45,053 nt of DNA, from sequence record MW057918; one strand, 5' to 3'. This document shows, one piece after another, positions 1 through 45,053 of the stretch (positions within the stretch are counted from its first letter, which is position 1; each line of letters starts with the position of its first letter). This DNA is from Escherichia phage Msk. The translations under genes were made by a program, and so were the position numbers. The notes below the pieces were generated by a model. The model made no database searches. It was not told where the DNA came from and saw only the letters and a list, made by a program, of their open reading frames with translations.

Positions 1-150
1 TATAGCGAGAGAAGGTCTTAGCTTTAAACTTGGTGGTGATGATATATTTCCAGGTCAAGAATACGGTTGTCGTTGCTGGTCAGTTCCTGATTGGGAATCA
101 TAATGTGAGGATAAACGATGAATTTGATGGCTTTTAGTGAGGAGAATTAA

Positions 151-1236
151 ATGAGTAAAATCCGCTATGACAGCGCAAAGTTTAAGGCAACAATCGACGA
201 GAATGGATTCTTAGTCGATACACCAGTAGTCGCACGTCTAGGTGTGCAAGTCTACTACATGGAGGACGGTCGCACTGTTCGAGAGTTTCGCCCAGCAGAG
301 GAGGTTTTCAAGGATGAATCACTCTCCAGCTACCAGGGTAAGCCAATGACTCTGGATCATGTTTTCGTTAACTCAGAGAACGCTAAAGAGGTAGTGGTAG
401 GTTCCGTTACTGGCAAAGCTGAGCCATTGGGTAGCTCAGTGGTTGCTCCGATTGTTGTTTACGATAACACAGCCATTCAGGAAGCTATGGCAGGTAACGC
501 CAAGGAGTTATCCGTTGGTTACTCTGCAATTCTTGACGAAACCCCTGGCTGGGGTGACCCTATTACTGGTGAGTACGTACTTAAATCTGATGGTGATCAA
601 TTCGATGCGCCAGATGGTTGGCAGGAGTTCGACGCAATTCAGCGTGACATTAAAGTGAACCATCTCGCAATGGTGTATCGAGGTAGGGCAGGTATTGCCA
701 AATTGAATATGGACGGTGAGCAGGAAAACCCGTATACTACTGACGTTGATATCAATAAAGAGGATAAACAGGAAATGATTAAGATTAAACTCGACGGCGC
801 GCAGGAATTTGAGGTTGCCCCGGAAATCGCTTCTCACATCGAAGCACTGAACGCAAAGGCTGACACCGCAATCGCTGAGCGCGATGCACTGAAAGCTAAA
901 GTTGATGCAATGCCTGCTGAAATTGAGGCCGCAGTTGCTAAAGCGAAAGCTGACGCTGATGCCCTGGCGGCTCTGGTAGCTGTTGCCGCTGAAGCTGGTG
1001 TCAAGGCTGACGGCCTGGATGCTAAAGGCATTAAAGTGGCTTACGTTAAAGAAATCTCCGGCCTTGATGTTGGCGAGAAGTCTGACGCGTACATCGACGC
1101 AGCGTTCGACATTGCCAAAGAATCTGATAAAATGGCTGAAGTACGTAGAGCGACTACCGCTTCCGACAAATCTGACAGCGCCGTAGAGCCTAAGAAATTA
1201 GACCCGCGTGCTCGTTTAGCTAAAATTAAGAAATAA
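151..1236 (+). CDS. Prohead protease/scaffolding-like protein with Ala/Lys-rich coiled-coil C-terminus
   Basis: 361-aa ORF directly upstream of decoration-like and major capsid genes; C-terminal third is low-complexity AEAKA-rich as in scaffold proteins; position in head module. Confidence 0.45.
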   Translation: MSKIRYDSAKFKATIDENGFLVDTPVVARLGVQVYYMEDGRTVREFRPAEEVFKDESLSSYQGKPMTLDHVFVNSENAKEVVVGSVTGKAEPLGSSVVAPIVVYDNTAIQEAMAGNAKELSVGYSAILDETPGWGDPITGEYVLKSDGDQFDAPDGWQEFDAIQRDIKVNHLAMVYRGRAGIAKLNMDGEQENPYTTDVDINKEDKQEMIKIKLDGAQEFEVAPEIASHIEALNAKADTAIAERDALKAKVDAMPAEIEAAVAKAKADADALAALVAVAAEAGVKADGLDAKGIKVAYVKEISGLDVGEKSDAYIDAAFDIAKESDKMAEVRRATTASDKSDSAVEPKKLDPRARLAKIKK

Positions 1237-1247
1237 GGAGTTATAAC

Positions 1248-1466
1248 ATGGCAATTCGTTCCGTAGCACTGGCTGGTATGGTTTCTGATACCTCTCTGTA
1301 CAACATCGATGGCGCTTGTGTAGTTGGCGGCGCAGCAGCCATTCCGGTTGGCACTTTTGTTGGCGTTACATCCGCTCAGCCTGTAGATGGTCACAAGGTT
1401 GTTGGACTCCCAGTCGTAACTGGCTCGGCAGTTAAACCTTATGGTGTTGTTGTTAAATCTCAATAA
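1248..1466 (+). CDS. Head decoration-like small Gly/Val-rich protein, N-terminal segment (same frame as 1512-1757, separated by a TAA)
   Basis: Strong SD AAGGAG 8 nt upstream of ATG; Gly/Val/Ala-rich beta-type composition; located between scaffold and capsid genes. Confidence 0.45.
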   Translation: MAIRSVALAGMVSDTSLYNIDGACVVGGAAAIPVGTFVGVTSAQPVDGHKVVGLPVVTGSAVKPYGVVVKSQ

Positions 1467-1511
1467 GAGACTCCAGATGGCACAGCTCGCGTAAATGAAG
1501 CGGTTAACGTA

Positions 1512-1757
1512 ATGACACATGGTCGAGTCTGGGTTCGTACAAATCTAGCGGCTGCGCCAGCTTTTGGTGGCAAGGTTTTTGTAAACGCGAGTGGCGTTGT
1601 TGTCGCAGAAGCGGCAGGTGCTACTTGGGAGACTGGTTTTACATTTGCTGGTGGTTACATTAAAAACACGAGCACAGACCCGCAAGACCTAAGCGTTGAT
1701 GGCGCACTAGTTGAAGTTCAGCTTATTCAATCCGCAGGCTCAACTGTTGCAGCTTAA
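1512..1757 (+). CDS. Head decoration-like protein, C-terminal segment (possibly continuous with 1248-1466)
   Basis: Same reading frame as 1248-1466 with a single intervening TAA at 1464-1466; no convincing SD of its own; followed by strong terminator. Confidence 0.35.
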   Translation: MTHGRVWVRTNLAAAPAFGGKVFVNASGVVVAEAAGATWETGFTFAGGYIKNTSTDPQDLSVDGALVEVQLIQSAGSTVAA

Positions 1758-1774
1758 TAATTAAGATATATAAA

Positions 1775-1797
1775 GCCTCCTTCGGGAGGTTTTTTTA
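1775..1797 (+). terminator. Rho-independent terminator (CCUCC-UUCG-GGAGG hairpin plus U-run)
   Basis: aagcctccttcgggaggttttttt seen directly. Confidence 0.7.
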
Positions 1798-1803
1798 TGT
1801 CAT

Positions 1804-1831
1804 TGCGTGGGCTAAAAACTCGTGTATAATG
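1804..1831 (+). promoter_or_regulatory. Sigma70-like promoter upstream of major capsid gene (-35 TTGCGT, 16-bp spacer, -10 TATAAT)
   Basis: ttgcgtgggctaaaaactcgtgtataat; consensus-like hexamers at canonical spacing. Confidence 0.5.
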
Positions 1832-1868
1832 AATACGTAAACACATAACTGAAAAGGAACAATAAAGA

Positions 1869-2813
1869 ATGGCCATTAAATTTGATGCAGAACAAGCAAA
1901 AATCACCGCTCACCTCGAGCAAATGGGCGTAGAAAAAGCTGATGCCGCTGGTATCTGGACCGTTAGCCAGCTCACCGCTGCTCTGAACCGTGCTTACGAA
2001 AAAGAATACGCAGAAAACTCAGTTGTTAATATCTTCCCTGTAACAAATGAAATTCCTGGTCACGCGAAGTATTTCGAATACCCAGAGTTTGATGGTGTTG
2101 GCATTGCTCAGATTATCGCTGACTACTCTGACGATCTGCCGCTGGTTGATGCGTTTATGACCGAGAAACAAGGCAAAGTGTTCCGTTTCGGTAACGCATT
2201 CCTGATTTCTACCGATGAAATTAAAGCGGGTGCTGCAACTGGTCAGTCTCTGTCAACTCGCAAGCAGGCATTGGCTTTCGAAGCGCACGATAACTTGCTG
2301 GATAAACTGGTGTGGTCTGGTTCCACTCCTCACGGTATCGTAAGTGTATTCGATCAACCGAACATCAACAACGTTGTTGCCACTCCAAACTGGAGCGTCG
2401 CGCAGAACGCGATTAATGACGTCACTGCGATGATTGATGCGGTTGAGAGCTCAACCCAGGGCCTACATCATGTAACTGACATTCTGCTTCCAGCTTCCGC
2501 TCGTCGAGTGATGCAGGGACTGGTTCCGCAGACAAACCTGAGTTACGGCGAATTGTTCACTCGTAACAACCCGGGTCTGACCATTCGCTTTATGCAGTTC
2601 CTGGACAACTACGATGGCGCAGGTGGCAAGGCTGCTCTGGCGTTTGAAAAGAATCCACTCAATATGTCTATTGAGATTCCAGAAGCTACTAACGTACTTC
2701 CTGGGCAGCCCAAGGACTTGCACTTTAAGTACCCTGTAACATCAAAGGCGACGGGTTTGATCGTTTATCGTCCACTGACGATGGCTGTAATGAAAGGTAT
2801 CACCTTCGCGTAA
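1869..2813 (+). CDS. Major capsid protein
   Basis: 314-aa ORF after scaffold/decoration genes, own promoter and strong terminators on both sides; size and position typical of HK97-fold MCP; not verified by homology search. Confidence 0.55.
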   Translation: MAIKFDAEQAKITAHLEQMGVEKADAAGIWTVSQLTAALNRAYEKEYAENSVVNIFPVTNEIPGHAKYFEYPEFDGVGIAQIIADYSDDLPLVDAFMTEKQGKVFRFGNAFLISTDEIKAGAATGQSLSTRKQALAFEAHDNLLDKLVWSGSTPHGIVSVFDQPNINNVVATPNWSVAQNAINDVTAMIDAVESSTQGLHHVTDILLPASARRVMQGLVPQTNLSYGELFTRNNPGLTIRFMQFLDNYDGAGGKAALAFEKNPLNMSIEIPEATNVLPGQPKDLHFKYPVTSKATGLIVYRPLTMAVMKGITFA

Positions 2814-2817
2814 TAAA

Positions 2818-2842
2818 CCGCCCTCTTCGGAGGGCTTTTTTT
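2818..2842 (+). terminator. Rho-independent terminator
   Basis: gccctcttcggagggcttttttt. Confidence 0.7.
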
Positions 2843-2906
2843 ACGTCTGTACCAAATGGAATTGTTGGGTTATAATCACTCAATCAGATAAACAAAGGAG
2901 ACAAAA

Positions 2907-3152
2907 ATGATTCGTTTAGAACACACTGGCGCTTGCCTTATCGTTTACAAGGGTGAGAAATATTTGCCTGGTGACACTTTCGAGGTTGATGTAATTTGCG
3001 ACGGACTCAAGCGTTTAATCGCAGAGGGTAAACTCACTATTGAAGGTGACGCTAAAGCAACCAAGCAAATCGCGCAAGAAATTGTTAGCAAGAAAAAGCG
3101 CAAAGAACCGAAAACCATCTCCGAAGCTGAGACTGGTAACGAGTACAAATAA
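2907..3152 (+). CDS. Hypothetical small head/neck-associated protein
   Basis: 81-aa ORF with SD AAAGGAG; Lys-rich C-terminus; in structural module. Confidence 0.4.
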   Translation: MIRLEHTGACLIVYKGEKYLPGDTFEVDVICDGLKRLIAEGKLTIEGDAKATKQIAQEIVSKKKRKEPKTISEAETGNEYK

Positions 3153-3193
3153 CAAACAGGGCGCTTCGGCGTCCTTTATTGTATGGAGCTAAT

Positions 3194-3595
3194 ATGAATG
3201 ATGCAATTTTGGCGTTTATGCGCTCTCTTGTTCCTGCGCTTAAAGCGGTGGATGACGAAGCAATTAATGTATGGATTGATTTGGCACGTCTATATGTATG
3301 CGAAAGCAAGTTTGGCGCAGACAAAGATAAGGCCGTAGGACTTTACGCGCTACACCTGATGCTTTCTGATGGCGCATTTAAGGGTGAGAGTGAAAGTCTG
3401 GAAACATACAGTCGAAGAATGGCAAGTTACGCACTGAGCGGTGAATTCTCTATCACCTATGATAACCAATCAGCAATCCAAGGTGATTTATCATCTTCCT
3501 CCTGGGGCCGCATGTACAAAGCACTGCTCCGCAAGAAAGGTGGCGGCTTTGGATTTATTACTTCCGCTGGTGGCGGCGGGTGCGGTTGCCGATGA
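3194..3595 (+). CDS. Hypothetical structural protein (head-tail joining region)
   Basis: ATG at 3194 preceded by GGAG; ORF track start at 3179 is a TTG extension; Gly-rich C-terminus. Confidence 0.4.
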   Translation: MNDAILAFMRSLVPALKAVDDEAINVWIDLARLYVCESKFGADKDKAVGLYALHLMLSDGAFKGESESLETYSRRMASYALSGEFSITYDNQSAIQGDLSSSSWGRMYKALLRKKGGGFGFITSAGGGGCGCR

Positions 3596-3963
3596 ACTAC
3601 AGCGAAATCGAATCAATCACTCGCTCTGGCATTGACTTCTTTAGTGATGCCAATGGCGTTTATGAAATGAGTACTGGTGATGGATATGTTGAAATCGTTA
3701 ACGGCGTTGAAGTTGAAGTTCCTTCGCAAACACTTCAGCTAAAAGGCTTGGTGCGAGAAATCAAGACGCGAGATATCGATGGCGAGTTTATCCAGTTTGG
3801 CGATAAGCGCGGAATCTTCACGGCACAGGTAGAAATCAAGCAGGGTTATCAGATTAAAGTTGATGGCGAGACTTTTGTTGTTGTTGATCCTCGCCCAGTT
3901 AAACCAACTGGTACAGTTGTTGGTTATAGACCAATTCTTCGTAGGGTGACTACTTATGGCTAG
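3592..3963 (+). CDS. Hypothetical structural protein (head-tail connector/closure candidate)
   Basis: ATGA start/stop overlap with upstream gene; position between capsid and tail genes. Confidence 0.4.
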   Translation: MNYSEIESITRSGIDFFSDANGVYEMSTGDGYVEIVNGVEVEVPSQTLQLKGLVREIKTRDIDGEFIQFGDKRGIFTAQVEIKQGYQIKVDGETFVVVDPRPVKPTGTVVGYRPILRRVTTYG

Positions 3964-4405
3964 TTTTATACCGAAGGCTAATGGCGGGGTTATTGAATTT
4001 AGCCGTTCCATTTCTGAATGGATAGATAAGGTTGAATCTGGAGTTGATGAGGTTGTTGCAGGAACCATTATCAAGACAGCCAAGGGTCTGGTAGATCAGT
4101 CACCGGTTGACACTGGTAGATTTAAAGCCAACTGGCAAATAACAGCAAACTCCCCGGCTCAGCAGTCAGTAATTGACTATGATAAACTTGGAACAGAGAC
4201 CAAAAGAGCACTCGCAAGACAGGCAAGGGCGGTAGCCAGAGCAAAGGGAACAAAGGTCATTTACATAACAAACAGGCTTGATTACTCAATTCACCTTGAG
4301 TATGGCGGCTCGGGTCAAGCACCAAACGGCATTATTAGGATTGTTCAGATGCGGCTTGGTCGATACTTCCAGGAAGCAGTAGAGGAGGCTAAACGTGCAC
4401 TATGA
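3956..4405 (+). CDS. Hypothetical structural protein (tail completion/neck candidate)
   Basis: 149-aa ORF, translationally coupled to neighbours. Confidence 0.4.
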   Translation: MASFIPKANGGVIEFSRSISEWIDKVESGVDEVVAGTIIKTAKGLVDQSPVDTGRFKANWQITANSPAQQSVIDYDKLGTETKRALARQARAVARAKGTKVIYITNRLDYSIHLEYGGSGQAPNGIIRIVQMRLGRYFQEAVEEAKRAL

Positions 4406-4796
4406 ATTGTCTATAGCTGCCAGGAAATATGTTAATGATTTGCTGGTGAGTAGCTTCCCAGTCAGATATCCAGTATCTTGGGAAAACGTTGCTTTCACTC
4501 CTCCAGCAGATGGCTCTATCTGGCTAAAGTATGACTACATCGAGGTTGACACCGTAACATACGGGCTGAGCAGGAAGTGCAAATACTATGTAGGGATGGT
4601 GCAGGTTTCTGTCTTCTTCAGTCCAGGCACTGGCATTGATAAGCCTAGACAAATCGCTAATCGATTGGCAGAATCTATCGTTGATGGTACAATGCTTGAC
4701 AGCGGGACCATTTATGAGTCTGGAGTTGTTAACCCGGTTATCAAATCCAAGTCTGGGTGGTTTATCCCGGTTCATTTTTATGTTCGTCTAGACTAA
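4395..4796 (+). CDS. Hypothetical structural protein (tail terminator candidate)
   Basis: GTG start after GGAGG; overlaps upstream stop; 133 aa. Confidence 0.4.
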   Translation: MHYELSIAARKYVNDLLVSSFPVRYPVSWENVAFTPPADGSIWLKYDYIEVDTVTYGLSRKCKYYVGMVQVSVFFSPGTGIDKPRQIANRLAESIVDGTMLDSGTIYESGVVNPVIKSKSGWFIPVHFYVRLD

Positions 4797-4811
4797 CAAA
4801 AGGAAAAATAC

Positions 4812-5468
4812 ATGGCTCATCTCAGCAATGGCACGCAGGTCTTCGTAGAAGGCTCTCGCGGTGACACAATTGATGTAACTGCAATTTCTAACGCAGCTAC
4901 CCCTGTTTTAACTGTATCTGACGCCTCTGGCTTGGTTGTTGGTGATTACCTGCTTTTCACCTCATCGGCCTCTACACTTCTGGCTGACAAGCAAGTACGA
5001 ATTACTGCAATTTCTGGCACTTCGGTAACAGTTGAAGGTATTGATACCTCCAACACCACTAAGTTCCCTGCTGGCTTAACTGGTGAAGTTGTTAAGATTA
5101 CTTCATGGTTCGAAGTCCCGTGTGTTCAGGACGTATCTACTGACGGCGGCGAACAGCAGTTTGTTAACTTCCAGTGCCTTTCTGATGACCGCGAACAGCA
5201 GATTCCGACTTATAAATCTGCGGTAACAAACACCTTCACCTTTGCTCACGAGTACACCAACCAGGTCTATCCGGTTCTGCGTAACTACGATGAGTCTGGC
5301 CAGGTTGTCGCGATTCGTCTGTTCGTACCTCGCGCTCAGGAAATGCGTTTGCAGTCCGGCACTATCACTTTCAACGACACCCCTACCATTGGTGTTAACG
5401 AGATCGAAACGGTATCCATCGCAGTATCAATTCGTGGTCGCCTGTCCTCTGTAGCAGCTGAAGTTTAA
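4812..5468 (+). CDS. Major tail protein
   Basis: 218-aa ORF immediately upstream of chaperone/tape-measure block, followed by strong terminator; Thr/Ser/Val-rich. Confidence 0.5.
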   Translation: MAHLSNGTQVFVEGSRGDTIDVTAISNAATPVLTVSDASGLVVGDYLLFTSSASTLLADKQVRITAISGTSVTVEGIDTSNTTKFPAGLTGEVVKITSWFEVPCVQDVSTDGGEQQFVNFQCLSDDREQQIPTYKSAVTNTFTFAHEYTNQVYPVLRNYDESGQVVAIRLFVPRAQEMRLQSGTITFNDTPTIGVNEIETVSIAVSIRGRLSSVAAEV

Positions 5469-5474
5469 AACACA

Positions 5475-5498
5475 AACCCTCTTCGGAGGGTTTTTTAT
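5475..5498 (+). terminator. Rho-independent terminator
   Basis: ccctcttcggagggtttttt. Confidence 0.7.
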
Positions 5499-5501
5499 TG
5501 C

Positions 5502-5544
5502 ATAGCACTTTTGCTAAAGCACTTATTCAGCTTTACTGTATAGT
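5502..5544 (+). promoter_or_regulatory. Motif-class promoter (variant ATAGCACTTTTGCTAAAG, 22 bp, TATAGT) driving 5578-5826
   Basis: Motif variant with 4-nt core spacer followed after exactly 22 bp by tatagt and conserved leader catctaaacgaaa. Confidence 0.4.
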
Positions 5545-5577
5545 TATCTCATCTAAACGAAATGAGAGATTAAAGAA

Positions 5578-5826
5578 ATGAATAACGTTAAAAACATCAT
5601 CAAACTTGCTGCAGTTCTTGTTGCTTTTTATGCAGTAGTTCAGATTGTTAACCCAACTGGCGAGGCTGATGCCAATAGCAAGGCAAACAAATATACCGTT
5701 GAGTTCGCTAAAGCTGAGCGAGCATGCCAGGAGCTTGTGGGTAGTAAAGTTGACCAAATCATGAAATATGGCAAAGAGGTCTGCAAGGACTCAGCTGCTA
5801 AGATTGCAAAAGAAAACACTAAGTAA
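5578..5826 (+). CDS. Small secreted/membrane protein with N-terminal hydrophobic segment
   Basis: 82 aa; hydrophobic N-terminus KLAAVLVAFYAVVQIV; own motif-class promoter inside tail cluster. Confidence 0.4.
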   Translation: MNNVKNIIKLAAVLVAFYAVVQIVNPTGEADANSKANKYTVEFAKAERACQELVGSKVDQIMKYGKEVCKDSAAKIAKENTK

Positions 5827-5865
5827 TAGAATACATACTCACAAACAATAAGAGGATTAACTAAG

Positions 5866-6180
5866 ATGGCTAAGTTCAAACTTTCACTGGCAGCACTCCC
5901 TGACTTCAAGCTTCCGGTAAAATTCAAGCTGGCTAACGACCAGGATGTAGAGGTTATCTTTACAGTCAAGCATAAGAAAACATCTGAGCTTCAGGAGCTT
6001 TTGCAGAAAGAAGACTTGAGTACTAAAGAATTGATTATGGCAATCGCCTCTGATTGGGATTTGGAAGAAGAATACAACGAGGATAACGTTAATGAGTTCT
6101 CCGACCTGTTCCCAGCGTCAACAGTTGCACTGACTACCGCTTACATGCAGGCACTGGCAGGCCAGCGGGTAAAAAACTAA
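5866..6180 (+). CDS. Tail assembly chaperone (lambda gpG-like)
   Basis: 104-aa acidic protein directly upstream of tape measure gene; ends at slippery AAAAAAC. Confidence 0.6.
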   Translation: MAKFKLSLAALPDFKLPVKFKLANDQDVEVIFTVKHKKTSELQELLQKEDLSTKELIMAIASDWDLEEEYNEDNVNEFSDLFPASTVALTTAYMQALAGQRVKN

Positions 6181-6500
6181 AGAGGGCGGTGTATCTACAG
6201 TACCAGTCAGATCCAACAGATGCCGAACTGGAAGCTATTGGGATGCGCCGCTCTGATTACGAAGACGAAGAGCCTGAAGTTTTGCACTTCGACGATAACA
6301 TGATGAAGGCGTGGGACATTTATTGTTCAATGGCGACACAGTGGAGAGTCGGAGCCAACGGACCAACGGGCCTAGATTACAACGTGCTAAATTTCCTCTT
6401 TAGAGTGTATAATGTTTCTGAAGAGGAATTGGTACTCAGCGATTTACGCATCCTTGAAGCTAAGGCTCTCGAGATGATGGATAACCTGATAAAAAAATAA
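6171..6500 (+). CDS. Tail assembly chaperone frameshift extension (gpGT-like, -1 frame)
   Basis: A AAA AAC heptamer at 6171-6177 immediately before stop; -1 frame open to 6500. Confidence 0.5.
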   Translation, partial: KKLKRAVYLQYQSDPTDAELEAIGMRRSDYEDEEPEVLHFDDNMMKAWDIYCSMATQWRVGANGPTGLDYNVLNFLFRVYNVSEEELVLSDLRILEAKALEMMDNLIKK

Positions 6501-6523
6501 CCCGCTTCGGCGGGTTTTCTATT
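6500..6523 (+). terminator. Hairpin/attenuator before tape measure gene
   Basis: cccgcttcggcgggttttctatt. Confidence 0.4.
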
Positions 6524-6535
6524 ATGGAGGCTTAG

Positions 6536-9514
6536 ATGGCAACAAATGAATTAGCTGGAATCACACTAGCCGTAGACGTCTCGCAGGTAGACAGAGGTAC
6601 GCAGTCCCTGCAGAAGTTCAGGCAGGCAAACCAGCAAGCCGCTTCCGGCATTAGTGAGTTCGTCAATGCTGAGCAGGTTGCTAAAAACCAGGCTAGAGAT
6701 ACCGCTCGCGCACTTGCTGAGCAACAAGCATCTTTAGCTAAATTGCAAACGGCTATTGACCCAACTGCGGCAAAGTTCCGTAAGCTGCAAGAGGCAGCGG
6801 TGGGTCTTGATAAGGCGTTTGCTGCTGGCGTAGTTCCTGATGAGGAGTTTTTCCGCTTAGGTGAGGCACTTGAAACGCAGAACGCAAAACTTGCTCGATC
6901 ACGTGCAGCGCTAACTGAAGAGGGTAGGGCAGCAGCTCAAGCCGCAAAGGATAAGGCAAAGGCAAAGGCTGAAGCTGATAGGTTCATTGCGTCACTTGAG
7001 CGTCAGGCTCAGGCGGCAACATTGACGCGTGAGGAGTACTTAAAATTACAGGCTGCTCAGCTTGGCGTAAGTTCTCAGGCAGCGCCTATTATTGACAGAA
7101 TCGCCGATGCATCACAGAAGGCAAACACCCAGCTAATTGCTCAGAGCAAGGCATTTCAACGCTCTGGATTAAGCGCGGGTCAATACAAGGCTGCAATCTC
7201 TCAATTGCCAGCGCAGATTACAGACATTGGGACATCACTTGCTGGCGGCATTCCGATTTGGCTTATTGCAATTCAGCAAGGCGGGCAAATTAAGGATGCA
7301 TTTGGAGGTATTGGTAACACCTTTAGATTCGCGCTAGCAGCCTTAAATCCATTCAATGTTGCTGTTGGGGTTTTGGGTGGCGCGCTTGTTGCTCTAGGTA
7401 TCGGTGCTGCCCAGGCAGAGAGTGAATTCAGAGCATTAAATTCTGCCATTGCGTTCTCAAACAACTCCACAATCGCATCAATCTCGCAGGTTAGAGATTT
7501 GGTTAGCTCTGTTTCTGATGCTACTGATGCAACCAGAGGACTTGTGACTAGCATCGCAACAAGCCTTATTGAGCAAGGGAACCTTACGCTGACGCAGATT
7601 GACAAGATTACTAAATCTACCGCCAGATGGGCGCAGTTGACAGGTAAGGATGCAAAGGAAATTACTGGTTACTATAACCAGATTGCGAGCGACCCAATTC
7701 AAGGACTTGCTGATTTAGACAAGAGGTTTAACTTCCTTACACAGGGGCAGTTAACAACAATTGAAAGATTGAGAGAGACTAGGGGTGAGGTTGAAGCCGT
7801 AACTGCTGCTATTGATATATTTAGCAAATCACAGGAGGCAAACCTTAACGATATTGCAGCCCAGCTTACTCCTCTTGAATTGGCCTGGAATGACTTCAGG
7901 AAGTACATATCTGATGTATGGGATGCAATTAGTCGCAGAACGGTTGGGGCGCTAAACCTGTTTGTTGACGTAATCGCCGGAACAATTGAGCAAATTAGGG
8001 TCTTCATCAACCAGGGTGATGTGCTGATTGGTGAATTCGTAATTAGCGCAACACAGGCACTGCAGAACATCCCCGGCCTTGATGGTGTTGGTGATGATGT
8101 TATCAAGGGGCAGCAGAAGATTATCGATGCAGCTAAGAAGCAAAACATTGAGCTAGAGAAGTCTATCAAGGAGCGCGATGCCAGAATCAGAGAAGGAGAA
8201 CTTGGTTACGTTACTCGCAGAGAAAATCAGAATACCAATGAGCAGTCAGGCACTGATGAGGAGTTTGCAAAAAGGAAGAAAGCACTTCAGGATGAACTTG
8301 ATGCGATCAAGAAGAACAGGAAAGAAGAAAATGGTAGGGTTAAAGAGCAAAGAGACCTTACAATTGGTTACGAATCTGGCGTACTTGCACTACAGGCACA
8401 ACTCAAGGTGCTTCAGGAAAACAGGGATATTGGCGCAGTAATAAGCAATGAGCGCAAGCAGTATCTTCAGGAGGAGGCTAAATTCAGGATTCTTGAGCAG
8501 AGGCAACTTGATGGCTCAATTACCAAAGAGCAAGCAAGGCTTCTAATTGAAAAGGATAAAGTTCTTGCACTCGCAAGGCAGAAAGCTGAGTTAGGCGATC
8601 AGATTGTTTTGCAGGAGCGCGCCAATAAGTTAGCTGAAGATAACCGCAAGAAGATTCTTCAGATTAACAACGAAGCAAGCAATATTAATTTGGGGGCTGG
8701 TTTGTCATCTCGCGAGCAGCAGAGGGCAAGAGAGATTCAGGCTCTCCAGTCCAATCAGGTTAATGCTGGTGGCTCTCTTGATGATTTTGATTTTCAGCAA
8801 TTACTGGAAGCAAGAAAGGAATACTACAAGCAGGAGGATAATCTTAGGTCTGATTGGCAAGCTGGCGTAACATCAACGCTTGCAGACTTGGCTGAGAAAT
8901 ATACAGACTACAATCAGATAGCTAAGGATTTAACTGTTGCGGCATTCGATGGAATTACAGACCAGATTACAAACCTTGTAACCACTGGTGAGACCAACTT
9001 CAGGGAGTTCACCGCAAACATCCTCAAAATGATTGCGAAGATTGCAACTCAGTTACTTTTGGTTAAGGCCATCGAATCAACATTGACTAGTTTTGGTGGT
9101 GGAGGAGGTAACGCGTTTGGCTCAATTGCTTCCGGGTTAGGTTTCGCTGGTGGCGGCTACACTGGTGATGGTGGAAAATATCAGCCAGCAGGAACGGTAC
9201 ACCGAGGTGAGTTTGTATTCACAAAAGAAGCGACAAGCAGAATTGGTGTGAAAAACCTTTACGCACTAATGAAAGGTTACGCGAATGGCGGTGTTGTTGG
9301 TGGCCCTTCTGGTTATGCGAATGGTGGATTGGTTTCTGGAGGCGCAGATGTTAATGTTAGCGGGATTACTGTTAGCGTTAATAGTGGGATTGGAAGCAAC
9401 CCAGAGCAGGCCAAGGCGCTGCAAAATGGCGTTAAGGCAATCGTAGCTGAAGAGATTGCTCAGTCATTCCAGCAGGGGGGCAGAGCTTATCAGTACCTTC
9501 GCGGATTCAACTAA
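6536..9514 (+). CDS. Tail tape measure protein
   Basis: 992-aa ORF, long coiled-coil-type low-complexity regions, Gly-rich C-terminal segment, canonical position after G/GT. Confidence 0.8.
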   Translation: MATNELAGITLAVDVSQVDRGTQSLQKFRQANQQAASGISEFVNAEQVAKNQARDTARALAEQQASLAKLQTAIDPTAAKFRKLQEAAVGLDKAFAAGVVPDEEFFRLGEALETQNAKLARSRAALTEEGRAAAQAAKDKAKAKAEADRFIASLERQAQAATLTREEYLKLQAAQLGVSSQAAPIIDRIADASQKANTQLIAQSKAFQRSGLSAGQYKAAISQLPAQITDIGTSLAGGIPIWLIAIQQGGQIKDAFGGIGNTFRFALAALNPFNVAVGVLGGALVALGIGAAQAESEFRALNSAIAFSNNSTIASISQVRDLVSSVSDATDATRGLVTSIATSLIEQGNLTLTQIDKITKSTARWAQLTGKDAKEITGYYNQIASDPIQGLADLDKRFNFLTQGQLTTIERLRETRGEVEAVTAAIDIFSKSQEANLNDIAAQLTPLELAWNDFRKYISDVWDAISRRTVGALNLFVDVIAGTIEQIRVFINQGDVLIGEFVISATQALQNIPGLDGVGDDVIKGQQKIIDAAKKQNIELEKSIKERDARIREGELGYVTRRENQNTNEQSGTDEEFAKRKKALQDELDAIKKNRKEENGRVKEQRDLTIGYESGVLALQAQLKVLQENRDIGAVISNERKQYLQEEAKFRILEQRQLDGSITKEQARLLIEKDKVLALARQKAELGDQIVLQERANKLAEDNRKKILQINNEASNINLGAGLSSREQQRAREIQALQSNQVNAGGSLDDFDFQQLLEARKEYYKQEDNLRSDWQAGVTSTLADLAEKYTDYNQIAKDLTVAAFDGITDQITNLVTTGETNFREFTANILKMIAKIATQLLLVKAIESTLTSFGGGGGNAFGSIASGLGFAGGGYTGDGGKYQPAGTVHRGEFVFTKEATSRIGVKNLYALMKGYANGGVVGGPSGYANGGLVSGGADVNVSGITVSVNSGIGSNPEQAKALQNGVKAIVAEEIAQSFQQGGRAYQYLRGFN

Positions 9515-9544
9515 TTAATGGGGCTTCGGCCCCTAAGGATTTTT

Positions 9545-9895
9545 ATGGCTATTGATACTTTTAACTGGTGCACGCAGATTCAGGGCGGGTCCGCATCTTT
9601 CAGTAACACAAACAACGTCCGCATTGTTAGCTTCGGTAATGGTTATGAGGCTAGAGGCACTGGCGGTTATCGCAGCAATAAGCGCAGCTACCAGATGACC
9701 TACACTAACAAGGACTGGAGAGATGTGATGGATTTCTGCCTCAACCACATCATTACCCCGTTCTTCTGGACTACGCCGCAGGGCGACACATCCATGTTCG
9801 TTATTCAGCAGGATAGTATTAGCGTTACACCAGTCAGTAAGGAAGTTCAGACTGTAAGCATGCAATTCGTAGAAGTATTTAGTTCAATGCGTTAA
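9545..9895 (+). CDS. Minor tail protein (lambda gpM-like)
   Basis: ATG at 9545 with AAGGA SD; about 117 aa, first gene after tape measure as in lambda M-L-K-I-J order. Confidence 0.5.
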   Translation: MAIDTFNWCTQIQGGSASFSNTNNVRIVSFGNGYEARGTGGYRSNKRSYQMTYTNKDWRDVMDFCLNHIITPFFWTTPQGDTSMFVIQQDSISVTPVSKEVQTVSMQFVEVFSSMR

Positions 9896-9898
9896 ACT

Positions 9899-9922
9899 AA
9901 GCCCCTATGCGGGGCTTTTTTA
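9899..9922 (+). terminator. Rho-independent terminator/attenuator
   Basis: agcccctatgcggggctttttt. Confidence 0.5.
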
Positions 9923-9934
9923 TTGGAGAAATAT

Positions 9935-10690
9935 ATGCTAAGTTCAAAGTTTGAAAATCAGTTGCAAAGCCTTTTCCCTGGCGAGATTGTGACGCTAATC
10001 CAGGTTGACGGAACCTCCTTCGGAAGTCTCGTTTACAACTTCCACAATGAGAACATTTCATACACGCCAGAAGAGATTATGATGGCTCAAATGAATGGCG
10101 AGCCACTACCAGAGAAGACTATTACATTTCGTGGTGAAGAGTATGGCCCCAGACCTTTTGGTATCTCGGGCATCAATATGACCTCTGACGGCAAGGCCAA
10201 CAAAGTTACGCTAACAGTATCAAACGTAGACCAGCGAATTAGCGCATTGATTCGAACATACAACGGACTTGTTAAAGCTAAGGTTACCATCTGGATTACT
10301 ACGCGAGACAACATCAACGAAGATGGAAGCATTGCTGATGGGGACTATCGCAGATTTGTTTACTTCATTGAGCGACCGAAGCAGGTTGATTACAAAACCG
10401 CATCATTTGAGCTAAGTAGCCCAATGGATATGGATGGCATTTACATCCCAGCGAGACCTGTTCAGTCTGTTTGCTATTTCGCCTCTAGGGGCTGGTATCG
10501 AAGTGGTAATGGTTGCACCTATGCTGGTAATAGATATTTCGACAAGGATGATAATCCAGTGGCGGACCCTTCATTAGACTTCTGTGCGGGGACTGTCAAT
10601 AGCTGCAAAATCAGGTTTGGTGAGAATAATCAGTTAGATTTCGGCGGTTGCGCTGCCGCAAGCCTTCAGGCTAAAGCCAACCAGAGTTAA
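9935..10690 (+). CDS. Minor tail protein (lambda gpL-like)
   Basis: ATG at 9935 after GGAGAAA; C-terminal Cys cluster as in gpL Fe-S region; position. Confidence 0.55.
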   Translation: MLSSKFENQLQSLFPGEIVTLIQVDGTSFGSLVYNFHNENISYTPEEIMMAQMNGEPLPEKTITFRGEEYGPRPFGISGINMTSDGKANKVTLTVSNVDQRISALIRTYNGLVKAKVTIWITTRDNINEDGSIADGDYRRFVYFIERPKQVDYKTASFELSSPMDMDGIYIPARPVQSVCYFASRGWYRSGNGCTYAGNRYFDKDDNPVADPSLDFCAGTVNSCKIRFGENNQLDFGGCAAASLQAKANQS

Positions 10691-10700
10691 GGGGGAGCAA

Positions 10701-11459
10701 ATGTTAACACCAAAAGTTAAGCTGCAAATATTCCAGCATGCAAAAGAAGTTTACCCGCACGAATGTTGCGGGGTTGTAACGCAGAAGGGCCGAGTCCAGA
10801 AATACCACAGAATCACCAATGCCAGTAAAGACCCAGAAAATGAGTTTATCCTTGATTCAAATGATTATTCTGATATCGCATTTGGCTTAGCTGACAATGA
10901 GTCAATTGTTTACGTAGTTCACTCCCACACGGGTGATGGAGTCACAACAAGACCTAGCCCAGCGGATATTTGCAGCTGCAACGAGTGTGAGATTCCTTAT
11001 GTTATCGTCAGCATTCCGGAGGGAGATATGCGCATCCTTGAGCCATCATCTATGCCACTGATTGGTCGCCCGTGGGGGCTTGGTAGCTTTGATTGCTGGG
11101 GGCTTGTGATGGAATTCCACAAGAAATACGGAGTAAAACTGAATGACTACCGCGTCAATTACCCGTGGTGGGAGAAACGGTACAATGAAAATATCTATGA
11201 CGACAACTGGATTAAGGAAGGATTTGAGCTGGTAAAAACTTCAGATATTCCTATTGGCTCGATGATTATGATGCAGGTGCAAAGCGAGGTGACAAACCAC
11301 GCAGGAATCTACATTGGCAATAACAGATTCATTCATCACCTTTATGGCAAAATGAGCTCCGTTGATATCTACTCCGATTACTGGCGAGAGCGCACAGTGC
11401 GAATCGTTCGCCATAAGGATTTACCAGAGGATGTAATTTATGACCCAGAAACTGATTGA
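10701..11459 (+). CDS. Tail tip assembly protein (lambda gpK-like; JAMM/MPN plus NlpC/P60-type domains)
   Basis: HSHTGDG...S..D JAMM-like motif and Cys/His-containing peptidase-like region; position. Confidence 0.6.
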   Translation: MLTPKVKLQIFQHAKEVYPHECCGVVTQKGRVQKYHRITNASKDPENEFILDSNDYSDIAFGLADNESIVYVVHSHTGDGVTTRPSPADICSCNECEIPYVIVSIPEGDMRILEPSSMPLIGRPWGLGSFDCWGLVMEFHKKYGVKLNDYRVNYPWWEKRYNENIYDDNWIKEGFELVKTSDIPIGSMIMMQVQSEVTNHAGIYIGNNRFIHHLYGKMSSVDIYSDYWRERTVRIVRHKDLPEDVIYDPETD

Positions 11460-12012
11460 TATTAAGTTAGGCTTGTCTCTAGGCCGCAAGTTTGGAAAGA
11501 TTCACCAGATGGCAGTGAATAGCGTGCCAGAGGCTATGCGAGCGCTTTGCTCTCAGATTCCTGCATTCAAGGAGTTCATGAGCAGCCACGTTGGGCAGAA
11601 CACAAGATACGCAGTCTTTGTAGATGGTAAAAATGTGAACGAGCATCGAATCTCTGATTTTAGTGCCGTTCAGGAGATACGCATCTTGCCAATCCCGCAA
11701 GGCAGAAAGTCCGGCGGTTTGTTTCAGACAATTTTAGGTGCAGCGCTTATCACGGTTGGCATCTTCACTGGGCAGATTTATCTTGTTGGTGCTGGCGTAT
11801 CTTTGGCAGCAGGTGGTATTGCCCAGCTACTCTCACCGCAGGCAACTGGATTAAAGACCCAGAACAACCAAACAAGCAACAGAGCATCTTACGCATTTGG
11901 CTCCGCTGTAAACACGGTGGCTGCTGGTTATCCTGTTTGCCTTCCTTACGGCTATCGGACGGTTGGAGGATCTGTGTTTAGTGCCGGCAGCTACGCTGAA
12001 GATAATGCTTAA
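11440..12012 (+). CDS. Tail assembly protein (lambda gpI-like)
   Basis: 190 aa, overlaps K-like gene, hydrophobic Gly/Ala-rich C-terminal half; position. Confidence 0.5.
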   Translation: MTQKLIDIKLGLSLGRKFGKIHQMAVNSVPEAMRALCSQIPAFKEFMSSHVGQNTRYAVFVDGKNVNEHRISDFSAVQEIRILPIPQGRKSGGLFQTILGAALITVGIFTGQIYLVGAGVSLAAGGIAQLLSPQATGLKTQNNQTSNRASYAFGSAVNTVAAGYPVCLPYGYRTVGGSVFSAGSYAEDNA

Positions 12013-12019
12013 ATATCAT

Positions 12020-12043
12020 ACCCGCCTAGTGCGGGTTTTTTAT
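12020..12043 (+). terminator. Hairpin with U-run between I-like and J-like genes
   Basis: cccgcctagtgcgggtttttt. Confidence 0.45.
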
Positions 12044-12053
12044 TTAGTGTAGA

Positions 12054-15000
12054 ATGGCACAAATGATCAAAACAAACATGAGGCTTTGTGATATGGCTGA
12101 AGATATTAAGATTTATGGTGCTAAAGGCGGCAGCCAGAAGCAGCATCAACCAGTGGAGCAGGAAGACAACCTGATTTCATTAAACAAGGTCAAGGTATTA
12201 CTTGCGGTTGCTGACGGCGAGGTTGACCCTAACTTCTCAATGAAAGATTTATACCTTGCTGACGTTCCGGTGCAAAACCAGGATGGTAGCTACAATTATG
12301 AGGGTGTTCGCGCTGAGTTCCGTGCTGGCACGCAGTATCAGGACTATATCGCCGGGCTTGACGGTGCTAACTCAGAGATTCAGGCATCCAGAGAAATCAA
12401 GAACGATACCCCGTACATCATTGCGGTTAACAATACTCAGCTTTCAGCAATTCGAGTTAAGCTATTCTGGCCTCGACTGGTCAAGCAAGAGAGCAACGGT
12501 GACCTGAACGGAACTACATGTGAGTATGCAATTGATCTTTCTGTTAATGGTGGCGCTTATCAGGAATATACTCGCGGAGTTGCTAACGGCAAGACCACTA
12601 CAGGTTACGACCGCAGCATTCGCGTGAACCTTCCGGCTGAATTTGATAGCGCACTGGTTCGCATCCGTAAGATCACACCAGACTCAACAAGTAGCACCCT
12701 GGTTAACGGAATGCAGATAACAACCTATCAGGAGGTAATCGACGCTAAATTCCGCTATCCGCTTACAGCCCTGGTTTATGTTGAGTTCGGCTCTGACCTT
12801 TTCCCTAACGGGATTCCAACAATCTCAATCAAGAAGAGATGGAAGCTGATTCAGGTCCCAACTAACTACGACCCTGAAACCAGAACTTACAGCGGGACAT
12901 GGAATGGCCTATTCAAAATGGCATGGTCAAACAACCCAGCGTGGGTTCTGTATGACTTAGTGACAAACCGCCGCTACGGTCTTGATCAGCGAGAGTTGGG
13001 TGTAGAGATTGATAAGTGGGGCCTGTATGAAGCCGCGCAATTCTGTGACCAGATGGTTCCTGATGGTAAGGGTGGAATGGAGCCGCGCTACCTGTGCGAC
13101 ATGGTTGTACAGAATAAAGTTGAGGCTTACACGCTAATTCGTGACATCTGCTCAATCTTCCGTGGCCTGACTTTCTATGACGGCGAAAAGATTGGTATTG
13201 TGGTTGATAAGCCACGCAACCCATCATACATCTTCACGAATGATAACGTTGTTAATGGATTGTTCAGCCGCACATTTGCCAGTGATAAGAGCCTTTACAC
13301 CACTGCAAACGTTCAGTTTGATGATGTTGAGAACAACTATCAGCAAGATGTTGAGCCTGTTTTTGAGCTCGAGGCCACTCGCCGATTCGGCTTCAATCCA
13401 GTCGACCTTACGGCAATCGGCTGCACTCGAAGAAGTGAAGCAAACAGACGCGGCAGATGGCTCCTAAAAACCAATCTGAGAAGCGAAACTATCAGCTTCA
13501 CCACTGGGTTGGAGGGCATGATTCCGATGATTGGCGAGGTGATTGCGGTCAATGATGCTGCATGGTCTAGCAACTATCAGCTAAACCTTTCCGGTCGTAT
13601 TGAATCAGTTCAGGGGTTGCAGGTTTTTACCCCGTTTAAAGTTGACGCAGCGCCAGGTGACAGAATTCTTCTGAACAAACCCGACGGAAGCCCTGAAGCA
13701 AGAACTATTGCCAGCATTTCGGAAGACGGTAGAACCATCAACCTGAACACGGCGTTCAGCTTTGTAGCTCAGCCTGATACTGTGTTCGCAATTGATAAGG
13801 ATAATCTGGCACTTCAGCAATATGTTGTGACCGGTATTCAAAAAGCAGATACTGATGGTAAGGACTCATTCCAGTATACGATTACTGCGGTAGAGTACGA
13901 CCCTAACAAGTATGACGAGATCGACTACGGCGTTAACATTGCTGACCGCCCGACTTCAATTGTAGAGCCTGACAGATTATCGCCACCAGAAAACCTGACG
14001 GTATCAAGCTACAGTAAGGTTGTTCAGGGTTTATCAGTTGAGACGATGGTTATCGGATGGGATAAGGCTCCATACGCAAAAACCTACAATGTTCAGTGGA
14101 GGAAAGAGAATGGCAACTGGATTAACGTACCAAGAACAGCTAGTACAGAGGTTGATATCGAAGGTATTTACGCAGGAATCTATGACGTTAGGGTTCGCAG
14201 CGTATCAGATACTGAAAACGTGTCTGCCTGGTCTGATATTGTAACGGTATCGCTAACTGGCAAGATTGGTCGCCCATCTGCGCCTACGGTTATCACGGCG
14301 TCAACTGATGAGGTATTTGGCATCCGTGTTAAATGGGGATTCCCTGATGGCTCTGGTGATACTGCTTACACTGAGCTTCAGCAGGTTCCTGATAATGGCG
14401 ATGGTACTTACAATCCTGATAACGCAAGCTTGCTGACGTTGCTGCCTTATCCAGCCTATGAATACTGGCATACTCCTATTCAGCCAGGTAAGGTTATCTG
14501 GTATCGCGCAAGATTGATTGACAGAATAGGTAATACGTCTGATTGGTCTAGTTTCGCAAGAGGCATGAGTACTGACGACGAAAACATTATCAATGATTAC
14601 ATCAAAGTTGATATTGAAGGCTCAGAAGGATTCAAATACCTCGAGCAGAATGCGATTCAAAAGAATCAGGACATTCAGAACCAGGCAGAATCAATTCTTG
14701 AGAACGCATTAGCTAATGACACTGATGTTCGTCGCATGACTAAGGAGAACGGCAAACGTAAGGCTGAATATGTTCAGGCTGTTAATCTCATAGCCGATGA
14801 GACTCAGGCGCGTGTAGAGGCTCTCGCAGCTCTTAAAGCGCAGATAGATGATGAAGTTGTAGCATCGATTACAGAAGTTCAGACAGCGCTAGCCACCGAG
14901 ACAGAAGCAAGGACTACTGCAGACACGGCTCTATCAGCAAGATTGGGTGATAACGAGGCGGCACTAAACCAGAAACTGGATGCTTTCTCTAATGCCACAT

Positions 15001-15479
15001 CCACTGGTGTGCAGTACGGAATTAGTCTTGGCCTTAAATACAATGGACAGACTTATTCATCCGGCATGAGTATGGAGCTTGTTGGCACTGGTGGTAATGT
15101 TCGCAGTCAGTTCATCTTTGACGCAAACAGATTCGCAATCAGTAATGGTATTGGTTCTGGCTCCGGTCAATGGCAGCTCCCCTTCGTTGTCGAGAACGGA
15201 AACGTAATGATCCAAAGCGCAGTAATCGGAGATGGCTCAATTACTAACGCGAAGATTGGTAACAGGATTCAATCTAACAGCTACGTTCCTGGCTCTCAAG
15301 GATGGGCGATTGACAAGTCAGGAAGTGCGGAATTTAGTAACGCCACTGTAATGGGTAACCTGTATGCCAATAATGGTAACTTCGCATTTAACGGAACCAA
15401 TAACACGGTTCAGATTAACAATAACGGAATCACTGTAAACTTACCGAACGGAGGAAGAGTGGTAGTTGGAGTGTGGTAA
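12054..15479 (+). CDS. Central tail fiber / host specificity protein (lambda gpJ-like)
   Basis: 1141-aa ORF at end of tail cluster; size and position match gpJ. Confidence 0.75.
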   Translation: MAQMIKTNMRLCDMAEDIKIYGAKGGSQKQHQPVEQEDNLISLNKVKVLLAVADGEVDPNFSMKDLYLADVPVQNQDGSYNYEGVRAEFRAGTQYQDYIAGLDGANSEIQASREIKNDTPYIIAVNNTQLSAIRVKLFWPRLVKQESNGDLNGTTCEYAIDLSVNGGAYQEYTRGVANGKTTTGYDRSIRVNLPAEFDSALVRIRKITPDSTSSTLVNGMQITTYQEVIDAKFRYPLTALVYVEFGSDLFPNGIPTISIKKRWKLIQVPTNYDPETRTYSGTWNGLFKMAWSNNPAWVLYDLVTNRRYGLDQRELGVEIDKWGLYEAAQFCDQMVPDGKGGMEPRYLCDMVVQNKVEAYTLIRDICSIFRGLTFYDGEKIGIVVDKPRNPSYIFTNDNVVNGLFSRTFASDKSLYTTANVQFDDVENNYQQDVEPVFELEATRRFGFNPVDLTAIGCTRRSEANRRGRWLLKTNLRSETISFTTGLEGMIPMIGEVIAVNDAAWSSNYQLNLSGRIESVQGLQVFTPFKVDAAPGDRILLNKPDGSPEARTIASISEDGRTINLNTAFSFVAQPDTVFAIDKDNLALQQYVVTGIQKADTDGKDSFQYTITAVEYDPNKYDEIDYGVNIADRPTSIVEPDRLSPPENLTVSSYSKVVQGLSVETMVIGWDKAPYAKTYNVQWRKENGNWINVPRTASTEVDIEGIYAGIYDVRVRSVSDTENVSAWSDIVTVSLTGKIGRPSAPTVITASTDEVFGIRVKWGFPDGSGDTAYTELQQVPDNGDGTYNPDNASLLTLLPYPAYEYWHTPIQPGKVIWYRARLIDRIGNTSDWSSFARGMSTDDENIINDYIKVDIEGSEGFKYLEQNAIQKNQDIQNQAESILENALANDTDVRRMTKENGKRKAEYVQAVNLIADETQARVEALAALKAQIDDEVVASITEVQTALATETEARTTADTALSARLGDNEAALNQKLDAFSNATSTGVQYGISLGLKYNGQTYSSGMSMELVGTGGNVRSQFIFDANRFAISNGIGSGSGQWQLPFVVENGNVMIQSAVIGDGSITNAKIGNRIQSNSYVPGSQGWAIDKSGSAEFSNATVMGNLYANNGNFAFNGTNNTVQINNNGITVNLPNGGRVVVGVW

Positions 15480-15483
15480 TAAA

Positions 15484-15512
15484 TAAAGCCCCTTAATTGG
15501 GGCTTTTCTTTT
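15484..15512. terminator. Bidirectional rho-independent terminator between convergent genes
   Basis: aagccccttaattggggctttt with A-run upstream and T-run downstream. Confidence 0.6.
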
Positions 15513-16482
15513 AGTAGAAGTTTGGAATGAATGGAAGTTCCATTGATATGTTCGTGTCGAAAGGAAACCGAGCGCCTGATTGCGTCGAGTAGTTACCAAT
15601 TACAGAGCCAGGAACAGCCCTAACAGAGCCTCCAGACATGCAGACCCCCTTGTACCTTAAGTTGTTATAACCTCCAGTAACTCTAGTCGTAGCGCCGCAT
15701 CTAAGCAGCGGGAAGAATCCACCATTTATTGACTGGTATCCATTATTGATCTGAATGAATCCACCAAGAACAAATGGGCGGCGAACACTTGAAAAAACAA
15801 TCTGACCAGAACTATTCGACATTGTTAGTCCTGGTCCGGCTGGTGGGGGTTCATTTCTGAATATCACCAACTGAACATAAGTACTTGCCGCAATATCATC
15901 TGTACCTCCGTAGGTTATATCCCTACACCATATTGTTGATCCATCTGATTCAAGTGATACGTTTGGATTATCCCACTTGCCGAATGGTATGCCGCTAACT
16001 GGTAGCGATGCCGCCCTGTTAACCTGTATTCCTCCAACCCATGCTGCTGACATTAGTCTAGAGTTGCTTGATATAGCAAGGAAATCAGTTGAGTTTTCAA
16101 CGAGTATCCCTGGGCTTGATGAAGATGATGCTGGTAGAATTTCAAAGCAATTCCCAGCAAAGTCAATTATTCGACCTTTAGCACCATTGAAGTTGCTGAG
16201 CGTTATCCTACCAGTGCCGTCATTTACCTTTTGAAACCCGTTCATGTAATAAACTTCGGGTATAACATCATAAGCGTCAACGTGGACTGCCTTCGTTGGT
16301 ATGCAGAAAGCCGTAGAACCGGGGGACATTGTCAATCCAAAATCCCACGAACTTGCTGGGGTTGAAAGTCCATTGGTATTTATTGATCCAGTCACAGCAG
16401 GCGCCCTTAATCCTGCCGTTATTTCCATCGCTGGTCTTCCGTCATTGAGGTCAATCAATATACCCTGCGGCATTATTTCCAC
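15511..16482 (-). CDS. Putative receptor-binding / tail fibre-like protein (Gly/Ser/Thr/Asn-rich)
   Basis: 323-aa beta-rich composition; convergent with J-like gene; cotranscribed with and overlapping the lipoprotein gene by 10 nt. Confidence 0.35.
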
Positions 16483-16718
16483 TCCTTACTGCCATGATCT
16501 GCAACAGATCCGCCGTAACCTCCGCCAGCTTTGCTTTCAATGCCAGCGTATCGAATATCAACCTCACCAGCCGGAACAACCAAACCGCCTTTCCACTTAG
16601 CTACGCACACGCCGTTTGCTTGCGTTGCACACCAACCATCAGGACGGGGACCTGATGAACAACCAACTGCCATGATTACTGCTGCTGCGATGATTGCTGA
16701 TTTGATGAAGTTATTCAT
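16473..16718 (-). CDS. Lipoprotein, putative superinfection-exclusion (Cor/Llp-like)
   Basis: ATG at 16718 with AAGGAA SD; signal peptide ending in lipobox AVGC followed by Cys-containing mature part; ORF-track 5' extension rejected. Confidence 0.5.
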
Positions 16719-16756
16719 TTTGTATTCCTTAGTAATTTCGTTTCGATGGAGTAATA

Positions 16757-16800
16757 GTATCGCATCCTTGCGATCAGTGTTTAGCAATTCGTGCTATTTA
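16757..16800 (-). promoter_or_regulatory. Motif-class promoter (TAAATAGCACGAATTGCTAA, 22 bp, TACTAT) for lipoprotein operon
   Basis: Perfect motif on minus strand at 16781-16800, hexamer 22 bp downstream, conserved leader ccatcgaaacga. Confidence 0.5.
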
Positions 16801-17473
16801 TTCTTTCTTTCGCAATTTTAAAGTAATCCGAATCAAGCTCTATACCTATAAAGCTCCTTCTTGTATTGACGCATGCCACGCCAGTGGTTCCGCTACCCAT
16901 GCAGTTATCAAGAACTGTATCCCCTTCGTTTGTATATGTATTAATCAGGTATTCCATTAACGCTACGGGCTTTTGGGTAGGGTGTGCGCCTGTTTCTGTT
17001 GCGAATTCAAGAATTGTGGTTGGGTATCCAGTAACTGTTTGTCTTGTTGTCTTACTGCACTCATTGTAATTTCCGCGATTGGTTCTTGAAACCATCACAT
17101 CCGTTTGCCTTGTCCCTTGCGGGTTGTATGTTGGCTGATTTGCATAAAACACCGCTATATCTTCAGTGTTTATAAGTGGTTGCTTTTTCGCATTTAGATG
17201 TCCAGTAGGTTTTGATTTTTTCCAAATCCAGCAATATTTAAATTCCTTTAGATTGCTTGTTATCAGCGCGGACGTGAAAGGCTGTGCGCAAGTAAGAACA
17301 ACCGCCCCACGGCTTATGCGGCGGTATTGACGCCAAAGTAACCGCAAATCGATGATGACATCCCATCTGTTTCTCGTTGTTCCATACGGCAAATCACATA
17401 AAATAAGGTCTATACTCTTGTCTGGGATATCATTCATCATCTCTAAGCAGTCGCCATTCATTAATTTAATCAT
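16781..17473 (-). CDS. DNA methyltransferase, beta-class N6-adenine/N4-cytosine type (DPPY motif before FxGxG motif)
   Basis: [10 protein letters not shown] (motif IV) near N-terminus, NCMGSGTTG (motif I) near C-terminus, PTQKP segment; no adjacent restriction gene. Confidence 0.8.
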
Positions 17474-17511
17474 TTTCTATCTCTCTCTTCGTGTTTTTGA
17501 TGTGGTAATAA

Positions 17512-17553
17512 TACAGCCGCCGCTGCGGAATGTCTTTAGCTATTCGTGCTATT
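17512..17553 (-). promoter_or_regulatory. Motif-class promoter (variant AATAGCACGAATAGCTAA) for methyltransferase gene
   Basis: Variant motif at 17536-17553 on minus strand, tattat about 23 bp downstream. Confidence 0.4.
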
Positions 17554-17610
17554 GTATACGCGTAATCGATGTAACTCGATGTATACAATTTCATCCGCGG
17601 AAAATGGTAT

Positions 17611-17706
17611 ACGCGCTGTTACGCCAATTTACGCATTAGTTACATTGAAATATCTATATATATCAACCTTTTACTCTTATTATTATTATTATACATATTA
17701 CTGTGT
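17611..17706. repeat. AT-rich intergenic block with (TTA)n microsatellite; homologous to 36971-37073
   Basis: tatctatatatatcaacc...ttattattattatta shared with second locus; several GTATAC palindromes nearby. Confidence 0.6.
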
Positions 17707-17947
17707 ATATCATGTAACTACTTCTATAGAGCGTTCCGGTTATAATTTTAATATCATGTGGATTTATACAGTATTGCGTGGCAGCTATACTAATGCACCC
17801 CCTGCAAGAAACGGTATACACGATATACACGATGGTTACATTTAGCTATAGCTGGGATGAGATGCCATTTTACGTAACAAGTGGCAATGCCTACACGGAA
17901 TTACAATGATTCGCACGTAAACTTAAATCAACGATTGGCAAAACCAA

Positions 17948-17975
17948 TTGGACTGGTTACCGTGCTGAATATATA
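17948..17975 (+). promoter_or_regulatory. Sigma70-like early promoter (-35 TTGGAC, 16-bp spacer, -10 TATATA) for plus-strand operon starting at 18015
   Basis: Hexamers at canonical spacing about 40 bp upstream of first ATG. Confidence 0.4.
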
Positions 17976-18014
17976 GTTAACCCATCTAAAGCAAACAACC
18001 AGAGAGATACAGAA

Positions 18015-18209
18015 ATGACCCACTACATTATCAAAGAGAAAAACAACGCACTGTTCGGTGATTGCTACTTTGGTGGCCCTGCTGGATACACCACAGATAA
18101 GAGTGAAGCTGACAGATTCGAGACTAAAGAAGAAGCCCGAGATGTGCTGACTGGCTACTTCACCGAGGAAGACCTCAAGTCTGTTAAAGTAGTTAAGGTT
18201 AAGGAATAG
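18015..18209 (+). CDS. Hypothetical small protein
   Basis: 64-aa ORF, first gene of plus-strand early operon. Confidence 0.4.
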   Translation: MTHYIIKEKNNALFGDCYFGGPAGYTTDKSEADRFETKEEARDVLTGYFTEEDLKSVKVVKVKE

Positions 18210-18212
18210 GAT

Positions 18213-19178
18213 ATGAGCTTTAAAGTTTTTACGAGAAATGAGCTAAGCAACGAGGCTTACCACTCTGAGACTGATCACATCTCAGGATCCTCACTTGTCG
18301 AGATTATTCAGGGTTCACCAGCCAAGTGGAAATTCAAGCAGCGCAATAGCGATAGCAAGGCTCTTAAGTTTGGCACCCTAAGCCACACGATGATTTTAGA
18401 GCAAGATGTATTTGATAAAGAATACCTTCGAGCTACAGACCTTGACGCGATTGAAGGATTAATTACAAGCCAGGCTGGACTGTCGGCAGCACTTAAAAAA
18501 AATGGCGTGGCTGGCACGTCCGGGAAGGGCTGTAGCGAGCTCGTGGAGATGATGTACAGCTCTGGCGAGGATTGGCCTGTTAAATGGCTAATTGAGCAGC
18601 AGGAGAGCGCTCAAGCGCTTGTGGAGGGTAAGGAGCTAGTTAGTGCCGCTGACTACGATAAAGTTGTGGCTATGCGTGAGGTTCTTTGCAATATACCGGC
18701 ATATAATGCAATCGTGAATAGTGAGACAGCACAAAAAGAGCTATCAATATTCGGTGAGATTCTTGGTGTCGGCGTGAAGATTCGAATTGACCACGTTGAC
18801 GTTGTTGATGGGGTGGTAATGATCAACGATTATAAAACTACCGCAGACGCAAGCCCGGAAGGGTTTGGTAAATCGGCATTCTCGCACGGATATCTTGCAA
18901 AAATGGCATTGCAGCGAGATCTGTTTGTGAAGGCATTTAACGAGAAGCGCAAGGTTGTTGTGGGATTACTGGCACAGGAGAAGGTAGAGCCATACTTGCC
19001 AATGCGATACACGCTAACAGATGAACAGCTACGAATCGGTAGATTGCAGTATCTTGAGGCGCTTGCCACTTACAAGAAGTGCAAGGAGCTTGATATCTGG
19101 CCTGGCTACTCAAATGGCATTACAGAGCAAGAGCTATTGGTTCCTGAGTGGGCATTAAAACAATACAAAGAAATCTAA
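18213..19178 (+). CDS. PD-(D/E)xK family exonuclease (recombination exonuclease)
   Basis: IDHVD...MINDYKT nuclease motif; followed by annealing protein and SSB. Confidence 0.65.
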   Translation: MSFKVFTRNELSNEAYHSETDHISGSSLVEIIQGSPAKWKFKQRNSDSKALKFGTLSHTMILEQDVFDKEYLRATDLDAIEGLITSQAGLSAALKKNGVAGTSGKGCSELVEMMYSSGEDWPVKWLIEQQESAQALVEGKELVSAADYDKVVAMREVLCNIPAYNAIVNSETAQKELSIFGEILGVGVKIRIDHVDVVDGVVMINDYKTTADASPEGFGKSAFSHGYLAKMALQRDLFVKAFNEKRKVVVGLLAQEKVEPYLPMRYTLTDEQLRIGRLQYLEALATYKKCKELDIWPGYSNGITEQELLVPEWALKQYKEI

Positions 19179-19222
19179 ATAGCACTAATTGCTAAAAACA
19201 AAATTGAAAGATTGGGTATGAT
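19177..19222 (+). promoter_or_regulatory. Motif-class promoter (AAATAGCACTAATTGCTAAA, 22 bp, TATGAT)
   Basis: Motif overlaps exonuclease stop codon; hexamer at 19217-19222; leader taccacatcaacaacgaacgagg. Confidence 0.45.
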
Positions 19223-19253
19223 TACCACATCAACAACGAACGAGGTTAATCTA

Positions 19254-19403
19254 ATGAAAGTCTACATTGTAACGTCACACGATCAATATGATTACGATAC
19301 AGAAATTGTGTCCGCATTCCTTAGTGAAGAACTAGCAAGTGCATTTATTGACAAGTCAATCTTGCCATGCCTAATGATTGAAGAAGTGGAGGTATCTGAG
19401 TAA
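19254..19403 (+). CDS. Hypothetical small acidic protein (MKVYI family; paralog of 35622-35801)
   Basis: ATG at 19254 downstream of motif promoter; N-terminus MKVYIVTSHDQYDYD resembles MKVYILNGYTNYDGF of minus-strand ORF. Confidence 0.45.
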   Translation: MKVYIVTSHDQYDYDTEIVSAFLSEELASAFIDKSILPCLMIEEVEVSE

Positions 19404-20053
19404 TGCAAATTTCAGAGTCATGCAAATCAATTTTAAACGCGCTGCACACTGCTAAATCGCTATTCGCAAAGGCTGAAAAGTCTAAGCAGAACTCACACCT
19501 TAAGAATAAATACGCTACCCTAGAAGACGTTTTGGCGGCCGTTGAGCCTGGACTTGATGAGTGCGGATTGGTGATGTTCCAGAGTGTGCTTGATGATGAA
19601 CAAACTAATCGCATGAAGGTTGAGACAAAGCTATTTCACGCAGAGTCAGGAGAATGGGTTAGCTTCTTGATGATTGTACCAATCAGTAAGAATGATGCGC
19701 AAGGTTACGGCTCAGCTTTAACATACGCTCGACGCTACGGAATCACGGCAGCTTTAGGTCTTAGCCAGGCGGATGATGATGGTAATCTAGCAGCTAAAGG
19801 TGTTAAAGACTTTAAGAGAGAACTCGAGAAATGCAATAATCTAGATGAGCTTCGTAATGTATGGAAAGAAGCCAAGCAATCACTTGATGCGGCAGGATGG
19901 AAGGTTTTTGAGCCTCACATTATCGAGAGAAAAGCAGAAATCGAAGCAAATGCGATGACTGGCTTTAACCCAGCAACACCAAAGAAAGTTGCAGAAAAAA
20001 GTAGTCCTGAAGAAAAGATTAAAGTAGAATCACAACAAATCGACACGTTCTAA
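19403..20053 (+). CDS. Single-strand annealing protein, ERF-like
   Basis: GYGSALTYARRYG segment and placement between exonuclease and SSB; family assignment from memory of motif only. Confidence 0.45.
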   Translation: MQISESCKSILNALHTAKSLFAKAEKSKQNSHLKNKYATLEDVLAAVEPGLDECGLVMFQSVLDDEQTNRMKVETKLFHAESGEWVSFLMIVPISKNDAQGYGSALTYARRYGITAALGLSQADDDGNLAAKGVKDFKRELEKCNNLDELRNVWKEAKQSLDAAGWKVFEPHIIERKAEIEANAMTGFNPATPKKVAEKSSPEEKIKVESQQIDTF

Positions 20054-20094
20054 ATTTAACGGGGCTTCGGCCCCAACAATAGAGAGATAAAAAC

Positions 20095-20529
20095 ATGCAC
20101 GTAATTACCGGTCAGATTCGCCGCGCTCCGTTCACCAAAGAAGGTCAAAACGCCAATGGTAACTGGAAGATGTTTGCGGTTGATTTGAGTGAGAGATACA
20201 AGGATAAAGATGGTCAAACTCAGTACACAAACTACCGCGCAGTACTTTTCGCCAAAGAGTCGATGCTGGATTGGTATAACGAAGCATTTCAGGAAGGTAA
20301 AGTTGTCAGCCTAAGCGCCGAGAGTTTGTCGGTTGATGTTCGCGATAAAGATGGCAAGACTTACGTTACAGTTAATATGAATAATCCTCGACTGGAATTT
20401 AGTCAGCGAGGTGATTCAGCGACACAACAGCAGATGCAAAACCAACAGCGTCAGCAACAGAAGCAGCAGCAACAACAGCGACAACAGCCACAACAGCAAA
20501 GTCAATTTGACGACGACATTCCTTTTTGA
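20095..20529 (+). CDS. ssb: Single-stranded DNA-binding protein
   Basis: OB-fold-sized N-terminal domain, Q-rich linker, canonical acidic C-terminal tail DDDIPF. Confidence 0.85.
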   Translation: MHVITGQIRRAPFTKEGQNANGNWKMFAVDLSERYKDKDGQTQYTNYRAVLFAKESMLDWYNEAFQEGKVVSLSAESLSVDVRDKDGKTYVTVNMNNPRLEFSQRGDSATQQQMQNQQRQQQKQQQQQRQQPQQQSQFDDDIPF

Positions 20530-20539
20530 TGTAAAATAT

Positions 20540-20566
20540 AAAGCCCCTTTCGGGGCTTTTTTATTT
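20540..20566. terminator. Bidirectional rho-independent terminator (ssb operon / tailspike)
   Basis: aaagcccctttcggggctttttt flanked by A-run and T-run. Confidence 0.7.
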
Positions 20567-23015
20567 AATAAATTTTTACATCTGGAGAAATTCCAACGCA
20601 AGTCCAGCGCGAGAACTTGGCATCATAAACGAATGACATTCCAATTTGTCTCCCCTCAGATGGAGTTGTGAATGAGCCAACTCTAAACTTATTGCTAAAT
20701 GAAACGGATGGACGCCGGCCGCCTGAAAGGTTGTAAATTATGAAGTCTATCCTCTGTGCATCTCTTGCGTTATCCTGAACATCAATAACTACAGGACTTG
20801 AATCAATTACAACGGTTGCAAGACTTGTTCTTAGTGGGTTAAATAGAATACTACCACCAGATAGCTGAACCCTTTTTTGAACGGGGTTAGAAGAATCCGT
20901 GTACAACCCTGTGTTTATATTATACAAAGCCTCCCATGAATTCAGTTTTGAGTCATCAATCACTGTTGCATACTGCCCAAATAGTATAGTCCCTTCTACA
21001 TGGTTTCCTGAAGCTCCATTATAAAAATCAAAACCAGAAGCTGATCCACCAACAAACCTATTAGCTCTAGCTCCGTTAACTTGAATTGATGGAGACTGAA
21101 AACCTGACTTCAGGCCATTGAACAAGTTTCCTGTCGCCGTCTTCCTAAGAACGACGTCACCACCAGAGTTGACCTCAAGGTCGCAACCAATAACAGTGTT
21201 AGTTACTGCTGTTATGCCTAGGTCTGACTCATGACCGAAAGAAAACCCATACTTATTTCCCTCGCTGGTTCCACCAATAAATGTCGTATTACTGCAGAAT
21301 GTAGCCTCAATTCCTGATTCTGTTACATGCTCGCAAGTTGGGTTAATAAAAAGATCTGCAGATGTGCCGCGGAAGTTCACAGCGCCAGCCTCTGCGTCAA
21401 TTAATATGCCGTACGTAGGCGTCGTTGTGAAGGTCTCAACGTTACCAGAGCACACAAAGTTATTATGCACGCATAGCTGAGTCCACCAGCAGTGTAAACC
21501 AGCCCTTCTAATGTTCGTAGCCATTAGGTTGTCAAAGCATGATGATATGACACCCCTTAATGAAAAGCCATCACTAGCATACCCATTCCCATCGACAATG
21601 ATGTTGCTCATATATGAGTTGTATGCCCAATAATCTAGGTTTACATCCCTATGATCCATTTGGATGACGTAATCATGAGGTCCGCTAGTTAGTGAGATTC
21701 TTGCGCCTTTCTCACCGATAATTGTTGCTGGCCTCAGAAAGTTTAATGGCTGAGATGTAAGATAATTACCTTTAGGAATATGTATAGCAATAGCGTTGTT
21801 TCTAGATGCCTCAACAGCGGCAAGCAATGCCTGAGTATCATCTGTTACACCATCACCAACAGCGCCAAAGTCCTTCTTAATATCGACATGAGTAAGTAAA
21901 GCGTTTACCTCTGGCTTTGAGTAAACATCAAGATTTGTTCTTGCTGCTGACTTATTTGCAACATCAGAGAAATTCAATGATTTTTGAAAAGTCTCATTTT
22001 TTGAATAAACATCAAGATTTGTTCTTGCTGCTGACTTATTTGCAACATCAGAGAAATTCAATGATTTTTGAAAAGTCTCATTTTTTGAATAAACATCAAG
22101 TAAGTTTCTAGCCCTCGATGCCGTAGCTCCACCTCCGGACTTGCCAGCCTCAACCATCACCATTTCCCTACCTGGTGCATAAACCCTGCTTCCGGGCGCT
22201 CCCACAAACTGAATGTAAATCTCCCTGCTATACTGGTTGCTTGTTGAAGATTGGCCTACAACTCGCAAGGAGTGCGTGGTTGTATTGCTTGACTTTGATA
22301 TTACCTGAATGCATAAAGCAGCAATTGATGTTCCAAATGTTGAGATTATGTCATTTGGAGCATTTATCATTGATGAAACGTTAACCATATAAAGGCCACC
22401 GGATTTAAAAACAAATTCCTGCCAATCAAAATTGCTTATCAATGGCGTAGTGTCTGTCGCCAATCCATATCCGGCAAGAGTTACCAACGTTCCGGCATCC
22501 CCGGCGTTATTAATTGCTTTAATCGTCTGATCTCTTGCTGCAGTGGTCGTGTCTCTTGCACTAATAGCAGTAGCGGCGCTCTCTTCGGCAGCAATCTGGC
22601 TAGCAAGAGCCTCAGCAGCTCCAGTGGTGGATTGTTTTGCAAGCTGCTCGAAGAGAGGCCAGTCGAAAGTGTCTTGACCAATAAATTGCAACAATCCTTC
22701 GATTGATGTCTCCTTTGACTGGTAGTAACGCAAAGTCTCTGCTACATCCTGAGCCAACCCCTGAACGGTAATTCCATCGTGCGCAAGAATTGCATAACCA
22801 GTTCCGGAAGGAACAGTTTCAGAGTTAGGGTTGTAAACATTAATCTGAGTATCGCTGATGATTTCAGAGATGGTATAAATCTTCAGGGGGCTGGTTTTAA
22901 AAATAATGGTTGCACCTACGCGAATAAGTGTAAGCGGTGCTTTCCATGTTGTACCCACGCCAGTTACCTCGCCATTTGCGGCCAGCGACGCTGTTCCTAA
23001 GTCATAAATTGCCAT
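20565..23015 (-). CDS. Tailspike with pectate-lyase-type beta-helix (putative polysaccharide depolymerase)
   Basis: ATG at 23015 with GGAGAA SD; DFGAVGDGVTDDTQAL signature of pectate_lyase_3-type tailspikes; internal perfect 28-aa tandem repeat. Confidence 0.7.
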   Translation of the reverse strand: MAIYDLGTASLAANGEVTGVGTTWKAPLTLIRVGATIIFKTSPLKIYTISEIISDTQINVYNPNSETVPSGTGYAILAHDGITVQGLAQDVAETLRYYQSKETSIEGLLQFIGQDTFDWPLFEQLAKQSTTGAAEALASQIAAEESAATAISARDTTTAARDQTIKAINNAGDAGTLVTLAGYGLATDTTPLISNFDWQEFVFKSGGLYMVNVSSMINAPNDIISTFGTSIAALCIQVISKSSNTTTHSLRVVGQSSTSNQYSREIYIQFVGAPGSRVYAPGREMVMVEAGKSGGGATASRARNLLDVYSKNETFQKSLNFSDVANKSAARTNLDVYSKNETFQKSLNFSDVANKSAARTNLDVYSKPEVNALLTHVDIKKDFGAVGDGVTDDTQALLAAVEASRNNAIAIHIPKGNYLTSQPLNFLRPATIIGEKGARISLTSGPHDYVIQMDHRDVNLDYWAYNSYMSNIIVDGNGYASDGFSLRGVISSCFDNLMATNIRRAGLHCWWTQLCVHNNFVCSGNVETFTTTPTYGILIDAEAGAVNFRGTSADLFINPTCEHVTESGIEATFCSNTTFIGGTSEGNKYGFSFGHESDLGITAVTNTVIGCDLEVNSGGDVVLRKTATGNLFNGLKSGFQSPSIQVNGARANRFVGGSASGFDFYNGASGNHVEGTILFGQYATVIDDSKLNSWEALYNINTGLYTDSSNPVQKRVQLSGGSILFNPLRTSLATVVIDSSPVVIDVQDNARDAQRIDFIIYNLSGGRRPSVSFSNKFRVGSFTTPSEGRQIGMSFVYDAKFSRWTCVGISPDVKIY
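21923..22100. repeat. Perfect 84-bp tandem duplication (2 copies plus 10-bp partial) inside tailspike coding sequence
   Basis: Identical 84-bp units at 21923-22006 and 22007-22090 seen directly. Confidence 0.85.
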
Positions 23016-23036
23016 TGTGTAAATTCTCCATTTGTA

Positions 23037-23055
23037 AAATAGCACGAATTGCTAA
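23037..23055. promoter_or_regulatory. Motif copy (AAATAGCACGAATTGCTAA) 22 bp upstream of tailspike start codon
   Basis: Motif lies between a TACAAT hexamer and the tailspike SD on the minus strand; lacks the usual downstream hexamer/leader. Confidence 0.35.
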
Positions 23056-23079
23056 GTTGGATTGTAGCATCTTTCAGGC

Positions 23080-23106
23080 ATAAAAAAAACCTCCCAAAGG
23101 AGGTTA
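23080..23106 (-). terminator. Rho-independent terminator after primase gene
   Basis: minus strand reads acctcctttgggaggtttttttt. Confidence 0.65.
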
Positions 23107-24030
23107 GTCTATTAATTCGCTTGCTTTGTATATTCGCTTTCTTATGCCAGACTTGAAAAAATTATCATCATTTGGCATTACAACATCAAGATTGCGATCA
23201 TCAGCAACGGCAAGTAAATCAAAAGAGTGGCGAGTACAAGCGACGCGTAACTTGTAGTTTCTAAGCGCATAAGCAACCATTTCCATGTTGTAGCTGGAGT
23301 GGCAAACAAGCACGCAGCGGTTGCCACTAGCAAGATGAACGCGAACACCATCAATCCAATTATCGACCAGATAAGCGTACTCACTATCCTTAAAGGCACC
23401 AATAACAGCCACAGATTGGCGAGTATAATCTTTTGCAGCATAACTAACATCTCCCTCTTCATTTATAAAAATTACATTGCACATCTCATCTGACACGCCG
23501 TCACTATAAGCCATAAAGCACGGCACTGCGTGTATTAGTTCACCAGATTTAGCCCTACCAACATCAAAGCCGAACTCGCTATAGATACCCTCGTATATAC
23601 TGAGTGGAGTTGATTCTACTCTTTCCGTCCTTCCCATTATCTCTAAGCATCTTTCGTGGTCAATCTGAGCGCCCATTTTGTATGGTGATGTTCTTGAAGC
23701 TCTTTTGTTTGCTTTTGATATAACCTCTACTGGAACTAGATTCAGCCAATCACCAAGCGTATCTATTGTTTCACTATAACTCATTCCGGAACACTTCATT
23801 ACCCAACCAACACCAGAATCATTTCCGCACTGGTTGCATATTGCTGCGCCATTTCCCTTTTCCTGACCTAACTCATCAGTGAAGCGAAACCTATCCCTTC
23901 CAAAGCAGTAAGGGCACGGACCATGTTTCTTGCTGAGATTCTCCTTTGTCCATCCAAGGTGCGATGAGTAGAAATCACTCCACATTCCCTTCATTTTTGC
24001 TATCACTTCGTTCTTATCATGGTGACTCAT
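23104..24030 (-). CDS. Putative DNA primase (zinc-binding motif plus TOPRIM-like region)
   Basis: ATG at 24030 with GGAGGT SD; CPYCFG...CNQCG zinc-ribbon-like motif; acidic D-rich TOPRIM-like C-terminal half. Confidence 0.45.
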   Translation of the reverse strand: MSHHDKNEVIAKMKGMWSDFYSSHLGWTKENLSKKHGPCPYCFGRDRFRFTDELGQEKGNGAAICNQCGNDSGVGWVMKCSGMSYSETIDTLGDWLNLVPVEVISKANKRASRTSPYKMGAQIDHERCLEIMGRTERVESTPLSIYEGIYSEFGFDVGRAKSGELIHAVPCFMAYSDGVSDEMCNVIFINEEGDVSYAAKDYTRQSVAVIGAFKDSEYAYLVDNWIDGVRVHLASGNRCVLVCHSSYNMEMVAYALRNYKLRVACTRHSFDLLAVADDRNLDVVMPNDDNFFKSGIRKRIYKASELID

Positions 24031-24062
24031 AGTTACCTCCATAAACAATAAATGCACTATAC

Positions 24063-24102
24063 ACAATGTATAGCGCCACTGTTTATCAATTCGTGCTATT
24101 TC
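24063..24102 (-). promoter_or_regulatory. Motif-class promoter (variant AAATAGCACGAATTGATAAA, 22 bp, TATAGT) for primase
   Basis: Motif at 24086-24102 minus strand, hexamer 22 bp downstream. Confidence 0.4.
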
Positions 24103-24578
24103 CCTTGCTCTTTAGCTTTTCGCGCTGCCTCGTTAGCGGCCTTAATCTTGCGCCATGATCGACACTCTGTCTTGGTGGCTAATTCAGCCTCAGTAACAAC
24201 ACGCAGCATGTGACGCTTTTTGCAACGAAGAGTTAGCGGCTTCCCGTTACCGTCGAATTGCAAATCTGGTCGGCAGAATGTGGCGCGAAAACCTTCTCCA
24301 TTTCGCTTGTAGTAGTTGTGCGACAGCTGGGCGCCACGTGCCGATATCATGCCGCGCTTAAACCATTGTTCTACAGCCTGTGGTGTTACCTTTAACTGCT
24401 TTGCGATATTCGCCTTTGTGCCGAAGAAATCAAGAACTATCTCCAGGCGTGCCCGTAACCCTGCTCTTACTTCATCCTTTAAAACGTAGTAACCTGAAGG
24501 TCGTTTACGTTGCTTTTTGTCTTCAGTGCGGATAGTTCCGTTGTTGCCGTTAATGGTTCTCTTGTCGACTGTATTCAT
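24096..24578 (-). CDS. Putative HTH DNA-binding regulator (Cro/YdaS-like) with basic C-terminus
   Basis: TKANIAKQLKVTPQAVEQWFKRG helix-turn-helix-like segment; divergent from helicase gene. Confidence 0.45.
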   Translation of the reverse strand: MNTVDKRTINGNNGTIRTEDKKQRKRPSGYYVLKDEVRAGLRARLEIVLDFFGTKANIAKQLKVTPQAVEQWFKRGMISARGAQLSHNYYKRNGEGFRATFCRPDLQFDGNGKPLTLRCKKRHMLRVVTEAELATKTECRSWRKIKAANEAARKAKEQGK

Positions 24579-24679
24579 CTTATTACCTCAATAGCATTTT
24601 TTGTTAAAAGTAATTCTGATTTGATGTTAGTATTGTACTTAATTGAACGCTACAAGACAATTTTTATAGGAGTTTAGAT

Positions 24680-26674
24680 ATGTTGCCTATCGAGAAGCTG
24701 GTTGCAAACTTCGATAAAGAAAGAATCAAGCAGATTCAGAAAGATTACCAGTTTGGCGAGATAACCCCTTACGAATTCCAGTGCGTTACATTTGACGTAA
24801 TTGGGAAGGCTATTGGCAAGTACGAAGCGCCATTTATCGCAGACCTTTCCGTATCGGCTGGTAAGACAATCATTCTTGCTATGATTGGAAAGCGAATGGA
24901 GCAGCTTGGTCTTCCTTATATGGTTCTCTCTCGCCAGTCAGAGATAATCAGCCAGAACTCAGAAGAGCTTCGTAATTTCGGGATCCGTAACAGCGTATAT
25001 TGCGCTGGCCTTAACGTTAAATCAGTTTACTACCCAACCATAGTTGCTAGCGAAGGAACTGCGGCTAATGGCTTATTTAAGGGGCTTGGTGACTATGTTC
25101 CTGCCGTTATAGCTATAGATGAATGTCACATGCTTGATACCATAGATATTGTGGAAGCCGAAGAGAATGAAGAAACATTTGAGCAAATGAGCACAAAGAA
25201 GGGCGAGATGGTTTTTAAGGATGGCGTTAATACTGGATTGCTTGGTACTGGTCGTGCGCAGTACACGCTAATAATCACTGAGATGAAGCGTCGCTGCCGT
25301 GAAAAATACGGGCGGGAGCTTCGTATATTCGGCCTTACTGGTAGCCCTTATCGAAACAATGACCATATCGTCGTCAGCAATCCAAACATCCGTGGGTTCT
25401 GGCGAAAAGCTGTGATTCATGTTCCAACAAATTACCTTGTTGATTTGGGATTCGTGGTTCCTACTGTTTATGGCGAGGTTGGCGATTTAGGTTATGACCT
25501 TAGCGAGTTTGTTCCAGACGGTAGTGATGGCGTGAAAGACTTTAGCAGAAAAGAAATGGATGCAATGGTCGCAAAGATTCACGACAACCAAACCATGACA
25601 CAAAAGATAATGCAGTTTGTCGTCAAAATACTGGAGACTCGCAACGCCGCATTGGTCACCTGCGCCGGAAAACTCCATTGCAGCGAAGCGGCTTCCGCAC
25701 TGCCTGACGGATACCCTTACGCTATTATCACCGATTCTACCGGAGAGAGGAAGCGCAGAGAGATTCTTGCAGATTGCCAGACTGGAAAGTACAAGATTAT
25801 CTTTCAGATTGGATGTCTAACCACGGGTGTAAACCAACCGCTGTGGGATACTAGCGTCATACTACGCAAGATTGGCAGTCTAACCTTAATGATTCAGCTT
25901 CTTGGTCGTGGCATGCGAAAACTAAAAAAGGCGCACATAGATGCTGGGTTCAAGAAGGAGGACCACTTGGTATTAGACTTTGCCGGAGCGCTTGATGACA
26001 TGGCAGAGCTTTACTTTGACCCGATAATTGAAGAGATTCAGGCTGAAAAGTTTAAAACATCAAGGAGGAGTGGTGATGAGGTTCGCCAGTGTCCGCAGTG
26101 TGGATATGATAACTCGCCATTTGCTCGACGCTGTAGCAATAAGATTAATGGCGTTAGATGCGATCACTTTTTCCAGTTCACAACATGTGAGGATATTACC
26201 GACCAACAAACAAAGGCGGTAATCAAGAAAGGTTGTGGAACTAAAAATGACATAGCAGCAAAAGTTTGTCGTGAATGCGGAGAAATGCTTAAAGACCCAA
26301 ACGCTAACCTGACTGGAAAGATGTATCGTCGCGGAGACTATTTGCGTGTTTATGACTTCCAGGTTGGATTAAGCAAAAATAAAACTGGTATAGTAGTTAA
26401 GTATAATATCATGGCGCACAACGGAGAGAGGTTTAACGCGTGGGAGTTCTTTAACCCAGAATCAGACCATAGGGTTTGTAGTGTGCTTTGGAAAAACTTT
26501 TGCCTTGCTCACATTGAAAATCGCGCTGAAGCAGCACGGATTGGTAAAATTCGTAACGCAAAAATGATTATGATGAATGTAGATAAATTCCGTGCTCCAG
26601 TGCAAGTTACACACAGGAAGAACGGAAAGGGGAAGGATGTGATCGCATACAAGAATTTTGGAGAATTGAAATGA
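24680..26674 (+). CDS. SF2 helicase (DExH-box) with C-terminal Cys-rich zinc-finger-like region
   Basis: Walker A VSAGKT, DECH box, later helicase-C-like region, multiple CxxC pairs. Confidence 0.7.
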   Translation: MLPIEKLVANFDKERIKQIQKDYQFGEITPYEFQCVTFDVIGKAIGKYEAPFIADLSVSAGKTIILAMIGKRMEQLGLPYMVLSRQSEIISQNSEELRNFGIRNSVYCAGLNVKSVYYPTIVASEGTAANGLFKGLGDYVPAVIAIDECHMLDTIDIVEAEENEETFEQMSTKKGEMVFKDGVNTGLLGTGRAQYTLIITEMKRRCREKYGRELRIFGLTGSPYRNNDHIVVSNPNIRGFWRKAVIHVPTNYLVDLGFVVPTVYGEVGDLGYDLSEFVPDGSDGVKDFSRKEMDAMVAKIHDNQTMTQKIMQFVVKILETRNAALVTCAGKLHCSEAASALPDGYPYAIITDSTGERKRREILADCQTGKYKIIFQIGCLTTGVNQPLWDTSVILRKIGSLTLMIQLLGRGMRKLKKAHIDAGFKKEDHLVLDFAGALDDMAELYFDPIIEEIQAEKFKTSRRSGDEVRQCPQCGYDNSPFARRCSNKINGVRCDHFFQFTTCEDITDQQTKAVIKKGCGTKNDIAAKVCRECGEMLKDPNANLTGKMYRRGDYLRVYDFQVGLSKNKTGIVVKYNIMAHNGERFNAWEFFNPESDHRVCSVLWKNFCLAHIENRAEAARIGKIRNAKMIMMNVDKFRAPVQVTHRKNGKGKDVIAYKNFGELK

Positions 26675-27090
26675 ATATTACAGACAAAGTTGATTACATT
26701 GAGTTTTACCCGGGCCCGGTTAAGTCATGTCCTAAAGAGGATGACGAACAAATCTTTTGTTCTGATTGGGTTAAGTATAACTACCCGGATATGGTATTTT
26801 TCCACTGCGTGAATGAGGGTAAGAAAACCATTGGTCAAGCAAGAAAGGACCAGGCTAAAGGATTGCTTAAAGGGGTTTCGGACTGCTTATTCCTTATACC
26901 TGAATCACTGCGAGGCAAATACCCATTTGGCGCTATAGAGCTAAAGAGAGCAGGTAAAACGCAAGCTAGCCCAGTTAGCGATGAGCAGAAGTCATTCCTA
27001 AAAAGCGTAAGAGAATCAGGTGGCTTCTCCGCAGTAGCCTATGGCAGAGGTGGCTTTCTTGCAGCATTCGCAGAGATGATTCGAAAATAG
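26671..27090 (+). CDS. VRR-NUC domain nuclease
   Basis: GAIELKRAGKTQASPVSDEQKSFL pattern typical of VRR-NUC; overlaps helicase stop. Confidence 0.6.
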   Translation: MNITDKVDYIEFYPGPVKSCPKEDDEQIFCSDWVKYNYPDMVFFHCVNEGKKTIGQARKDQAKGLLKGVSDCLFLIPESLRGKYPFGAIELKRAGKTQASPVSDEQKSFLKSVRESGGFSAVAYGRGGFLAAFAEMIRK

Positions 27091-27133
27091 CACGAATTGC
27101 TAAAGACGAATCGGTGAGGTGGTGTATTATCAA
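27085..27133 (+). promoter_or_regulatory. Motif-class promoter copy 1 of duplicated block
   Basis: aaatagcacgaattgctaaag, 22 bp, tattat, leader catcgaaacgaaa. Confidence 0.45.
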
Positions 27134-27166
27134 CTCATCGAAACGAAACACTCACAAAAAAGGTGA

Positions 27167-27266
27167 GAAGTTGCAAACGTAGGCCGGAGCAACGAAAGAC
27201 GTTTCAAAATATGATGTGACAAACCCATGAGAAAGGAAGTTGCAAACGTAGGCCGGAGCAACGAAA
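27167..27266. repeat. Two direct copies of 31-bp element gaagttgcaaacgtaggccggagcaacgaaa (27167-27197, 27236-27266)
   Basis: Exact direct repeat 69 bp apart in a non-coding region; contains gttgc/gcaac inverted repeat. Confidence 0.8.
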
Positions 27267-27294
27267 ATCACATCATAATAAATTATAACTTAGT

Positions 27295-27343
27295 AAATAG
27301 CACGAATTGCTAAAGAGGAATCGGTGAGGTGGTGTATTATCAC
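27295..27343 (+). promoter_or_regulatory. Motif-class promoter copy 2 of duplicated block, driving 27377
   Basis: Near-identical to 27085-27150 (aaatagcacgaattgctaaag...tattatca...catcgaaacga). Confidence 0.5.
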
Positions 27344-27376
27344 TTCATCGAAACGAGACGCAGAGAGAGAAATAAA

Positions 27377-27571
27377 ATGTCTACTATCTTTACTGGTAAA
27401 ATCTACGAATCACGCAAAACTGGTTACGAGTATGAATTAGTAATCACCGCTGATGGTTATGTTCTTGACGATGGTGAAGGTTATTCTTTCGAAGTCAGCC
27501 CAACCTACAAAGATGATTTAGAAACTGTTAAAAACGAATTTGGCGAAAAATTTGATGAGATATCTGAATAA
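27377..27571 (+). CDS. Hypothetical small acidic protein
   Basis: ATG at 27377 after AGAGAGAAATAAA; ORF-track 5' extension would overlap the promoter. Confidence 0.45.
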   Translation: MSTIFTGKIYESRKTGYEYELVITADGYVLDDGEGYSFEVSPTYKDDLETVKNEFGEKFDEISE

Positions 27572-27789
27572 TGCAAATCTTAACCTTTGACAAACAATGG
27601 GAGCTATTTCAGGCAATGGCGGTTCAGGAGCTACACAATGCTGGTTATAAAGGTGACTCATGGTTTTTAGCAGGATGCCTTGATTACAGCTTTGAAGAAG
27701 ATTACTTGCGAACGGACATCGAAACATGGCGCGAACGCATGGTTGCAGACATTGCAGAAATGAAGAAAGATATCCCGGAGGATTTTTAA
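27571..27789 (+). CDS. Hypothetical protein
   Basis: 72-aa ORF coupled by ATGA-type overlap. Confidence 0.4.
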   Translation: MQILTFDKQWELFQAMAVQELHNAGYKGDSWFLAGCLDYSFEEDYLRTDIETWRERMVADIAEMKKDIPEDF

Positions 27790-27868
27790 CAATGAAAATC
27801 GTAGATAAAGAGATTTTCCAGATTGCTCAAATTTATGCGAAGCAAGCAGTTAGAGATAATGACAATTA

Positions 27869-28162
27869 TTGCTGGATGCTAGCAAAAGAGTATATAAAAA
27901 TGGCTTATGGCTTATGATAGTTGAAACCGGACGAGACGCAGTATGGGCGCACTGTGGAGAGGCGGGGTTGCAGGATGACATTAAGCAGATATCCCGCTTC
28001 TTTGACATAAAAGATATCAGCGTTGTGTTTAATGGTAAATTCTCTTACATGGATGAGCGACCAAGAAAATACGTAAGAGTTAAGCCAGGTGTGAGAATTG
28101 ATGTTAATGAGTTCCTTAAATCAAAGGGACTCAAGTTTAAGATAACGAATCCTAAGGATTGA
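27869..28162 (+). CDS. Hypothetical protein (true start may be the internal ATG near 27913)
   Basis: 97-aa ORF; alternative coupled start downstream. Confidence 0.35.
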   Translation: MLDASKRVYKNGLWLMIVETGRDAVWAHCGEAGLQDDIKQISRFFDIKDISVVFNGKFSYMDERPRKYVRVKPGVRIDVNEFLKSKGLKFKITNPKD

Positions 28163-28313
28163 TTATGAAGCCACAAGAATATTCAGCATTGGTTAACGGG
28201 TTGCTTGATATTTCTATAAAATTCAAGGACACGCAGCAGTTAAGAGAGCAGCTATCGCGAGAACTATCAAGGCATGGTATTAGGCCGAGACATAAGATGA
28301 AAAAGGATTAAAC

Positions 28314-28565
28314 ATGTTGGGTTTAGATTTTCAGCCAGATCATTATGATTTAGTTCATGGCAGTAGCGGTGCTAAGTTTAGGGCGATACCTATTGCTGAT
28401 TGGTTCCCACCTGATTATGTGGATGTTAATGCTAAGACGAAGGATGGTAAGTGGGTACATATTTACTACTCGCCAGCTTGCGGTAATCTATGCATGACAG
28501 ACCTGGACCAGAAATTAGCAATTAGTGCGGATTTAATTGATTATTGGTTGAAAGAGGTTGTATGA
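28314..28565 (+). CDS. Hypothetical protein
   Basis: 83-aa ORF. Confidence 0.4.
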   Translation: MLGLDFQPDHYDLVHGSSGAKFRAIPIADWFPPDYVDVNAKTKDGKWVHIYYSPACGNLCMTDLDQKLAISADLIDYWLKEVV

Positions 28566-28646
28566 AGTACGCCGCCCTAGTAGCATTAGTACCACTGTTT
28601 AGCTTTACTATCTTATATTTTATCGTGATGAACTAAGGACTTAAAA

Positions 28647-29777
28647 ATGGCAGTAGCAAAGATTACCAACGAGCAGCTTATCGAAGAGTTGAAAAATGGC
28701 ATGACTAACAAGGCGATTGCAGAGAAGTATGGCATGAACATTCGCAACGTCGAGCTTCGTCGCAGCAAGTTGGCTAAGAGTGGAGTTGGGCATGGTAATG
28801 AGGGTATCAATAAGCTAGTACCGGATGGATATTTAGTCAAGGGCACTTCAACCATGATTGATGCGGAAGGGAATGAGAAGCTGCGCTGGGTTAAGACGAG
28901 CGTTGATAATGAGCGCCTTGAGGTTTTAATGGAGCAAGCTCGAGAAGCGTTTTGCTCTGAGTTGCCAAAGGCAGATTCGGTCAACCACTCAGGTAATGAG
29001 GTCAATTCTGAATTAATGACTCTTTACCCGATTTTCGATATCCATATCGGCATGATGGCTCATCGACATGAGTCTGGTGAAAATTATGACACGAACACAG
29101 CAGAGAAATTGATGGGGTCATATTTTGACCATGCAATTTCTGTATCACCAGCCTCGGAGAAAGCCGTGATTTTAGTTGGCGGCGACTTCCTTCACTCTGA
29201 TGGACTGGAGGCTGTAACCCCAGCAAGCGGACACTGCCTTGATCAAGATAGTCGATATGCCAAGTTAGTTTATGTAGCAATTCGATCAATTCGCGGTGCG
29301 GTAGAGAAGATGCTTAAGAAACACAAGGAGGTCGAGATTCAAATCATAGAGGGCAATCATGATCAAAGTGGTATGATTTGGCTTCGCGCTGCAATGGCTG
29401 CATTTTATGAAAGAGAGAGTCGAGTGTTTGTTGATACCAGTCCGGCAATCATGCACAAGACGCGATTTGGCTCAACATTACTTGGTTACACGCACGGTCA
29501 CACGATGAAGAAAGCCGAGGGTCGACTAGCAGCAATGGCGACCGACTACCGCAAAGACTTTGGTGAATGTGAGTTTGTTTACTGCCACTCCGGCCATTTC
29601 CATCATGCAACTGTTACAGAGTGCACTCTTGGGATTGATGAAGTCCACCCTGCACTTGCTAGCAAGGATGCATATGCGGCACGGGGAGGGTGGAGATCAT
29701 ATCGACAAGCGGCTGCAATTATTTACCACAAGAATTTTGGCGAGGTTGGTCGACACATTTATCGCCCAGGTATGTAA
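28647..29777 (+). CDS. HTH domain fused to calcineurin-like metallophosphoesterase
   Basis: N-terminal MTNKAIAEKYGMNIRNVELRR HTH-like; MPP motifs DIHIG, GGDFLHSD, EGNHD, GYTHGH, GHFH. Confidence 0.6.
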   Translation: MAVAKITNEQLIEELKNGMTNKAIAEKYGMNIRNVELRRSKLAKSGVGHGNEGINKLVPDGYLVKGTSTMIDAEGNEKLRWVKTSVDNERLEVLMEQAREAFCSELPKADSVNHSGNEVNSELMTLYPIFDIHIGMMAHRHESGENYDTNTAEKLMGSYFDHAISVSPASEKAVILVGGDFLHSDGLEAVTPASGHCLDQDSRYAKLVYVAIRSIRGAVEKMLKKHKEVEIQIIEGNHDQSGMIWLRAAMAAFYERESRVFVDTSPAIMHKTRFGSTLLGYTHGHTMKKAEGRLAAMATDYRKDFGECEFVYCHSGHFHHATVTECTLGIDEVHPALASKDAYAARGGWRSYRQAAAIIYHKNFGEVGRHIYRPGM

Positions 29778-29851
29778 ATAGTACTTTTTGTTAATAAAGC
29801 CTCAAAGGATTGAGGCAAAATGAATAAACGATAAAGAGATGAGGAATTGTA

Positions 29852-30325
29852 ATGATTTACGTATTTGATATCGATGGAACTATAGCTAATAATGAGCATA
29901 GAAGTAACCTCTTGCCATTCAGCGACCTTCACTTGACTTCAAGTTGGAAGGATTACAATAAAGCCTGTTCTGGAGACTCACCAATAATTCCAATGATAAA
30001 CATGATGAATACGTTATCCGACTCATCGCCAGTTTACATCATGACCTCAAGAAGTGATGAAGTTGAATGGAGGACTCTTGAGTGGCTTAAGGATAATGAG
30101 GTTGAGTATGATTCGATATACATGAGAAGTCGATATGACAACCGAAAAGATTACAAAATAAAAGAGGAATGGCTTAATGAAATCAGTGGTGGCGATAAAA
30201 GCAATGTGATTATTTTTGAAGATAACCCACAAGTAATTAAGCACCTAAGAAGTTGCGGATACACCGTTATGGCTGTATGTGAATATGAAGACCTACCTAA
30301 AGACTGCGAATCTCACGGAGAATGA
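29852..30325 (+). CDS. HAD-superfamily phosphatase (T4 Pnk 3'-phosphatase-like / nucleotidase)
   Basis: Motif I FDIDGT at N-terminus; C-terminal FEDNPQV...GY pattern resembles T4 Pnk phosphatase domain end. Confidence 0.55.
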   Translation: MIYVFDIDGTIANNEHRSNLLPFSDLHLTSSWKDYNKACSGDSPIIPMINMMNTLSDSSPVYIMTSRSDEVEWRTLEWLKDNEVEYDSIYMRSRYDNRKDYKIKEEWLNEISGGDKSNVIIFEDNPQVIKHLRSCGYTVMAVCEYEDLPKDCESHGE

Positions 30326-30879
30326 AAATGACTAAATTATTTATCCTTAATGGCCCAGCTGGAGTTGGCAAGGACACTATAGCGGATATGATGGTTGAGA
30401 CTGGTGTCGCAAAAGAAAAGGTATCATTCAAGTCACCAATATTTAGAGTTGCAAAAGGAATGCTATCAAGCGATGAATTTGATGAATTCATCAAGAATTA
30501 CGACAATAGAGACTATAAGGAATCACCTCATAGATTTCTTGTCGGTATGACAGTTCGTGAATTTATGATTTGGATTAGCGAGTCTGTAATGAAGCCAGCC
30601 TTTGGTGATGATGTTTTCGGTAAAAGGCTAGCGCAGTCACTTGGTGATGGCTGCTACATTTGCGCTGACGGTGGATTTGCTAGCGAGATTAAGCCACTGA
30701 TCGACGCTGGTGTTGAGGTCACGTTAATCAGATTGCATAGGGCAGGGTACACATTTGATGGCGATAGTCGCTCATACATTCACGGGGTGTGCGCAAGAGA
30801 AATTGATGTTCGTGTTGTTGATTGTGATATTAATGGAACATCAGCATTGGTAAGGCACGTAATAAATAGCACAAATTGA
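30322..30879 (+). CDS. P-loop kinase, deoxynucleoside-monophosphate-kinase-like
   Basis: Walker A NGPAGVGKDTIAD resembles T4 gp1 dNMP kinase P-loop SGVKRSGKDTTAD; 4-nt overlap with HAD gene. Confidence 0.45.
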   Translation: MKMTKLFILNGPAGVGKDTIADMMVETGVAKEKVSFKSPIFRVAKGMLSSDEFDEFIKNYDNRDYKESPHRFLVGMTVREFMIWISESVMKPAFGDDVFGKRLAQSLGDGCYICADGGFASEIKPLIDAGVEVTLIRLHRAGYTFDGDSRSYIHGVCAREIDVRVVDCDINGTSALVRHVINSTN

Positions 30880-30909
30880 TAAAGATAATAATAAAAACTT
30901 AGTTATCAT
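30864..30909 (+). promoter_or_regulatory. Motif-class promoter (variant AAATAGCACAAATTGATAAAG, 22 bp, TATCAT)
   Basis: Variant motif overlapping kinase stop; leader acatcgaaacgag. Confidence 0.4.
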
Positions 30910-30950
30910 TAACACATCGAAACGAGATTAACTAAACGAGGAAACACAAA

Positions 30951-31127
30951 ATGACTAAAATGATTTATTGCACCAAAAACAACTCCAAGACTCTGCCATT
31001 TACAGTTAACCAGCCGTACAACGCAGAGTACCAGGGCGATGGATATTACAAGATTTATGGAGACGATATGACGCACATCTTAGCGCCGATTGATGGTTCG
31101 TTGGTTGAATTTATTATCGCTGACTAG
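30951..31127 (+). CDS. Hypothetical small protein (58 aa; not in ORF track)
   Basis: ATG with GAGGAAA SD downstream of motif promoter; translation done by eye. Confidence 0.35.
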   Translation: MTKMIYCTKNNSKTLPFTVNQPYNAEYQGDGYYKIYGDDMTHILAPIDGSLVEFIIAD

Positions 31128-31152
31128 CGCAGCAAAAACATAATGTTACGAA

Positions 31153-31180
31153 CGGGGAGCCTTTTGGCTCCCTTTTTTTA
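31153..31180 (+). terminator. Rho-independent terminator
   Basis: ggggagccttttggctcccttttttt. Confidence 0.7.
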
Positions 31181-31257
31181 TGCTTCTTTTCCGAGCGGTG
31201 CTAATGTATCATTCTTTTATTAACTTAAGAATTGACAAATACATAAAGGTGGATCAC

Positions 31258-31473
31258 ATGAGGGAAGTAATCAACGCCGCTACAGCATCAACTGGCGGTG
31301 CTGCGTTTACTGGAGCGGCAACTGGTCAAATGACTATAGCAATAATCAGCCTTATCGCTCTAATCATTTTTGGAGCTTGGGGTGCTTACTGGAAGTATAA
31401 GGATAGTCAAGCTATCAGGCGGGCGCTTGAATCTGGAGACTTGAAAATAGCAATCAATATAAGGAGCAAATAA
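31258..31473 (+). CDS. Putative holin (single TMD)
   Basis: ATG at 31258 after AAAGGTGGA; 71 aa with hydrophobic segment and charged C-terminus, immediately upstream of endolysin. Confidence 0.5.
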   Translation: MREVINAATASTGGAAFTGAATGQMTIAIISLIALIIFGAWGAYWKYKDSQAIRRALESGDLKIAINIRSK

Positions 31474-31959
31474 ATGAAGCAGAAGCTGCTAATTGGCGCG
31501 GCTACGGCTGCGGCGATATACATCGCAGCGCCGCTTGTTGAGCTCGTTGAGGGTGTGGAGAATAATCCTTACATGGACATTGCCGGAATCCCTACGGTAT
31601 GTTCCGGTATTACTGGACCTGATGTTGTTTGGGGTAAGACTTACAGCAATAGGGAGTGCCGGAACCTACTGGAGAAGCACATCCAGATTCATGCTAAGTA
31701 TGTTCAGGATGCGGTTACTTACCCAATTGCACAGCAGACAAGGGCAGCGTTAATTAGCTTTAGCTACAACGTTGGTGGTCATGCCATGAAGAACTCAACG
31801 GCAGTTCGACTTATCAACCAGGGTAAAGTGGAGCAGGGTTGCAAGGCTCTCGGAATGTGGAATAAGGCTACCGTTAATGGAAAAAAGGTTGTCGTTAAGG
31901 GTTTGGTGAATCGCAGGAATGAGGAGATTAAGTTATGCTTAAGCGGATTGCAGCGTTAG
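31474..31959 (+). CDS. SAR endolysin (T4-lysozyme-type catalytic E-D-T triad with N-terminal signal-arrest-release domain)
   Basis: Hydrophobic N-terminus LLIGAATAAAIYIAAPL followed by E-x8-D-x5-T pattern. Confidence 0.7.
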   Translation: MKQKLLIGAATAAAIYIAAPLVELVEGVENNPYMDIAGIPTVCSGITGPDVVWGKTYSNRECRNLLEKHIQIHAKYVQDAVTYPIAQQTRAALISFSYNVGGHAMKNSTAVRLINQGKVEQGCKALGMWNKATVNGKKVVVKGLVNRRNEEIKLCLSGLQR

Positions 31960-32324
31960 TAATGTGCGTAGCTTTATCTGGATGTTCAGCAACATCTGCT
32001 CTGACCGGCTTGATTGGCAGTAAGCCAGAGATTAGCGCTCAAGCTGGTGCAGAGAACAATAAGATTGGGGTTGGGTTAACTAATAAGGTTGACTCCAGTA
32101 ACTCAAGTGATGCTTCCGTTAAGGATTCTAGTGTTGGCTCTCTGGATAGCTCTAGCGGCAAAAAGACCTCTGACAACTCGATTAAGGCATCCACAATAAC
32201 TGCTGAAAAGATTGAGATCACCAATAACGACTCTTCCGCTCTTCCGTGGATTGGAACAGGGGCTATGGGGTTGCTGGTTTTTATTCTCCTGGCAGTAATC
32301 TTAAGACGTAAAAAAGCCCCTTGA
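31935..32324 (+). CDS. Unimolecular spanin (N-terminal lipoprotein signal plus C-terminal TMD), T1 gp11-like
   Basis: Lipobox LSGC near N-terminus, Ser-rich periplasmic region, C-terminal TMD then RRKK; overlaps endolysin 3' end. Confidence 0.6.
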   Translation: MLKRIAALVMCVALSGCSATSALTGLIGSKPEISAQAGAENNKIGVGLTNKVDSSNSSDASVKDSSVGSLDSSSGKKTSDNSIKASTITAEKIEITNNDSSALPWIGTGAMGLLVFILLAVILRRKKAP

Positions 32325-32345
32325 TAGGGGCTGTATATTTTTATC
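32310..32345. terminator. Bidirectional terminator between lysis cassette and minus-strand genes
   Basis: aaaaagccccttgataggggctgtatattttt. Confidence 0.55.
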
Positions 32346-32356
32346 TACAACTAACT

Positions 32357-32569
32357 TTAAAGTGGGATTAACTGCATTGATTCCACTCTAATTTCAATCC
32401 CGCGCACAAGTCCTTCCAGGCTTGTGGTGATGAATGACTCCGATACGTATCCACCATCAGAGATGGTAGCGATAATGTCACCATCACCCTGCTCTTTAAT
32501 ATCCACGGTCAGGAGGTTGGCTTTTGCTTTTGCAAGTACTGCCATCAGTTTTTCTACTGTGCTCATTTT
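32357..32569 (-). CDS. Hypothetical small protein
   Basis: Start taken at Met of MSTVEKL; ORF-track extension rejected. Confidence 0.35.
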   Translation of the reverse strand, partial: KMSTVEKLMAVLAKAKANLLTVDIKEQGDGDIIATISDGGYVSESFITTSLEGLVRGIEIRVESMQLIPL

Positions 32570-32676
32570 ATATACTCCTGTCTTAATATTATTTTCGGGT
32601 TGGCTTTTAAGCACCCGCGCTTCGATGGATTAATAATAGCAAAAGCCCTCTAGGGGCTTTTAACAAAAAGGGCTAT

Positions 32677-33012
32677 TTAATAGAATAATTCGTCGTCAGT
32701 CATTTTTCCTATGTTCATCATCTCTTTTATGTACTTGCTCTCATACCCGCTAAGTGACTCAAAGTTGAAGCTAAATGGCCTATTTAAACTCCCCTTGCTA
32801 ACAAACTCCCCACACTTACCATCAATGTATCCAGCAGTTAACATCTTTGCGCAAAACTCCTTTGAAGCAGCGCTGCAAAACTCTCTATGCGATAACCCTG
32901 CCGCCTTGCTAAATCTCTTAGAATCCTTATGTTGGTAGATGAATCGCGCCAAATGCTGGCGCGTGAAATAGGAATACGACTCGCAGAACTTAAATATATC
33001 GAGCAGGAACAT
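32677..33012 (-). CDS. Hypothetical protein
   Basis: 111-aa ORF. Confidence 0.4.
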   Translation of the reverse strand: MFLLDIFKFCESYSYFTRQHLARFIYQHKDSKRFSKAAGLSHREFCSAASKEFCAKMLTAGYIDGKCGEFVSKGSLNRPFSFNFESLSGYESKYIKEMMNIGKMTDDELFY

Positions 33013-33101
33013 AATTAACTCCAGGATATGCTTAAAACAACTACGATACCAAAAATCAATACAAAGAAATCAAGCAATATAAGTAGAATTTCAATCATCT
33101 A

Positions 33102-34685
33102 TCACCCCAGCAGTCGTGGATTAATGTAAACTTTATCACCAATCAGGCACGTATAGTTTTTCTCATCAAGCATTGGTAGTAAGTGGTCTTTAATCTTCGT
33201 CATTACTCCCGCTTGACCCTCGAACGGCTTAACCTTGCGAGCAGCTTCATATAGAGACCGGATGCCTACTACGCCTTTCCCATTTTTTACTTGCTTAATC
33301 AGAATATCAATCAGCTTATTCATCTCTGCATTGTCGCCAGCGTGACCCGCAGCGTTGGCAGATGACAAATAAGTCTTGCTAAGTTCCTGGAACATAATTA
33401 CAGCTTCCTGCATTGTATCAAGCTCAATTTCTCTCGACTTCTGAGGGCTACCGCCATTTGGGTTGAACCAGTTACGCACAGTGTGAAGAACCGCCGCAAT
33501 CCTGATTGCCTGCTTATCGAACTTACCCAACGCGCCTCGCAACATTGTGTGTGAATACTTCCCGCCGTCAGCAAGGTGCGGTTCCATTTCCTGACGAGCG
33601 CGGTTGAGATATTTCATTGCTGAATTACTAACTGTCAACTTAACTTCTTGCTCATTCATTATCTCGTGAACTAAACGGAAGTAATCAGCCTTCAACCCGG
33701 CATCAATTGGCTCATAAGTCGATTCGCCATTTTCATCAACGAATACACGCTCGCCCAGGAGTGACTTTTCACGTACAAGCAGGAAACGCTCAGATACACC
33801 GATACCACGCGCGCCAGCGTTCATGATAGCGTTGATTGTCTCATCCTGCGCAATTACAGAGATGCAACCCATAGCTACGAAGCTCATGTTGTTTTCAGCG
33901 TTAGCACGAGCGATAGATACGTTGCCAGCATCCCATGCCTTCAGTACAAGCTCGCTGTTCGTTTTCTTTGATCCGTCACCATAGGTCATGCCAAGTAGTG
34001 AGTTTACACTCGTTGCCTCATCCGAGATTACTGCAAAGTTACCCTGACGATTGTTTATTCGCGCAAGACCTTCCGGTGTGGTATCTGAAACCGGGAAAAC
34101 GATATCGCATAGTTTCTCGAGCTTTTCCTCAAGATCTTCTTTCTCCTCAAAAAGCGATTTCATCTCAGATGGTGACTTTTCCTGCTTCATCTCTTTGGAT
34201 AACGCAGATAGTTTAGCCATAATCTTTTTGCGCTCGCGCTTTCGAACTTCATTCAGTCGCTGAGTCTCGGCAATCATTGGCGCAATAGAAAGTGAGTTAA
34301 TTGCTGATTTACCAGTCGATGGTGGCTGACTCGTTACGACGTAAAGCGAGGTTGGCTGCTGAGTTCCGTGATACTCTACGGTAAAACGTCCAAGCATGGC
34401 AGCGGAAATACACCCCAGGAAGTGCATGTATGCGGACGACTCCGGGAATTGCACGCTCCGAGCAATGTTAGCTGACAGCTTACCAACAACATCAATATCA
34501 TTTCCGAGTGATATTACAGGGTACTTATCATTTGCCGCATCAATCTCGACAGGAGCCTTCCAGAATGATTGAGACTGGCGATAGCCATTTGCATTAATAG
34601 CGACGCGCAAAGGTGGAAGGTTGTCTGCGGCAGCAATTGCCATAACCTGTTCAACAGATAGTTTATCTTCGTTGAAATCAAACAT
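33102..34685 (-). CDS. P-loop NTPase of unknown function (possible replication-associated ATPase, DUF3987-like)
   Basis: Walker A-like SQPPSTGKSA and Walker B-like FAVISDEATS; N- and C-terminal segments duplicated in pseudogene 37864-38283. Confidence 0.4.
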   Translation of the reverse strand: MFDFNEDKLSVEQVMAIAAADNLPPLRVAINANGYRQSQSFWKAPVEIDAANDKYPVISLGNDIDVVGKLSANIARSVQFPESSAYMHFLGCISAAMLGRFTVEYHGTQQPTSLYVVTSQPPSTGKSAINSLSIAPMIAETQRLNEVRKRERKKIMAKLSALSKEMKQEKSPSEMKSLFEEKEDLEEKLEKLCDIVFPVSDTTPEGLARINNRQGNFAVISDEATSVNSLLGMTYGDGSKKTNSELVLKAWDAGNVSIARANAENNMSFVAMGCISVIAQDETINAIMNAGARGIGVSERFLLVREKSLLGERVFVDENGESTYEPIDAGLKADYFRLVHEIMNEQEVKLTVSNSAMKYLNRARQEMEPHLADGGKYSHTMLRGALGKFDKQAIRIAAVLHTVRNWFNPNGGSPQKSREIELDTMQEAVIMFQELSKTYLSSANAAGHAGDNAEMNKLIDILIKQVKNGKGVVGIRSLYEAARKVKPFEGQAGVMTKIKDHLLPMLDEKNYTCLIGDKVYINPRLLG

Positions 34686-34742
34686 TACTTCTCTCCGTGT
34701 TGTTTCTGAGAGGCCATTATATCAACGACCTCTTACAATTCA

Positions 34743-34761
34743 TTATCAATTTGTGATATTG
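34743..34761 (-). promoter_or_regulatory. Degenerate motif-class promoter (ATATCACAAATTGATAAT, 22 bp, TATAAT)
   Basis: Half-motif followed by tataat at 22 bp on minus strand upstream of 33102-34685. Confidence 0.3.
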
Positions 34762-34871
34762 GTTGTTCTTAATCCACTTTAGGCACATCCACAATCCAGC
34801 CCCATAAAATGCAATCTTAAGAATTTCAACCAACAAAAGGATAATAAAGTAACCACCACCAAGTAAATCAA

Positions 34872-35111
34872 TCATTTTTTAATCTCCATTTCCACAATTT
34901 CATAACTTATGTAATTATTTATCATTCCAATAAGTGATTTTTGGTATGTTTTCATATGCTCCCTAGCGGAATCTTCATCAAGATGCGCTGATATGTTGTG
35001 AAAATTGTATTCATAATCCATGCCCATTAGTATGTATATCTTATCGTGCGCCTTAATGAGGTTATTTGATTTTATTTCCCCAAGCGACCATCCTTTTCCT
35101 TTTCTAATCAT
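34872..35111 (-). CDS. Hypothetical protein
   Basis: 79-aa ORF. Confidence 0.4.
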   Translation of the reverse strand: MIRKGKGWSLGEIKSNNLIKAHDKIYILMGMDYEYNFHNISAHLDEDSAREHMKTYQKSLIGMINNYISYEIVEMEIKK

Positions 35112-35461
35112 TTGTATTGAGCCTCAAATCGATAGTCGCCGCAAACTGTAACAAAGCCAACATCTTCGTCACGATATAGCTGCCAGGCGCTGCCCTCTTT
35201 ATCGTAAATGTATCCAGCACGCTGCCCAAGTCCAGCATGGAGATCTACTTGATATCTCTTCCCTTCAGTGAAGTACTTACGAATGGATGAGCGATGATTA
35301 ACATTTGTGCAGTAAATGGTCTTTGTCTTGATGTACTTGCCCCGCTCTTCAAGGTTAATCCATTTTCCATCTTTCTTGATTTGCTCTACTCCATTTTTAA
35401 CGCGAGCTTTATAGAGTACATTTTCGTTGCTGATCCAGTTTTTAGTTAGTGTAGTAGTCAT
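35108..35461 (-). CDS. Hypothetical protein
   Basis: 117-aa ORF with 4-nt overlap. Confidence 0.45.
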   Translation of the reverse strand: MTTTLTKNWISNENVLYKARVKNGVEQIKKDGKWINLEERGKYIKTKTIYCTNVNHRSSIRKYFTEGKRYQVDLHAGLGQRAGYIYDKEGSAWQLYRDEDVGFVTVCGDYRFEAQYK

Positions 35462-35621
35462 TTTGTTACTCTCTTAGTTGTCCACATGAATTTGTTAGGT
35501 ACTGATTTGCGCACGATTCGCACAACAATCTTGTCAACCTTCTGAACTAAACCGTAAATCTTTCCATCAGGTGAGGCTCGGTAAAAAGCCTCATCAATTG
35601 CGTCATTAAAGTTGTCGAACA

Positions 35622-35801
35622 TTAAATCTCTACCTTAACGTCAAACTCTTCAATAAGATAATAATCAGGACCAATTTCAAGATCTTTATCGATACCTGAT
35701 AGTCTATTTTTTTCCAATTCAGCCAGTTCATATGTATCAAAAACACCAAAAATTTCAAAACCGTCATAGTTAGTGTAACCATTAAGTATGTAAACTTTCA
35801 T
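35622..35801 (-). CDS. Hypothetical small acidic protein (MKVYI family; paralog of 19254-19403)
   Basis: 59-aa ORF not in track; downstream of motif promoter at 35856-35874. Confidence 0.4.
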   Translation of the reverse strand: MKVYILNGYTNYDGFEIFGVFDTYELAELEKNRLSGIDKDLEIGPDYYLIEEFDVKVEI

Positions 35802-35855
35802 TTTTTATCTCCCGTTTAGATGAGATGAATATACAGGAAAAGCCCCTGAAGGGTT

Positions 35856-36017
35856 TTAGCAATTCGTGCTATTGCGTGCCTTTTCTATCGCCTTAAGCAT
35901 AATTTCGTGACTTTCCAGTAAGTCCTCTCGGAACCAGTCCCCGCAAGGCCAACCCTTTCCGCTGTATGCGCTAATAACTTCCAGATCGAAGTAGTTTATC
36001 TCAGATGGTAATAGCAT
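35856..36017 (-). CDS. Hypothetical small protein ending in NSTNC (C-terminus encoded by promoter motif)
   Basis: 53-aa ORF translated by eye; last five codons plus stop are the motif AATAGCACGAATTGCTAA. Confidence 0.3.
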   Translation of the reverse strand: MLLPSEINYFDLEVISAYSGKGWPCGDWFREDLLESHEIMLKAIEKARNSTNC

Positions 36018-36028
36018 CAGTAATCATC

Positions 36029-36214
36029 CTATTCTTCTGGTTCGAAATCCCATACGATATATTCGCCTAATCTCTGAATTTCCGCACCAGACAGAAAATC
36101 GCCTAAAGCGAAAGATCTGTCTTCATCAGTTTTAAACGACTCCAAAGGGTACCGCTCGTAAAACTTATTAATTAAGTGTGCAATGTCAAATTTATCTGAT
36201 TGATTAGTCATCAC
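36029..36214 (-). CDS. Hypothetical small acidic protein
   Basis: 61-aa ORF. Confidence 0.35.
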   Translation of the reverse strand: MMTNQSDKFDIAHLINKFYERYPLESFKTDEDRSFALGDFLSGAEIQRLGEYIVWDFEPEE

Positions 36215-36450
36215 TTCACCTCGTCAAAAGTTGCAATACCAGGAATAAACATTTTAACCTTCCAGCCTTCGATAGCAATCCAGCCAGAATCGTTCTTGTG
36301 CGGTCTCTCAGCGCCATTAATCAACCACTCGTTCGGGATTACCTTGCCGTTAATGATTAGTGGCTCAGCGTCGTATACAGAGCCTTTAACGAACGGTGTT
36401 AACACTTTTTTGTCGGTACTTGTAATGCAATTGGTGCAGCGAATTTTCAT
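36211..36450 (-). CDS. Hypothetical protein with N-terminal CxxC
   Basis: 79-aa ORF, 4-nt overlap. Confidence 0.4.
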   Translation of the reverse strand: MKIRCTNCITSTDKKVLTPFVKGSVYDAEPLIINGKVIPNEWLINGAERPHKNDSGWIAIEGWKVKMFIPGIATFDEVK

Positions 36451-36461
36451 ATCTCAATCCT

Positions 36462-36640
36462 CAAATAAATGGTAGGCATTCGGCGCATCCAAGTCCATCA
36501 CAGCACAGGAATTCATCCTCTGACTGGAATTGCTTAGCCAAATATATGTCTAACTTTCCGCGCAACACAAGGTCGGTGTAATCTTCGTTAAGCTCAATCA
36601 GTGCGCAATCGTGGCGCAATTCATCTTTATCAATCTTCAT
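36462..36640 (-). CDS. Hypothetical small Cys-rich protein
   Basis: 59-aa ORF translated by eye with CCDGLGCAEC segment. Confidence 0.3.
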
Positions 36641-36970
36641 ATCTATACCCTCGTTGTTGGTGAGTTAACTATAGCCTCGCCACCAGCACATGTCTTTAGC
36701 AAAAAGTGCTATTCATTAGATTTATGTATTGTTGCATATATTGCAATGATTCACATGATTATTGCACATACAGCAATATTGCTTCAGATGCAATGATGTT
36801 TTTGATTGTTGCGGATTGAGCAATTAAGTGGTGAGTGAGTGAATGAAAGATGGATGGACTACCATACAAGTTGATTTTGATTCTTGCTAAGCTACTTTCA
36901 CGCATACACGTTATAAAAGTTATGCCGTGTAGATGCGCCAGCTCCCCGTTGGAATCATGTACGTCTATCA

Positions 36971-37073
36971 CGCTAAATTACGCAATGGTTACATAATAAT
37001 ATCTATATATATCAACCATTTAGTACTATTATTATTATTATTATTATATACGCGTATATAATGTATATAGTGG
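36971..37073. repeat. AT-rich intergenic block with (TTA)6-7 microsatellite and TATACGCGTATA palindrome; homologous to 17611-17706
   Basis: Shared tatctatatatatcaacc-(tta)n block; palindrome atatacgcgtatat seen directly. Confidence 0.6.
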
Positions 37074-37342
37074 ATATTGGATATTGCGATAGTTTTCTAT
37101 GATTTTTTCCTACAAGTGTAGGAATTGGATGACACTGTAGGAATAAATAGGCATATATGGGCCAATGCTCCATGAAAGCCGATGTACAAGCTATACGCAG
37201 TGGTTACATTGAGCTATATCTGGGGTTTGGAACTGAAAAGCGTAAATAAATTGAATTCAACCATAAATAACAATTGATAACATGTAACCTCAATGATACC
37301 ATGCACCCATCTTAACGAGAGCAACCAATCAGGAGTATATCT

Positions 37343-37864
37343 ATGTCAAATCGCATTCAACCAGTAAGCCTTGGTGATGTTATCCGCTACATGGCTAAGC
37401 AGGCACTTAAGGCCGACAACAGGACTTTTCATGCTCCAATCAATCTTATAGCTCGCCAGGTTTACGGGCTAACGTCTGATGATATGGGTCGAATCAGCGC
37501 TGAGGATCTAGATAGTGGTGGCAAATACAGCCTGGCAAAGCTGAAGGCTTCATATGTCTCTAACACGGTTGCCAGGATGCCAGAAATTCAGGCGGCGAAC
37601 GTTCGGGCTAAGCTGTCAATCAAGGACGGAGACTTCGGGGATGATGTTGATGTTCGATGCGCATACATCACCTTGGTTGATGGGGCAATACAAACGGGAA
37701 GGAGAGTTAAAGCCAACAATCAGATTGCACAGAATGCGGTGAACGACTTCAAGGATAGAATCCTTAAGCTGATGCCATCTGTGACAGATTTTGAAGGAGA
37801 TGAGATTACAGGAGCAATCAAAGCAATCAAGATGTACCAAGAAATGATTAAGGAGACAAAATAA
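37343..37864 (+). CDS. Hypothetical protein
   Basis: 173-aa ORF, first gene after large AT-rich intergenic region. Confidence 0.45.
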   Translation: MSNRIQPVSLGDVIRYMAKQALKADNRTFHAPINLIARQVYGLTSDDMGRISAEDLDSGGKYSLAKLKASYVSNTVARMPEIQAANVRAKLSIKDGDFGDDVDVRCAYITLVDGAIQTGRRVKANNQIAQNAVNDFKDRILKLMPSVTDFEGDEITGAIKAIKMYQEMIKETK

Positions 37865-38283
37865 TGGGGATGTTTGATTTTAACGAAGATAAGCTGACTG
37901 ATGATGAGATTATGAAGATTGCCATGCGGGACGGGCTTCCACCGCTGCGGGTTGCTATCAATGCCAATGGCTATCGGTAATCACAGAGATTCTGGTGCAG
38001 TGTTGAGGAGTTGCTAAGCACAAAACTCAGCAGTAAGTTAGGTGTGGTTGTGCGCAAGATTCACGGTCAGAGCAGGAATGGTAAAGGGGTTGTAGGTATT
38101 CGATCAACATACGAAGTGCTGAGAAAGGTCCAGCCATTTGCAGGACTCGGCGGGGTCATGTATGACATGAAAAACAACATCCTGCCATCGCTACAGGACG
38201 CGGGAATCATCTGCTTAATAGGGGATAAGATTTACGTTCATCCATACGTAGTGGGCATGCATGCGATAGAAGTTGAAGAGTAG
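37864..38283 (+). pseudogene. Nonsense-mutated, internally deleted paralog of the 33102-34685 P-loop ATPase gene
   Basis: N-terminal 38 codons match MFDFNEDKL...PPLRVAINANGYR of the large gene then TAA where the large gene has Gln; same frame continues into a C-terminal segment matching NGKGVVGIRS...CLIGDK(V/I)Y. Confidence 0.6.
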
Positions 38284-38411
38284 TGCAAAGACTGGGATGA
38301 AGGTGAGCGCGCTAGTAGACTACCATACCACTTGCGGTACAGTGAGGAAGAGGTGGAGAAGGCCATCGAGTTCTTCCGGAAAGCGAAAGCTCTCCTGAAT
38401 GGTGAATATTA

Positions 38412-38627
38412 ATGCTTATAAAATGCGTTTACGTAAGGCAAGCCAATAGCCACAACCTTTCAGTTGTAAATGGCGGGATATACGTAGCTAAGCCAATACC
38501 TTGTTTTAATGGCTCATACCACATCAAGATTGATGACAATGAGTACATAGTAAAGACGGTAGGTGAAGCCCTCATGATAAAGAGCCTAGGTATCATAATG
38601 GCTAAATTCGAAATCGTTAGCAAATAG
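38412..38627 (+). CDS. Hypothetical small protein
   Basis: 71-aa ORF; stop codon lies inside motif copy at 38622-38641. Confidence 0.4.
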   Translation: MLIKCVYVRQANSHNLSVVNGGIYVAKPIPCFNGSYHIKIDDNEYIVKTVGEALMIKSLGIIMAKFEIVSK

Positions 38628-38668
38628 CACGAATTGCTAAACAATGGATCGGGTAGTCAGCTATGATT
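38622..38668 (+). promoter_or_regulatory. Motif-class promoter (CAAATAGCACGAATTGCTAAA, 22 bp, TATGAT)
   Basis: Perfect motif, hexamer at 38663-38668, leader taccccatcgacaacaaagagg. Confidence 0.5.
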
Positions 38669-38697
38669 ACCCCATCGACAACAAAGAGGAAATTAAG

Positions 38698-38886
38698 GTG
38701 ATTAACCTAACTGATGATGAGTGCATTGCTGTAATAAAGGTTTCTAAGTTGATGAGTCAAAGATTTGACACGCTTTCACTAAAGCATGGTTTTGCCTGGG
38801 AGATTTTTGATGATCATGTCAACCTGGATGACTTCATGTCAGCATCTATTAAGATTAAAGAATATATAAAAGAGGTGAGTGAATAA
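38698..38886 (+). CDS. Small ribbon-helix-helix-like protein, paralog 1 (GTG start)
   Basis: GTG after AAAGAGGAAA; INLTDDECIAVIK N-terminus resembles the two downstream paralogs; ATG at 38644 rejected because it sits between motif and -10. Confidence 0.35.
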   Translation: MINLTDDECIAVIKVSKLMSQRFDTLSLKHGFAWEIFDDHVNLDDFMSASIKIKEYIKEVSE

Positions 38887-38887
38887 G

Positions 38888-39079
38888 ATGATTACTATCA
38901 ACCTGTCAGAGGAGATGGCTGCCGACCTTCTTGATTCGCTAAGCCTGGTCAAAATTCGCTACGGAACTTACCACAGAAGCGAATCAGTAAAGGAGGTGGT
39001 AAAGCAAGTTAAGCAGCAGGTCGGAGTGGTCAAGATCGAATTGCAGAACACCCCATACGATTTTAAGAAAGGTGAATAA
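38888..39079 (+). CDS. Small ribbon-helix-helix-like protein, paralog 2
   Basis: ATG at 38888 after GAGGTGAG; N-terminus MITINLSEEMAADLLDSL has RHH-like beta-strand/helix pattern. Confidence 0.4.
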   Translation: MITINLSEEMAADLLDSLSLVKIRYGTYHRSESVKEVVKQVKQQVGVVKIELQNTPYDFKKGE

Positions 39080-39080
39080 G

Positions 39081-39299
39081 ATGATTACAATTAACCTGTC
39101 AGATAAGCAAGCAGCAGAACTGAAGTCCATGCTGTCAATCTTTGAGAAGCCAAATGACCGAGCAATTTCAAAAGAGGTTATTACTCAAATCAACAACCAG
39201 CAATTCGACGTAAGTGACTTCGAGTCATCACGACAGTACGAGGCGCTTAGCGTCAATGCGGCATACCTGACTAATTGGGATAAGGCGACTAATAAATGA
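39081..39299 (+). CDS. Small ribbon-helix-helix-like protein, paralog 3
   Basis: Identical start context AGGTGAATAAGATGATTAC; N-terminus MITINLSDKQAAELKSML. Confidence 0.4.
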   Translation: MITINLSDKQAAELKSMLSIFEKPNDRAISKEVITQINNQQFDVSDFESSRQYEALSVNAAYLTNWDKATNK

Positions 39300-39525
39300 T
39301 TCTAAATGTTGATTTTGCAAGCTCCAGAGCTTGTAATATTTTGGATTCCGACGCGGCATGAAGTTGATTGCTGTAGTAAACGAACGCGGAATCCTCACAG
39401 TTAAATAACCGAAGACTGGCGTGCATATGCACGTAAAAGAAAATGGCGGAAGAGTTTTTATCAGATCAATGTCTGGTGAAACAATGGTAGCATCCTCAAA
39501 AATATAAGTACAAGGCGAATAAGAA

Positions 39526-39669
39526 ATGATTTACATCCATACATACTACACTGGTAAGTTTAACAGCGTTAAGCACGTTCGAGTGTACGAGGGGTTTCAT
39601 AAAGCATTTGAGCAGCAGAGGGTTCTTGGTGGAACTATTAAGTGGTGTGAAGTTGTCAAAGAATGCTAA
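39526..39669 (+). CDS. Hypothetical small protein (47 aa)
   Basis: ATG with AAGGCGAATAAGAA upstream; stop overlaps motif; preferred over antisense ORF 39496-39708. Confidence 0.3.
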   Translation: MIYIHTYYTGKFNSVKHVRVYEGFHKAFEQQRVLGGTIKWCEVVKEC

Positions 39670-39713
39670 ATAGCACGAATTGCTAAACGCAGTCGCCACG
39701 GATGGCATATAAT
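39668..39713 (+). promoter_or_regulatory. Motif-class promoter (AAATAGCACGAATTGCTAAA, 22 bp, TATAAT)
   Basis: Perfect motif and perfect -10 hexamer at 39708-39713; leader tacccagtcaacacaaagagag. Confidence 0.55.
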
Positions 39714-39743
39714 TACCCAGTCAACACAAAGAGAGATTGAGAA

Positions 39744-39914
39744 ATGTTAACGATAATGATGACTAACCTTGAGTTAAATGAATTCAGCATTCTAGCTTTT
39801 ATTATGCCAATACTGCTAATTCTTCCATTCGCTGCGTACGTCGTAATGAAAGATAATGCAGAGTGGAAGCGGATTGATAAGAAAATCAAAGAAGCAACGC
39901 ACAGGAATAAGTAA
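39744..39914 (+). CDS. Small membrane protein
   Basis: 56-aa ORF with hydrophobic core FSILAFIMPILLILPFAAYVV. Confidence 0.35.
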   Translation: MLTIMMTNLELNEFSILAFIMPILLILPFAAYVVMKDNAEWKRIDKKIKEATHRNK

Positions 39915-39915
39915 A

Positions 39916-40155
39916 ATGTTCGGACTAAATGAAGCTATGTTTAATGCAGTAAAGCGCCAGGCTAAAAAGCTCAACGATAAGTATGAGTCATTAAGCAAGC
40001 TTGACCGCAAGAATGATAAGTTAGTTGCGGGTATAATCACTGAGATTTGGCAACCAGTTTCTACAGTTATTAGCAGGGATCGATTTGTGTGGGTAGCCGG
40101 GTATCTCAAAGGTCGAGTTGGTCATGACGAGAATGGGAATAGCCTTTATGAGTGA
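39916..40155 (+). CDS. Hypothetical protein
   Basis: Start at internal Met MFGLNEAMF; ORF-track 5' extension overlaps upstream gene. Confidence 0.35.
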   Translation: MFGLNEAMFNAVKRQAKKLNDKYESLSKLDRKNDKLVAGIITEIWQPVSTVISRDRFVWVAGYLKGRVGHDENGNSLYE

Positions 40156-40478
40156 GTTAACAATCTGGTTTATCGCGGGACTGATTGCTTGGGGTTACTT
40201 TTTAATCGTTTAGATGAGATTGTTAAAAAGAGCTTGCATCACTGACCGGAATTATCTAACATTAACAACGTAGACAAACGAGGCCACCAAGTGGCAACGG
40301 CGCACGGAGCGAACTACACGGTAAGCCCGCTGTTCATTAAGTAGCATATGCGGCACATTGGACCAAGAGGATAAGGCGTAAACCTCAACCCTTATGGGAC
40401 TTGGAAGACCTAGCGCAAATAGGCAGATTAACCGGCTGTATCAGGCAGCCCCGGAGCCGTAACCGGGACTCATTCAAA

Positions 40479-40556
40479 GCTCCGCTAGCTCAATTGGATA
40501 GCAGCAACGACCTTCTAAGTCGTAGGTTACTGGTTCGAGGCCAGTGCGGAGCGCCA
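40479..40556 (+). tRNA. tRNA-Arg (anticodon UCU)
   Basis: Cloverleaf by eye: acceptor GCTCCGC/GCGGAGC, anticodon stem ACGAC/GTCGT with loop CTTCTAA, T-arm ACTGG-TTCGAGG-CCAGT, discriminator G and encoded CCA. Confidence 0.75.
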
Positions 40557-40582
40557 AATTTAACCAATAATCCTGGGGGATT

Positions 40583-40769
40583 CATGAAAATTGTAACATT
40601 CATCGTGAAAGATTCAGAAACAGGTTCCGTTCAGAAGTTTAACGCAAAGATGGACTTCACGGAAACCCGAGTGGTCAAAGGATCACTTAATGGAGTTTCT
40701 GTATCCGCGCAGCTTCCGCATGGTTTTGATTACTTATTCGGAAAACAATCAGCAAATGACGATGAGTAG
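40583..40769 (+). CDS. Hypothetical small protein
   Basis: ATG at 40583 after GGGGGATT; longer ORF-track version overlaps the tRNA. Confidence 0.35.
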
Positions 40770-40953
40770 CTTGTGGGATGTGAAGTTGTCCATTCGCTTA
40801 ATGGGCCGCTCGTGCAAGAATTGCACTCAAGATTACATCGCGTCAGTTGCCGCAATCAGCGCTGAGGATGCGGTAGCGAAAGTAAAGAGTATGTCAGGAG
40901 CTGCCCCTGATACTCACAAATTCCTGGTAGCTTACGTTCGTGAGCGAAAGTAA
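40756..40953 (+). CDS. Hypothetical small protein
   Basis: Overlapping coupled start; 65 aa. Confidence 0.3.
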   Translation: MTMSSLWDVKLSIRLMGRSCKNCTQDYIASVAAISAEDAVAKVKSMSGAAPDTHKFLVAYVRERK

Positions 40954-40996
40954 AAAGCGTTATACCCTCGTTAAGTTTCGTTTCTCTCGTTGTTTT

Positions 40997-41023
40997 TAGC
41001 CCTCGCTTGAGGGCTTTTTTTCG
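40997..41023 (+). terminator. Rho-independent terminator
   Basis: agccctcgcttgagggcttttttt. Confidence 0.7.
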
Positions 41024-41064
41024 TCTGTAATATGGTATAATCTGACCTCAACAAAGGAGGATTT

Positions 41065-41571
41065 ATGAGCAAAGCAGCATTAAAGATTGGTGAGGGAAAC
41101 TTCAAGGCGCTCTACAACAAGAAGTATGGCGATATTGCTATGGTCGCAATCAACCGTAAGTACACGCCCGAGGAGGTATTTGACTTTGCAGTGAGATACT
41201 TTTCATGGGCTGAGAATGAGGCAATCAAGGCCATTGAGACGGCTGCATTCCAGGGTGTGGTTAGCGAGAGCCTGGTTCACAAGCCTCGAGTGTTCACCTT
41301 AACTGGCCTGGCGCTATTTATGGGTGTCAATATCAATAGATTCGCTCGCTGGCGTACTGAGGCTGGTTACTCTGACGTGATGGAATTCATTGATAACGTA
41401 ATTTATGAGCAGAAGTATCAGCTTGGCGTTGCAGGCATCATCAACTCCACAATCGTTGGTAAAGAGTTAGGGATTGATAAGCCGCAGGAGATTACCATTA
41501 GCAACAACTCCACAGCTAACGACGTTGATAGCATGAAGGAAGCGCTGGAGTCTGTGATTAGTAAGTTATAA
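41065..41571 (+). CDS. Terminase small subunit
   Basis: 168-aa ORF immediately upstream of large terminase with strong SD AAAGGAGG; assignment by position. Confidence 0.45.
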   Translation: MSKAALKIGEGNFKALYNKKYGDIAMVAINRKYTPEEVFDFAVRYFSWAENEAIKAIETAAFQGVVSESLVHKPRVFTLTGLALFMGVNINRFARWRTEAGYSDVMEFIDNVIYEQKYQLGVAGIINSTIVGKELGIDKPQEITISNNSTANDVDSMKEALESVISKL

Positions 41572-41589
41572 CAATAAGAGGGTATAACA

Positions 41590-43155
41590 ATGTCTTTAGT
41601 GTGGGAAGAAATGACCATTCAGGAGAAGATGGCGGTTAAGGCTATATCAGAACACAGCTTCGAGGGTTTCCTTCGGTGCTGGTTTTCAATAACCCAGGGA
41701 GAACGATACATCCCTAACTGGCATCACAAGTACTTGTGCAGAATCATTGACGAGATTATCGCAGGAGAGCGCAAGGATACCATCATTAACATAGCGCCGG
41801 GCAGCGGAAAGACGGAAATCGCTTCAATACACTTCCCGGCATACTCGATGGTTAAGCTGAAGAAGGTGAGGAATCTTAACATCTCATTTGCCGACTCCCT
41901 TGTAAAGCGCAACTCGAAACGCGTACGTGACCTTATCAAGTCTCAAGAATTTCAATCACTCTGGCCTTGCAAGTTTGGCACATGCAAGGATGATGAGCTT
42001 CAGGTTCTTGATGAGAGCGGAAAGGTTAGGTTTGAGTCAATATCAAAGGCGGCTGGAGGCCAGATTACTGGTGCTCGCGGTGGCTACATAACTGAAAATT
42101 ACAGTGGTGCGGTGTTGTTAGATGATTTCGATAAGCCCGCAGATATGCTTTCTCCGGTTTATCGAGCTAATAACCACGTAATGCTCAAGAACACAATTCG
42201 ATCACGTCGCGCTAGCTCTGTAAAAGGAAAAGCGACACCAATCATTTCGATACAGCAGCGTCTGCACGTCAATGACTCAACCTGGTTCATGATGGAAGGT
42301 GGGATGGGCATCGATTTTGACTTGATTAAGATACCAGCGCTAGTTACTGAGGATTACATCGACTCGCTCCCTGACTGGATTAAAGAGCAGTTTGCGGAAG
42401 ACGTTTTAAGCAGTGAGTACATTGAGAGAGATGGCGTAAAGTACTATAGCTACTTCCCAAAAAAGGAGTCAGTAAACGACCTGGTTGCGATGTGGGATAG
42501 TGACCCGTACACTTTTCTCAGCCAGTATCAACAAGAACCAGTAGCACTTGGTGGCAATCTGATTAACGTAGACTGGTTCCAGCGTCTTAGTGATACATTC
42601 AGGCATCCAGCCAAGTACGATTATAGATTTATAACTTGCGATACTGCGATGACCACAAAGAGTTATAGTGACTTCTCTGTACTTCAGTTGTGGGGATATA
42701 AGGATGCTAAGATTTACCTGATAGACCAGCGCAGGGGTAAATGGGAGGCTCCAGAATTAGAGGCTGAATTACTTGACTTCGAGAAGAAATCAAGGGCAAC
42801 CAGTCAGTCAGATGGCATCCTACGAAAAATCATTATCGAGAAGAAAGCCTCTGGTATCGGCTTGATTCAATCTGCAGGCAGGGTAATGCGAACTCCGATA
42901 GAGCCATACGTACCGGATAGCGACAAGCTGACTCGCGTGATGAGCGCGTTACCACAGATCAAGGCTGGTAACGTCGTCCTTCCAGAGTCTGCGCCATGGC
43001 TAAATGGATTGCTTACGGAGGTTGCGGCTTTTACGGCAGATGACTCGCATAAGCACGACGACCAAATTGACTGTCTAACAATGGCAGTAAACCTTGTTCT
43101 CAATATCGCGGATGATCCTAAGGCACGACTAATGCGCATAGCGGGAATTAAATAG
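41590..43155 (+). CDS. Terminase large subunit
   Basis: 521 aa; P-loop-like GSGKTE, acidic Walker B-like VLLDDFD, C-terminal nuclease-like acidic residues; followed by portal. Confidence 0.8.
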   Translation: MSLVWEEMTIQEKMAVKAISEHSFEGFLRCWFSITQGERYIPNWHHKYLCRIIDEIIAGERKDTIINIAPGSGKTEIASIHFPAYSMVKLKKVRNLNISFADSLVKRNSKRVRDLIKSQEFQSLWPCKFGTCKDDELQVLDESGKVRFESISKAAGGQITGARGGYITENYSGAVLLDDFDKPADMLSPVYRANNHVMLKNTIRSRRASSVKGKATPIISIQQRLHVNDSTWFMMEGGMGIDFDLIKIPALVTEDYIDSLPDWIKEQFAEDVLSSEYIERDGVKYYSYFPKKESVNDLVAMWDSDPYTFLSQYQQEPVALGGNLINVDWFQRLSDTFRHPAKYDYRFITCDTAMTTKSYSDFSVLQLWGYKDAKIYLIDQRRGKWEAPELEAELLDFEKKSRATSQSDGILRKIIIEKKASGIGLIQSAGRVMRTPIEPYVPDSDKLTRVMSALPQIKAGNVVLPESAPWLNGLLTEVAAFTADDSHKHDDQIDCLTMAVNLVLNIADDPKARLMRIAGIK

Positions 43156-43166
43156 CCGTGATAAAC

Positions 43167-43192
43167 TAAGCCCCTATATGGGGATTTTCTAT
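43167..43192 (+). terminator. Hairpin with U-run between terminase and portal genes
   Basis: aagcccctatatggggatttt, near-identical to 9899-9922. Confidence 0.45.
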
Positions 43193-43203
43193 TGGAGAAA
43201 AAC

Positions 43204-44472
43204 ATGGTTAAGACAGACAGCTACGCCAATATCTTTCTAGGCGGCAGTGATGGTAGTGAGATTTACGGGAGTTTGCAGAGCCAATCCCCTACAATTCTGG
43301 CTTCGCTTTATGCGGACAATGCGCTGGTGCGTCGAATCATCGACACAATCCCGGAAACAGCACTAGCGGCAGGATTCCACATTGATGGAATTGATGATGA
43401 GCCTGCATTCTGGTCGCGCTGGGACTATCTAGAACTAACAAAGCACATCAATGAAGCCTGGTCGTGGGCTAGATTGTTCGGTGGGGCAGCAATTGTTGCT
43501 ATCGTTAAGGACAATAGAGCTCTAACAAGCCCGGTCAGAGAAGGGGCGGAACTTGAAACCGTTCGCGTTTACGACCGTACTCAAGTAAAAGTACAAACTC
43601 GCGAAGAGAATCCCCGCAACGCACGTTTTGGCAAGCCACTAACCTATCGCGTCACCACTAATGAGAGCGATATGTTCTATGATGTGCACTACAGCCGAAT
43701 TCACATCATTGACGGAGAGCGAATCCCTAACGTAATGCGTCGGCAGAATGATGGCTGGGGCCGCAGCGTTCTTTCCAGTGACATTCTTGACTCAATCAAG
43801 GATTACACCAACTGCGAAAGACTCGCCACCCAACTACTGAGACGAAAGCAGCAAGCAGTGTGGAAAGCCAAAGGTCTGGCTGAGTTGTGTGATGATAGCG
43901 AGGGATTTGGTGCCGCAAGGTTGCGCCTAGCACAGGTTGATAACAATAGCGGCGTTGGTCAGGCGATTGGCATTGACGCGGAATCTGAAGAGTATAGCAT
44001 CCTAAACTCTGATATTGGCGGGATTGATGCGTTCCTGGATAAGAAGTTTGACAGAATCGTTGCACTGAGCGGCATTCATGAGATTATCCTGAAGAATAAG
44101 AACGTTGGCGGCGTATCATCAAGTCAGAACACCGCATTGGAGACATTCCATAAACTAGTCGATCGCAAGCGTAACGCTGAACTACTGCCGATTCTCGGGT
44201 TCCTGATTCCGTTCATTTCAGACGAGCAAGAATGGTCAGTGGAGTTTAATCCCCTAGCGCAGGAATCAAGTAAGGATAAGGCCGAGATTCTTGAGAAGAA
44301 CGTAAACAGCATTGCGACACTAATTGCAGCTGGCGCTATGGACATTGACGAAGCTAGGGATACATTGCGCACAATCGCTCCAGAGGTTAAGATTAGTGAC
44401 GGTTCAGTAGAAACAGAGGTGACAATTAGTGAAGCCAGTAATGACCCGCTGGAAGTACCCACAGACAATTGA
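43204..44472 (+). CDS. Portal protein
   Basis: ATG at 43204 after GGAGAAA; about 420 aa following TerL; assignment by position and size. Confidence 0.6.
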   Translation: MVKTDSYANIFLGGSDGSEIYGSLQSQSPTILASLYADNALVRRIIDTIPETALAAGFHIDGIDDEPAFWSRWDYLELTKHINEAWSWARLFGGAAIVAIVKDNRALTSPVREGAELETVRVYDRTQVKVQTREENPRNARFGKPLTYRVTTNESDMFYDVHYSRIHIIDGERIPNVMRRQNDGWGRSVLSSDILDSIKDYTNCERLATQLLRRKQQAVWKAKGLAELCDDSEGFGAARLRLAQVDNNSGVGQAIGIDAESEEYSILNSDIGGIDAFLDKKFDRIVALSGIHEIILKNKNVGGVSSSQNTALETFHKLVDRKRNAELLPILGFLIPFISDEQEWSVEFNPLAQESSKDKAEILEKNVNSIATLIAAGAMDIDEARDTLRTIAPEVKISDGSVETEVTISEASNDPLEVPTDN

Positions 44473-45053
44473 GAGCCAGGTAAACCGCAATCTTAGCATT
44501 GCGGTAACTGAGCTAATTTCAGCAATGAGGGAATCAGCAACAAGACTTAAAATTGATACTGCAGAGGAGCTGGAGGAAGAGGATGGATATCTTGACGGGA
44601 TAATTGCGGCGCTGGTGGCTTCATTTATATCAACAATCCCAACCATAGGTGCAGCTATATACAGATACAATAGCTCGCAATTTCTTGTGCTTGCAATCAA
44701 GACTGGCGGGAGGTCAAACCCTAGCGTTCTAGACCTTGAAGTTAATGGCATCAATGGCGATGAGCCGTGGTATAATGATGACCTTAATCAGTGGGTTTAC
44801 ACCACAAACAAGTCAGTGATTAAATTGCTGAATAACATTAAAGATGACTTTTTGCAGACGGCGTCAACAATCCAGAATGGGGACTACGTTAAGTTATCCG
44901 ATAGGTACAAAACATACAGGAAGCGAACGGCAAACATTGCATCTGGAATTGTCTCAAGTCTGAACTCAACACTTATGAGACGTAGGCTTGAGGATGCTGG
45001 TGTTAGCCGATACGTCTGGCATGGAATGCTAGATGAAAGAGAGCGCCAATCTC
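44441..45053 (+). CDS. Head morphogenesis protein (Mu F / SPP1 gp7-like), 3' end beyond window
   Basis: Frame open from 44423 to window end; ATG at 44441 (alternative 44525); follows portal as in many siphophages. Confidence 0.4.
   Translation, partial: MTRWKYPQTIESQVNRNLSIAVTELISAMRESATRLKIDTAEELEEEDGYLDGIIAALVASFISTIPTIGAAIYRYNSSQFLVLAIKTGGRSNPSVLDLEVNGINGDEPWYNDDLNQWVYTTNKSVIKLLNNIKDDFLQTASTIQNGDYVKLSDRYKTYRKRTANIASGIVSSLNSTLMRRRLEDAGVSRYVWHGMLDERERQS

What the first reader, a model, noticed from the sequence alone, without database searches (positions are those of the whole stretch)
1248..1757. Head decoration-like gene split by a single in-frame TAA
ORFs 1248-1466 and 1512-1757 are in the same frame and separated only by TAA at 1464-1466 plus 45 nt without a stop. 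The first has a strong SD and the second has essentially none. Both halves share the same Gly/Val/Ala-rich composition. Possibilities are a sequencing error, a nonsense mutation rescued by readthrough or suppression, or two coupled genes.
Basis: seen in the sequence. Interest (0 to 1): 0.5.

Follow-up and report, generated by a model that had tools for sequence, protein, structure and literature searches.

The report
Capsid cement gene broken by stop
This is an ordinary phage capsid "cement" protein gene interrupted by one stop codon that exists only in this unverified database record, so it is most likely a sequence error or a recent laboratory mutation, not a new translational mechanism.

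Summary
ORFs 1248-1466 and 1512-1757 share a frame and are separated by TAA (1464-1466) plus 45 stop-free nt.

The window is coliphage MSK (GenBank MW057918, Drexlerviridae). Its published ORF table lists these ORFs as MSK_00002 and MSK_00003. Together they form one capsid cement/decoration gene: a single Pfam Phage_cement domain, homologous to T1 gp49, which is one beta-tulip chain in the solved T1 capsid.

The near-identical isolate OzMSK (PQ659294) has one 169-aa CDS here. The two records differ in this gene only at 1463 (T>A, His72Gln) and 1466 (C>A, Tyr73stop). All 80 related viral contigs carry an uninterrupted ORF, and Ser71-His72-aromatic73 is a conserved motif. No public contig carries the MSK allele.

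TAA is the commonest genuine stop in the genome, there is no suppressor tRNA, and the second ATG has a negligible Shine-Dalgarno sequence. Programmed readthrough and "two coupled genes" are therefore rejected.

The remaining options are an error in the record (about 0.55) and a genuine recent nonsense mutation (about 0.35). For an error: the record is flagged UNVERIFIED, all polarised MSK-specific changes are to A, and a base is missing at the record junction. MSK's raw reads are not public, so the choice cannot be settled here.

The parts
1236..1240 (+). Shine-Dalgarno sequence (AGGAG) of the cement-protein gene; its first base overlaps the last base of the protease stop codon (1234-1236)
   Evidence: Read from the sequence. 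Annotated as a ribosome binding site at the equivalent position 9519-9523 in PQ659294. Duplex energy -8.8 kcal/mol.
1248..1757 (+). Whole capsid cement/decoration protein gene (169 codons plus stop in relatives), interrupted at codon 73 in this record
   Evidence: Single CDS XLM52735.1 in OzMSK. One Phage_cement domain, E 6.7e-27. Matches PDB 9kmg, T1 gp49, E 3.7e-27.
1248..1466 (+). N-terminal fragment ORF (72 aa; MSK_00002), covering profile positions 11-67 of the cement domain
1461..1463 (+). Codon 72, CAA (Gln) here but CAT (His) in OzMSK and close relatives; position 1463 is T>A
   Evidence: His is present in 69 of 81 homologues. Codon is CAC or CAT in 68 of 80.
1464..1466 (+). Premature TAA; TAC (Tyr73) in OzMSK; position 1466 is C>A
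   Evidence: Position 73 is aromatic in 74 of 81 and a sense codon in 80 of 80 relatives. The allele is absent from public contigs.
1467..1511 (+). 45-nt 'spacer', which is really codons 74-88 of the cement gene (ETPDGTARVNEAVNV)
   Evidence: Identical to OzMSK coding sequence. Aligned columns are conserved, with Asn87 and Val88 invariant in 81 of 81.
1512..1757 (+). C-terminal fragment ORF (81 aa; MSK_00003), starting at the conserved internal Met89 and covering profile positions 89-145
   Evidence: Weak SD, -2.7 kcal/mol.
1772..1797 (+). Intrinsic-terminator-like hairpin plus T-run after the gene, before the major capsid gene
   Evidence: T1 has an annotated terminator at the equivalent place after gp49.

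Best explanation
The region is one gene for the capsid cement (decoration) protein of a T1-like (Drexlerviridae, Braunvirinae) coliphage. By homology with T1 gp49, the 169-aa product folds as a single beta-tulip domain and forms trimers. [quoted passage not shown] The in-frame TAA is not a property of the gene family or of the phage lineage. It is a two-base difference (CAT TAC to CAA TAA) peculiar to the deposited MSK sequence. It is most likely a local error in that unverified short-read assembly, so the real phage probably makes the normal full-length protein.
For: Identity of the window: the MSK paper's supplementary table gives MSK_00001 151-1236, MSK_00002 1248-1466, MSK_00003 1512-1757 and MSK_00004 1869-2813, exactly the window coordinates.

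One gene: it is a single CDS in OzMSK and vB_EcoS-12210I, one Pfam Phage_cement domain spans the stop, and T1 gp49 was modelled as one chain, residues 2-158, in the cryo-EM capsid.

Uniqueness of the stop: the window and OzMSK differ at 8 substitutions and 1 indel in 45 kb, and two of them are 1463 and 1466. Outgroups share the OzMSK state at both. 80 of 80 relatives have uninterrupted ORFs. Five independent contigs matching a degenerate 24-mer all carry CATTAC. The 72-aa product occurs once among about 15 billion proteins, on the MSK contig itself.

Signs of an imperfect record:
- GenBank flags MW057918 as unverified.
- The circularised record lacks one base at its junction, inside the head-morphogenesis gene, and has an extra A in a poly-A run.
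- All four polarisable MSK-specific substitutions are changes to A (chance about 0.01 by my estimate).
- The two changes are 3 nt apart (P about 0.004 for independent events) and both hit conserved residues.
- The assembly merged SOAPdenovo, SPAdes and ABySS with CISA and then applied GapCloser.

Viability: MSK grows to 1.5e10 PFU/mL on E. coli C, which I know as a non-suppressing strain, and is described as very stable.
Against: High-coverage short-read consensus is normally accurate at unique sites, and no repeat of the local sequence exists in the genome that could explain a misassembly. The other MSK/OzMSK differences lie in tail-fibre and tailspike-like genes and look like real biological variation, so the two isolates do differ. 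Decoration proteins of some phages are dispensable in the laboratory (my own knowledge: T4 Hoc/Soc, and lambda gpD with shortened genomes). MSK particles were reported to break and lose DNA in sucrose gradients, which a cement-less capsid might do. MSK raw reads are not public, so the error is not demonstrated.
Confidence: 0.55

Rival explanations
1. The stop is a genuine, very recent nonsense mutation (a single two-base event) in the MSK laboratory stock. Under this reading the cement gene is a fresh pseudogene. The phage survives without cement protein, or with only traces made by basal readthrough or reinitiation at Met89, because the protein is dispensable under laboratory growth.
For: The sequence is a published assembly with evenly distributed coverage, whose restriction pattern matched the assembly. 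There is no local repeat to cause misassembly. Downstream codons 74-169 are identical to OzMSK, as expected for a very recent lesion. All 7 coding differences between MSK and OzMSK are non-synonymous, consistent with unselected laboratory mutations. MSK particles were fragile in sucrose gradients.
Against: The gene is intact in 80 of 80 relatives, and the motif is conserved, which implies strong selection. In T1 the N-terminus of the homologue is embedded in the capsid wall, which argues for an integral role. MSK is reported to be highly stable and high-titre. The propagation host is a non-suppressor (own knowledge). The record is flagged unverified and has other defects. No second copy of the gene could compensate.
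Confidence: 0.35
2. The TAA is decoded at useful efficiency, by programmed readthrough, a suppressor tRNA or stop-codon reassignment, so a full-length protein is made from the interrupted gene.
For: Only that the frame stays open for 45 nt after the stop and the downstream half is intact. That is equally expected for an error or a recent mutation.
Against: TAA terminates 42 of the 74 CDSs annotated in OzMSK, including this gene itself and its neighbours. The only tRNA is Arg(TCT). The stop context is TAA-G, which from my own knowledge is an efficient terminator in E. coli. RNA folding around the site is unremarkable, z = -0.87. No relative has a stop here, so nothing could have evolved to read it.
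Confidence: 0.03
3. The two ORFs are two functional, translationally coupled genes whose products assemble into a split cement protein.
For: Both ORFs were called as genes by RAST and Glimmer in the MSK paper. Ribosomes terminating at 1466 could in principle reinitiate at ATG1512 (own knowledge of termination-reinitiation).
Against: Orthologues are always one gene. The break lies inside one Pfam domain, within a conserved Ser-His-aromatic motif. Fifteen conserved residues (74-88) would be lost. ATG1512 has an SD weaker than 96% of real starts and lies 45 nt from the stop. Met89 is a conserved internal residue in 75 of 81 homologues.
Confidence: 0.02

Closest known systems
Escherichia phage vB_EcoS_OzMSK capsid decoration protein XLM52735.1 (PQ659294, CDS 9531..10040)
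   Same: It is the same gene in the same genome. 508 of 510 nt are identical, with the same flanks, RBS and terminator. The OzMSK allele is confirmed by an independent Logan re-assembly of its reads, SRR31488468.
   Different: OzMSK has CAT TAC (His72-Tyr73) where the window has CAA TAA (Gln72-stop).
Phage T1 cement protein gp49 (YP_003896.1; PDB 9kmg, 9kmh, 9kzj)
   Same: It occupies the same position, between the prohead protease and the major capsid gene, and is followed by a terminator. Sequence homology covers residues 5-140, E 3.7e-27. It is a beta-tulip fold that forms trimers at threefold and quasi-threefold axes.
   Different: T1 gp49 is 158 aa and uninterrupted. T1 also has a second, paralogous cement protein, gp48 (255 aa, with a C-terminal Big2-like domain), that forms heterotrimers with gp49. 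MSK/OzMSK has no gp48 equivalent between the cement and capsid genes.
Pfam PF22758 Phage_cement (E217 gp24 / Pam3 gp6) and PF23982 XM1 gp53 minor capsid protein
   Same: The intact protein matches PF22758 nearly end to end (profile 11-145 of 146, 94.8 bits against a cutoff of 27) and also matches PF23982.
   Different: In this record the domain is cut into two ORFs, each matching only half of the profile.
Phage lambda gpD and other trimeric beta-tulip decoration proteins
   Same: The T1 authors describe the gp49 fold as analogous to gpD. The role is the same: stabilising threefold positions of an HK97-fold capsid.
   Different: No sequence-level membership was tested or found here. T1-type cement proteins insert their N-terminus into the capsid inner surface, unlike gpD.

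Membership tests
Phage_cement (PF22758) / T1 gp49-type capsid cement protein | Sequence matches the family profile above the curated gathering score | tested here: met
   The intact reading scores 94.8 bits against a cutoff of 27, E 6.7e-27. Each window half also passes on its own, at 41.2 and 38 bits.
Phage_cement (PF22758) / T1 gp49-type capsid cement protein | Homology to a protein experimentally seen as a capsid cement protein in a solved virion structure | tested here: met
   phmmer against the PDB: 9kmg 'Decoration protein | cement protein II' (158 aa), E 3.7e-27, aligned across the stop site. The T1 cryo-EM paper identifies it as gp49.
Phage_cement (PF22758) / T1 gp49-type capsid cement protein | Gene located in the head module, between the prohead protease/scaffold gene and the major capsid protein gene | tested here: met
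   DUF2213 protease at 151-1236 and Major_capside PF09950 at 1869-2813. The order is the same in T1 and OzMSK.
Phage_cement (PF22758) / T1 gp49-type capsid cement protein | Encoded as one continuous polypeptide forming one beta-tulip domain | tested here: not met
   In this record codon 73 is TAA. In OzMSK and 80 of 80 relatives the ORF is continuous. The failure is specific to the MSK record.
Phage_cement (PF22758) / T1 gp49-type capsid cement protein | Protein present as trimers on the MSK capsid | not testable with these tools
   The MSK paper assigned SDS-PAGE bands only by mass. The AlphaFold single-sequence model was unusable, pLDDT 31.5.
Programmed stop-codon readthrough / stop-codon recoding in phages | The stop codon is conserved at the site in related genomes | tested here: not met
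   0 of 80 relatives have a stop at codon 73. 5 of 5 contigs matching the 24-mer carry TAC.
Programmed stop-codon readthrough / stop-codon recoding in phages | The recoded stop codon is avoided as a genuine terminator, and/or a cognate suppressor tRNA is encoded | tested here: not met
   TAA ends 42 of 74 CDSs. The only tRNA is Arg(TCT).
Programmed stop-codon readthrough / stop-codon recoding in phages | A stimulatory context or RNA structure downstream of the stop | tested here: not met
   MFE z-score is -0.87 for 1455-1560. The context is TAA-G.

The most novel reading that the evidence does not exclude
The TAA is real in the MSK stock, and the phage still builds infectious, stable capsids on a non-suppressing host. 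This would show that the T1-type cement protein, whose N-terminus is threaded into the capsid wall, is dispensable, or that two fragments (1-72 and 89-169) can complement each other.
Probability: 0.08. Interest if true: 0.35.

Novelty: not a real feature. Interest (0 to 1): 0.08.

Why it matters
It matters mainly for data quality. The MSK record (MW057918) splits an ordinary capsid cement gene into two 'hypothetical proteins' (MSK_00002 and MSK_00003), and this propagates two spurious small proteins into protein databases. Anyone using MSK as a reference should use OzMSK (PQ659294) for this gene. If the stop were real, it would be a natural knockout of a T1-type cement protein. That would be modestly useful for asking whether that protein is essential, but it would not reveal a new mechanism.

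Tried and rejected
- T1 as a precedent for a split gene. The OzMSK annotation note mentions similarity to both T1 gp48 and gp49, which suggested T1 might be split at the same place. It is not: gp49 is the full-length orthologue, and gp48 is a separate 255-aa paralogue after a terminator.
- Recoding or suppression. Rejected on stop-codon usage, tRNA content and RNA folding.
- Misassembly through a local repeat. No other copy of the 20-mer exists within 3 mismatches.
- Host or prophage origin of the variant segment. There is no match in complete E. coli genomes.
- A compensating second cement gene. tblastn of the window finds none.
- Structure prediction of the intact protein from a single sequence. 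pLDDT was 31.5, so the model was discarded and no fold search was run.
- Locating the window's own record by the 72-aa product. The look-up of encoding contigs returned nothing, so identity was established through the MSK paper's supplementary table.
- Gel evidence in the MSK paper. Bands were assigned by mass only and no peptide data exist.
- The large protein-database searches (search for homologous proteins, the search of protein representatives) were not run. 80 viral loci, 115 full-coverage phage records and the PDB hit already answered the question.

Full report
**1. Observation**

An ATG at 1248 is preceded by AGGAG (1236-1240). TAA lies at 1464-1466, followed by 45 stop-free nucleotides in the same frame, ATG at 1512 and TAA at 1755-1757.

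The Shine-Dalgarno contrast is real:
- The duplex energy with the 16S 3' end is -8.8 kcal/mol before ATG1248, stronger than 86% of annotated starts in this genome.
- It is -2.7 kcal/mol before ATG1512, weaker than 96% of annotated starts and typical of internal in-frame ATG codons.

**2. Identity of the window**

Megablast found Escherichia phage vB_EcoS_OzMSK (PQ659294.1). It has the same length, 45,053 bp, and is circularly permuted relative to the window.

A full alignment shows only 8 substitutions and 1 indel. The OzMSK paper states that OzMSK differs by 'only 9 nucleotides' from phage MSK (MW057918), whose GenBank entry is classified as unverified.

The MSK paper's supplementary ORF table lists MSK_00001 151-1236, MSK_00002 1248-1466 (72 aa), MSK_00003 1512-1757 (81 aa) and MSK_00004 1869-2813. 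These are exactly the window coordinates. The window is therefore the MSK record, and the split is present in its published annotation.

**3. What the gene is**

In OzMSK the region is one CDS of 169 codons, annotated as capsid decoration protein. It is also one 169-codon CDS in vB_EcoS-12210I.

The intact protein matches one Pfam domain, Phage_cement PF22758. The match covers profile positions 11-145 of 146, at 94.8 bits and E 6.7e-27. The two window ORFs match only profile 11-67 and 89-145 respectively.

Against the PDB it matches the 158-aa 'cement protein II' of entries 9kmg, 9kmh and 9kzj (E 3.7e-27). That alignment runs straight across the stop site: KSHYETPDG aligns with RSHWQTVNA.

The T1 cryo-EM paper shows this protein (gp49) modelled as one beta-tulip chain, residues 2-158. 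It forms trimers at the threefold and quasi-threefold axes, and its N-terminus is embedded in the capsid.

The flanking genes fit a head module. A DUF2213 prohead protease lies at 151-1236 and the major capsid protein at 1869-2813. A terminator-like hairpin at 1772-1797 follows the gene, as in T1.

The OzMSK annotation note could suggest that T1 is split in the same way. It is not: gp49 is the full-length orthologue and gp48 is a separate 255-aa paralogue.

**4. The stop is unique to this record**

Within the gene, the window differs from OzMSK only at two positions:
- 1463: T>A, CAT>CAA, His72Gln.
- 1466: C>A, TAC>TAA, Tyr73stop.

Comparative evidence:
- Two outgroup genomes share the OzMSK state at both positions.
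- All 80 related IMG/VR loci have one uninterrupted ORF of 143-270 aa.
- In their alignment Ser71 is invariant, His72 is present in 69 of 81, position 73 is aromatic in 74 of 81, and Asn87 and Val88 (inside the 45-nt 'spacer') are invariant. Met89 is a conserved internal residue in 75 of 81.
- Codon 73 is a sense codon in 80 of 80.
- A degenerate 24-mer that accepts both alleles and both intermediates found 4 viral contigs, 1 metagenome contig and 0 genome contigs. All five carry CATTAC.
- The 72-aa and 81-aa products occur once each among about 15 billion proteins, on a 45,053-bp NCBI contig.
- The OzMSK allele is confirmed by an independent Logan re-assembly of its read set SRR31488468, which had 557-fold MiSeq coverage.

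**5. Mechanistic alternatives**

Recoding or suppression is not supported:
- TAA ends 42 of 74 annotated genes.
- The only tRNA is Arg(TCT).
- The RNA around the site folds no better than shuffled sequence, z = -0.87.
- No relative has a stop here for a readthrough signal to have evolved around.

Two coupled genes is not supported either:
- The break lies inside one domain and inside a conserved motif.
- Fifteen conserved residues would be lost.
- ATG1512 has no real SD and lies 45 nt from the stop.

No second cement gene exists in the genome.

**6. Error or real mutation?**

The two changes lie 3 nt apart. For 8 random substitutions in 45 kb, any pair that close has P about 0.004. They therefore represent one event.

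Points favouring an error in the record:
- The GenBank entry is flagged unverified.
- The assembly merged three assemblers with CISA and then applied GapCloser.
- When circularised, the record lacks one base at its junction, inside the head-morphogenesis gene. It has an extra A in a poly-A run.
- All four MSK-specific substitutions that outgroups can polarise are changes to A. That is about 0.01 by chance and looks more like a technical signature than a mutational one. This last point is inference.
- The phage grows to high titre on E. coli C. From my own knowledge that strain is a non-suppressor.
- The phage is described as very stable.

Points favouring a real mutation:
- Short-read consensus is usually reliable at unique sites.
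- No local repeat explains a misassembly.
- The two isolates do differ elsewhere, in tail genes.
- Some decoration proteins are dispensable (own knowledge).
- MSK particles were fragile in sucrose gradients.

MSK reads are not public, so I cannot settle this. I put an error at about 0.55, a real recent nonsense mutation at about 0.35, and everything else at under 0.1.

**7. Verdict**

This is an ordinary, well-characterised capsid cement-protein gene. The interruption is record-specific and most likely artefactual. Interest is low. Its main value is as a correction to the MSK annotation.

Noticed in passing
window 45014-45053 joined to 1-40: The MSK record is opened inside the head-morphogenesis gene (OzMSK CDS 7658..8386, T1 gp51 homologue). 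Relative to OzMSK, one base (A) is missing at the end/start junction, so the gene would be frameshifted (…ERERQSL*) if the record were circularised.
   Followed up: partly
window 23074-23082: There is one extra A in an intergenic poly-A run compared with OzMSK and two outgroups. Together with the missing junction base, this explains why both records are exactly 45,053 bp.
   Followed up: partly
window 1463, 1466, 23082, 36544, 36715 (and 20972): Every MSK-specific difference that outgroups can polarise is a change to A or an added A: T>A, C>A, +A, C>A, G>A. Site 20972 is also A in MSK but could not be polarised. This may be a technical signature of the assembly. It remains unexplained.
   Followed up: partly
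window 20574, 20972, 22030 (minus-strand gene, OzMSK 28848..31298): Three of the nine MSK/OzMSK differences fall in the 816-aa pectate-lyase/tailspike-like gene (N814K, H682Y, E329A). That gene contains an internal direct repeat: window 21916-22016 and 22000-22100 are about 98-99% identical. The OzMSK authors also report variability here.
   Followed up: no
window 14826: There is a Thr925Ala difference in the 1141-aa central tail fibre (T1 gp33 / lambda J homologue) between MSK and OzMSK. The outgroups are split on this site, so polarity is unclear.
   Followed up: no
whole window: All seven coding differences between MSK and OzMSK are non-synonymous. This is compatible with unselected laboratory mutations or errors (about 0.13 by chance), or with host-range selection on tail genes.
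   Followed up: no
window 1248-1757 compared with T1 (L005 5745-7050): T1 carries two paralogous cement genes: gp49 (158 aa) and gp48 (255 aa, with a C-terminal Big2-like domain). MSK/OzMSK and its Braunvirinae relatives have only one, so their capsids presumably carry homotrimers only.
   Followed up: partly

Follow-up and report, generated by a model that had tools for sequence, protein, structure and literature searches.

A repeat that appears to be a near-perfect host marbox marks about 16 promoters of a T1-like Escherichia phage

The genome of Escherichia phage vB_ecoS_OzMSK, a T1-like member of the Drexlerviridae, carries a 20-bp repeat that marks about 16 promoters of this phage. The repeat appears to be a near-perfect marbox, the type of site used by the host activators MarA, SoxS and Rob. 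Judged from its sequence, the repeat probably wires most genes of OzMSK to these host proteins rather than to a regulator of the phage's own. The identification appears to be new: a literature search, outside of which lay the 2004 paper on the T1 genome and that of Martin et al. 1999, returned no paper in which the repeats are linked to the marbox or to Rob, MarA or SoxS. The DNA analyzed here, which we call the window, is the 45,053-nucleotide stretch of record MW057918.

The repetition itself is beyond what chance would supply. Searching the window with AAATAGCACGAATTGCTAAA and allowing up to three mismatches yielded 11 matches, where 0.02 were expected. A first-pass annotation had proposed about 14 copies of a 20-bp motif on both strands; pattern matching and direct inspection confirmed all 14, and the coordinates given for them were accurate to 1-4 bp. 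Three of these sites (5502, 34742(-) and 36695(-)) are degenerate copies that were seen directly in the sequence. A matrix scan added sites at 24589(+) and 32659(-) and a doubtful one at 29776(+), for a total of 17 (Table 1). At 15-16 of the 17, the same strand has, after the motif, a TAnnnT hexamer some 20 bp on, CA at the start of transcription, a leader that is short and conserved, and a gene preceded by a ribosome-binding site; this bears out the proposal that the repeats define a promoter family.

Table 1. Box-bearing sites in the window and the gp23 homologue
Coordinates	Strand	Box	-10 and leader	Gene(s) driven; context
5502..5551	+	ATAGCACTTTTGCTAAAG, degenerate, 1 bp shorter between halves	TATAGT 5539-5544; start near 5551	small gene after the major tail protein; directly behind a terminator
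16747..16799	-	perfect 20-mer, 16780-16799	TACTAT; leader ATCGAAACGA	hypothetical gene and LptD receptor-binding protein gene
17501..17554	-	17535-17554	TATTAT 17508-17513	Dam methylase gene
19177..19229	+	19177-19196	TATGAT 19217-19222	small gene, Erf recombinase, SSB
23037..23056	+	orphan box (…GCTAAG)	no -10 of its own	
24049..24101	-	24082-24101, overlaps stop codon of gp23 homologue	TATAGT 24056-24061, inside a terminator hairpin with a 10-bp stem	primase gene
24096..24578	-			T1 gp23 homologue; single Cro-like HTH; core Drexlerviridae protein
24589..24640	+	CAATAGCATTTTTTGTTAAA, weak	TAGTAT 24628-24633	helicase gene
27085..27137	+	perfect	TATTAT 27125-27130	
27295..27347	+	perfect	TATTAT 27335-27340	small-gene cluster; near-identical tandem copy of the 27085 promoter
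29776..29828	+	AAATAGTACTTTTTGTTAAT, weak, doubtful	-10-like CAAAAT	spacer hairpin; upstream of acid phosphatase gene
30864..30916	+	AAATAGCACAAATTGATAAA	TATCAT 30904-30909	small gene and holin-endolysin-spanin cassette
32626..32678	-	AAATAGCCCTTTTTGTTAAA	TATTAT 32633-32638	spacer terminator hairpin 32640-32662, its T-tract running into the -10
34709..34761	-	CAATATCACAAATTGATAAT, degenerate	extended -10 TGaTATAAT	T1 gp09-like ATPase gene
35821..35874	-	CAATAGCACGAATTGCTAAA	TATATT 35828-35833	small-gene cluster
36661..36714	-	GAATAGCACTTTTTGCTAAA, T-variant, degenerate	TATAGT 36668-36673	small-gene cluster
38622..38674	+	perfect	TATGAT 38662-38667	small genes including DUF7180 paralogues
39668..39720	+	perfect	TATAAT 39708-39713	small genes upstream of tRNA-Arg and terminase genes

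The architecture of these promoters is strikingly regular. The figures that follow were tabulated over 81 sites from five phages for the box, 82 sites for the spacing and 57 sites for the -10 element, part of the multi-phage sites having been brought in via an alignment. The hexamer had been placed 22-23 bp after the TTGCTA end of the motif; in the window, TAnnnT indeed lies 19-21 bp past the 20-mer at every site except 23037(+). Over the larger set, the gap between box and -10 is 19 bp at 55 of the 82 sites, 20 bp at nine and 18 bp at six. All promoter-associated boxes read from GCAC to TAAA toward the -10, with TAAA at -36 to -33. The upstream element is centered near -41/-42, in keeping with the class II activator geometry that had been suggested, and the reported lack of a sigma-70 -35 element holds as well: at 17 bp there is no TTGACA-like hexamer, and the position reads AAAnnn. 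The -10 consensus is TAtaaT, in which the complete conservation (100%) of A-11 and T-7 was fixed by site selection; G occupies -14 at 82% of the sites, and a TG is found at 25 of the 57. Pairs of canonical -35 and -10 hexamers occur in the region no more often than chance predicts, with counts of 42 (43 expected) and 20 (27.5 expected).

Downstream of the hexamer, C-1/A+1 is followed at most sites by a ATCGAAACGA-like leader and a ribosome-binding site. The start codon lies 20-61 nt further on, the exception being site 27085, which is followed by about 190 nt of non-coding DNA containing two 31-nt direct repeats. An Rfam search returned tRNA only, and the conserved leader corresponds to no known RNA family. 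Entire cassettes of box, spacer hairpin, -10 and leader recur both within and between genomes. The first-pass annotation had termed these middle promoters; that timing is unproven, because presumptive early, replication and lysis operons all have the motif. One box lacks the common arrangement. On the minus strand, the orphan at 23037 lies across roughly positions +1 to +20 of a promoter with an extended -10 (aTGcTACAAT, 23061-23066) that precedes a tailspike-like gene. The same arrangement is found in T1 at 34902, which suggests an operator-like geometry of repression at these two places.

What the box resembles is a host site. The MarA consensus derived from ChIP-seq is gcactaattgctaaa (PMC5684230); with up to two mismatches, it matched the window 13 times (0.20 expected), seven times at 14/15 and once at 15/15, the latter being the 15-mer GCACTAATTGCTAAA of the box at 19177. 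When AYNGCACNNWNNRYYAAAY was searched with at most one mismatch, 13 matches were found against 1.07 expected. In terms of an asymmetric box of about 20 bp that fits AYnGCACnnWnnRYYAAAY / GCAHWWWWTGYYAAA, the searches gave these 13 matches and, in a second count, 12 against 0.63 expected. Across the 81 sites of the five phages, AYnGCACnnWnnRYYAAAY is obeyed at all of its specified positions but the last (Y19), and this extends to its degenerate positions: W10 in 80/81, R13 in 80/81 and Y14 in 74/81. The box of marRAB in E. coli is ATGCCACGTTTTGCTAAAT. The motif can therefore no longer be called phage-specific, as it had been, since its sequence is that of the host marbox/soxbox/robbox.

The symmetry of the box deserves separate consideration. 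It had been described as an imperfect inverted repeat, TAGCA-N5-TGCTA, to be read by a dimeric activator. The dyad is real in that position pairs 2/16, 3/15, 5/13 and 6/12 are complementary in more than 90% of the 81 sites (pair 4/14 in 54%). It is only partial, however, for it is broken by the invariant A1, C7, T11 and A17; A18 is likewise invariant and asymmetric, and the orientation of the box is fixed. The proteins that read marboxes are monomeric AraC/XylS activators with two HTH motifs, and a constant orientation together with asymmetric invariant bases fits such a monomer better than a dimer.

Position and orientation point the same way as sequence. Class II marboxes face forward and overlap the -35 element (PMC6900184), and the phage boxes likewise face forward, with GCAC distal and YAAA proximal over the -35 position. 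Read along transcription, E. coli micF has the box ACAGCACTGAATGTCAAAA, then 19 bp, then the -10 TAGAAT; its soxbox is centered at -41.5 (PMC9638938), and Rob contacts bases at -47 and -45 there (PMC9178005). Aligned on the -10, the phage boxes carry G and A at -47 and -45, the Rob-contact bases of micF. They also keep the helical register of micF, with a gap of 18-20 bp at 70 of the 82 sites. Like micF, they combine a poor -35 with a good -10, which is consistent with the use of sigma-70.

T1, one of the classical coliphages, belongs to a family that is abundant in samples from gut and sewage and among phages collected for therapy; it encodes neither an RNA polymerase nor a sigma factor, and its canonical promoters are very few. 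We counted 23 box sites in T1, 13 in Webervirus and 21 in Nouzillyvirus, and the box stays invariant between subfamilies whose proteins share about 50% identity. Fifteen sites were found in a Drexlerviridae phage deposited as a Vibrio cholerae phage. Host range gave no discrimination here, as host labels are unreliable in this family: relatives that share about 86-90% identity with the window bear the labels Campylobacter and Pseudomonas. When IMG/VR was scanned for the box plus -10, all contigs among the matches listed were 41-52 kb in length, as Drexlerviridae genomes are. The boxes are absent from the Salmonella siphophage Skatevirus KFS-SE2, which shares replication genes but lacks gp23, and from an unrelated Vibrio siphophage in which gp23 is also absent.

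The element has been seen before in another guise. A 2024 study of phage TLS described 21-nt direct repeats, aaATAGCACnnnTTGnTAAAA, noted them also in T1, Rtp and Rogue1, and recognized only three canonical sigma-70 promoters in TLS (PMC11447400). The window contains this direct repeat in many copies, oriented with transcription and about 76 nt before start codons. We consider the two to be the same element, for they agree in consensus, in orientation with transcription, in the distance of about 76 nt from start codons and in their GAA, TTT and AAA sub-variants. That study gave neither the fixed spacing to a -10 nor the identity with the marbox, both of which are reported here.

The reading that we favor, with a little better than even confidence, is that the boxes form host-activator-assisted class II sigma-70 promoters, often with an extended -10. 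The 19-bp box ATAGCAC(G/T)(A/T)(A/T)TTG(C/T)TAAA, at about -50 to -32, would constitute the upstream half of such a promoter, with GCAC (the A site) at -47 to -44 and TAAA (the B site) over the place of the -35 hexamer. The box would be bound in one orientation by a monomer with two HTH motifs, an activator of the MarA/SoxS/Rob family, which would touch both sigma region 4 and the alpha C-terminal domain and thereby replace the missing -35. The TAnnnT -10, often extended by the G at -14, would provide basal activity. Transcription would be expected to begin at the A of CATCGAAAC, in the conserved CA about 7 nt past the hexamer, giving a leader of 20-35 nt that often begins with AUCGAAACGA. In unstressed cells, Rob would be the most plausible activator, being constitutive and abundant; after salicylate, redox or antibiotic stress, MarA or SoxS could serve, and in Klebsiella, RamA.

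An invariant box across subfamilies with about 50% identical proteins fits a slowly evolving reader in the host. The physiology is less accommodating. Rob is reportedly largely sequestered and inactive without ligand, and uninduced MarA and SoxS are scarce, which is a difficulty for the host-activator reading in a phage that is lytic and fast. Further, a Keio single-gene deletion screen with the T1-like phage LL5 identified eight required host genes, none of which was rob, marA or soxS (PMC7229145). This indicates that no single paralogue is essential; for the host-activator reading to hold, the three paralogues would have to be redundant or the basal activity of the extended -10 would have to suffice.

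The same screen is compatible with a phage-encoded activator, which was the model of the first-pass annotation: the gp23 homologue (24096-24578) would bind the TAGCA-N5-TGCTA dyad as a dimer, or an unrecognized small early protein would read the box, and middle promoters would come on after immediate-early expression from a few motif-less sigma-70 promoters. We judge this rather unlikely, and yet several observations speak for it, some of them also against the host-activator reading. The gp23 protein is a core gene product found in 824 phage records and 50-68% identical across subfamilies, and gp23 of OzMSK has a motif-less promoter of its own (TTGTCT-17-TACAAT, 24660-24632). The -10 of this sigma-70-like promoter (TACAAT, 24632-24637) overlaps the opposite-strand -10 of the box-bearing helicase promoter, an overlap typical of autoregulatory switches. 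Four of the five dyad pairs are well conserved, as noted above, and the motif persists in the phage labeled Vibrio cholerae. Moreover, motif and gp23 co-occur and are both missing from Skatevirus; co-occurrence, however, does not separate the two models, because among the phages examined there was none with the motif and without gp23, or with gp23 and without the motif.

What weighs against gp23 is its reading surface, which should co-vary with the site or be as conserved as the site is. Its predicted HTH (about residues 55-75) contains no invariant residue and differs nearly everywhere between the window (PQAVEQWFKR), T1 (NQTVQGWKER) and Vc1 (CVRLTNAYRL), despite identical boxes; the suggestion that the protein is the regulator thus found no support. 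Its location between the primase and helicase genes would equally suit origin binding. A symmetric dimer would, in addition, leave the five asymmetric invariant bases and the single orientation unexplained, and an identity of 14-15/15 with the consensus of an unrelated host factor would have to be coincidence or mimicry. The possibility that gp23 mimics a two-HTH protein was discarded, as AlphaFold (pLDDT 87) models it with just one domain, which is Cro-like. A phage-encoded MarA-like protein was likewise rejected: a phmmer search with E. coli MarA against the six-frame ORFs of the window gave nothing better than E > 0.7. Pfam searches with 42 uncharacterized proteins and 10 candidates detected no HTH_AraC, HTH_18, MotA, AsiA or Mor family, and PHROGs added nothing to the search for a regulator. 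The paralogues at 38698-39299, which had been proposed as RHH-like regulators, match DUF7180 only, and that role is likewise without support. OzMSK therefore has no detectable AraC-type protein, and the gp23 homologue is its sole recognizable regulator.

It is also conceivable, but in our opinion very unlikely, that the box is no activator site at all and serves instead as a UP-element-like contact for the alpha C-terminal domain, as a repressor or "stoperator" site, or mainly as part of a recombination cassette of terminator, promoter and leader that shuffles gene modules, with the extended -10 alone giving the promoter its strength. The TLS authors raised the stoperator, an enhancer and the UP element as options (PMC11447400). 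The frequencies of G-14 and TG given above imply that many of the promoters could work without an upstream element; the recurrence of whole cassettes suits a role in shuffling, and reversed boxes lie over late-gene core promoters (23037 in the window, 15069 and 34902 in T1). UP elements, however, are A/T tracts (-38 to -59) without conserved G or C, whereas G4, C5, C7 and G13 of the box are conserved at 93-100% across the 81 sites. The 19 +/- 1 bp register kept by 70 of the 82 sites would be superfluous for a cassette or a stoperator. The stoperators of L5 lie within transcription units and need a phage repressor, and none is recognizable in the virulent OzMSK. Finally, the variation that the box allows follows the degenerate code of a protein (W, Y, R), beyond what identity among copies would produce.

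The host-activator reading can be extended to a whole program, although we regard the extension as improbable. T1-family phages might run nearly all of their transcription via the host mar/sox/rob system, without a regulator of their own. Forward boxes would switch on the operons for early functions, replication and lysis, and reversed boxes would repress late core promoters (the tailspike gene at 23037 in the window; the tail-fiber and major-head genes in T1). With 15-23 consensus sites in every new genome, replication would titrate a limited activator pool and flip the program from early to late. Phage growth would then be coupled to cues of host stress and of the gut by which these three activators are turned on (bile salts, fatty acids, salicylate and oxidants), and activators would be drained from the antibiotic-resistance regulon of the host.

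Even the narrower reading, if confirmed, would mean that a virulent phage hands promoter recognition to stress-response activators of its host. The productivity of the phage would be tied to antibiotic, oxidative and bile stress, and one would predict that infection disturbs the resistance regulon under mar/sox/rob control. Synthetic biology would gain a set of compact and very strong marbox promoters, in many of which terminator and promoter fit into about 60 bp. The marbox identity makes the function of the repeat accessible with existing strains and purified proteins.

Among known systems, the closest are class II promoters of the micF type, with which the phage promoters share an asymmetric box of 19-20 bp (GCAC A site, YAAA B site), its forward orientation, the 19-bp gap and the poor -35. 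They differ in that the phage boxes sit in virulent phage genomes at 15-23 per 45-50 kb, match the consensus at 13-15/15, more closely than most host marbox sites probably do, and are often accompanied by an extended -10 and by a spacer that holds a terminator hairpin. The middle and late promoters of phage Mu also use host sigma-70 and an activator site centered near -43 over a missing -35. Mor and C of Mu, however, are phage-encoded dimers on dyad sites, whereas in OzMSK the site is asymmetric and no Mor/C homologue was detected. In T4 middle promoters, a phage-wide MotA box (TGCTTtA) replaces the -35, often with an extended -10. That box resembles TTGCTAAA, but it is centered at -30 rather than at -36 to -41, and no MotA/AsiA family match was found here. 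The PeSL of T4-type phages are repeated promoter-plus-hairpin cassettes that flank small gene modules; in the promoters described here, by contrast, the spacer itself holds the hairpin, and a host activator box is part of the promoter.

The window is a rotation of Escherichia phage vB_ecoS_OzMSK (PQ659294.1, 45,053 bp; megablast), a T1-like siphophage with relatives in the Drexlerviridae. Deposits labelled as Campylobacter jejuni and Pseudomonas syringae phages are 86-90% identical to this coliphage, and deposits of other Drexlerviridae name Vibrio cholerae and Pseudomonas aeruginosa as hosts; such labels should be read with caution throughout the family. A single tRNA (Rfam, 53 bits; tRNA-Arg per the GenBank record) separates the cluster of small genes from the terminase genes.

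With up to three mismatches, the 20-mer AAATAGCACGAATTGCTAAA has 11 matches in the window (0.02 expected). The three other sites listed by the first-pass annotation are degenerate copies; these, and the sites added by scanning the window with a matrix derived from the strong box sites, are tabulated below. At every site except 23037(+), a TAnnnT hexamer lies 19-21 bp downstream of the box and is followed, on the same strand, by a CA start, a ribosome-binding site and a gene; most sites have a ATCGAAACGA-like leader of 20-61 nt, the promoter at 27085 being exceptional in that ~190 nt of non-coding sequence follow it. AAAnnn occupies the position 17 bp upstream of the -10 hexamer, and canonical -35/-10 pairs were not enriched in the window over shuffled sequence (42 vs. 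43; 20 vs. 27.5). Together, the site matches, the hexamer spacing, the AAAnnn and the shuffled-level frequency of canonical pairs confirm what the first-pass annotation had described: the sites, their geometry, and the absence of a sigma70 -35 hexamer at 17 bp.

Coordinates of box sites and associated features (Msk, window positions; T1, its own genome)
Feature	Genome	Position	Strand	Remark
Degenerate box copy	Msk	5502		
Degenerate box copy	Msk	34742	-	
Degenerate box copy	Msk	36695	-	
Box added by matrix	Msk	24589	+	upstream of helicase gene
Box added by matrix	Msk	32659	-	
Box added by matrix	Msk	29776	+	doubtful
Paired promoters	Msk	27085-27377		near-identical, 210 bp apart
31-nt direct repeat	Msk	27167-27197		GAAGTTGCAAACGTAGGCCGGAGCAACGAAA
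31-nt direct repeat	Msk	27236-27266		GAAGTTGCAAACGTAGGCCGGAGCAACGAAA
In-spacer hairpin	Msk	32640-32662		
In-spacer hairpin	Msk	24054-24076		
In-spacer hairpin	Msk	29799-29816		
gp23 homologue	Msk	24096-24578	-	
gp23/helicase promoter region	Msk	24578-24680		divergent genes
-10 hexamer in that region	Msk	24628-24633		TAGTAT
-10 hexamer in that region	Msk	24632-24637		TACAAT
tRNA	Msk	40479-40553		
Reversed box	T1	34880-34945		box plus promoter, before tail-fibre gene
Reversed box	T1	15063-15092		box in promoter spacer, upstream of major head gene
Reversed late-region box	T1	18810-18862		

The stretch that follows the 27085 promoter contains no convincing gene; each of its two direct repeats can fold a GTTGC...GCAAC stem, and it may be a small RNA, the remnant of a lost gene, or iterons. 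In PQ659294.1, annotation of the first gene downstream of the neighbouring 27295 promoter begins at a GTG (27329) within the promoter itself, 5' of where the transcript is predicted to start (~27347); translation more likely begins at the in-frame ATG at 27377, which has a GAGAGAG ribosome-binding site.

The box recurs across the family. With up to two mismatches allowed, T1 has 23 copies of ATAGCACNNNTTGNTAAA, a Webervirus 13, a Nouzillyvirus 21 and phage Vc1 15 (~0.3-0.6 expected per genome), and a Tempevirinae phage has at least 9 exact copies. Among the IMG/VR matches listed for a box with a correctly spaced hexamer, all contigs were 41-52 kb. Alignment of 82 box sites from five phages showed that the gap between the 19-bp box and the -10 is 19 bp at 55 sites, 20 bp at 9 and 18 bp at 6; the two main box variants are GAATTGC and TTTTTGT. 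In a sequence logo built from the 57 sites with 19-bp spacing, the box spans about -51 to -33, G-14 is present in 82% (a TG, i.e., an extended -10, in 25/57), the -10 consensus is TAtaaT, and C-1 (74%) and A+1 (88%) precede ATCGAAAC. The rest of the spacer is unconstrained, and it often houses the terminator hairpin of the upstream operon, whose T-tract enters the -10.

Besides the three tabulated, such hairpins occur at many more aligned sites, often as GNRA-loop stems (e.g., CCCGGCGAAAGCCGGG) with a T-tract that serves also as the -10 TATTAT; box, hairpin and -10 form a combined terminator and promoter unit of ~60 bp. The discriminator is conserved as nACCnC. At most promoters the first 10-12 transcribed bases, ATCGAAACGA(A/G), are kept within and between genomes, and two further leader classes recur (CACACCAAAC... 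and TTATTGAAGC...). An Rfam search with the conserved leader gave no match; it may act in promoter escape, mRNA stability or translation.

The box fits the classical MarA/SoxS/Rob consensus, AYnGCACnnWnnRYYAAAY, which at one mismatch or fewer has 13 window matches (1.07 expected). The shorter marbox form, GCAHWWWWTGYYAAA (PMC6900184), has 12 (0.63 expected), and the MarA ChIP-seq consensus, gcactaattgctaaa (PMC5684230), at up to two mismatches has 13 (0.20 expected). The window consensus, GCACGAATTGCTAAA, differs from the latter once, at a degenerate position, and site 19177 agrees with it at 15/15; the chromosomal marRAB box is ATGCCACGTTTTGCTAAAT. Across 81 sites, all specified marbox positions are obeyed, degenerate letters included, the final Y being the sole exception: A1 77, Y2 79, G4 79, C5 81, A6 80, C7 75, W10 80, R13 80, Y14 74, Y15 80, A16 78, A17 81 and A18 73.

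The repeat itself is already known. A 2024 re-annotation of phage TLS described 21 copies of a 21-nt direct repeat, aaATAGCACnnnTTGnTAAAA, running with transcription ~76 nt 5' of start codons, noted similar repeats in T1, Rtp and Rogue1, and found only three sigma-70-like promoters (PMC11447400). Its authors suggested a stoperator, an enhancer site or an UP element and left the function open (PMC11447400). We consider it quite improbable that the box is something other than an activator site. The invariant bases are asymmetric and all promoter sites share one orientation, which favours a monomeric, asymmetric reader; with the box also matching the host marbox, the phage-specific dimeric activator proposed by the first-pass annotation finds no support. 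Could the reader nevertheless be phage-encoded? A MarA phmmer search of all window reading frames, and Pfam on the uncharacterised proteins, detected no phage AraC/XylS protein; the only regulator that could be recognised is the T1 gp23 homologue, encoded by a family core gene (824 phage records). Box and gp23 travel together, and a Salmonella Skatevirus with shared replication genes but without gp23 has no boxes. The gp23 model (pLDDT 87) has one Cro-like HTH domain. In the family alignment, this HTH lacks any invariant residue, and its predicted recognition helix differs between the window (PQAVEQWFKR), T1 (NQTVQGWKER) and Vc1 (CVRLTNAYRL), phages whose boxes are identical. This variability argues against reading of the box by gp23 through its HTH, and neither gp23 nor the other proteins put forward as candidates are supported; an origin-binding role would fit the location of gp23 between the primase and helicase genes equally well. 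A phage-encoded reader appears unlikely to us. Residues 5-44 of the gp23 family include an N-terminal motif, DKRxxNGNNGTxRxxDxxxR, that is invariant and probably disordered, and after it a face of helix 1 that is likewise invariant; this conserved surface suggests a protein partner or nucleic-acid binding outside the HTH.

From the sequences, we judge it somewhat probable that a host activator of the MarA/SoxS/Rob type drives the box promoters, a confidence held down by the gp23 co-occurrence and by several other points. When the Keio collection was screened with LL5, a T1-like phage, the hits were confined to LPS-core genes, tolC, secB and ppiB and did not include rob, marA or soxS (PMC7229145). 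No single paralogue would therefore be essential, and its loss would have to be covered by redundancy or by the extended -10. Rob is constitutive and abundant, yet it is described as sequestered until a ligand, for example bile salt, decanoate or dipyridyl, frees it. One phage that carries boxes was deposited as a Vibrio cholerae phage, a label that carries little weight because phages closely related to the window bear the labels Campylobacter and Pseudomonas. Finally, the -10s of the divergent gp23 and helicase genes overlap on opposite strands, and the helicase box sits inside the 5' untranslated region of the gp23 gene. This looks like an autoregulatory switch and implies that the two promoters fire mutually exclusively.

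Some boxes are reversed. The 23037(+) box has no -10 of its own; on the opposite strand it overlies the first ~20 transcribed positions (~+1 to +20) of an extended -10 promoter (aTGcTACAAT; box and promoter together at 23037-23066) for a tailspike-like gene, just past the primase terminator. T1 has an equivalent before its tail-fibre gene (aTGaTAAAAT), with an unusual GCTAAG ending shared with the window. A second reversed box in T1 occupies the 16-bp gap between TTGACG and TATTAT in the promoter that precedes the major head gene. The placement of these boxes resembles that of operators, including at the tailspike/tail-fibre late promoter. MarA represses some host promoters via reversed boxes overlapping the core promoter. 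This suggests that one factor might activate early operons and repress late ones. In T1, a hairpin with a T-tract separates the TTGACG/TATTAT promoter from the head gene, and the other reversed box of the late region has, on the minus strand, the correct spacing for a class II promoter (TAAGAT), one that runs straight into a terminator.

In the literature, we found nothing that identifies the repeat as a consensus class II marbox promoter, an identity that offers a concrete, readily testable mechanism by which T1-like phages would direct host RNA polymerase. A class II marbox is forward and overlaps the -35 (PMC6900184). In cryo-EM structures, the micF box is centred at -41.5 with its CAAA element over the -35, one Rob or SoxS monomer touches the alpha C-terminal domain and sigma region 4, and Rob reads G-47 and A-45 (PMC9178005, PMC9638938); the phage GCAC, counted from the -10, falls at -47 to -44. 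Read directly, the E. coli micF promoter consists of the box ACAGCACTGAATGTCAAAA, 19 bp, TAGAAT and the annotated RNA 5' end, in the same order and direction as the phage arrangement.

Follow-up and report, generated by a model that had tools for sequence, protein, structure and literature searches.

The region downstream of the J-like tail-tip gene is best explained as a whole, and with high confidence, as the cassette that determines the receptor specificity of a T1-like phage dependent on LptD; in it the gene of a small lipoprotein is followed by that of a receptor-binding protein. The window, that is, the whole stretch of 45,053 nucleotides that was analysed, matched Escherichia phage vB_ecoS_OzMSK (PQ659294.1, 45,053 bp) at 100% over bases 15300-17600, and window coordinates equal PQ659294.1 coordinates minus 8283. 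This T1-like siphophage was described as a contaminant of protein-production laboratories (PMC13035648). The gene pair itself is already known: its receptor has been published, both protein families have been solved with the LPS translocon LptDE and the layout has been described for the BASEL phages. The pair adds little new, and the promoter box found upstream of it is the more interesting remainder. The parts of the region are listed in Table 1.

Table 1. Features of the region in window coordinates
Feature	Position	Strand	Basis or remark
J-like tail-tip gene	12054..15479	+	convergent with the operon
Bidirectional intrinsic terminator, shared with J	15485..15506	both	also annotated in SU57 and AHS24
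Receptor-binding protein gene OzMSK_038, 320 aa	15511..16473	-	PF20051/DUF6453; PDB 9rpt_C; GenBank
Shine-Dalgarno AAGGAG of the receptor-binding gene	16482..16487	-	junction conserved in five phages
Lipoprotein gene OzMSK_039, 81 aa	16473..16718	-	PF24052; PDB 9rps_D
Shine-Dalgarno AAGGA of the lipoprotein gene	16726..16730	-	GenBank RBS at window 16726-16729
Candidate -10 hexamer TACTAT	16754..16759	-	18 bp past the box
Promoter box ATAGCACGAATTGCTAAACa, 20 bp	16778..16797	-	candidate promoter; same box before the lipoprotein gene in SU57, Rtp, IMM-001 and AHS24
DNA methylase gene	16781..17473	-	upstream of the lipoprotein gene, same strand
Second promoter box, before the methylase gene	17533..17552	-	-10 TATTAT at 17508-17513

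The two proteins and their solved relatives

The lipoprotein that the earlier note had placed at 16473-16718, with a lipobox AVGC and a cysteine-containing mature part, was found again both in the open reading frame (ATG 16718 to TAA 16475-16473) and in the GenBank CDS OzMSK_039. Its signal peptide covers residues 1-19 and is followed by the lipid-anchor Cys20 (codon 16659-16661) with a serine at position +2, and two more cysteines stand at 30 and 38. Lipoproteins with a residue other than Asp at +2 are sorted to the outer membrane by the Lol pathway, and the serine of OzMSK_039 agrees with this rule. A TTG start at 16787, which would give a lipoprotein frame of 104 aa, was ruled out by the N termini of the homologues. 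The protein scored 129.8 bits against Pfam PF24052 (cut-off 27), with residues 1-80 on model positions 1-80, and aligned end to end with chain D of PDB 9rps, the lipoprotein Rtp45 (E 3e-34, ~73% identity). Cys20, Cys30 and Cys38 are all conserved in Rtp45, and the OzMSK lipoprotein differs from it by a 5-residue Gly-rich insertion, SKAGG (residues 62-66), and at ~27% of positions. On these matches OzMSK_039 is predicted to be a superinfection-exclusion lipoprotein of the Rtp45 type, a name that could replace its present GenBank label of 'hypothetical protein'. In the near-identical phage MSK the lipoprotein was listed in 2021 as cor/Rtp45-like (PMC8421802), and the paper on OzMSK and LptD is silent on this neighbour of the receptor-binding gene (PMC13035648).

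PDB 9RPS contains Shigella LptDE with the phage Rtp lipoprotein Rtp45 and with LptM. In this structure (PMC12685063) Rtp45 is lodged at the periplasmic face, with LptE and LptM on either side, and holds a Cys30-Cys38 disulphide; its hairpin runs up the lumen of the LptD barrel, and extracellular loop 4 is displaced by up to 20 Å. The authors argue that this displacement prevents docking of the receptor-binding protein, exclusion being deduced, in the accessible part of their report, from the structure rather than from an in vivo assay, and they state that AlphaFold mispredicts Rtp45.

The second protein, OzMSK_038, scored 459.6 bits against Pfam PF20051 (DUF6453) and matched chain 9rpt_C of phage Oekolampad with 42% identity (E 3.7e-65, residues 2-320 on 2-321). 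No structure prediction was needed for the fold, since the full-length matches to solved chains settle it. The Oekolampad receptor-binding protein was solved on the open state of LptDE, to which it is bound from outside (9RPT). In GenBank OzMSK_038 is annotated as 'putative LptD-receptor binding protein based on experimental evidence'; two LptD loop mutants resist OzMSK, and the product of gene 038 has been modelled on LptDE (PMC13035648). Gly, Ser and Thr, in which the earlier note had called the larger protein rich, make up 29% of its residues. The gene is convergent with J, 31 nt away from it, and has the same placement in the relatives. By homology and by this published work OzMSK_038 can be assigned as the predicted LptD-binding tail-tip protein, and the J-like tail-tip protein is its presumed docking partner.

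The probable coupled operon and its relatives

GenBank begins the receptor-binding gene at ATG 16473, and so do the five homologues that were compared, those of SU57, Rtp, Sfin-4 and Oekolampad among them; their N termini read M-[PAG]-[QA]-G-I. Because this ATG is the true start, the protein has 320 residues and the two genes overlap by 1 nt (ATAATG). The larger frame of the earlier note, 15511-16482 with 323 aa, thus keeps its end at 15511 and loses its start and its length, and the 10-nt overlap deduced from it falls away. The GTG at 16482 that would give 323 aa was rejected as a start: it falls among the codons for K-E-W, the conserved C-terminal residues of the lipoprotein, and every homologue begins at the ATG. 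A perfect AAGGAG is found inside the lipoprotein gene, 8 nt before the receptor-binding ATG, and falls within the same K-E-W codons. No internal promoter for the receptor-binding gene was predicted within the lipoprotein gene. From this junction we infer that the lipoprotein and receptor-binding genes probably form one translationally coupled operon.

The bidirectional terminator that had been proposed to be shared with the J-like gene was recovered, with an 8-bp G+C-rich stem and U-tracts on both strands, in the 31-nt gap between the stop of J (15479) and that of the receptor-binding gene (15511), and its folding z-scores were -4.0 and -2.7. An Rfam scan of 15300-17700 gave no match near any gathering score.

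The gene order, the junction (a 1-nt overlap or a 2-nt gap) and the J-convergent shared terminator recur in SU57, Rtp, Sfin-4, Oekolampad, IMM-001 and AHS24. For the BASEL phages, the loci downstream of gpJ are known to carry receptor-binding proteins and their cognate exclusion proteins (Maffei et al. 2021, PMC8594841). The coupled pair is a conserved layout of LptD-targeting small siphophages, and the view that the arrangement is unusual has to be given up. The pairs Rtp45/Rtp44 and bas18_0026/bas18_0025 of Oekolampad (9RPS, 9RPT, 9RPW, 9RQI) resemble that of OzMSK in joining PF24052 to PF20051 with the lipoprotein first, in lying convergent with J with a shared terminator, in using LptD as receptor and in having the anchor cysteine together with Cys30-Cys38. 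Compared with the Rtp pair, the OzMSK lipoprotein carries the Gly-rich insertion, the receptor-binding allele differs, and a methylase gene and its own box promoter lie upstream.

Matches to the lipoprotein in tblastn came from 372 phage records, and those to the receptor-binding protein from 427. The two are not always adjacent: Klebsiella phage phiW14 carries its DUF6453 gene behind J, on the strand of J, and its lipoprotein gene ~10 kb off, in the replication module, and by tblastn coordinates tens of kb separate the two matches in phiEco32-like podophages. Protein identities also vary from pair to pair. OzMSK and Rtp share 73% in the lipoprotein and 39% in the receptor-binding protein (Rtp44), OzMSK and Sfin-4 share 39% and 67.5%, and Sfin-4 and Oekolampad share 67% and 41.5%. 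The two lipoprotein types share ~37%. The DNA identity of OzMSK and Rtp is 80-88% over most of the lipoprotein gene, 45-55% in the body of the receptor-binding gene and 70-97% at the 3' end of J. It follows from these identity mosaics that the two genes reassort among LptD-targeting phages. Such reassortment would be tolerated because the target of the lipoprotein is probably the inner, conserved face of LptD rather than any one receptor-binding allele.

Proposed action of the pair and its alternatives

Homology and the published work identify the product of gene 038 as the tail-tip protein that recognises the LPS translocon LptDE. The product of gene 039, once exported and lipidated, would bind periplasmic LptD between LptE and LptM, a placement that is transferred from the Rtp45-LptDE structure. 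Its hairpin would pass up the LptD lumen and displace extracellular loop 4, the receptor-binding proteins of OzMSK and related phages would then be unable to dock, and the infected cell would be spared superinfection while progeny would not be wasted on cell debris. The homology search for which the earlier note had called matched both proteins to chains solved with LptDE (9rps_D and 9rpt_C). Its suggestion of a receptor-masking pair is thus supported through PF24052/9RPS and PF20051/9RPT, the target being LptD and not FhuA (PMC13035648, PMC12685063).

The homologues that are unlinked from the DUF6453 gene, in the replication module of phiW14 and in the phiEco32-like podophages, would also suit a lipoprotein that serves mainly in host takeover, plugging LptD to stop LPS export, weakening the outer membrane and so aiding lysis or stopping envelope growth, with the adsorption block as a by-product. 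LptD is essential, and the Rtp45 hairpin fills the LptD lumen and touches both LptE and LptM, but no toxicity is reported for E. coli that grew while overexpressing Rtp45 together with LptDE (PMC12685063). The tight linkage of the lipoprotein gene to its cognate receptor-binding gene in coliphages is what is expected of an exclusion factor, and we regard takeover as the main role of the lipoprotein as unlikely.

Exclusion of receptor-sharing phages is also the business of Cor and Llp, to which the earlier note had likened the arrangement. The functional parallel and the J-convergent operon stood; membership of that family did not survive the sequence comparisons with T1 Cor and Llp. In BLASTP the signal peptide alone aligned with T1 Cor, and on PF24052 T1 Cor reached 17.7 bits, below the cut-off of 27, whereas the Oekolampad and Sfin-4 lipoproteins reached 76 and 87 bits. 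Among the PDB matches of the lipoprotein up to an E of 1 there was no Llp chain, though FhuA-Llp has been deposited (8A60). OzMSK moreover infects the fhuA-defective BL21(DE3) and depends on LptD (PMC13035648). A FhuA inactivator of the Cor/Llp family, as in T1, phi80 and T5, is very improbable here, even if the size class, the lipobox and the J-adjacent position match, some GenBank homologues are named 'Cor superinfection exclusion protein' and the MSK paper says cor (PMC8421802). The likeness of the lipoprotein to Cor and Llp is functional, not familial.

T5 Llp and pb5 resemble the OzMSK pair in that an outer-membrane lipoprotein on the periplasmic face blocks the phage's own receptor and the two genes adjoin; the target there is FhuA, however, and Llp has no detectable sequence relationship to the OzMSK lipoprotein. 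Llp works by long-range allostery, whereas Rtp45 displaces loop 4 physically (PMC12685063). Cor of T1, phi80 and N15 is likewise a small lipoprotein encoded next to J on the opposite strand and excludes receptor-sharing phages, but it targets FhuA and its similarity to the OzMSK lipoprotein does not reach beyond the signal peptide. The T1 cor gene has no companion on the minus strand; the two FhuA-locus genes beside J, ST32 and ST31 (annotated as outer-membrane and membrane-associated proteins), follow J on the plus strand.

A membrane or 'moron' role for the 320-aa protein, expressed alongside the lipoprotein and not part of the virion, as the PHROG and RefSeq labels would have it (phrog_1265, 'membrane protein / moron'; 'membrane protein'), is hardly credible: the protein was absent among the seven gel bands of the virion proteomics of an AHS24-type relative, which a low-copy tip protein could escape, but its N terminus has neither a signal peptide nor a hydrophobic segment, the Oekolampad homologue was solved bound to LptDE from outside, the phiW14 homologue directly follows J on the same strand, and the alleles at the locus track receptor use across phages (PMC8594841; bioRxiv 2026.04.02.716166).

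The promoter box and what may read it

The motif TAAATAGCACGAATTGCTAA occurs in 11 copies at no more than 3 mismatches, against 0.02 expected. At 16781-16800 the motif runs into the 3' end of the DNA methylase gene and covers its last codons and its stop. Most copies then carry, at a fixed distance, a TATnAT hexamer and a leader resembling CATCGAAACGA, and at the operon the hexamer TACTAT lies downstream of the motif. Across 53 sites, TAnnnT was found at box positions 39-44. Transcription of the operon would start near A16747 and continue into the leader CATCGAAACGA, and both genes would form one transcription unit that runs from the box-plus-TACTAT promoter to the bidirectional terminator shared with J. 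At the operon promoter no site of the sigma-70 type was predicted. The TTGCTA within the motif was rejected as a -35 hexamer, lying 22 nt from the -10 hexamer. A sigma-54 promoter was rejected as well: relative to the sigma-54 consensus (TGGCAC-N5-TTGC) the spacing to the GC element falls short by 2 nt, and the sites keep a conserved -10 hexamer of the sigma-70 kind.

No terminator was found between the methylase and lipoprotein genes, and read-through from the methylase promoter could therefore contribute to expression of the pair. Compared with SU57, ACG-M12 and Rtp, OzMSK has gained the methylase gene as an insertion. Where the methylase is missing, as in SU57, Rtp and AHS24, a copy of the box stands directly before the lipoprotein gene; in SU57 and Rtp this box and its upstream flank match the pre-methylase box of OzMSK (17533-17552), and IMM-001 shares with OzMSK the layout of two boxes and a methylase. 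From this comparison of box layouts the methylase is seen to be a cassette inserted between two boxes.

The box is not restricted to this operon. In OzMSK it precedes the methylase, recombination genes, the primase, small pre-terminase genes and the holin/endolysin cassette, and a copy with a 1-nt deletion follows the major tail gene (5502). Rtp has intact boxes at 8425 and 16303, within its structural module. The box is a general promoter type of the phage family, and for that reason the promoter of the operon is not unusual; with boxes also before holin/endolysin and in the structural module of Rtp, the 'non-late-type' promoter of the earlier note could not be upheld.

Two proposals as to what recognises the box appear to us about equally likely, and the verdict on the gene pair is unaffected by either. 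It is possible that the box is the site of the phage helix-turn-helix regulator OzMSK_049, a homologue of Rtp52 and T1 gp23, in which case the operon would be delayed-early or middle and controlled by the phage. The OzMSK box holds a 5+5 inverted repeat, TAGCA-N5-TGCTA, and the regulator gene has a sigma-70-like promoter of its own (TTGTCT-17-TACAAT) without the box. In their 2006 description of the Rtp genome, Wietzorrek and colleagues reportedly proposed ten conserved inverted repeats upstream of Rtp genes as Rtp52 sites. The symmetry of the box, however, extends over only five bases per arm and is broken by the strongly conserved A1, C7, T11, A17 and A18, the orientation of the box and its distance to the -10 hexamer are invariant, and many copies in T1 and phiW14 (ATAGCACTTTTTGTTAAAA) have an imperfect right arm.

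It may equally be that the box is a class II marbox, through which the monomeric AraC-family proteins Rob, MarA and SoxS of the host would recruit RNA polymerase to about a dozen more phage promoters without a -35 hexamer. The box consensus ATAGCACnnWTTGYTAAA fits the E. coli marbox, and the operon box (16779-16797, minus strand) has 0 mismatches to the marbox consensus AYnGCACnnWnnRYYAAAY quoted in PMC3709825. With at most 1 mismatch allowed, 13 marbox-like boxes were counted in OzMSK, 10 of them with a -10 hexamer at 18-19 bp; the counts were 16 and 13 in Rtp, 21 and 15 in T1, 15 and 11 in Klebsiella phage phiW14 and zero and zero in both Oekolampad and lambda, and the random expectation is ~1 and ~0.05. 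Recognition as a marbox would thus extend to the operon and about ten other promoters of OzMSK and to 11-15 promoters each in Rtp, T1 and a Klebsiella Webervirus. The boxes always point forward, with their centre near -40.5 as counted from the predicted start, and the -35 hexamer is absent, which is the published class II layout (PMC10268841, PMC12052159). When ATAGCAC alone was used as the anchor, W10 and G-Y-T-A-A-A at positions 13-18 were still recovered. No homologue of MarA or SoxS was found to be encoded by OzMSK, Rtp or T1 in a search with approximate probe sequences.

Against recognition by the host proteins stands that the case was made in silico only, that the same box can be explained by the phage regulator, and that T1-like phages grow fast in unstressed laboratory strains. 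Such strains contain little MarA or SoxS, and most of their Rob is inactive. We found no literature that links marboxes to phage promoters.

Tentatively, then, the Drexlerviridae could run much of their transcription through Rob, MarA and SoxS of the host (RamA in Klebsiella), that of the gene for plugging the LPS translocon included. If this were true, phage gene expression would respond to the stress signals of bile, oxidants and antibiotics, and the mar, sox and rob status of the host would affect its susceptibility to T1-like laboratory contaminants and to therapeutic phages. It would also explain promoters that lack a -35 hexamer in very fast phages without an RNA polymerase of their own, and the published idea of Rtp52 sites would need to be revised or merged with the marbox. 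The class II promoters of micF, lpxC and lpxL, which MarA, SoxS and Rob activate, resemble the phage promoters in their asymmetric 20-bp box, which points forward and is centred near -41, in their canonical -10 hexamer and in the lack of a -35 hexamer; the phage boxes differ from chromosomal marboxes in being far more uniform and in carrying the short inverted repeat.

Allele exchange at the receptor-binding and lipoprotein locus

Nucleotide identity to Rtp was set side by side for the receptor-binding gene (15500-16450) and its companion lipoprotein gene (16570-16750); the comparison sequences for the locus were L004, L005 (Sfin-4) and L006. The body of the receptor-binding gene is a divergent island of only 45-55% identity to Rtp, whereas the lipoprotein gene is conserved (80-88%); the island is flanked by that gene and by the conserved 3' end of the tail-tip gene J. 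In the LptD phages, receptor-binding alleles and lipoprotein alleles reassort. The sequence upstream of T1 cor (L011 29851-30010) is nearly identical to that upstream of the Sfin-4 lipoprotein gene (L005 2138-2267); T1 Cor is of the FhuA type and the Sfin-4 lipoprotein of the LptD type. In Tunavirus, the exclusion gene appears to have been exchanged behind a promoter region that stayed fixed.

The two genes also occur apart. The Klebsiella Webervirus phiW14 carries a DUF6453 homologue of the receptor-binding gene after J, on the same strand, and an Rtp45-like lipoprotein gene some 10 kb away, directly downstream of its own box promoter (25668). Both genes are present and unlinked in phiEco32-like podophages.

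OzMSK_039 (16473-16718), named "hypothetical protein" in GenBank, is clearly an Rtp45-family lipoprotein. Compared with Rtp45 (KGSSGS), it has five extra Gly-rich residues, SKAGG. The DUF6453 protein is labelled "membrane protein" in several relatives.

The promoter box and its leader

The conserved 20-bp box is followed 18-19 bp downstream by a TATnAT hexamer, and a -35 hexamer is absent. The genomes of OzMSK, Rtp, T1, and phiW14 are enriched for it 10- to 20-fold, and no box was found in those of Oekolampad and lambda. In most box promoters, the inferred start is followed by an initial transcribed sequence that is conserved, (c)CATCGAAACGA; this leader is also found in Rtp and T1. The box matches the marbox consensus (MarA/SoxS/Rob) in the forward orientation; a second reading makes it a site for the HTH regulator of the phage.

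Coordinates of promoter, terminator and lipoprotein features
Feature	Position	Strand
Box	16778-16797	-
Box	17533-17552	-
Box	19179-19198	+
Box	24080-24099	-
Box	27087	+
Box	27297	+
Box	30866	+
Box	35853-35872	-
Box	36693-36712	-
Box	38624	+
Box	39670	+
Degenerate box	5502	+
Degenerate box	23039	+
Degenerate box	24590	+
Initial transcribed sequence	16740-16750, and equivalent positions behind each box	
SKAGG insertion, lipoprotein residues 62-66	16521-16535	
HTH regulator/helicase divergent region	24579-24679	
Terminator just upstream of small terminase gene	40998-41015	
phiW14 lipoprotein gene	L013 25365-25592	-
phiW14 DUF6453 homologue	L013 35577-36533	-

Methylase cassette, divergent region and terminators

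The DNA methylase gene (16781-17555 region) is an inserted cassette with a promoter box on either side. It is present in IMM-001 and missing from SU57, ACG-M12, Rtp, and AHS24, and the downstream box sequence encodes its final six codons and stop.

Between the divergent HTH regulator and helicase genes, the regulator side has a sigma-70-like promoter (TTGTCT-17-TACAAT) and the helicase side a degenerate box, ATAGCATTTTTTGTTAAAA, whose -10 hexamer lies 20 bp from it.

Many strong intrinsic terminators dot the structural module (1-15600 and 40998-41015); 26 were called against 14 expected. Given these, late transcription may depend on read-through or antitermination.

Follow-up and report, generated by a model that had tools for sequence, protein, structure and literature searches.

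The 541-bp non-coding gap between the divergent methylase and gp042 genes of Escherichia phage Msk, together with a partial copy in a second intergenic region of the same genome, probably acts in cis to open the DNA and is most likely a replication origin for a self-loading helicase, a reading based on sequence to which we assign a probability of about 0.55. Msk (MSK/OzMSK) is an Rtp-like phage of the Drexlerviridae; the window analysed here is the whole stretch of 45,053 nucleotides in record MW057918, and all coordinates refer to it. According to recent genome papers a replication origin was not found in T1-like phages (PMC7718038, PMC11447400), and a literature search on T1/Rtp-like phages retrieved no mapping of transcripts or of replication. 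Sequence and comparison establish the anatomy, conservation and duplex instability of the element, the predicted fold of gp067, and a design that recurs beside DUF3987 genes. Of the functions proposed for the gap in a preliminary description, that of a replication origin thereby gains real comparative support (least stable cores, opposed phased arrays, an MCM-like ATPase, distant phages), and that of a regulatory hub is correct in part, the module being bordered by promoters on either side.

Architecture and conservation of the two loci

Locus 1 (17474-18014) is bordered by the methylase start at 17473 on the minus strand and by the gp042 start at 18015, and all sequence elements that had been listed for it were found (Table 1). 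The preliminary description had also named a second, homologous intergenic region, and a module is indeed shared with locus 2, but it extends over about 290 bp (17596-17880 versus 36945-37250) in two conserved blocks instead of 80 bp. Each module separates two divergent transcription units, and both are oriented alike with respect to the rightward operons.

Table 1. Coordinates of the features of locus 1, locus 2 and gp067
Feature	Position	Strand	Content
Leftward TLS-type repeat promoter, locus 1	17508-17552	-	ATAGCACGAATAGCTAAA 17535-17552, AAGACA 17536-17531, -10 TATTAT 17513-17508
Left outer array	17554-17587	-	GCGTA 17560, ATGTA(AC) 17569, ATGTA(TAC) 17579; spacing 9 and 10 bp
GTATAC hexamers	17554, 17581, 17607, 17814
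Left inner array	17610-17645	+	TACGC 17610, TACGC 17620, TACGC 17630, (GT)TACAT 17641
AT core	17650-17699	.	19-mer ATATCTATATATATCAACC 17650-17668, IHF-consensus match TATCAACCTTTTA 17661-17673, (TTA)5 17677-17691
tatctatatatatcaacc	17651-17668
cttattattattattata	17677-17694		includes (TTA)5 at 17677-17691
Right inner array	17703-17718	-	GTGTA 17703, ATGTA(AC) 17712; 9 bp apart; aimed at AT core
Nearly invariant block	17719-17762	.	perfect TATAAT 17741-17746, without good -35
ggtatacacgatatacacg	17813-17831
Block B	17815-17878	+	TACAC 17817, TACAC 17826, (GGT)TACAT 17837 (9, 11 bp), then AGCTATAGCTGGG, then palindromic TTACGTAAC 17870-17878
Proximal rightward sigma70 promoter, locus 1	17948-18014	+	TTGGACT ... 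TATAGT 17972-17977, leader CATCTAAAGCAAACAAC; score 9.4
gp067 (DUF3987 protein, T1 gp9 homologue)	33102-34685	-	predicted MCM-like AAA+ ATPase, C-terminal winged helix
Leftward TLS-type promoter, locus 2	36668-36712	-	repeat 36695-36712, then AAGACA-17-TATAGT
Repeat region of locus 2	36728-36890	+	ATTGCAAT-type, conserved; locus 2 only, outside shared module
Core module, locus 2	36960-37065	+	plus sites 36960, 36969, 36979, 36990; 19-mer 36999-37017; (TAT)7 37027-37047; right side: palindrome TACGCGTA 37049-37056, minus sites GCGTA 37052 and ATGTA 37061
Block B copy, locus 2	37185-37244	+	TACAA 37185, TACGC 37194, (GGT)TACAT 37205, then AGCTATATCTGGGG, then inverted GCGTA 37240
Proximal rightward sigma70 promoter, locus 2	37274-37342	+	TTGATA-17-TACCAT, upstream TG, leader CATCTTAACGAGAGCAAC; score 11.0

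The module is built from short WTACRY sites, 13 of which occur in locus 1, on the plus strand at 17557, 17610, 17620, 17630, 17641, 17817, 17826 and 17837 and on the minus strand at 17560, 17569, 17579, 17703 and 17712, with the palindromic element at 17870 being additional. Four plus-strand sites on the left of the AT core are opposed to two minus-strand sites on its right, a layout that is the same at locus 2, and the spacing of the left inner array (10, 10 and 11 bp) corresponds to the helical repeat. This array shows 91% pairwise identity among relatives; the left outer array, which holds two GTATAC hexamers and the TACGCGTA palindrome, is kept in Braunvirinae and Rogunavirinae, and the right inner array is kept in T1 as TGTATATCGTGTAAC. 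The nearly invariant block is absent from the homology with locus 2, and the three-site array of Block B lies about 120 bp downstream of the AT core.

The palindromes emphasised in the preliminary description are present and clustered, four of the seven genomic GTATAC copies lying inside the 541-bp gap (binomial P ~7e-7), but a role as the functional unit is not supported: GTATAC is not enriched genome-wide (7 found versus 6.5 expected) and does not occur in locus 2, so that we rejected it in favour of the unit that both loci share. The statistically meaningful repeat is GTTACAT/WTACRY (TTACGC, GTTACAT). Seven of 13 genomic GTTACAT copies are located within the two loci (P ~2e-8), the four site-richest 150-bp windows of the genome all fall into them, and the densest window contains 9 sites, whereas 200 local-composition shuffles never gave more than 8. 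The 19-mer has exactly two genomic occurrences, one per locus, with 0.02 being expected.

Among all 40-, 60- and 100-bp segments of the genome, the AT cores of the two loci rank first and second in duplex instability. Calculated 60-bp duplex stabilities are -55.4 and -58.7 kcal/mol for the cores, followed by -64.5 kcal/mol for the next segment and a genome mean of -80.9 kcal/mol (sd 4.9). At 40 and 60 bp the window of lowest stability is contained in the locus 2 core, at 100 bp it surrounds this core, and the locus 1 core ranks second in all three respects. In T1 the two least stable segments are found in the same two syntenic gaps despite little sequence in common; TTACGC and GTGTAACA sites flank them as well, and their cores are without a clean trinucleotide run.

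Among seven Braunvirinae the AT core of locus 1 has a pairwise identity of 98.3% versus 87.7% for the adjacent gp042 coding sequence. The (TTA)n tract had been regarded as a microsatellite whose copy number might vary between isolates. When isolates were compared, the number turned out to be locus-specific and nearly fixed: of 12 distinct Braunvirinae phages, 10 have five copies at locus 1, one has four and one has six, while there are six to seven copies at locus 2 and three to four in Rogunavirinae. Absence of the shared block from related phages had been named as a refuting observation; 119 phage records contain the module, which occupies the same syntenic position in Rogunavirinae. Motif scans of IMG/VR yielded mostly chance matches in unrelated contigs, and about 17 true homologues were kept after a BLAST screen.

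Classical origin signals were examined as well. The only genome-wide match to the DnaA box TTWTNCACA is at 9247, outside both loci, and neither locus contains a GATC site; an oriC/DnaA-type origin was rejected, as clusters of both elements are absent. GC skew does not discriminate, since its minima only follow switches in the direction of transcription.

gp067 and the gaps beside DUF3987 genes

Modelling of gp067 confidently gave the fold of an MCM-like AAA+ ATPase that ends in a winged helix at the C-terminus, the Foldseek TM-scores to MCM being low (~0.35). Sequence searches of gp067, gp048 and gp049 against the PDB gave no significant match. The gene lies about 2 kb from the module of locus 2 and about 15 kb from that of locus 1. 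We propose gp067 as the cognate self-loading helicase and as the protein that recognises the sites.

We infer that gp067 binds the sites, that the core is melted and that replication starts at these loci. In such a mechanism the WTACRY sites, 5-7 bp in length and approximately one helical turn apart, with four rightward sites left of the core, two leftward sites right of it and the outer arrays beyond, would be recognised by a phage protein, for which the C-terminal winged helix of gp067 is the best and the Cro/YdaS-like gp049 the second candidate. Assemblies on both sides of the core would melt the unstable 19-mer and (TTA)n, the helicase would be loaded at the melted core, and the P4-alpha-like primase and host polymerase would take over, while the divergent flanking promoters would help opening via transcription-driven negative supercoiling.

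The design is not confined to relatives of Msk. We sampled distant DUF3987 phages from five lineages (36-43% identity), and in four of them the gap adjoining the helicase operon contains the least or near-least stable 60 bp of the locus. Exact trinucleotide runs of at least four copies, (AAC)11, (TAG)4 and (AAT)4, are located in the gaps of L093, L094 and L099/L100, and the core of L098 is imperfect, AAT/ATA-rich only. The four lineages with a readable gap each have lineage-specific short repeats that are restricted to it (P 6e-6 to 1e-13). In the fifth, L097, a (TAA)9 run at the contig end, upstream of the gene, falls into the 60 bp of lowest stability in the locus, and repeats flanking it were not seen. 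The element is positioned just upstream of the operon in L093, L098 and L099; in L094 it follows the terminator behind the DUF3987 ORF and is not in a divergent promoter gap. The repeats of these lineages (ACCCCAG, GTGGGGAA) are unrelated to WTACRY, which points to a co-evolving phage protein.

A far more tentative extension, drawn by analogy and in our view rather doubtful, would be that these loci represent a previously unrecognised class of origins for DUF3987 helicases in many phages including the T1 family. Such origins would combine lineage-specific 5-8-bp iterons with a functional A/T-rich trinucleotide run that may serve as a single-strand track in a three-nucleotide register for an AAA+ ring or filament, analogous to the DnaA-trio, and T1-like genomes would have two of them. 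The runs seen are (TTA)5-7, (TAA)9, (AAT)4, (TAG)4 and (AAC)11.

T1 belongs to the seven classical T phages, and members of the Drexlerviridae are often encountered in phage therapy collections and in contaminated fermenters. For these phages the analysis provides two precisely located, mutable candidate origin sites and, in the MCM-like DUF3987 protein, a candidate for their recognition, and for unrelated phages a comparative rule, i.e. lineage-specific short repeats around an AT/trinucleotide core beside a DUF3987 operon. If the origin reading is true, the self-loading-helicase design of staphylococcal islands reaches virulent coliphages, an MCM-type origin of a bacterial virus becomes open to mechanistic work, and 'ori' should be annotated in place of the spurious ORFs deposited in the gap.

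Promoters and alternative readings

Both promoters of the preliminary description were confirmed and specified. Its motif-class promoter is a TLS-type repeat promoter (17535-17552, minus strand, followed by AAGACA-17-TATTAT), predicted to drive the methylase gene, and its sigma70-like promoter is TGGACT-17-TATAGT at 17949-17977, predicted to drive gp042, recE, erf and ssb. At locus 2 the leftward TLS-type promoter heads the operon that contains the DUF3987 helicase gene, and the proximal sigma70 promoter is predicted to drive gp003 (DUF7174) and the genes downstream. The TLS-type repeat ATAGCACnnnTTGnTAAA, a family described previously (PMC11447400), matches at 17535-17552 with one mismatch and at 36695-36712 with none; genome-wide there are 24 matches at up to three mismatches versus 6.2 expected, and a TATnAT -10 element lies about 20 nt downstream of each good copy. 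The copy at locus 1 is conserved in relatives. It is the 21-nt repeat known from intergenic regions of TLS/T1-like phages (aaATAGCACnnnTTGnTAAAA); one transcription-oriented copy marks the left edge of each locus, and the roughly 14 copies make up a promoter-associated family of their own, outside the duplicated module.

The main rival of the origin reading, which we consider possible although clearly less probable, is that of an operator/promoter hub, in which the AT core would consist of overlapping divergent promoters for host RNA polymerase and the WTACRY arrays of operators or activator sites, for instance for gp049. Such a hub would time the recombination operon at locus 1 and the small-gene and replication operons at locus 2, and it would be compatible with an origin. 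The placement of both modules between divergent units in a constant orientation is in line with it, as are in silico promoters predicted here by other annotators. The core itself contains sigma70 candidates, a rightward TTTACT-18-CATATT and, in locus 1, a leftward GTTACA-19-TATAAT, with scores of 7-8 that exceed the 99.9th percentile, and a rightward arrangement TTTA(C/G)T-17/18-TATATT or TATTAT with (TTA)n as spacer is positionally conserved at both loci and in Rogunavirinae. The four-site array would be located at approximately -96 to -65 of the rightward candidate, a position typical for OmpR-type activators, and the distant phages usually have the element upstream of a replication operon that often begins with a gene for a small HTH protein. 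However, the flanking genes are already served by the proximal promoters with their higher scores. Moreover, the core candidates have spacers that are conserved as much as their hexamers, the whole core being 98% conserved, unlike the genuine promoter nearby (17948-17977), which served as control and has conserved hexamers and a spacer that differs in 8 of 9 relatives. A hub also leaves unaccounted for the exact trinucleotide runs that recur in four of five other helicase lineages (L093, L094, L097, L099/L100) and the location of the L094 element. Even if the module were only an operator/promoter hub, the locus would still be the main conserved control region of T1-like phages.

We consider it unlikely that the loci are platforms for host factors, i.e. 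host-dependent enhancers or architectural elements with OmpR/RstA on GTTACAT and IHF on the 19-mer. GTTACAT is the exact core of both the OmpR ChIP-exo motif KWWGTTACAT and the RstA box TACATNTNGTTACA of E. coli (PMC5438342, PMC4117788), TTAGTTACAT at 17636-17645 fully matches the OmpR 10-mer, and the exact heptamers of the two loci are arranged head-to-tail about one helical turn apart. Tandem OmpR/RstA half-sites, in contrast, have a 10-bp spacing (GTTACATTTTGTTACAT; TACA-N6-TACA), and here the sites are spaced by 9 or 11 bp and paired with TACGC or TACAC, not with GTTACA. Furthermore, conservation of the sites does not extend over the whole phage family, GTTACAT being swapped for ATATACAAT in some homologues of locus 2, and the repeats of the other DUF3987 lineages are unrelated. 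The case of IHF is similar: of the three exact genomic matches to its consensus WATCAANNNNTTR two form the homologous pair at 17661 and 37010, but the consensus is not evident in T1 and in Rogunavirinae it is lost, with a CCTTATATAATAAGG palindrome in its place. As the consensus is limited to Braunvirinae, an IHF site is doubtful as a conserved feature, and the specific role for a nucleoid protein that had been suggested is not supported.

It is very improbable that the shared module is part of the pac site or another packaging-related element. The packaging start reported by PhageTerm, 36,862 (PMC8421802), falls within locus 2, which is at the conventional start of the genome, and several related records begin or end there. 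The start maps, however, to the ATTGCAAT repeat region, the probable pac region, which is missing from locus 1; the beginning of the shared module lies some 100 bp more to the right, and the position of locus 1 is neither a genome end nor a headful multiple.

Least probable of all, and already largely refuted, is a protein-coding or structured RNA gene: PQ659294 annotates a 99-aa CDS with GTG start (gp041, 17546-17845), which might be an N-terminally extended form of the protein annotated as rtp46 in Rtp, where the ORF is also open, but stops or frameshifts disrupt it in 8 of 9 relatives, the translated product is of low complexity (YSYYYYYTYY), the upstream extension of gp042 varies between 0 and 95 codons across relatives, an Rfam search returned no known RNA family at E <= 1, noise aside, and RNAalifold on 16 diverse sequences predicted zero pairs and no conserved RNA hairpin after Block B. 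The gap had been called gene-free, rightly so because of the low complexity and the interruptions of gp041.

Comparison with known systems

As a replication origin the module most closely resembles those of the staphylococcal pathogenicity islands (SaPIs), whose self-loading Rep helicases, hexameric AAA+ proteins of the SF3 or SF6/MCM class, recognise iterons of five or six nucleotides via a C-terminal winged helix; the 6-12 iterons lie on both sides of an AT-rich centre, at least two per side and in opposed orientation (PMC9371898). Locus 1 has 13 sites of comparable length, four and two of them flanking the core in opposed orientation with outer arrays in addition, and gp067 is predicted to be the corresponding AAA+ helicase with a C-terminal winged helix. 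The SaPI origin is located directly downstream of rep, in contrast to the two copies distant from gp067 in Msk; the SaPI-style position downstream of the helicase ORF is found in the distant phage L094. Further differences are the Gram-negative host, the virulent life style and the conserved trinucleotide run in the AT core, and the iterons of SaPIs have no sequence homology to the sites of Msk, the putative binding sites of gp067.

The satellite phage P4 has two separate cis-acting loci, ori and crr, with common 8-bp repeats in both orientations, spaced by 9-11 bp in AT-rich surroundings, and the primase of Msk shares the zinc ribbon of the P4 alpha protein (E = 4e-12). The type 1 repeat of P4, TGTTCACC, which is bound by alpha, differs from WTACRY/GTTACAT, and crr is an auxiliary site, not a second origin. 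Moreover, alpha is a single primase-helicase-origin-binding protein, and BLASTP detected no sequence similarity between it and gp067.

Inverted initiator-binding elements that flank an AT-rich unwinding element, and several origins per replicon, are also known from the archaeal ORB elements and from oriL/oriR of the Bacillus phage SPP1. With ~20-35 bp the ORB elements are longer, and the protein that binds them is Orc1/Cdc6, which then loads a separate MCM; the SPP1 initiator G38P is unrelated. What these systems have in common with the candidate origins of Msk is the combination of AAA+ and winged-helix domains in initiators and helicases, as the predicted fold of gp067 suggests.

Setting and anatomy of the duplicated module

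All the elements that the preliminary description listed for the divergent gap 17474-18014 (locus 1) were found at their positions. The homology with a second intergenic region, put there at about 80 bp, proved longer, as direct alignment with the other large divergent gap (locus 2) gives ~290 bp in two conserved blocks, A and B, with Block B ~120 bp beyond Block A. GTATAC is not over-represented genome-wide (7 found, 6.5 expected), and 4 of the 7 copies lie in the 541-bp gap (P ~7e-7). The 19-mer ATATCTATATATATCAACC of the AT core occurs exactly twice in the genome, once in each locus, and the two loci hold 7/13 copies of GTTACAT (P ~2e-8). This heptamer belongs to a short repeated site class, WTACRY, whose four richest 150-bp windows genome-wide all fall within the two loci, the richest with 9 sites, whereas 200 local-composition shuffles never exceeded 8. 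In locus 2 only, an inverted or direct repeat, TGTAGGAAT (ATTTTTTCCTACAAGTGTAGGAATTGGATGACACTGTAGGAATAAAT), lies between Blocks A and B (37102-37148) and is partly kept in relatives as TGTCAGAAT.

The window is the complete, rotated genome of an Rtp-like phage (Drexlerviridae), 99.98% identical to vB_ecoS_OzMSK (PQ659294; 8 mismatches and one 1-bp gap). Positions 1-36771 pair with PQ659294 8284-45053; the window is not that exact record, and its coordinates are those published for phage MSK, in which erf has the same numbering (19403-20053; PMC8421802). In the tailspike-like gene gp047, a tandem or overlapping self-similarity of ~100 bp (21916-22100) probably reflects an internal repeat of a beta-helix protein; 22000-22100 and 21916-22016 also align to PQ659294 84 bp out of register (99% and 98% identity). 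To the left of locus 2, small genes and that of the DUF3987 ATPase gp067 form a leftward operon, and to the right of the locus rightward small genes are followed by terminase and structural genes.

Locus 1 had been called gene-free, which held despite the annotation of gp041. Because the gp041 translation is of low complexity, its frame is interrupted in 8/9 relatives and the N-terminal extension of rtp46 (Rtp annotation) is not conserved, a coding gene was ruled out and the gap is taken as non-coding; an Rfam search of it found no family. The small CDSs that PQ659294 carries in the two gaps, gp041, gp001 (36850-36996) and gp002 (37157-37249), all overlap the conserved non-coding module and appear spurious, gp041 being shown to be unconserved.

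Features of the two loci and of the loci of distant DUF3987 phages
Feature	Position	Strand	Description
Locus 1	17474-18014		between leftward DNA methylase (16781-17473) and rightward gp042-recE-erf-ssb from 18015
gp041	17546-17845		99-aa CDS, GTG start, annotated in PQ659294
Extra array, locus 1 only	17560-17583	minus	three sites
Block A, left array	17610, 17620, 17630, 17641	plus	TACGC, TACGC, TACGC, (GT)TACAT; spacing 10, 10, 11 bp
Block A, centre	17650-17699		19-mer, then (TTA)5
Block A, right sites	17703, 17712	minus	GTGTA, ATGTAAC
Block B	17817, 17826, 17837	plus	three sites, then AGCTATAGCTGGG, then palindromic TTACGTAAC
Right-edge sigma70 promoter, locus 1	17949-17977		TGGACT-17-TATAGT; leader type as in TLS-type promoters
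Locus 2	~36640-37343		other large divergent gap, at conventional genome start
Right-edge sigma70 promoter, locus 2	37274-37302		TTGATA-17-TACCAT; leader type as in TLS-type promoters
TLS-type repeat ATAGCACnnnTTGnTAAA	16780, 17535, 19179, 23039, 24082, 24591, 27087, 27297, 30866, 32659, 35855, 36695, 38624, 39670		copies in the window
L093	9391-9423 (run)		gap upstream of operon; core (AAC)11 + AT-rich DNA; 10 × CTTACA/TGTAAG
L094	11373-11384 (run)		gap directly 3' of DUF3987 ORF + terminator; core (TAG)4 + TATTATTATATATATCAAGG, least stable 60 bp of locus; repeats ACCCCA(G)
L097	1-27		(TAA)9 at contig end, ~580 bp upstream of gene, outside 361-bp gap; least stable 60 bp
L098			gap upstream of operon; imperfect AAT/ATA-rich core, least stable 60 bp; 11/11 ACCCCA copies
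L099/L100	5617-5628 (run, L099)		gap upstream of operon; core (AAT)4, least stable 60 bp; GTGGGGAAGG/TTCCCCAC pairs, both sides

Conservation and duplex stability

The module was found in 119 phage records. In the Rogunavirinae its syntenic position is unchanged, between a superinfection-exclusion lipoprotein gene and the rightward operon, and phased WTACRY sites, a TATATA core, (ATT)4-5 and inverted GTATA..TGTAAC are kept in both subfamilies and both loci. Among seven Braunvirinae pairwise identity is 98.3% for the AT core with (TTA)n, 93% for the inverted sites and the invariant block at 17719-17762, 91% for the four-site array, 87.7% for the adjacent gp042 coding sequence and 75% for the spacer between Blocks A and B. 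Comparison of relatives does not support (TTA)n as a variable microsatellite, its copy number being locus-specific and nearly fixed. The AT cores contain two of only three exact IHF consensus matches in the genome; in the Rogunavirinae a palindrome stands in place of the core consensus.

Nearest-neighbour energies over the whole genome rank the two AT cores first and second for lowest stability at 40, 60 and 100 bp, with -55.4 and -58.7 kcal/mol at 60 bp (next lowest -64.5; genome mean -80.9, sd 4.9). GC skew was uninformative on the origin. T1 has the same two gaps, though the common sequence amounts to scraps, and the two segments of lowest stability in T1, 214-273 and 30009-30068, lie precisely there, with phased TTACGC repeats, inverted GTGTAACA/TGTTACA sites and three copies of a ACACGATTA repeat on their flanks. 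T1 is without a clean trinucleotide run.

Promoters at the edges and a probable packaging region

The left edge of each locus carries one copy of a 21-nt repeat, aaATAGCACnnnTTGnTAAAA, described as unexplained in the TLS paper (PMC11447400). The window holds ~14 good copies, every one oriented with transcription and none within the structural gene block, and most are followed ~20 nt downstream by a TATnAT -10 element and then by the conserved leader CATCGAAACGA, which puts the repeat at roughly -33 to -50. Judged by sequence, it thus behaves as a promoter class with the repeat where a class II activator would bind, suggesting a factor-dependent family of early or middle promoters. The right-edge sigma70 promoters score highest in their loci if one sets aside TTTATA-17-TATACT in locus 1 (17763-17791), a candidate with poor conservation; in 8/9 relatives the hexamers of the promoter at 17948-17977 are conserved and its spacer is variable, as expected of a promoter.

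PhageTerm placed the packaging start of MSK at 36,862, within locus 2 (PMC8421802). The surrounding block (36728-36890) contains highly conserved ATTGTTGCA...TTGCAAT-type repeats (three 20-nt copies) and GAGTGAGTGAATGAAAGATGGATGGACTACCATACAAG, and is a probable pac or small-terminase binding region; the T1 end gap has similar ATTGTTGC...ATGCAATGATT repeats.

Possible replication origin or regulatory hub

The preliminary description had offered a replication origin, a regulatory hub or a nucleoid-protein binding region. Opposed arrays, least stable cores and recurrence in distant phages make a two-copy origin served by a self-loading MCM-like helicase the best-supported reading, to which we assign a probability of roughly 55%; the iteron arrays, facing each other, would place the protein to the left and right of a core that melts exceptionally easily. 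The principal alternative is a regulatory hub alone, with WTACRY sites as operators and the AT core as overlapping promoters. Both gaps are undeniably promoter regions and moderate promoter candidates (scores 7-8) lie within the AT core. Three observations argue against a purely transcriptional role, which we consider rather unlikely: the supposed spacer in the core is as well conserved as the hexamers, trinucleotide runs turn up in several lineages, and in L094 a terminator precedes the element. The two readings are not mutually exclusive. The available literature yielded no mapping of transcripts or of replication for this phage family.

The recurrence emerged from the gene neighbourhoods of distant DUF3987 proteins (36-43% identity to gp067; five lineages), where the helicase, a zinc-ribbon primase, an SF2 helicase and often a small HTH gene occur together. 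In 4/5 lineages a 450-565-bp gap with lineage-specific short repeats in both orientations adjoins the operon, and these repeats are confined to the gaps (P from 6e-6 to 1e-13). Beyond those in the table, these genomes have almost no trinucleotide runs of 4 or more copies; the window counts 3 altogether, two of them in the modules. The runs lie in or near the gap adjoining the helicase operon, those of L093, L094 and L099 being flanked by the lineage-specific repeats. The L093 core lies ~250 bp upstream of the third least stable 60 bp of its locus, and no exact trinucleotide run was found in the L098 core. No flanking repeats were seen in L097, where upstream DNA is cut off by the contig end, which falls inside the (TAA)9 run as if the assembly broke there. 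That the repeat sequence shifts with helicase lineage favours a co-evolving phage protein as the recogniser over host OmpR or RstA, even though GTTACAT is exactly the half-site core of these two.

A candidate is gp067, the T1 gp9 homologue, assigned to DUF3987 by Pfam and to helicases by PHROGs. Its AlphaFold2 model from 32 sequences is confident (pLDDT 89.4, pTM 0.87), and every top Foldseek match is an MCM subunit (E down to 4e-6), with low TM-scores attributed to domain arrangement. The primase gp048 shares a zinc ribbon with P4 alpha (E = 4e-12), and gp049 is a Cro/YdaS-like HTH protein scoring under the Pfam threshold.

SaPI Rep proteins are helicases that load themselves and belong to the SF3 or SF6/MCM class; through a C-terminal winged helix they recognise iterons of five or six nucleotides. 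Their origins comprise 6-12 iterons around a central AT-rich region, at least 2 per side in opposite directions (PMC9371898). Block A has this same anatomy of opposed short iterons around an AT-rich centre. In the P4 genome record two separate cis loci, ori and crr, likewise have common TGTTCACC repeats, in both orientations, whose arrays surround AT-rich DNA at a spacing of 9-11 bp.

Follow-up and report, generated by a model that had tools for sequence, protein, structure and literature searches.

A tailspike-type lateral tail fibre gene with an exchangeable C-terminal module at the ancestral ssb-primase site of coliphage MSK

Introduction

The closest described counterparts of the gene considered here are the lateral tail fibre genes of the Drexlerviridae, such as T1 gp26 and those of the BASEL paper, which lie at the same site between exo, erf and ssb and the primase/helicase genes, on the same strand and with the same ssb terminator as in MSK. 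The BASEL paper shows this locus with conserved flanks, a conserved 5′ end and a variable remainder (Maffei et al., 2021, S1B Fig). The T1 fibre is similar to the fibres of HK97 and HK022 and PeterMerian has three genes at the tail fibre locus, whereas MSK has a single-gene beta-helix tailspike without separate chaperone genes. The Webervirus depolymerases Depo32 (GH-K3; PDB 7VYV, 7VZ3), DpK2 (7LZJ) and depoKP36 have an anchor and neck homologous to those of MSK; they share its plan of anchor, neck, beta-helix and C-terminal domain, and their genes also stand beside ssb. There are multiple distinguishing characteristics: their beta-helix modules are unrelated in sequence to that of MSK (12% identity in Foldseek), their substrates are capsules, and their exo-erf-ssb block is inverted, so that the gene comes after ssb, on one strand with it, and faces gpJ, with the repeat motif described below absent upstream.

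The Kuttervirus TSP2 proteins of PhiSH19, SPTD1, SE14 and PM10 are related to MSK in a different part: over the whole of their C-terminal ~460 aa they have 60-62% identity with it (60% for PhiSH19, 62% for SPTD1), while the N-terminal attachment domains are entirely different (a branched myovirus TSP complex versus a siphovirus tail anchor). No similarity precedes aa 356 of MSK or aa 257 of PhiSH19 TSP2, and there is none at the DNA level. Since only the receptor-binding module is common, the MSK spike is not a member of Kuttervirus TSP2, with its head for assembly with TSP1, 3 and 4. Grafting the C-terminus of SPTD1 TSP2, the closest homologue whose function has been tested, onto CBA120 transfers specificity for Citrobacter sedlakii (PMC9965104); at 60-62% identity, Kuttervirus specificity is not transferable to MSK, whose own is probably different. 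Exchange of this kind is familiar from P22-like phages, T7-like phages and the Ackermannviridae (Det7 TSP3 and the P22 tailspike, CUS-3 and K1F), in which, as in MSK, one module is found behind several anchors with junctions at short linker motifs. Judged by these sequence relationships, MSK adds a Drexlerviridae example to a cross-family module set and nothing new in principle.

The 21-nt repeat aaATAGCACnnnTTGnTAAAA is known from TLS, T1, Rtp and Rogue1, its function being listed as open (Kropinski et al., 2024). MSK has the same sequence in many intergenic copies, and in both MSK and TLS most copies run along transcription, ~76 nt before start codons. The TLS paper gives all copies as co-directional, with no exception, whereas the copy at the MSK tailspike gene is inverted and lies downstream of a -10 element.

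Here we consider the tailspike gene in the 45,053-nucleotide sequence of Escherichia phage Msk (MW057918; the window, in what follows, is this whole stretch). The reading that we hold to be highly probable as a whole combines a lateral tail fibre gene, an ancestral locus, exchange of the C-terminal module, a promoter of the gene's own, and a repeat placed as an operator. Coordinates are collected in Table 1.

Table 1. Features of the MSK tailspike locus and its surroundings (window coordinates)
Feature	Position	Strand	Basis
Tail genes	4812-15479		OzMSK record annotation
ssb	20095-20529	+	product ends DDDIPF; OzMSK record names it SSB
Bidirectional intrinsic terminator common to convergent ssb and tailspike	20540..20559	both	folding; T1 annotation
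Lateral tail fibre / tailspike gene, 816 aa	20565..23015	-	ORF, translation, PF12708, tail PHROGs
Right-handed beta-helix module and C-terminal domain, aa 373-816	20568..21899	-	AF2, Foldseek, homologues
84-bp tandem repeat, 2.2 copies; 5′ boundary of exchangeable module	21916..22100	-	TRF, 99% matches
Middle domain, aa 183-304, only in some Braunvirinae relatives	22104..22469	-	alignments to 2006III, BEK6, G8, FP
N-terminal anchor and helical neck, aa 1-182, family-wide	22470..23015	-	phmmer, tblastn, clustering
Ribosome-binding site GGAGA, 9 nt 5′ of ATG	23025..23029	-	sequence; annotated in OzMSK
Inverted copy of the 19-21-nt T1-like repeat	23037..23055	-	motif comparison; ~ +1 to +19 of candidate promoter
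Candidate extended -10 promoter TGcTACAAT, no -35	23061..23069	-	read from sequence
Primase terminator hairpin, overlapping the primase stop codon, then 8-T run	23088..23105	-	folding; kept in relatives
Primase	23104-24030	-	Zn-ribbon primase domain

Identity of the gene

The T1-like coliphage MSK encodes its lateral tail fibre, in tailspike form, on the minus strand between ssb and primase. The gene has both the N-terminal anchor and the ssb-adjacent position outside the tail operon that mark Drexlerviridae fibres, and the right-handed parallel beta-helix that marks beta-helix tailspikes is found by PF12708, AF2 and Foldseek alike. The PF12708 (pectate-lyase-like) match spans aa 381-455 (E 4e-12; 46.8 bits against a cut-off of 27), and tail PHROGs are matched with E down to 6e-178; the protein matched none of the PADLOC defence models. 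The longest ORF (20565..23045) begins with a GTG at 23045, which was discarded in favour of the ATG at 23015 because the ATG is preceded by GGAGA, all homologues begin MAIY or MALY, and the OzMSK counterpart (XLM52761, MSK_000019) has an identical annotated start. The OzMSK record (PQ659294, vB_ecoS_OzMSK; Drexlerviridae, Braunvirinae) is 9 nt apart from MSK over the window, and the two tailspikes differ at A329E, Y682H and K814N. In the MSK paper, SDS-PAGE bands were assigned by size matching only; the tailspike protein itself is not the subject of the OzMSK paper, which reports PCR variability for the gene.

An ancestral locus

The initial annotation had described a minus-strand tailspike between ssb and primase, distant from the tail cluster and bounded by two terminators, and ORFs, domains, the position of the tail genes and RNA folding bear this out. 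The bidirectional terminator, first drawn at 20540-20566, is reduced to a hairpin that folds on both strands (-15.0 and -14.4 kcal/mol, z -3.5 and -4.5), followed by a good T-run on the plus strand and a weaker one on the minus strand; the T1 record has terminators on both strands at the equivalent position. The primase terminator, first given as 23080-23106, is likewise a shorter hairpin (-11.3 kcal/mol) whose T-run, at 23082-23089 on the plus strand, is one base longer in MSK than in OzMSK. An Rfam search across 20000-24800 (E up to 0.1) returned no match.

The same arrangement is found throughout the close relatives. T1 has the order gp27 ssb, bidirectional terminator, gp26 tail fibre and gp24 primase, and the layout is identical to that of MSK in T1, PeterMerian, 2006III, BEK6, G8, FP and one metagenomic phage. 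Among 80 IMG/VR loci, which came from an alignment-based search (a single-protein query yielded only 7), ~58 have the T1-type layout and 19-22 the KP36 type; in the remaining loci the exo-erf-ssb block is inverted and the tail fibre gene still adjoins ssb. Of the 80 loci, nearly all that had sufficient flanks have the gene directly beside ssb. Judged by synteny, the gene is no insertion but has kept its ancestral Drexlerviridae place on the primase strand, flanked by ssb and primase. The strand is not odd either, since the tailspike is co-directional with primase and the regulator gene. This pattern, in which only the glycan-recognising C-terminal part of the protein changes, is ordinary and already published in the BASEL paper.

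Architecture and exchangeable module

The first 182 residues match the N-terminus of the Klebsiella depolymerases Depo32/DpK2 (PDB 7VYV, 7LZJ; phmmer E 5e-35), and the first 300 give tblastn matches in 900 phage records, mostly Drexlerviridae. N-terminal identity is 47-48% with PeterMerian and KP36, 49% with T1 and 66-69% with Braunvirinae relatives. The middle domain is dispensed with in another Braunvirinae-like phage, whose 662-aa protein (P0001) lacks aa 183-304 and has the MSK-type C-terminal module at 92% identity. In the AF2 model aa 374-816 are all-beta with pLDDT >90, and Foldseek gives probability 1.0 against the Sf6, CBA120 TSP2/3, phi29 gp12, K5A lyase and Depo32 spikes. From sequence and model, this module is the receptor-binding and presumably glycan-cleaving part of the protein.

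The product would be a trimer, as its solved homologues are. Its first ~180 residues would anchor the spike to the tail, and the C-terminal beta-helix would bind, and probably cleave, a surface polysaccharide, most likely O-antigen. This binding would provide reversible primary adsorption, after which the tip protein (15511-16473) would engage LptD, a step taken from the OzMSK record annotation and the OzMSK paper. Rough laboratory strains (K-12, B and C among them) could probably be infected without the spike.

Within the gene, conservation is confined to one end. Clustering of 72 complete homologues places the N-terminal 110 aa in 1 cluster and the C-terminal 350 aa in 40. The proteins of 2006III, BEK6, G8 and FP have aa 1 to ~342 in common with MSK (66-69% identity) and diverge right after the linker motif NLDVYSK. 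At the DNA level, homology with Braunvirinae relatives ends near 22465-22567, returns as an island of 85-95% over the linker (22103-21910), which is retained in relatives whose C-terminal modules are unrelated, and then resumes only at the terminator and ssb (20560-20572). By these breakpoints, the module after aa ~356 is the mobile part, bounded by the ~100-bp linker island on one side and the stop codon and terminator on the other. Homologous recombination would replace the segment from the conserved ~100-bp linker (NLDVYSK...) to the stop codon and bidirectional terminator. The module family itself ranges widely: besides the Kuttervirus proteins above, the metagenomic protein P0002 is 70% identical and the hz69 tailspike 42%, and members occur behind the PF09008 P22 head-binding domain, the PF03906 T7 tail-fibre N-terminus, the Kuttervirus TSP2 head and Drexlerviridae anchors. 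This distribution is a further case of tailspike domain shuffling among Drexlerviridae, Kuttervirus, T7-like and P22-like phages and prophages. Of modest practical value, the spike module with its linker and terminator boundary is in effect a natural cassette site at which T1-like phages could be redirected to O-antigens of choice. MSK/OzMSK turns up repeatedly as a laboratory contaminant.

The initial annotation had inferred from the layout that the host-range determinant was acquired as an opposite-strand cassette or exchanged as a module, and had named presence of the same gene at the same locus in all relatives, with typical composition, as evidence to the contrary. Modular exchange is borne out for the part after aa ~356 only; acquisition of the whole gene as a cassette finds no support, and for the locus the contrary evidence so named is what the relatives show. 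A recent arrival of the whole tailspike gene as a foreign cassette that entered the replication module in the opposite orientation might be supposed from its convergence with ssb and its distance from the tail operon, and from a C-terminal module that is a singleton among the 72 sampled relatives; yet position, strand, terminators and promoter region agree with those of MSK in T1 and in all T1-type relatives examined, and the N-terminal anchor is family-wide. Composition (GC, GC3 and codon score of the N-terminal, linker and C-terminal parts, compared with 25 other genes) speaks on both sides: GC3 is at the genome's low end (36.1% against 45.1 ± 5.3, ~1.7 sd low), while overall GC (42.8% against 45.6 ± 2.8) and codon score are within 1 sd and not atypical, a weakly discriminating test, as phage donors from the same hosts are alike in composition. 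In a metagenomic phage (L012), moreover, the C-terminal module, ssb and erf fall within one contiguous alignment at 88.4%, backbone-level identity, so that the module there is as old as the backbone. For the locus, synteny had already refuted the cassette, and we consider it extremely improbable. A second alternative concerns the protein itself, that it is a non-enzymatic receptor-binding fibre whose beta-helix binds glycan or protein without depolymerising it. The Foldseek matches have no more than 10-18% identity (TM 0.3-0.47), with non-enzymatic adhesins, PfbA for example, among them, and the literature yielded no halo or activity data for MSK/OzMSK. Six acidic residues, candidates for catalysis (D475, E527, E585, D612, E614, D620, with a D612-x-E614...D620 cluster among them), are nevertheless invariant in 42 homologues down to 25% identity, a pattern typical of tailspike glycosidase catalytic sites. 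The PF12708 match exceeds the Pfam threshold, and the homologous TSP family of the Ackermannviridae is enzymatic as a rule. A purely binding fibre is on balance rather unlikely, and a glycan-cleaving spike is preferred.

Candidate promoter and inverted repeat

The hexamer TACAAT at 23066..23061 on the minus strand is extended by TGc, giving TGcTACAAT, and the T-run of the primase terminator occupies the place of a -35 element. TGnTAnAAT is kept at the same place in Braunvirinae, in T1 (TGaTAAAAT) and in most T1-type IMG/VR loci; the PeterMerian counterpart is TGcTATTCT. The tailspike would be transcribed from a promoter of its own, an extended -10 without a -35, directly behind the primase terminator. 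Searches of the literature found neither TSS or timing data nor transcriptomes for T1-like phages.

A copy of the repeat, TTAGCAATTCGTGCTATTT, follows at 23055..23037 on the minus strand, with a core palindrome TAGCA-N5-TGCTA at 23040-23054. The hexamer and motif first noted upstream of the ATG are thus both present, with the motif ending 21 nt before the ATG rather than 22. The window has 18 palindromic cores (≤1 mismatch) where 1.7 are expected, a total that 0 of 100 shuffles reach. There are 12 strong copies, of which that of the tailspike alone is inverted and alone follows a -10. The 11 others are co-directional; a TATnAT -10 follows each at ~22 nt and the start codon at ~76 nt, which puts the repeat centre near -42, the position of an activator or promoter element; the tailspike copy has neither this direction nor this spacing. 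The same position and orientation recur in 42/58 T1-type loci, the forward orientation never, and none of the 19 KP36-type loci has the motif upstream of the gene, so the motif is not obligatory. A sigma-54 site (TGGCACG-N4-TTGCW) was ruled out: GG and GC stand 2 nt too close and AG replaces GG. A literature search for the motif string found only chance primer matches; the TLS paper describes the repeat in words.

Its family-wide position and orientation suit the inverted copy to act as an operator, and lying over the predicted start site it would serve the tailspike promoter in that role. Tentatively, a repeat-binding factor may repress or time the tailspike at a real operator here while acting near -42 at the ~11 other promoters, a proposal drawn from motif geometry that we regard as possible rather than probable. 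A candidate for the factor is the Cro-like regulator two genes upstream (24096-24578), whose leader has a degenerate motif copy at 24592-24606. As a timing model, an activator-independent promoter of a structural gene that is repressed by the factor of the other promoters is awkward. If true, it would offer a first functional approach to a repeat whose role the TLS authors leave among their open questions, and would define a dual activator/repressor switch conserved in T1-type Drexlerviridae (the 42/58 loci). The inverted copy is a natural contrast to the 11 co-directional ones, and repeat function thereby becomes testable.

Two other roles for the motif can be weighed against that of an operator. 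It could act in RNA, as a 5′-terminal hairpin that stabilises the mRNA or modulates translation, with no DNA operator: the core is a perfect 5-bp inverted repeat near the transcript 5′ end, 21-24 nt before the ATG, and among relatives its distance from the -10 varies from 5 to 12 nt while it stays near the ribosome-binding site. The hairpin is weak, however (-3.8 kcal/mol, z -0.3; 60 of 200 shuffles fold at least as well), and conservation extends over loop and flanks as much as over the stem. The other copies, upstream of the -10, are outside the transcript at a fixed 22-nt spacing, which favours recognition as DNA, and an RNA role appears improbable. The motif could also be read forward, as a plus-strand promoter element driving antisense RNA into primase, for on that strand it matches at 19/19 positions and is oriented as at the other 11 promoters. 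At the fixed spacing a -10 is absent in MSK (GGCATA at 22 nt and CATAAA at 24 nt, with the final T missing from both) and likewise on the plus strand of T1 and PeterMerian; the conserved CATCGAAAC start region is missing, and no plus-strand ORF or Rfam match follows. The antisense promoter was rejected on these grounds as very improbable, and a DNA site placed to act as an operator is the reading we prefer.

Length variation in the linker

The linker between the middle domain and the beta-helix carries the 84-bp tandem repeat, which encodes the 28-aa unit NLDVYSKNETFQKSLNFSDVANKSAART. The repeat region has a GC content of 30%, and in the AF2 monomer its pLDDT is <50. A metagenomic contig (L013) that is 97.8% identical to MSK has exactly one 84-bp unit fewer, and by this comparison the linker duplication is a recent length polymorphism at the module junction. 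The same contig leaves MSK after window position 21456, 33 nt before its end, which is likely an assembly artefact.

A family locus for the tailspike gene

The window is phage MSK itself or an equivalent: the complete genome, in rotated form, of a T1-like siphophage (Drexlerviridae, subfamily Braunvirinae). The locus of its tailspike gene is ancestral, not an insertion. The minus-strand position between ssb and primase, away from the tail genes, agrees with the initial annotation on both ORF and domains, and folding supports the two bounding terminators. The true start of the longest ORF is taken to be the ATG at 23015 because GGAGA lies 9 nt 5′ of it, homologues all begin MAIY or MALY, and the record of the related isolate OzMSK uses the same start; the product has 816 aa. 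In T1, gp29 (exoVIII), gp28 (Erf) and gp27 are on the plus strand, a single site has terminators annotated for either strand, and past them come gp26 (tail fibre), gp24 (primase) and gp23 (regulator) on the minus strand and gp22 (helicase) on the plus strand. Order and strands are the same in PeterMerian (Tempevirinae), in the Braunvirinae 2006III, BEK6, G8 and FP, and in the metagenomic Braunvirinae-like phage L012. Of 80 IMG/VR loci gathered with an N-terminal-domain alignment, this T1-type order is seen in about 58 and the KP36/Webervirus order in about 19-22, while 2 are odd. The fibre gene adjoins ssb in nearly all of these loci having enough flank, and lies inside the tail operon in none.

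The initial annotation had read this layout as a sign of horizontal acquisition or modular exchange. Acquisition of the gene or locus is not borne out, given how widely the layout is shared. Nor is the strand odd, since primase and the regulator gene run the same way. Nothing in the composition points to a foreign source: beside the other genes that encode 150 aa or more, GC is 42.8% (45.6 ± 2.8) and GC3 36.1% (45.1 ± 5.3), while the codon score deviates by less than one standard deviation. The locus is an ordinary family trait, known since the T1 genome annotation and made explicit in the BASEL paper, where the flanks and the 5′ end of the gene are described as conserved and the rest as variable.

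In the KP36/Webervirus order the exo-erf-ssb block is inverted, so that ssb and the fibre gene behind it share a strand and the fibre gene faces gpJ; this inversion splits the Drexlerviridae (the 80 loci and the KP36 locus) into two arrangements. The T1 annotation also splits the start of the fibre gene: an ATG after AAGGAG and the repeat opens a frame beginning MALYRRGTASMD…, which is the conserved N-terminus (read to 43 codons). T1 gp25 (2792-2935) overlaps the start of gp26 (696-2882; coordinates of the T1 locus, L011), and this small ORF may be an artefact of old annotation.

Features of the window and sites that differ from the OzMSK record
Feature	Coordinates	Strand	Remarks
Capsid decoration gene	1248-1757	+	early stop, …KSQ* at 1464-1466
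Tail genes	4812-15479		
ssb	20095-20529	+	product tip is canonical DDDIPF
9-bp tandem repeat in ssb	20455-20499		CAACAGCAA x5; Q-rich stretch just ahead of acidic DDDIPF tail
Hairpin terminator after ssb	20540-20559	both	-15.0 kcal/mol on +, -14.4 on -; z -3.5, -4.5
Longest tailspike ORF	20565-23045	-	
Linker unit	22103-21910	-	
Tailspike motif copy	23037-23055	-	inverted
Primase terminator	23088-23105	-	-11.3 kcal/mol; 8-T run; overlaps primase stop codon
Primase	23104-24030	-	Zn-ribbon primase domain
Cro-like HTH regulator	24096-24578	-	PF14549, E 7e-7, slightly under Pfam threshold
Degenerate motif	24592-24606		TAGCATTTTTTGTTA
Sigma-70-like promoter	24632-24660		TTGTCT-17-TACAAT
Co-directional repeats	16778-16796, 17533-17551, 19176-19194, 24080-24098, 27084-27102, 27294-27312, 30863-30881, 35853-35871, 36693-36711, 38621-38639, 39667-39685		
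Motif-bearing promoter region, two copies	27080-27149, 27290-27359		70 nt, 91% identical, 210 bp apart
Repeat between those copies	27167-27211, 27236-27280		45 nt, 87% identical, 69 bp apart
Intergenic pair	17616-17716, 36965-37065		101 nt
Intergenic pair	17812-17856, 37180-37224		45 nt
Substitutions	1463, 1466, 14826, 20574, 20972, 22030, 36544, 36715		first six coding, all nonsynonymous
Single-base indel	23082		

Exchange of the C-terminal module

Modular exchange stands for the C-terminal module, not for the whole gene or locus. Proteins of 2006III, BEK6, G8 and FP align to MSK aa 1 to ~342 at 66-69% identity, and in 2006III, BEK6 and FP divergence sets in directly past a common NLDVYSK motif. 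DNA homology to these four phages runs from the helicase into the tailspike gene up to 22465-22567, reappears as a ~100-bp island at the linker unit (85-95% identity), is missing over 21910-20572, and returns at the terminator and ssb. The boundaries at linker island and terminator therefore define the cassette as a module from the linker to the stop codon and bidirectional terminator, rather than the whole gene. Clustering of 72 complete homologues leaves the N-terminal 110 aa in a single group and splits the C-terminal 350 aa into 40, that of MSK being a singleton in this sample.

Relatives of the module were sought in a large protein database. They include P0001 (a metagenomic tailspike; 92-93% identity), TSP2 of Kuttervirus (PhiSH19, SPTD1 and related; 60-70%), proteins with a T7-type tail-fibre N-terminus (PF03906) in front (65%) or P22 head-binding domains (PF09008) in front (42-47%), siphophage hz69 (42%), and chromosomal E. 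coli and Citrobacter proteins (P0009, P0012, P0017, P0019 and P0020; 42-46%), which are presumably prophage-encoded. P0001 comes from L012, which has the same locus as MSK. Against L012, the MSK module, ssb and erf form one contiguous 88.4% alignment and aa ~100-358 are unrelated; on this alignment the module is as old as the backbone, and the shaft is the replaced part. Grafting the C-terminus of SPTD1 TSP2 onto CBA120 gained plating on Citrobacter sedlakii, and swapping the native SPTD1 TSP2 C-terminus for that of Det7 lost it (PMC9965104). This is the sole functional datum for the module family, at 62% identity, so the MSK substrate is not deducible from it. The tailspike protein is of a known kind, in a new combination; the exact cassette boundaries and the module's spread across phage families are minor new points.

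The linker carries an 84-bp unit in 2.2 copies of 99% identity, and coincides with the 5′ recombination boundary of the module. A metagenomic contig (L013) matches MSK at 97.8% over primase and the first 520 codons but has exactly one unit less, and P0001 has a single unit. The OzMSK authors reported that every raw contig broke in the tailspike gene and that PCR products were variable, and blamed internal repeats. Unit identity, unit counts and PCR variability thus indicate a recent duplication: an in-frame change of neck length, probably unstable. This copy-number polymorphism is a further minor new point.

Domain architecture and fold

The N-terminal part (aa 1-182) shares homology with the same end of Depo32/DpK2, a Klebsiella Webervirus depolymerase of solved structure (7VYV, 7LZJ; E 5e-35). 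The first 300 aa have tblastn matches in 900 phage records, chiefly Klebsiella and Escherichia Drexlerviridae, in which the gene is labelled tail fibre, lateral tail fibre or depolymerase. A middle domain (aa 183-304), within the alignments to some Braunvirinae relatives and missing in P0001, is followed by the linker (aa 305-372, a 28-aa unit x2.2), which is low-confidence in the monomer AlphaFold2 model. The remainder (aa 373-816) is predicted as an all-beta solenoid (pLDDT >90, 42-sequence alignment). PF12708 (pectate-lyase-like) matches aa 381-455 (E 4e-12, exceeding the Pfam threshold), and two tail PHROGs match aa 1-334 and 381-812. For aa 373-816, Foldseek returns phage tailspikes (Sf6, CBA120 TSP2/3, phi29 gp12, K5A lyase, AS12 gp42, Depo32, HK620) along with polysaccharide lyases and epimerases, all at only 10-18% identity and TM 0.3-0.47. 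Six acidic residues (D475, E527, E585, D612, E614 and D620) are invariant in homologues down to 25% identity. The earlier label of depolymerase-type tailspike is thus fair as far as the predicted fold goes.

The tailspike promoter and the T1-family repeat

With the primase terminator 72 nt upstream of its ATG, the tailspike gene needs its own promoter. In gene direction the 5′ region reads terminator, ATGCCTGAAAGA, TGcTACAAT, CCAAC, TTAGCAATTCGTGCTATTT, TACAAAT, GGAGA, ATTTACACA, ATG. The sole candidate is TGcTACAAT, an extended -10 that lacks a -35. Braunvirinae, T1 (TGaTAAAAT) and the majority of T1-type IMG/VR loci keep TGnTAnAAT at this place (PeterMerian has TGcTATTCT). The initial annotation was right that the hexamer is followed by a motif copy, which ends 21 nt (not 22) from the ATG.

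In the TLS paper this motif appears as the "21-nt direct repeat" aaATAGCACnnnTTGnTAAAA, with 21 copies in TLS and others in T1, Rtp and Rogue1; that paper describes it as oriented with transcription, ~76 nt ahead of start codons, and lists its function as an open question. In the window its core (TAGCA-N5-TGCTA, ≤1 mismatch) occurs 18 times against 1.7 expected, a count reached by none of 100 shuffles. Eleven copies are co-directional and have a fixed geometry (AAATAGCACGAATTGCTA, 22 nt, TATnAT, TACCaCATCGAAAC, RBS, ATG), with RBS and start codon found at 10 of them within the sequence read; their palindrome centre is near -42, an activator-site position. Downstream of these copies are the tip RBP operon, methylase, erf/ssb, primase, lysis genes and a number of blocks of small genes. 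Only the tailspike copy departs from this pattern: it is inverted and starts 5 nt past the -10. Of the T1-type loci, 42 of 58 have a core within 70 nt upstream of the fibre gene, inverted in every case and 5-12 nt past the -10; of the KP36-type loci, 0 of 19 have one.

As an RNA hairpin, the tailspike motif folds no better than shuffled sequence, and an Rfam search around the locus (20000-24800) matched no family. For a promoter on the opposite strand, no -10 is found at proper spacing. The copy being inverted and conserved and these readings faring worse, an operator, as the initial annotation proposed, is therefore the best available reading, judged from geometry and conservation. A plausible motif-binding protein would be the Cro-like regulator. 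The conserved inverted repeat is a minor new point and a handle for testing the role of the T1-family repeat. A degenerate motif also lies between the sigma-70-like promoter and the regulator ATG. It is thus placed downstream of the promoter, like the tailspike copy, which may reflect autoregulation.

Differences from the OzMSK record and other repeats

The tailspike region is 99.8% identical to Escherichia phage vB_ecoS_OzMSK (PQ659294, 45,053 bp). A comparison with 36.2 kb of that record gives eight substitutions and one single-base indel in the window; the OzMSK paper gives 9 nt between its isolate and MSK (MW057918, an unverified record of equal length). All six coding differences are nonsynonymous and fall in three virion-surface genes that together make up ~14% of the genome: the decoration protein, the gpJ-like fibre (A925T) and the tailspike (A329E, Y682H, K814N). 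This clustering points to selection acting on adsorption proteins or to mistakes in one of the records. Substitutions 1463 and 1466 make the window's stop in the decoration gene, which in OzMSK reads …KSHYETP… and is full-length (169 aa); unless the unverified MSK record has a sequencing error there, the stop is a genuine nonsense allele.

Elsewhere, a motif-bearing promoter region occurs twice, with a second repeat between its copies, and two intergenic segments ~19.35 kb apart, which match at 78-80% identity over 101 nt and 45 nt, both lie near divergent promoter regions.

Follow-up and report, generated by a model that had tools for sequence, protein, structure and literature searches.

An in-frame duplication of one shaft-repeat unit in the lateral tail fibre gene of Escherichia phage Msk

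In the genome of Escherichia phage Msk (record MW057918; the window is the whole analysed stretch of 45,053 nucleotides), one tail gene contains two successive 84-bp units of identical sequence. The locus raises the question of whether the second unit exists in the phage or was made during assembly, by which route it arose, and what it does to the protein. MSK and the isolate OzMSK represent a T1-like coliphage (Drexlerviridae, Braunvirinae). The duplication is almost certainly real and recent. The preferred reading, given a probability of about 0.78, is a genuine and very recent in-frame duplication of one 28-residue shaft unit by mispairing of the short direct repeats (brackets) at its ends, most likely neutral and unstable.

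The fibre gene and its 84-bp repeat

The gene and its surroundings comprise the following features.

20540..20559, no strand: hairpin resembling a bidirectional terminator, located between ssb and the fibre gene
20565..23015, minus strand: lateral tail fibre gene encoding 816 aa from an ATG at 23015, with the stop codon counted in (ORF and annotation)
22506..23015, minus strand: conserved N-terminal anchor region, about aa 1-170, common to Drexlerviridae lateral tail fibres (invariant alignment columns)
22116..22463, minus strand: beta-rich middle domain, about aa 185-300 (AF2 strands, pLDDT 58-85; alignment)
22017..22100, minus strand: repeat copy A, gene nt 916-999, aa 306-333 (LDVYSKNETFQKSLNFSDVANKSAARTN), holding site 22030
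21933..22016, minus strand: repeat copy B, gene nt 1000-1083, aa 334-361, same bases as copy A
21916..21932, minus strand: partial third copy, which is the 3' bracket: CTTGATGTTTA perfect (21922-21932), then cTCAAA with one mismatch
20568..21890, minus strand: C-terminal pectate-lyase-like (beta-helix) module, aa 376-816, putatively receptor-binding or enzymatic (PF12708, PHROG 18522)

The gene corresponds to CDS_047/XLM52761 of OzMSK and to MSK_000019. Here and in relatives it sits between a recombination module (exoVIII/erf/ssb) and the primase/helicase genes; this location between recombination genes and primase, with a variable 3' part, is family-wide in Drexlerviridae (PMC8594841). The 5' end is matched by 72 phage records, residues 1-100 are almost invariant in an alignment of 35 homologues, and aa 1-334 constitute the N-terminal part assigned to PHROG 24092, with the beta-rich middle domain restricted to the long N-terminal half of the MSK/BEK/G8 type. 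The 3' part is variable, and the C-terminal parts of relatives are unrelated to one another; in the protein P0017, the C-terminal module of the MSK fibre stands behind a different shaft. Within this module, PF12708 covers aa 381-455 (E=4e-12, 46.8 bits against a curated cutoff of 27) and PHROG 18522 aa 381-812, while the PDB sequence matches are beta-helix glycanases, phi29 gp12, Phi92 gp150 and the Sf6 tailspike. The homologues in JulesPiccard and ETEP102 carry the name 'lateral tail fiber protein'. Judged by these matches, the 816-aa protein is a Drexlerviridae lateral tail fibre with a predicted tailspike-like enzymatic domain. The word 'tailspike' in a preliminary description of this DNA thus suits the domain, and the protein as a whole is better named a lateral tail fibre; the placement of the repeat between an N-terminal part and the beta-helix domain, also given there, agrees with the domain limits (PHROG 24092; PF12708 from aa 381). 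Binding of a surface glycan by the Drexlerviridae lateral fibre is considered likely, though 'never directly demonstrated' (PMC8594841).

The repeat itself is a 179-bp perfectly periodic stretch running from 22100 down to 21922 (gene nt 916-1094), which amounts to 2.13 copies in frame: two identical 84-bp units followed by an 11-nt partial third. With one mismatch allowed, the periodicity reaches 21916, and TRF reports 21916-22100 with a period of 84, 2.2 copies, 99% matches and a score of 363, the second-best tandem repeat of the window scoring 55. An 84-nt exact match in 45 kb cannot be of chance origin. Divided from the other end, as in the preliminary description, the units 21923-22006 and 22007-22090 match base for base, and the unit's first 10 bases recur at 22091-22100. 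The peptide given there needs a correction: the exact repeat is LDVYSKNETFQKSLNFSDVANKSAARTN, at aa 306-333 and again at 334-361, with LDVYSK after the second copy, and N-L precedes the first copy, where the sequence reads NLLDVYSK and not NLDVYSK. The 3' bracket encodes LDVYSK (aa 362-367) and opens the C-terminal module. The absence of differences over 84 nt bounds the divergence between the copies only to below about 3.6% (95%), and gene conversion could hold the copies identical.

A 64-aa plus-strand ORF (21917-22111) is a by-product of the repeat. Rfam and promoter/terminator scans over the repeat, on both strands, returned no match.

Single-copy alleles, brackets and proposed mispairing

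Among 120 homologous proteins, none has two units, and in 59 other phage records both query copies align to one span of about 105-143 bp. When a conserved 27-mer from the unit was run against viral and metagenome contigs, only three loci matched, with one copy each. A comparison of copy number in related fibre genes, proposed in the preliminary description, thus gives one unit in all relatives examined except OzMSK: the Drexlerviridae relatives have a single YSKNETFQKSLNFSDV...AR.NL unit each, whereas MSK and OzMSK have two. The lateral tail fibres of JulesPiccard, BEK6 and vB_Ec-G8 (Maffei et al. 2021, PMC8594841) share with MSK the N-terminal anchor, the locus and the conserved junction motif, after which exchangeable C-terminal modules follow. 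An exact-protein look-up of the 816-aa product found no match, and a scan of a genome contig collection for the duplication junction found none; there is hence no third independent occurrence of the MSK duplication in these searches.

The empty site is provided by a metagenomic allele (L006, protein P0001), which has the N- and C-terminal domains of MSK, a 100% identical 84-bp unit and identical flanks, minus exactly 84 bp. In BLAST, MSK 1-1016 aligns with P0001 1-1016 (97.7%) and MSK 1000-1560 with P0001 916-1476 (99.6%), an offset of exactly 84 bp. The earlier claim that the duplication is recent is upheld by its absence from this sister allele, about 1.6% diverged, and from all other relatives examined.

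In the single-copy alleles of BEK6, BEK1-1 and L006, the unit is already flanked at both ends by CTTGATGTTTA(T/C)TCAAA, encoding LDVYSK. The junction of copies A and B in MSK, ACAAATCTTGATGTTTATTCAAAAAAT, joins the sequence found upstream of the 3' bracket (ACA AAT) to that found downstream of the 5' bracket (TAT TCA AAA AAT). A single-copy parental allele, short direct repeats at both ends and a hybrid junction, which together characterise a microhomology-bracketed duplication, are therefore all present, and the hybrid junction points to slippage or unequal recombination between the brackets.

The proposed course of events is as follows. The ancestral allele would have carried one unit between two short direct repeats, CTTGATGTTTA(T/C)TCAAA, probably leftovers of the shaft repeat's own periodicity. 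Pairing of these brackets out of register, by replication slippage or unequal recombination and possibly with involvement of the phage's adjoining Erf/ExoVIII/SSB module, would have duplicated the intervening 84 bp. In the product, two shaft units, not one, would separate the pectate-lyase-like domain, which is predicted to bind or degrade a glycan, from the N-terminal half that attaches to the virion, and the trimeric neck would be longer by roughly 2-3 nm, by analogy with the fibre structure 9zd7. The change is most likely neutral and unstable, liable to contract or expand, given propagation on rough strains (E. coli C, BL21) on which lateral fibres are thought dispensable; such instability would account for the contig breaks and variable PCR products of OzMSK. 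The 1.3-copy ancestral state may itself stem from an older, diverged duplication, as a comparison of 'SRARNLLDVYSK' with 'AARTNLDVYSK' suggests.

Duplications of the same anatomy recur in two metagenomic Drexlerviridae fibres. One (L011, protein P0020) contains a perfect 84-bp unit in 2.13 copies with an 11-nt bracket, the other (L012, protein P0039) a perfect 90-bp unit in 2.19 copies with a 17-nt bracket; L013 is a near-identical single-copy partner of the latter. Like MSK, both show two perfect head-to-tail copies of a shaft unit and a bracket of 11-17 nt, and single-copy partner alleles exist; they differ from MSK in unit sequence, in position (aa 111 and 204) and in C-terminal module (Peptidase_S74, Gp53-like_C), and they are independent of the MSK duplication.

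Such recurrence could be taken as the mark of a contingency-type hypervariable module, in which frequent copy-number change, aided by the adjoining Erf/ExoVIII/SSB genes, yields mixed fibre lengths as a form of bet-hedging. The reported PCR variability, the adjacency of the recombination genes and the perfect duplications in three Drexlerviridae lineages and 7/150 family representatives fit this idea. It is nevertheless highly improbable: there are 2 copies only, recent arrays of at least 3 copies are not seen in Drexlerviridae relatives, ordinary slippage in any periodic gene predicts equal recurrence, and the recombination genes are neighbours of the fibre gene throughout the family, irrespective of repeats. 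It is also very unlikely that the neck repeats of Drexlerviridae fibres act as a high-frequency copy-number switch, microhomology between adjacent shaft units and the adjoining recombination module together producing varied fibre lengths within a population. If they did, a population would in this way hedge its bets against O-antigen or capsule layers that vary in thickness, and the MSK duplication, the PCR heterogeneity and the two metagenomic duplications would each have caught such switching at one moment.

Two isolates and the assembly question

The MSK and OzMSK papers describe two isolates processed by two pipelines, both with an 816-aa product and 45,053 bp. Relative to OzMSK (PQ659294.1), the window differs at about 9 bases, one of which lies inside the repeat: position 22030 is G here and T in OzMSK (A329E), the only OzMSK difference within the repeat. 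The zero divergence between copies noted in the preliminary description consequently holds in this window and fails in OzMSK, where the copies differ by this 1 nt and read KSEART versus KSAART. Of the 8 substitutions between MSK and OzMSK, 3 sit in the fibre gene, all non-synonymous (binomial estimate of the clustering, p ~0.007).

Both assemblies derive from short reads, that of MSK with a gap-closing step, and the second unit could in principle have been made at contig joining or gap filling in a repeat-containing region whose genomic state is one unit, an explanation already raised in the preliminary description. The MSK sequence was built with several short-read assemblers, CISA and GapCloser (MSK paper), its GenBank entry is marked 'unverified' (OzMSK paper), and the two copies in the window are identical. 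According to the OzMSK paper, every raw contig opened in gene XLM52761, and PCR products of the gene were variable, the cause being unexplained there. The opening of all contigs in the fibre gene, which could be counted in favour of an artefact, points, for breaks at k=55, to a genuine repeat of more than 55 bp; with a perfect bracket of 11 nt, a single-copy genome would offer no repeated k-mer of at least 21 at which contigs could break or loop. An untrimmed de Bruijn overlap would have the length of an odd k (21, 33 or 55), and the period here is 84, which is even. Reads of 2x250 bp are long enough to cover the whole 179-bp array, and assembly of the A/B junction needs reads that carry it. 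The same product from two independent laboratories and pipelines, the copy-specific SNP of OzMSK and the like anatomy in unrelated contigs with single-copy partners further oppose an assembly origin. The locus thus lacks the marks of an artefact, namely occurrence in one assembly only, a period of k-mer length and copies that could only be identical, and an artefact is very unlikely.

With the duplication accepted as real, a true repeat would account for the loose end of the OzMSK paper, the contigs opening in XLM52761 and the varying PCR products. The repeat is to be treated as real in the assembly and annotation of MSK-like laboratory contaminant phages.

The shaft-repeat family and comparison with known fibres

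The segment had been described as a linker; it is instead a single unit of a shaft repeat that is widespread in tail fibres, and it matches the motif NLSD-x5-AR-x-NLG/D. The family was delineated with a profile of the junction motif (A2), the first row of which is the MSK-type unit; P0001 has this unit in identical form. With the profile, 3,643 representative proteins are retrieved, and the top hits contain 2-26 stretches per protein and mostly 3-9 shaft-repeat copies. Repeat spacing in the top family representatives is 33 aa in 190 cases, 32 aa in 72, 35 aa in 33 and 28 aa in 20, the last being the spacing of MSK, and a perfect duplication of one unit occurs in 7 of 150 top representatives. 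Pfam gave no model for the repeat segment alone, only sub-threshold noise (DUF240, CSN1_C), and a single-sequence PDB search with the neck and the start of the beta-helix matched the beta-helix and left the repeat unmatched, so the motif profile was needed. A coiled coil was considered for the 28-aa unit (28 = 4 heptads) and rejected by inspection, the hydrophobic residues being without an a/d pattern. In the AF2 monomer of the full protein (mean pLDDT 50), confident strands of the C-terminal domain are confined to aa 376-500, aa 517-816 fall below 50, and the repeat region is at about 30; no structural conclusion on the repeat is drawn from this model, and 9zd7 serves as the analogue from which the structural effect is judged.

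The range of shaft-repeat number in the family, 2 to 26, invites an adaptive interpretation, according to which the extra unit was selected because a longer neck would give the enzymatic domain better reach or flexibility on some host surface; the preliminary description already proposed that linker length could influence how far the spike reaches. The presence of the duplication in both isolates and the enrichment of MSK/OzMSK differences in the fibre gene, all non-synonymous, are in line with it. Drexlerviridae lateral fibres, however, are proposed O-antigen binders dispensable on rough hosts (Maffei et al., PMC8594841), and the known hosts are rough strains, which offer the fibre no O-antigen to engage. 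Two copies of the unit are kept in no other relative examined, no divergence has built up between them, and the variable PCR products reported for OzMSK speak for an unstable state, not a fixed one. Adaptive tuning of length is therefore unlikely.

A neutral, unstable duplication by bracket mispairing remains the preferred reading. With parental allele, brackets and hybrid junction all at hand, the locus is a base-level example of how phage fibre shafts gain single structural repeats. The conserved motif NLSD...AR.NL(D/G)VYSK is in addition the junction at which Drexlerviridae exchange receptor-binding modules, which is relevant to the engineering of chimeric fibres.

Against PDB 9zd7, the short tail fibre gp92 of the Pseudomonas phage P7-1 (Pakpunavirus; bioRxiv 10.1101/2025.11.26.690771), the profile gives six tandem matches (E=1e-27). 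The motif L-x-x-x-x-NL(S/A)D(L/V)-x-x-K/x-x-x-AR-x-NLG(L/V) is as in MSK and stands in six tandem copies in a slender trimeric shaft about 25 Å thick (10.1101/2025.11.26.690771); the protein also has one 'ARQNLSVYSKAE' variant. By likeness to 9zd7, the MSK repeat would also form a slender trimeric shaft. Unlike MSK, P7-1 gp92 has a period of 33 aa, not 28, and its copies are old and diverged; it is a myovirus baseplate fibre without an enzymatic beta-helix domain, and the match is at the level of the motif, not of the whole protein.

In the adenovirus fibre shaft and the long tail fibres of T-even phages, the number of short structural repeats sets the length and varies between relatives, and for adenovirus a functional effect of fibre length has been demonstrated by experiment. 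The repeat sequences and folds of these fibres are unrelated to those of MSK. Tandem duplication by microhomology or slippage starts from a parental allele in which short direct repeats flank the segment, and results in a hybrid junction and 2.1-2.2 copies. The MSK duplication resembles this general process in its parental brackets, its hybrid junction and its 2.1-2.2 copies, with no mechanistic distinction. In conclusion, it is an ordinary route of fibre length change and not a new kind of system.

The lateral tail fibre gene and its repeat array

The repeat array sits within a minus-strand ORF that truly starts with the ATG at 23015 and encodes an 816-aa protein with the N-terminus MAIYDLG.

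20565-23015, minus strand: lateral tail fibre gene
22100 down to 21922, minus strand: perfectly periodic array of 179 bp (gene nt 916-1094)
22017-22100, minus strand: copy A of the 84-nt unit
21933-22016, minus strand: copy B of the 84-nt unit
21917-22111, plus strand: 64-aa ORF with a TTG start

The 816-aa protein is the Drexlerviridae lateral tail fibre. As in T1-like relatives, its gene is positioned between the exoVIII/erf/ssb and primase genes on the opposite strand, and its N-terminal ~100-170 aa are nearly invariant across homologues, some of which are annotated ‘lateral tail fiber protein’. The locus is hypervariable apart from its 5' end according to Maffei et al. (PMC8594841), who propose that Drexlerviridae lateral fibres bind O-antigen and are non-essential on rough hosts. 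PF12708 (pectate-lyase-like) matches aa 381-455 above the curated cutoff, and a PHROG tail-protein family matches the C-terminal 430 aa. PDB sequence matches, to β-helix glycanases and tailspikes, start only past the repeat, in keeping with its earlier placement between the N-terminal part and the β-helix domain. Nearby, at 20452-20499, the C-terminal region encoded by the SSB gene includes a low-complexity, Gln-rich tract (CAACAGCAA-type, period 9/12) ahead of an acidic DDDIPF tail. In some relatives, HNH homing endonuclease genes adjoin the primase gene (3324-3848 of the BEK1-1 contig, L002; 1-493 of comparison contigs L012 and L013), an insertion absent from the window.

On the plus strand, the units at 21923-22006 and 22007-22090 are identical, and the first 10 bases recur at 22091-22100, confirming the duplication seen in the preliminary description at the level of individual bases. 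TRF returns a single array (21916-22100, period 84, 2.2 copies, score 363), with no further tandem repeat scoring >55 in the whole 45-kb window. In the coding orientation, two 84-nt copies are followed by an 11-nt partial third copy, CTTGATGTTTA, which runs on as cTCAAA with one mismatch. The protein carries LDVYSKNETFQKSLNFSDVANKSAARTN at aa 306-333 and again at aa 334-361, then LDVYSK; the peptide first described agrees overall, except for a wrong first residue in its first copy. No Rfam family, promoter or terminator was found in the repeat on either strand, and no signal suggests a non-coding function on either. The 64-aa plus-strand ORF, wholly inside the repeat and internally repeated, arises as a by-product that mirrors the duplication, and nothing indicates that it is a gene.

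Single-copy alleles and the origin of the extra unit

In the Drexlerviridae relatives BEK6 and BEK1-1, one unit is bracketed by LLDVYSK...NLDVYSK, and in vB_Ec-G8 one unit is followed by NLGL; all three diverge completely downstream of the unit. The metagenomic allele P0001 (contig L006, ENA ERZ794978) shares the N-terminal half and the pectate-lyase module of MSK with one unit only, its 84-nt unit and both flanks being those of MSK at the DNA level. By BLAST, MSK 1-1016 corresponds to P0001 1-1016 and MSK 1000-1560 to P0001 916-1476, an offset of exactly 84 nt, and P0001 is the ‘empty site’ for the MSK duplication.

In BEK6, BEK1-1 and P0001, the direct repeats bracketing the unit read CTT GAT GTT TAT TCA AAA on the 5' side and CTT GAT GTT TAC TCA AA(A/G) on the 3' side. 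The MSK copy A/B junction, ACA AAT/CTT GAT GTT TA/T TCA AAA AAT, is a hybrid, flanked upstream as the 3' bracket is and downstream as the 5' bracket is; this is the hallmark of out-of-register pairing in an 11-nt perfect microhomology. Such pairing of the brackets would generate an extra 84-nt unit. This mechanism is clear, and for the acting enzymology we infer either slippage or unequal recombination. Genes for an Erf recombinase, an ExoVIII-like nuclease and SSB directly adjoin the fibre gene.

Two further Drexlerviridae lateral-fibre genes, both metagenomic, carry independent duplications of the same anatomy. At L011:1831-2009 (P0020, 476 aa), the copies, of an unrelated 84-nt unit, number 2.13 and are 100% identical, and the bracket measures 11 nt; P0104 (448 aa) is the single-copy counterpart, and single-copy partner alleles are in L014/L015. 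At L012:2110-2306 (P0039, 353 aa), a 90-nt unit forms 2.19 identical copies with a 17-nt bracket, and the single-copy partner L013 (P0035, 323 aa) is offset by exactly 90 nt, with 3 mismatches in 2.2 kb and 0 in 1.9 kb. In each of these genes, the bracket comes from the next natural repeat, which has diverged. Together with perfect protein-level one-unit duplications in 7 of the top 150 representatives of the family, this recurrence indicates that one-unit expansion is common and ongoing in the repeat family.

Among the 120 best homologues from a 5.8-billion-protein collection, not one has two such units. Each of 59 further phage genomes carries one unit, since both query copies fall on one span of ~105-143 bp, and scans of viral and metagenome contigs add three loci with one copy each. 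The junction 38-mer does not occur in GTDB genomes, and no other record of the exact 816-aa protein was found. Comparison of copy number with related fibre genes, proposed in the preliminary description, thus gives one unit in every relative examined, and the duplication is private to MSK and its sister isolate OzMSK. The P0001-like allele differs from MSK by ~25 mismatches over ~1.56 kb; the duplication is younger than this split and older than that between MSK and OzMSK (~9 differences/45 kb). Taken alone, zero differences in 84 nt limit inter-copy divergence to < ~3.6% (95% confidence, calculated). The very recent origin first suggested is borne out as recent, given the absence from the P0001-like allele and the restriction to MSK/OzMSK.

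Authenticity of the repeat and differences from OzMSK

The window is a rotation of vB_ecoS_OzMSK (PQ659294.1, 45,053 bp), window base 1 being record base 8284; it departs from that record by 8 substitutions and a homopolymer indel of 1 nt, and a base is missing at the opening point. According to the OzMSK paper (PMC13035648), ‘only 9 nucleotides’ separate it from MSK (MW057918, Hangzhou), whose GenBank entry is ‘unverified’ and missing from BLAST databases; the MSK genome was reported as 45,053 bp with an 816-aa tail fibre protein (PMC8421802), and the window is thus most probably MSK itself. At 22030, inside copy A, the window has G and OzMSK has T (A329E), and the OzMSK copies consequently differ by 1 nt; zero divergence holds in the window, not in OzMSK.

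The duplication is, with high probability, real. An assembly artefact, the alternative raised initially, is disfavoured by the same 816-aa product from two labs with different pipelines and by the copy-specific SNP in OzMSK. With the perfect bracket only 11 nt long, a single-copy genome has no repeated 21-, 33- or 55-mer; the opening of all OzMSK SPAdes contigs in the fibre gene (PMC13035648) hence implies a genuine repeat >55 nt. An overlap left untrimmed in a de Bruijn assembly would have an odd length, against the 84 nt observed, and the OzMSK authors' 2x250 reads are long enough to span the 179-nt array. The repeat's presence was already hinted at in their paper (PMC13035648).

All seven coding differences (1463, 1466, 14826, 20574, 20972, 22030 and 36544) are non-synonymous, and four fall in tail genes: T925A in the gpJ-like fibre, and A329E, Y682H and K814N in the lateral fibre. 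The lateral fibre gene, 5.4% of the genome, thereby holds 3 of the 8 substitutions (p ~0.007, binomial estimate), a clustering that fits relaxed constraint but could also come from selection or local sequencing difficulty. Two differences are non-coding: a substitution at 36715, which is intergenic, and the indel at 23089 (A8 vs A7, plus strand), which falls within the run of Ts of a hairpin resembling a terminator (23088-23105) between the primase and lateral fibre genes. In the capsid decoration protein gene, 1463 and 1466 produce H72Q and a premature stop, Y73*, relative to OzMSK, dividing it into ORFs 1248-1466 (72 aa) and 1512-1757 (81 aa); in the OzMSK annotation, this gene resembles two separate T1 genes, gp48 and gp49. 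The split may occur naturally or reflect an error of sequencing in the MSK record, which is ‘unverified’.

The repeated unit as part of the fibre shaft

Roughly half of the homologues have, right before unrelated C-terminal modules, the motif NLL(RKD)L-x-(L/F)SD(L/V)-x-x-K-x-x-AR-x-NL(D/G)VYSK-x-E, in 60 distinct sequence contexts; the motif therefore marks a module-exchange junction. In another phage, P0017 (L007:3001-4989) carries the pectate-lyase C-terminal module of MSK (93% nt identity) on a shorter, Ala/Ser-rich, helical shaft unlike that of MSK. The join falls exactly at ...SRTNLDVYSKPEVNALL, direct evidence of the repeat motif as the module-swap point.

A 40-column profile (A2) built from the junction-motif contexts matches PDB entry 9zd7 at E=1e-27, and more weakly the putative tail fibre 7z47, the Mu tail fibre S and the T5 L-shaped fibre. 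Against 1.84 billion representative proteins, it matches 3,643 at E<=1e-3, with 2-26 matched stretches per protein in the top 150; the commonest core-motif spacings are 33 and 32 aa, and a spacing of 28 aa occurs too. The 28-aa stretch duplicated in MSK is therefore a single unit of a widespread fibre-shaft repeat and not an unstructured linker. The AF2 monomer, with pLDDT ~30 over aa 289-373, is uninformative on the repeat.

MSK was found on E. coli C (PMC8421802) and OzMSK on BL21(DE3) (PMC13035648), both rough strains, on which a glycan-directed lateral fibre is probably dispensable. Because of this, and because the substitutions fit relaxed constraint, a near-neutral, unstable duplication is ranked above adaptive length tuning of the fibre by the extra unit and above a programmed contingency switch in copy number.

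As an event, the duplication is ordinary, and the repeat-built fibre in which it occurred is of a known kind. The 9zd7 structure, the short tail fibre gp92 of Pseudomonas phage P7-1, is a slender trimer ~410 Å long and ~25 Å thick; by proportion (499 aa for 410 Å), the extra unit would add roughly 2-3 nm. The P7-1 fibre contains six tandem copies of the motif at 33-aa spacing, whereas MSK contains two copies of a 28-aa unit.
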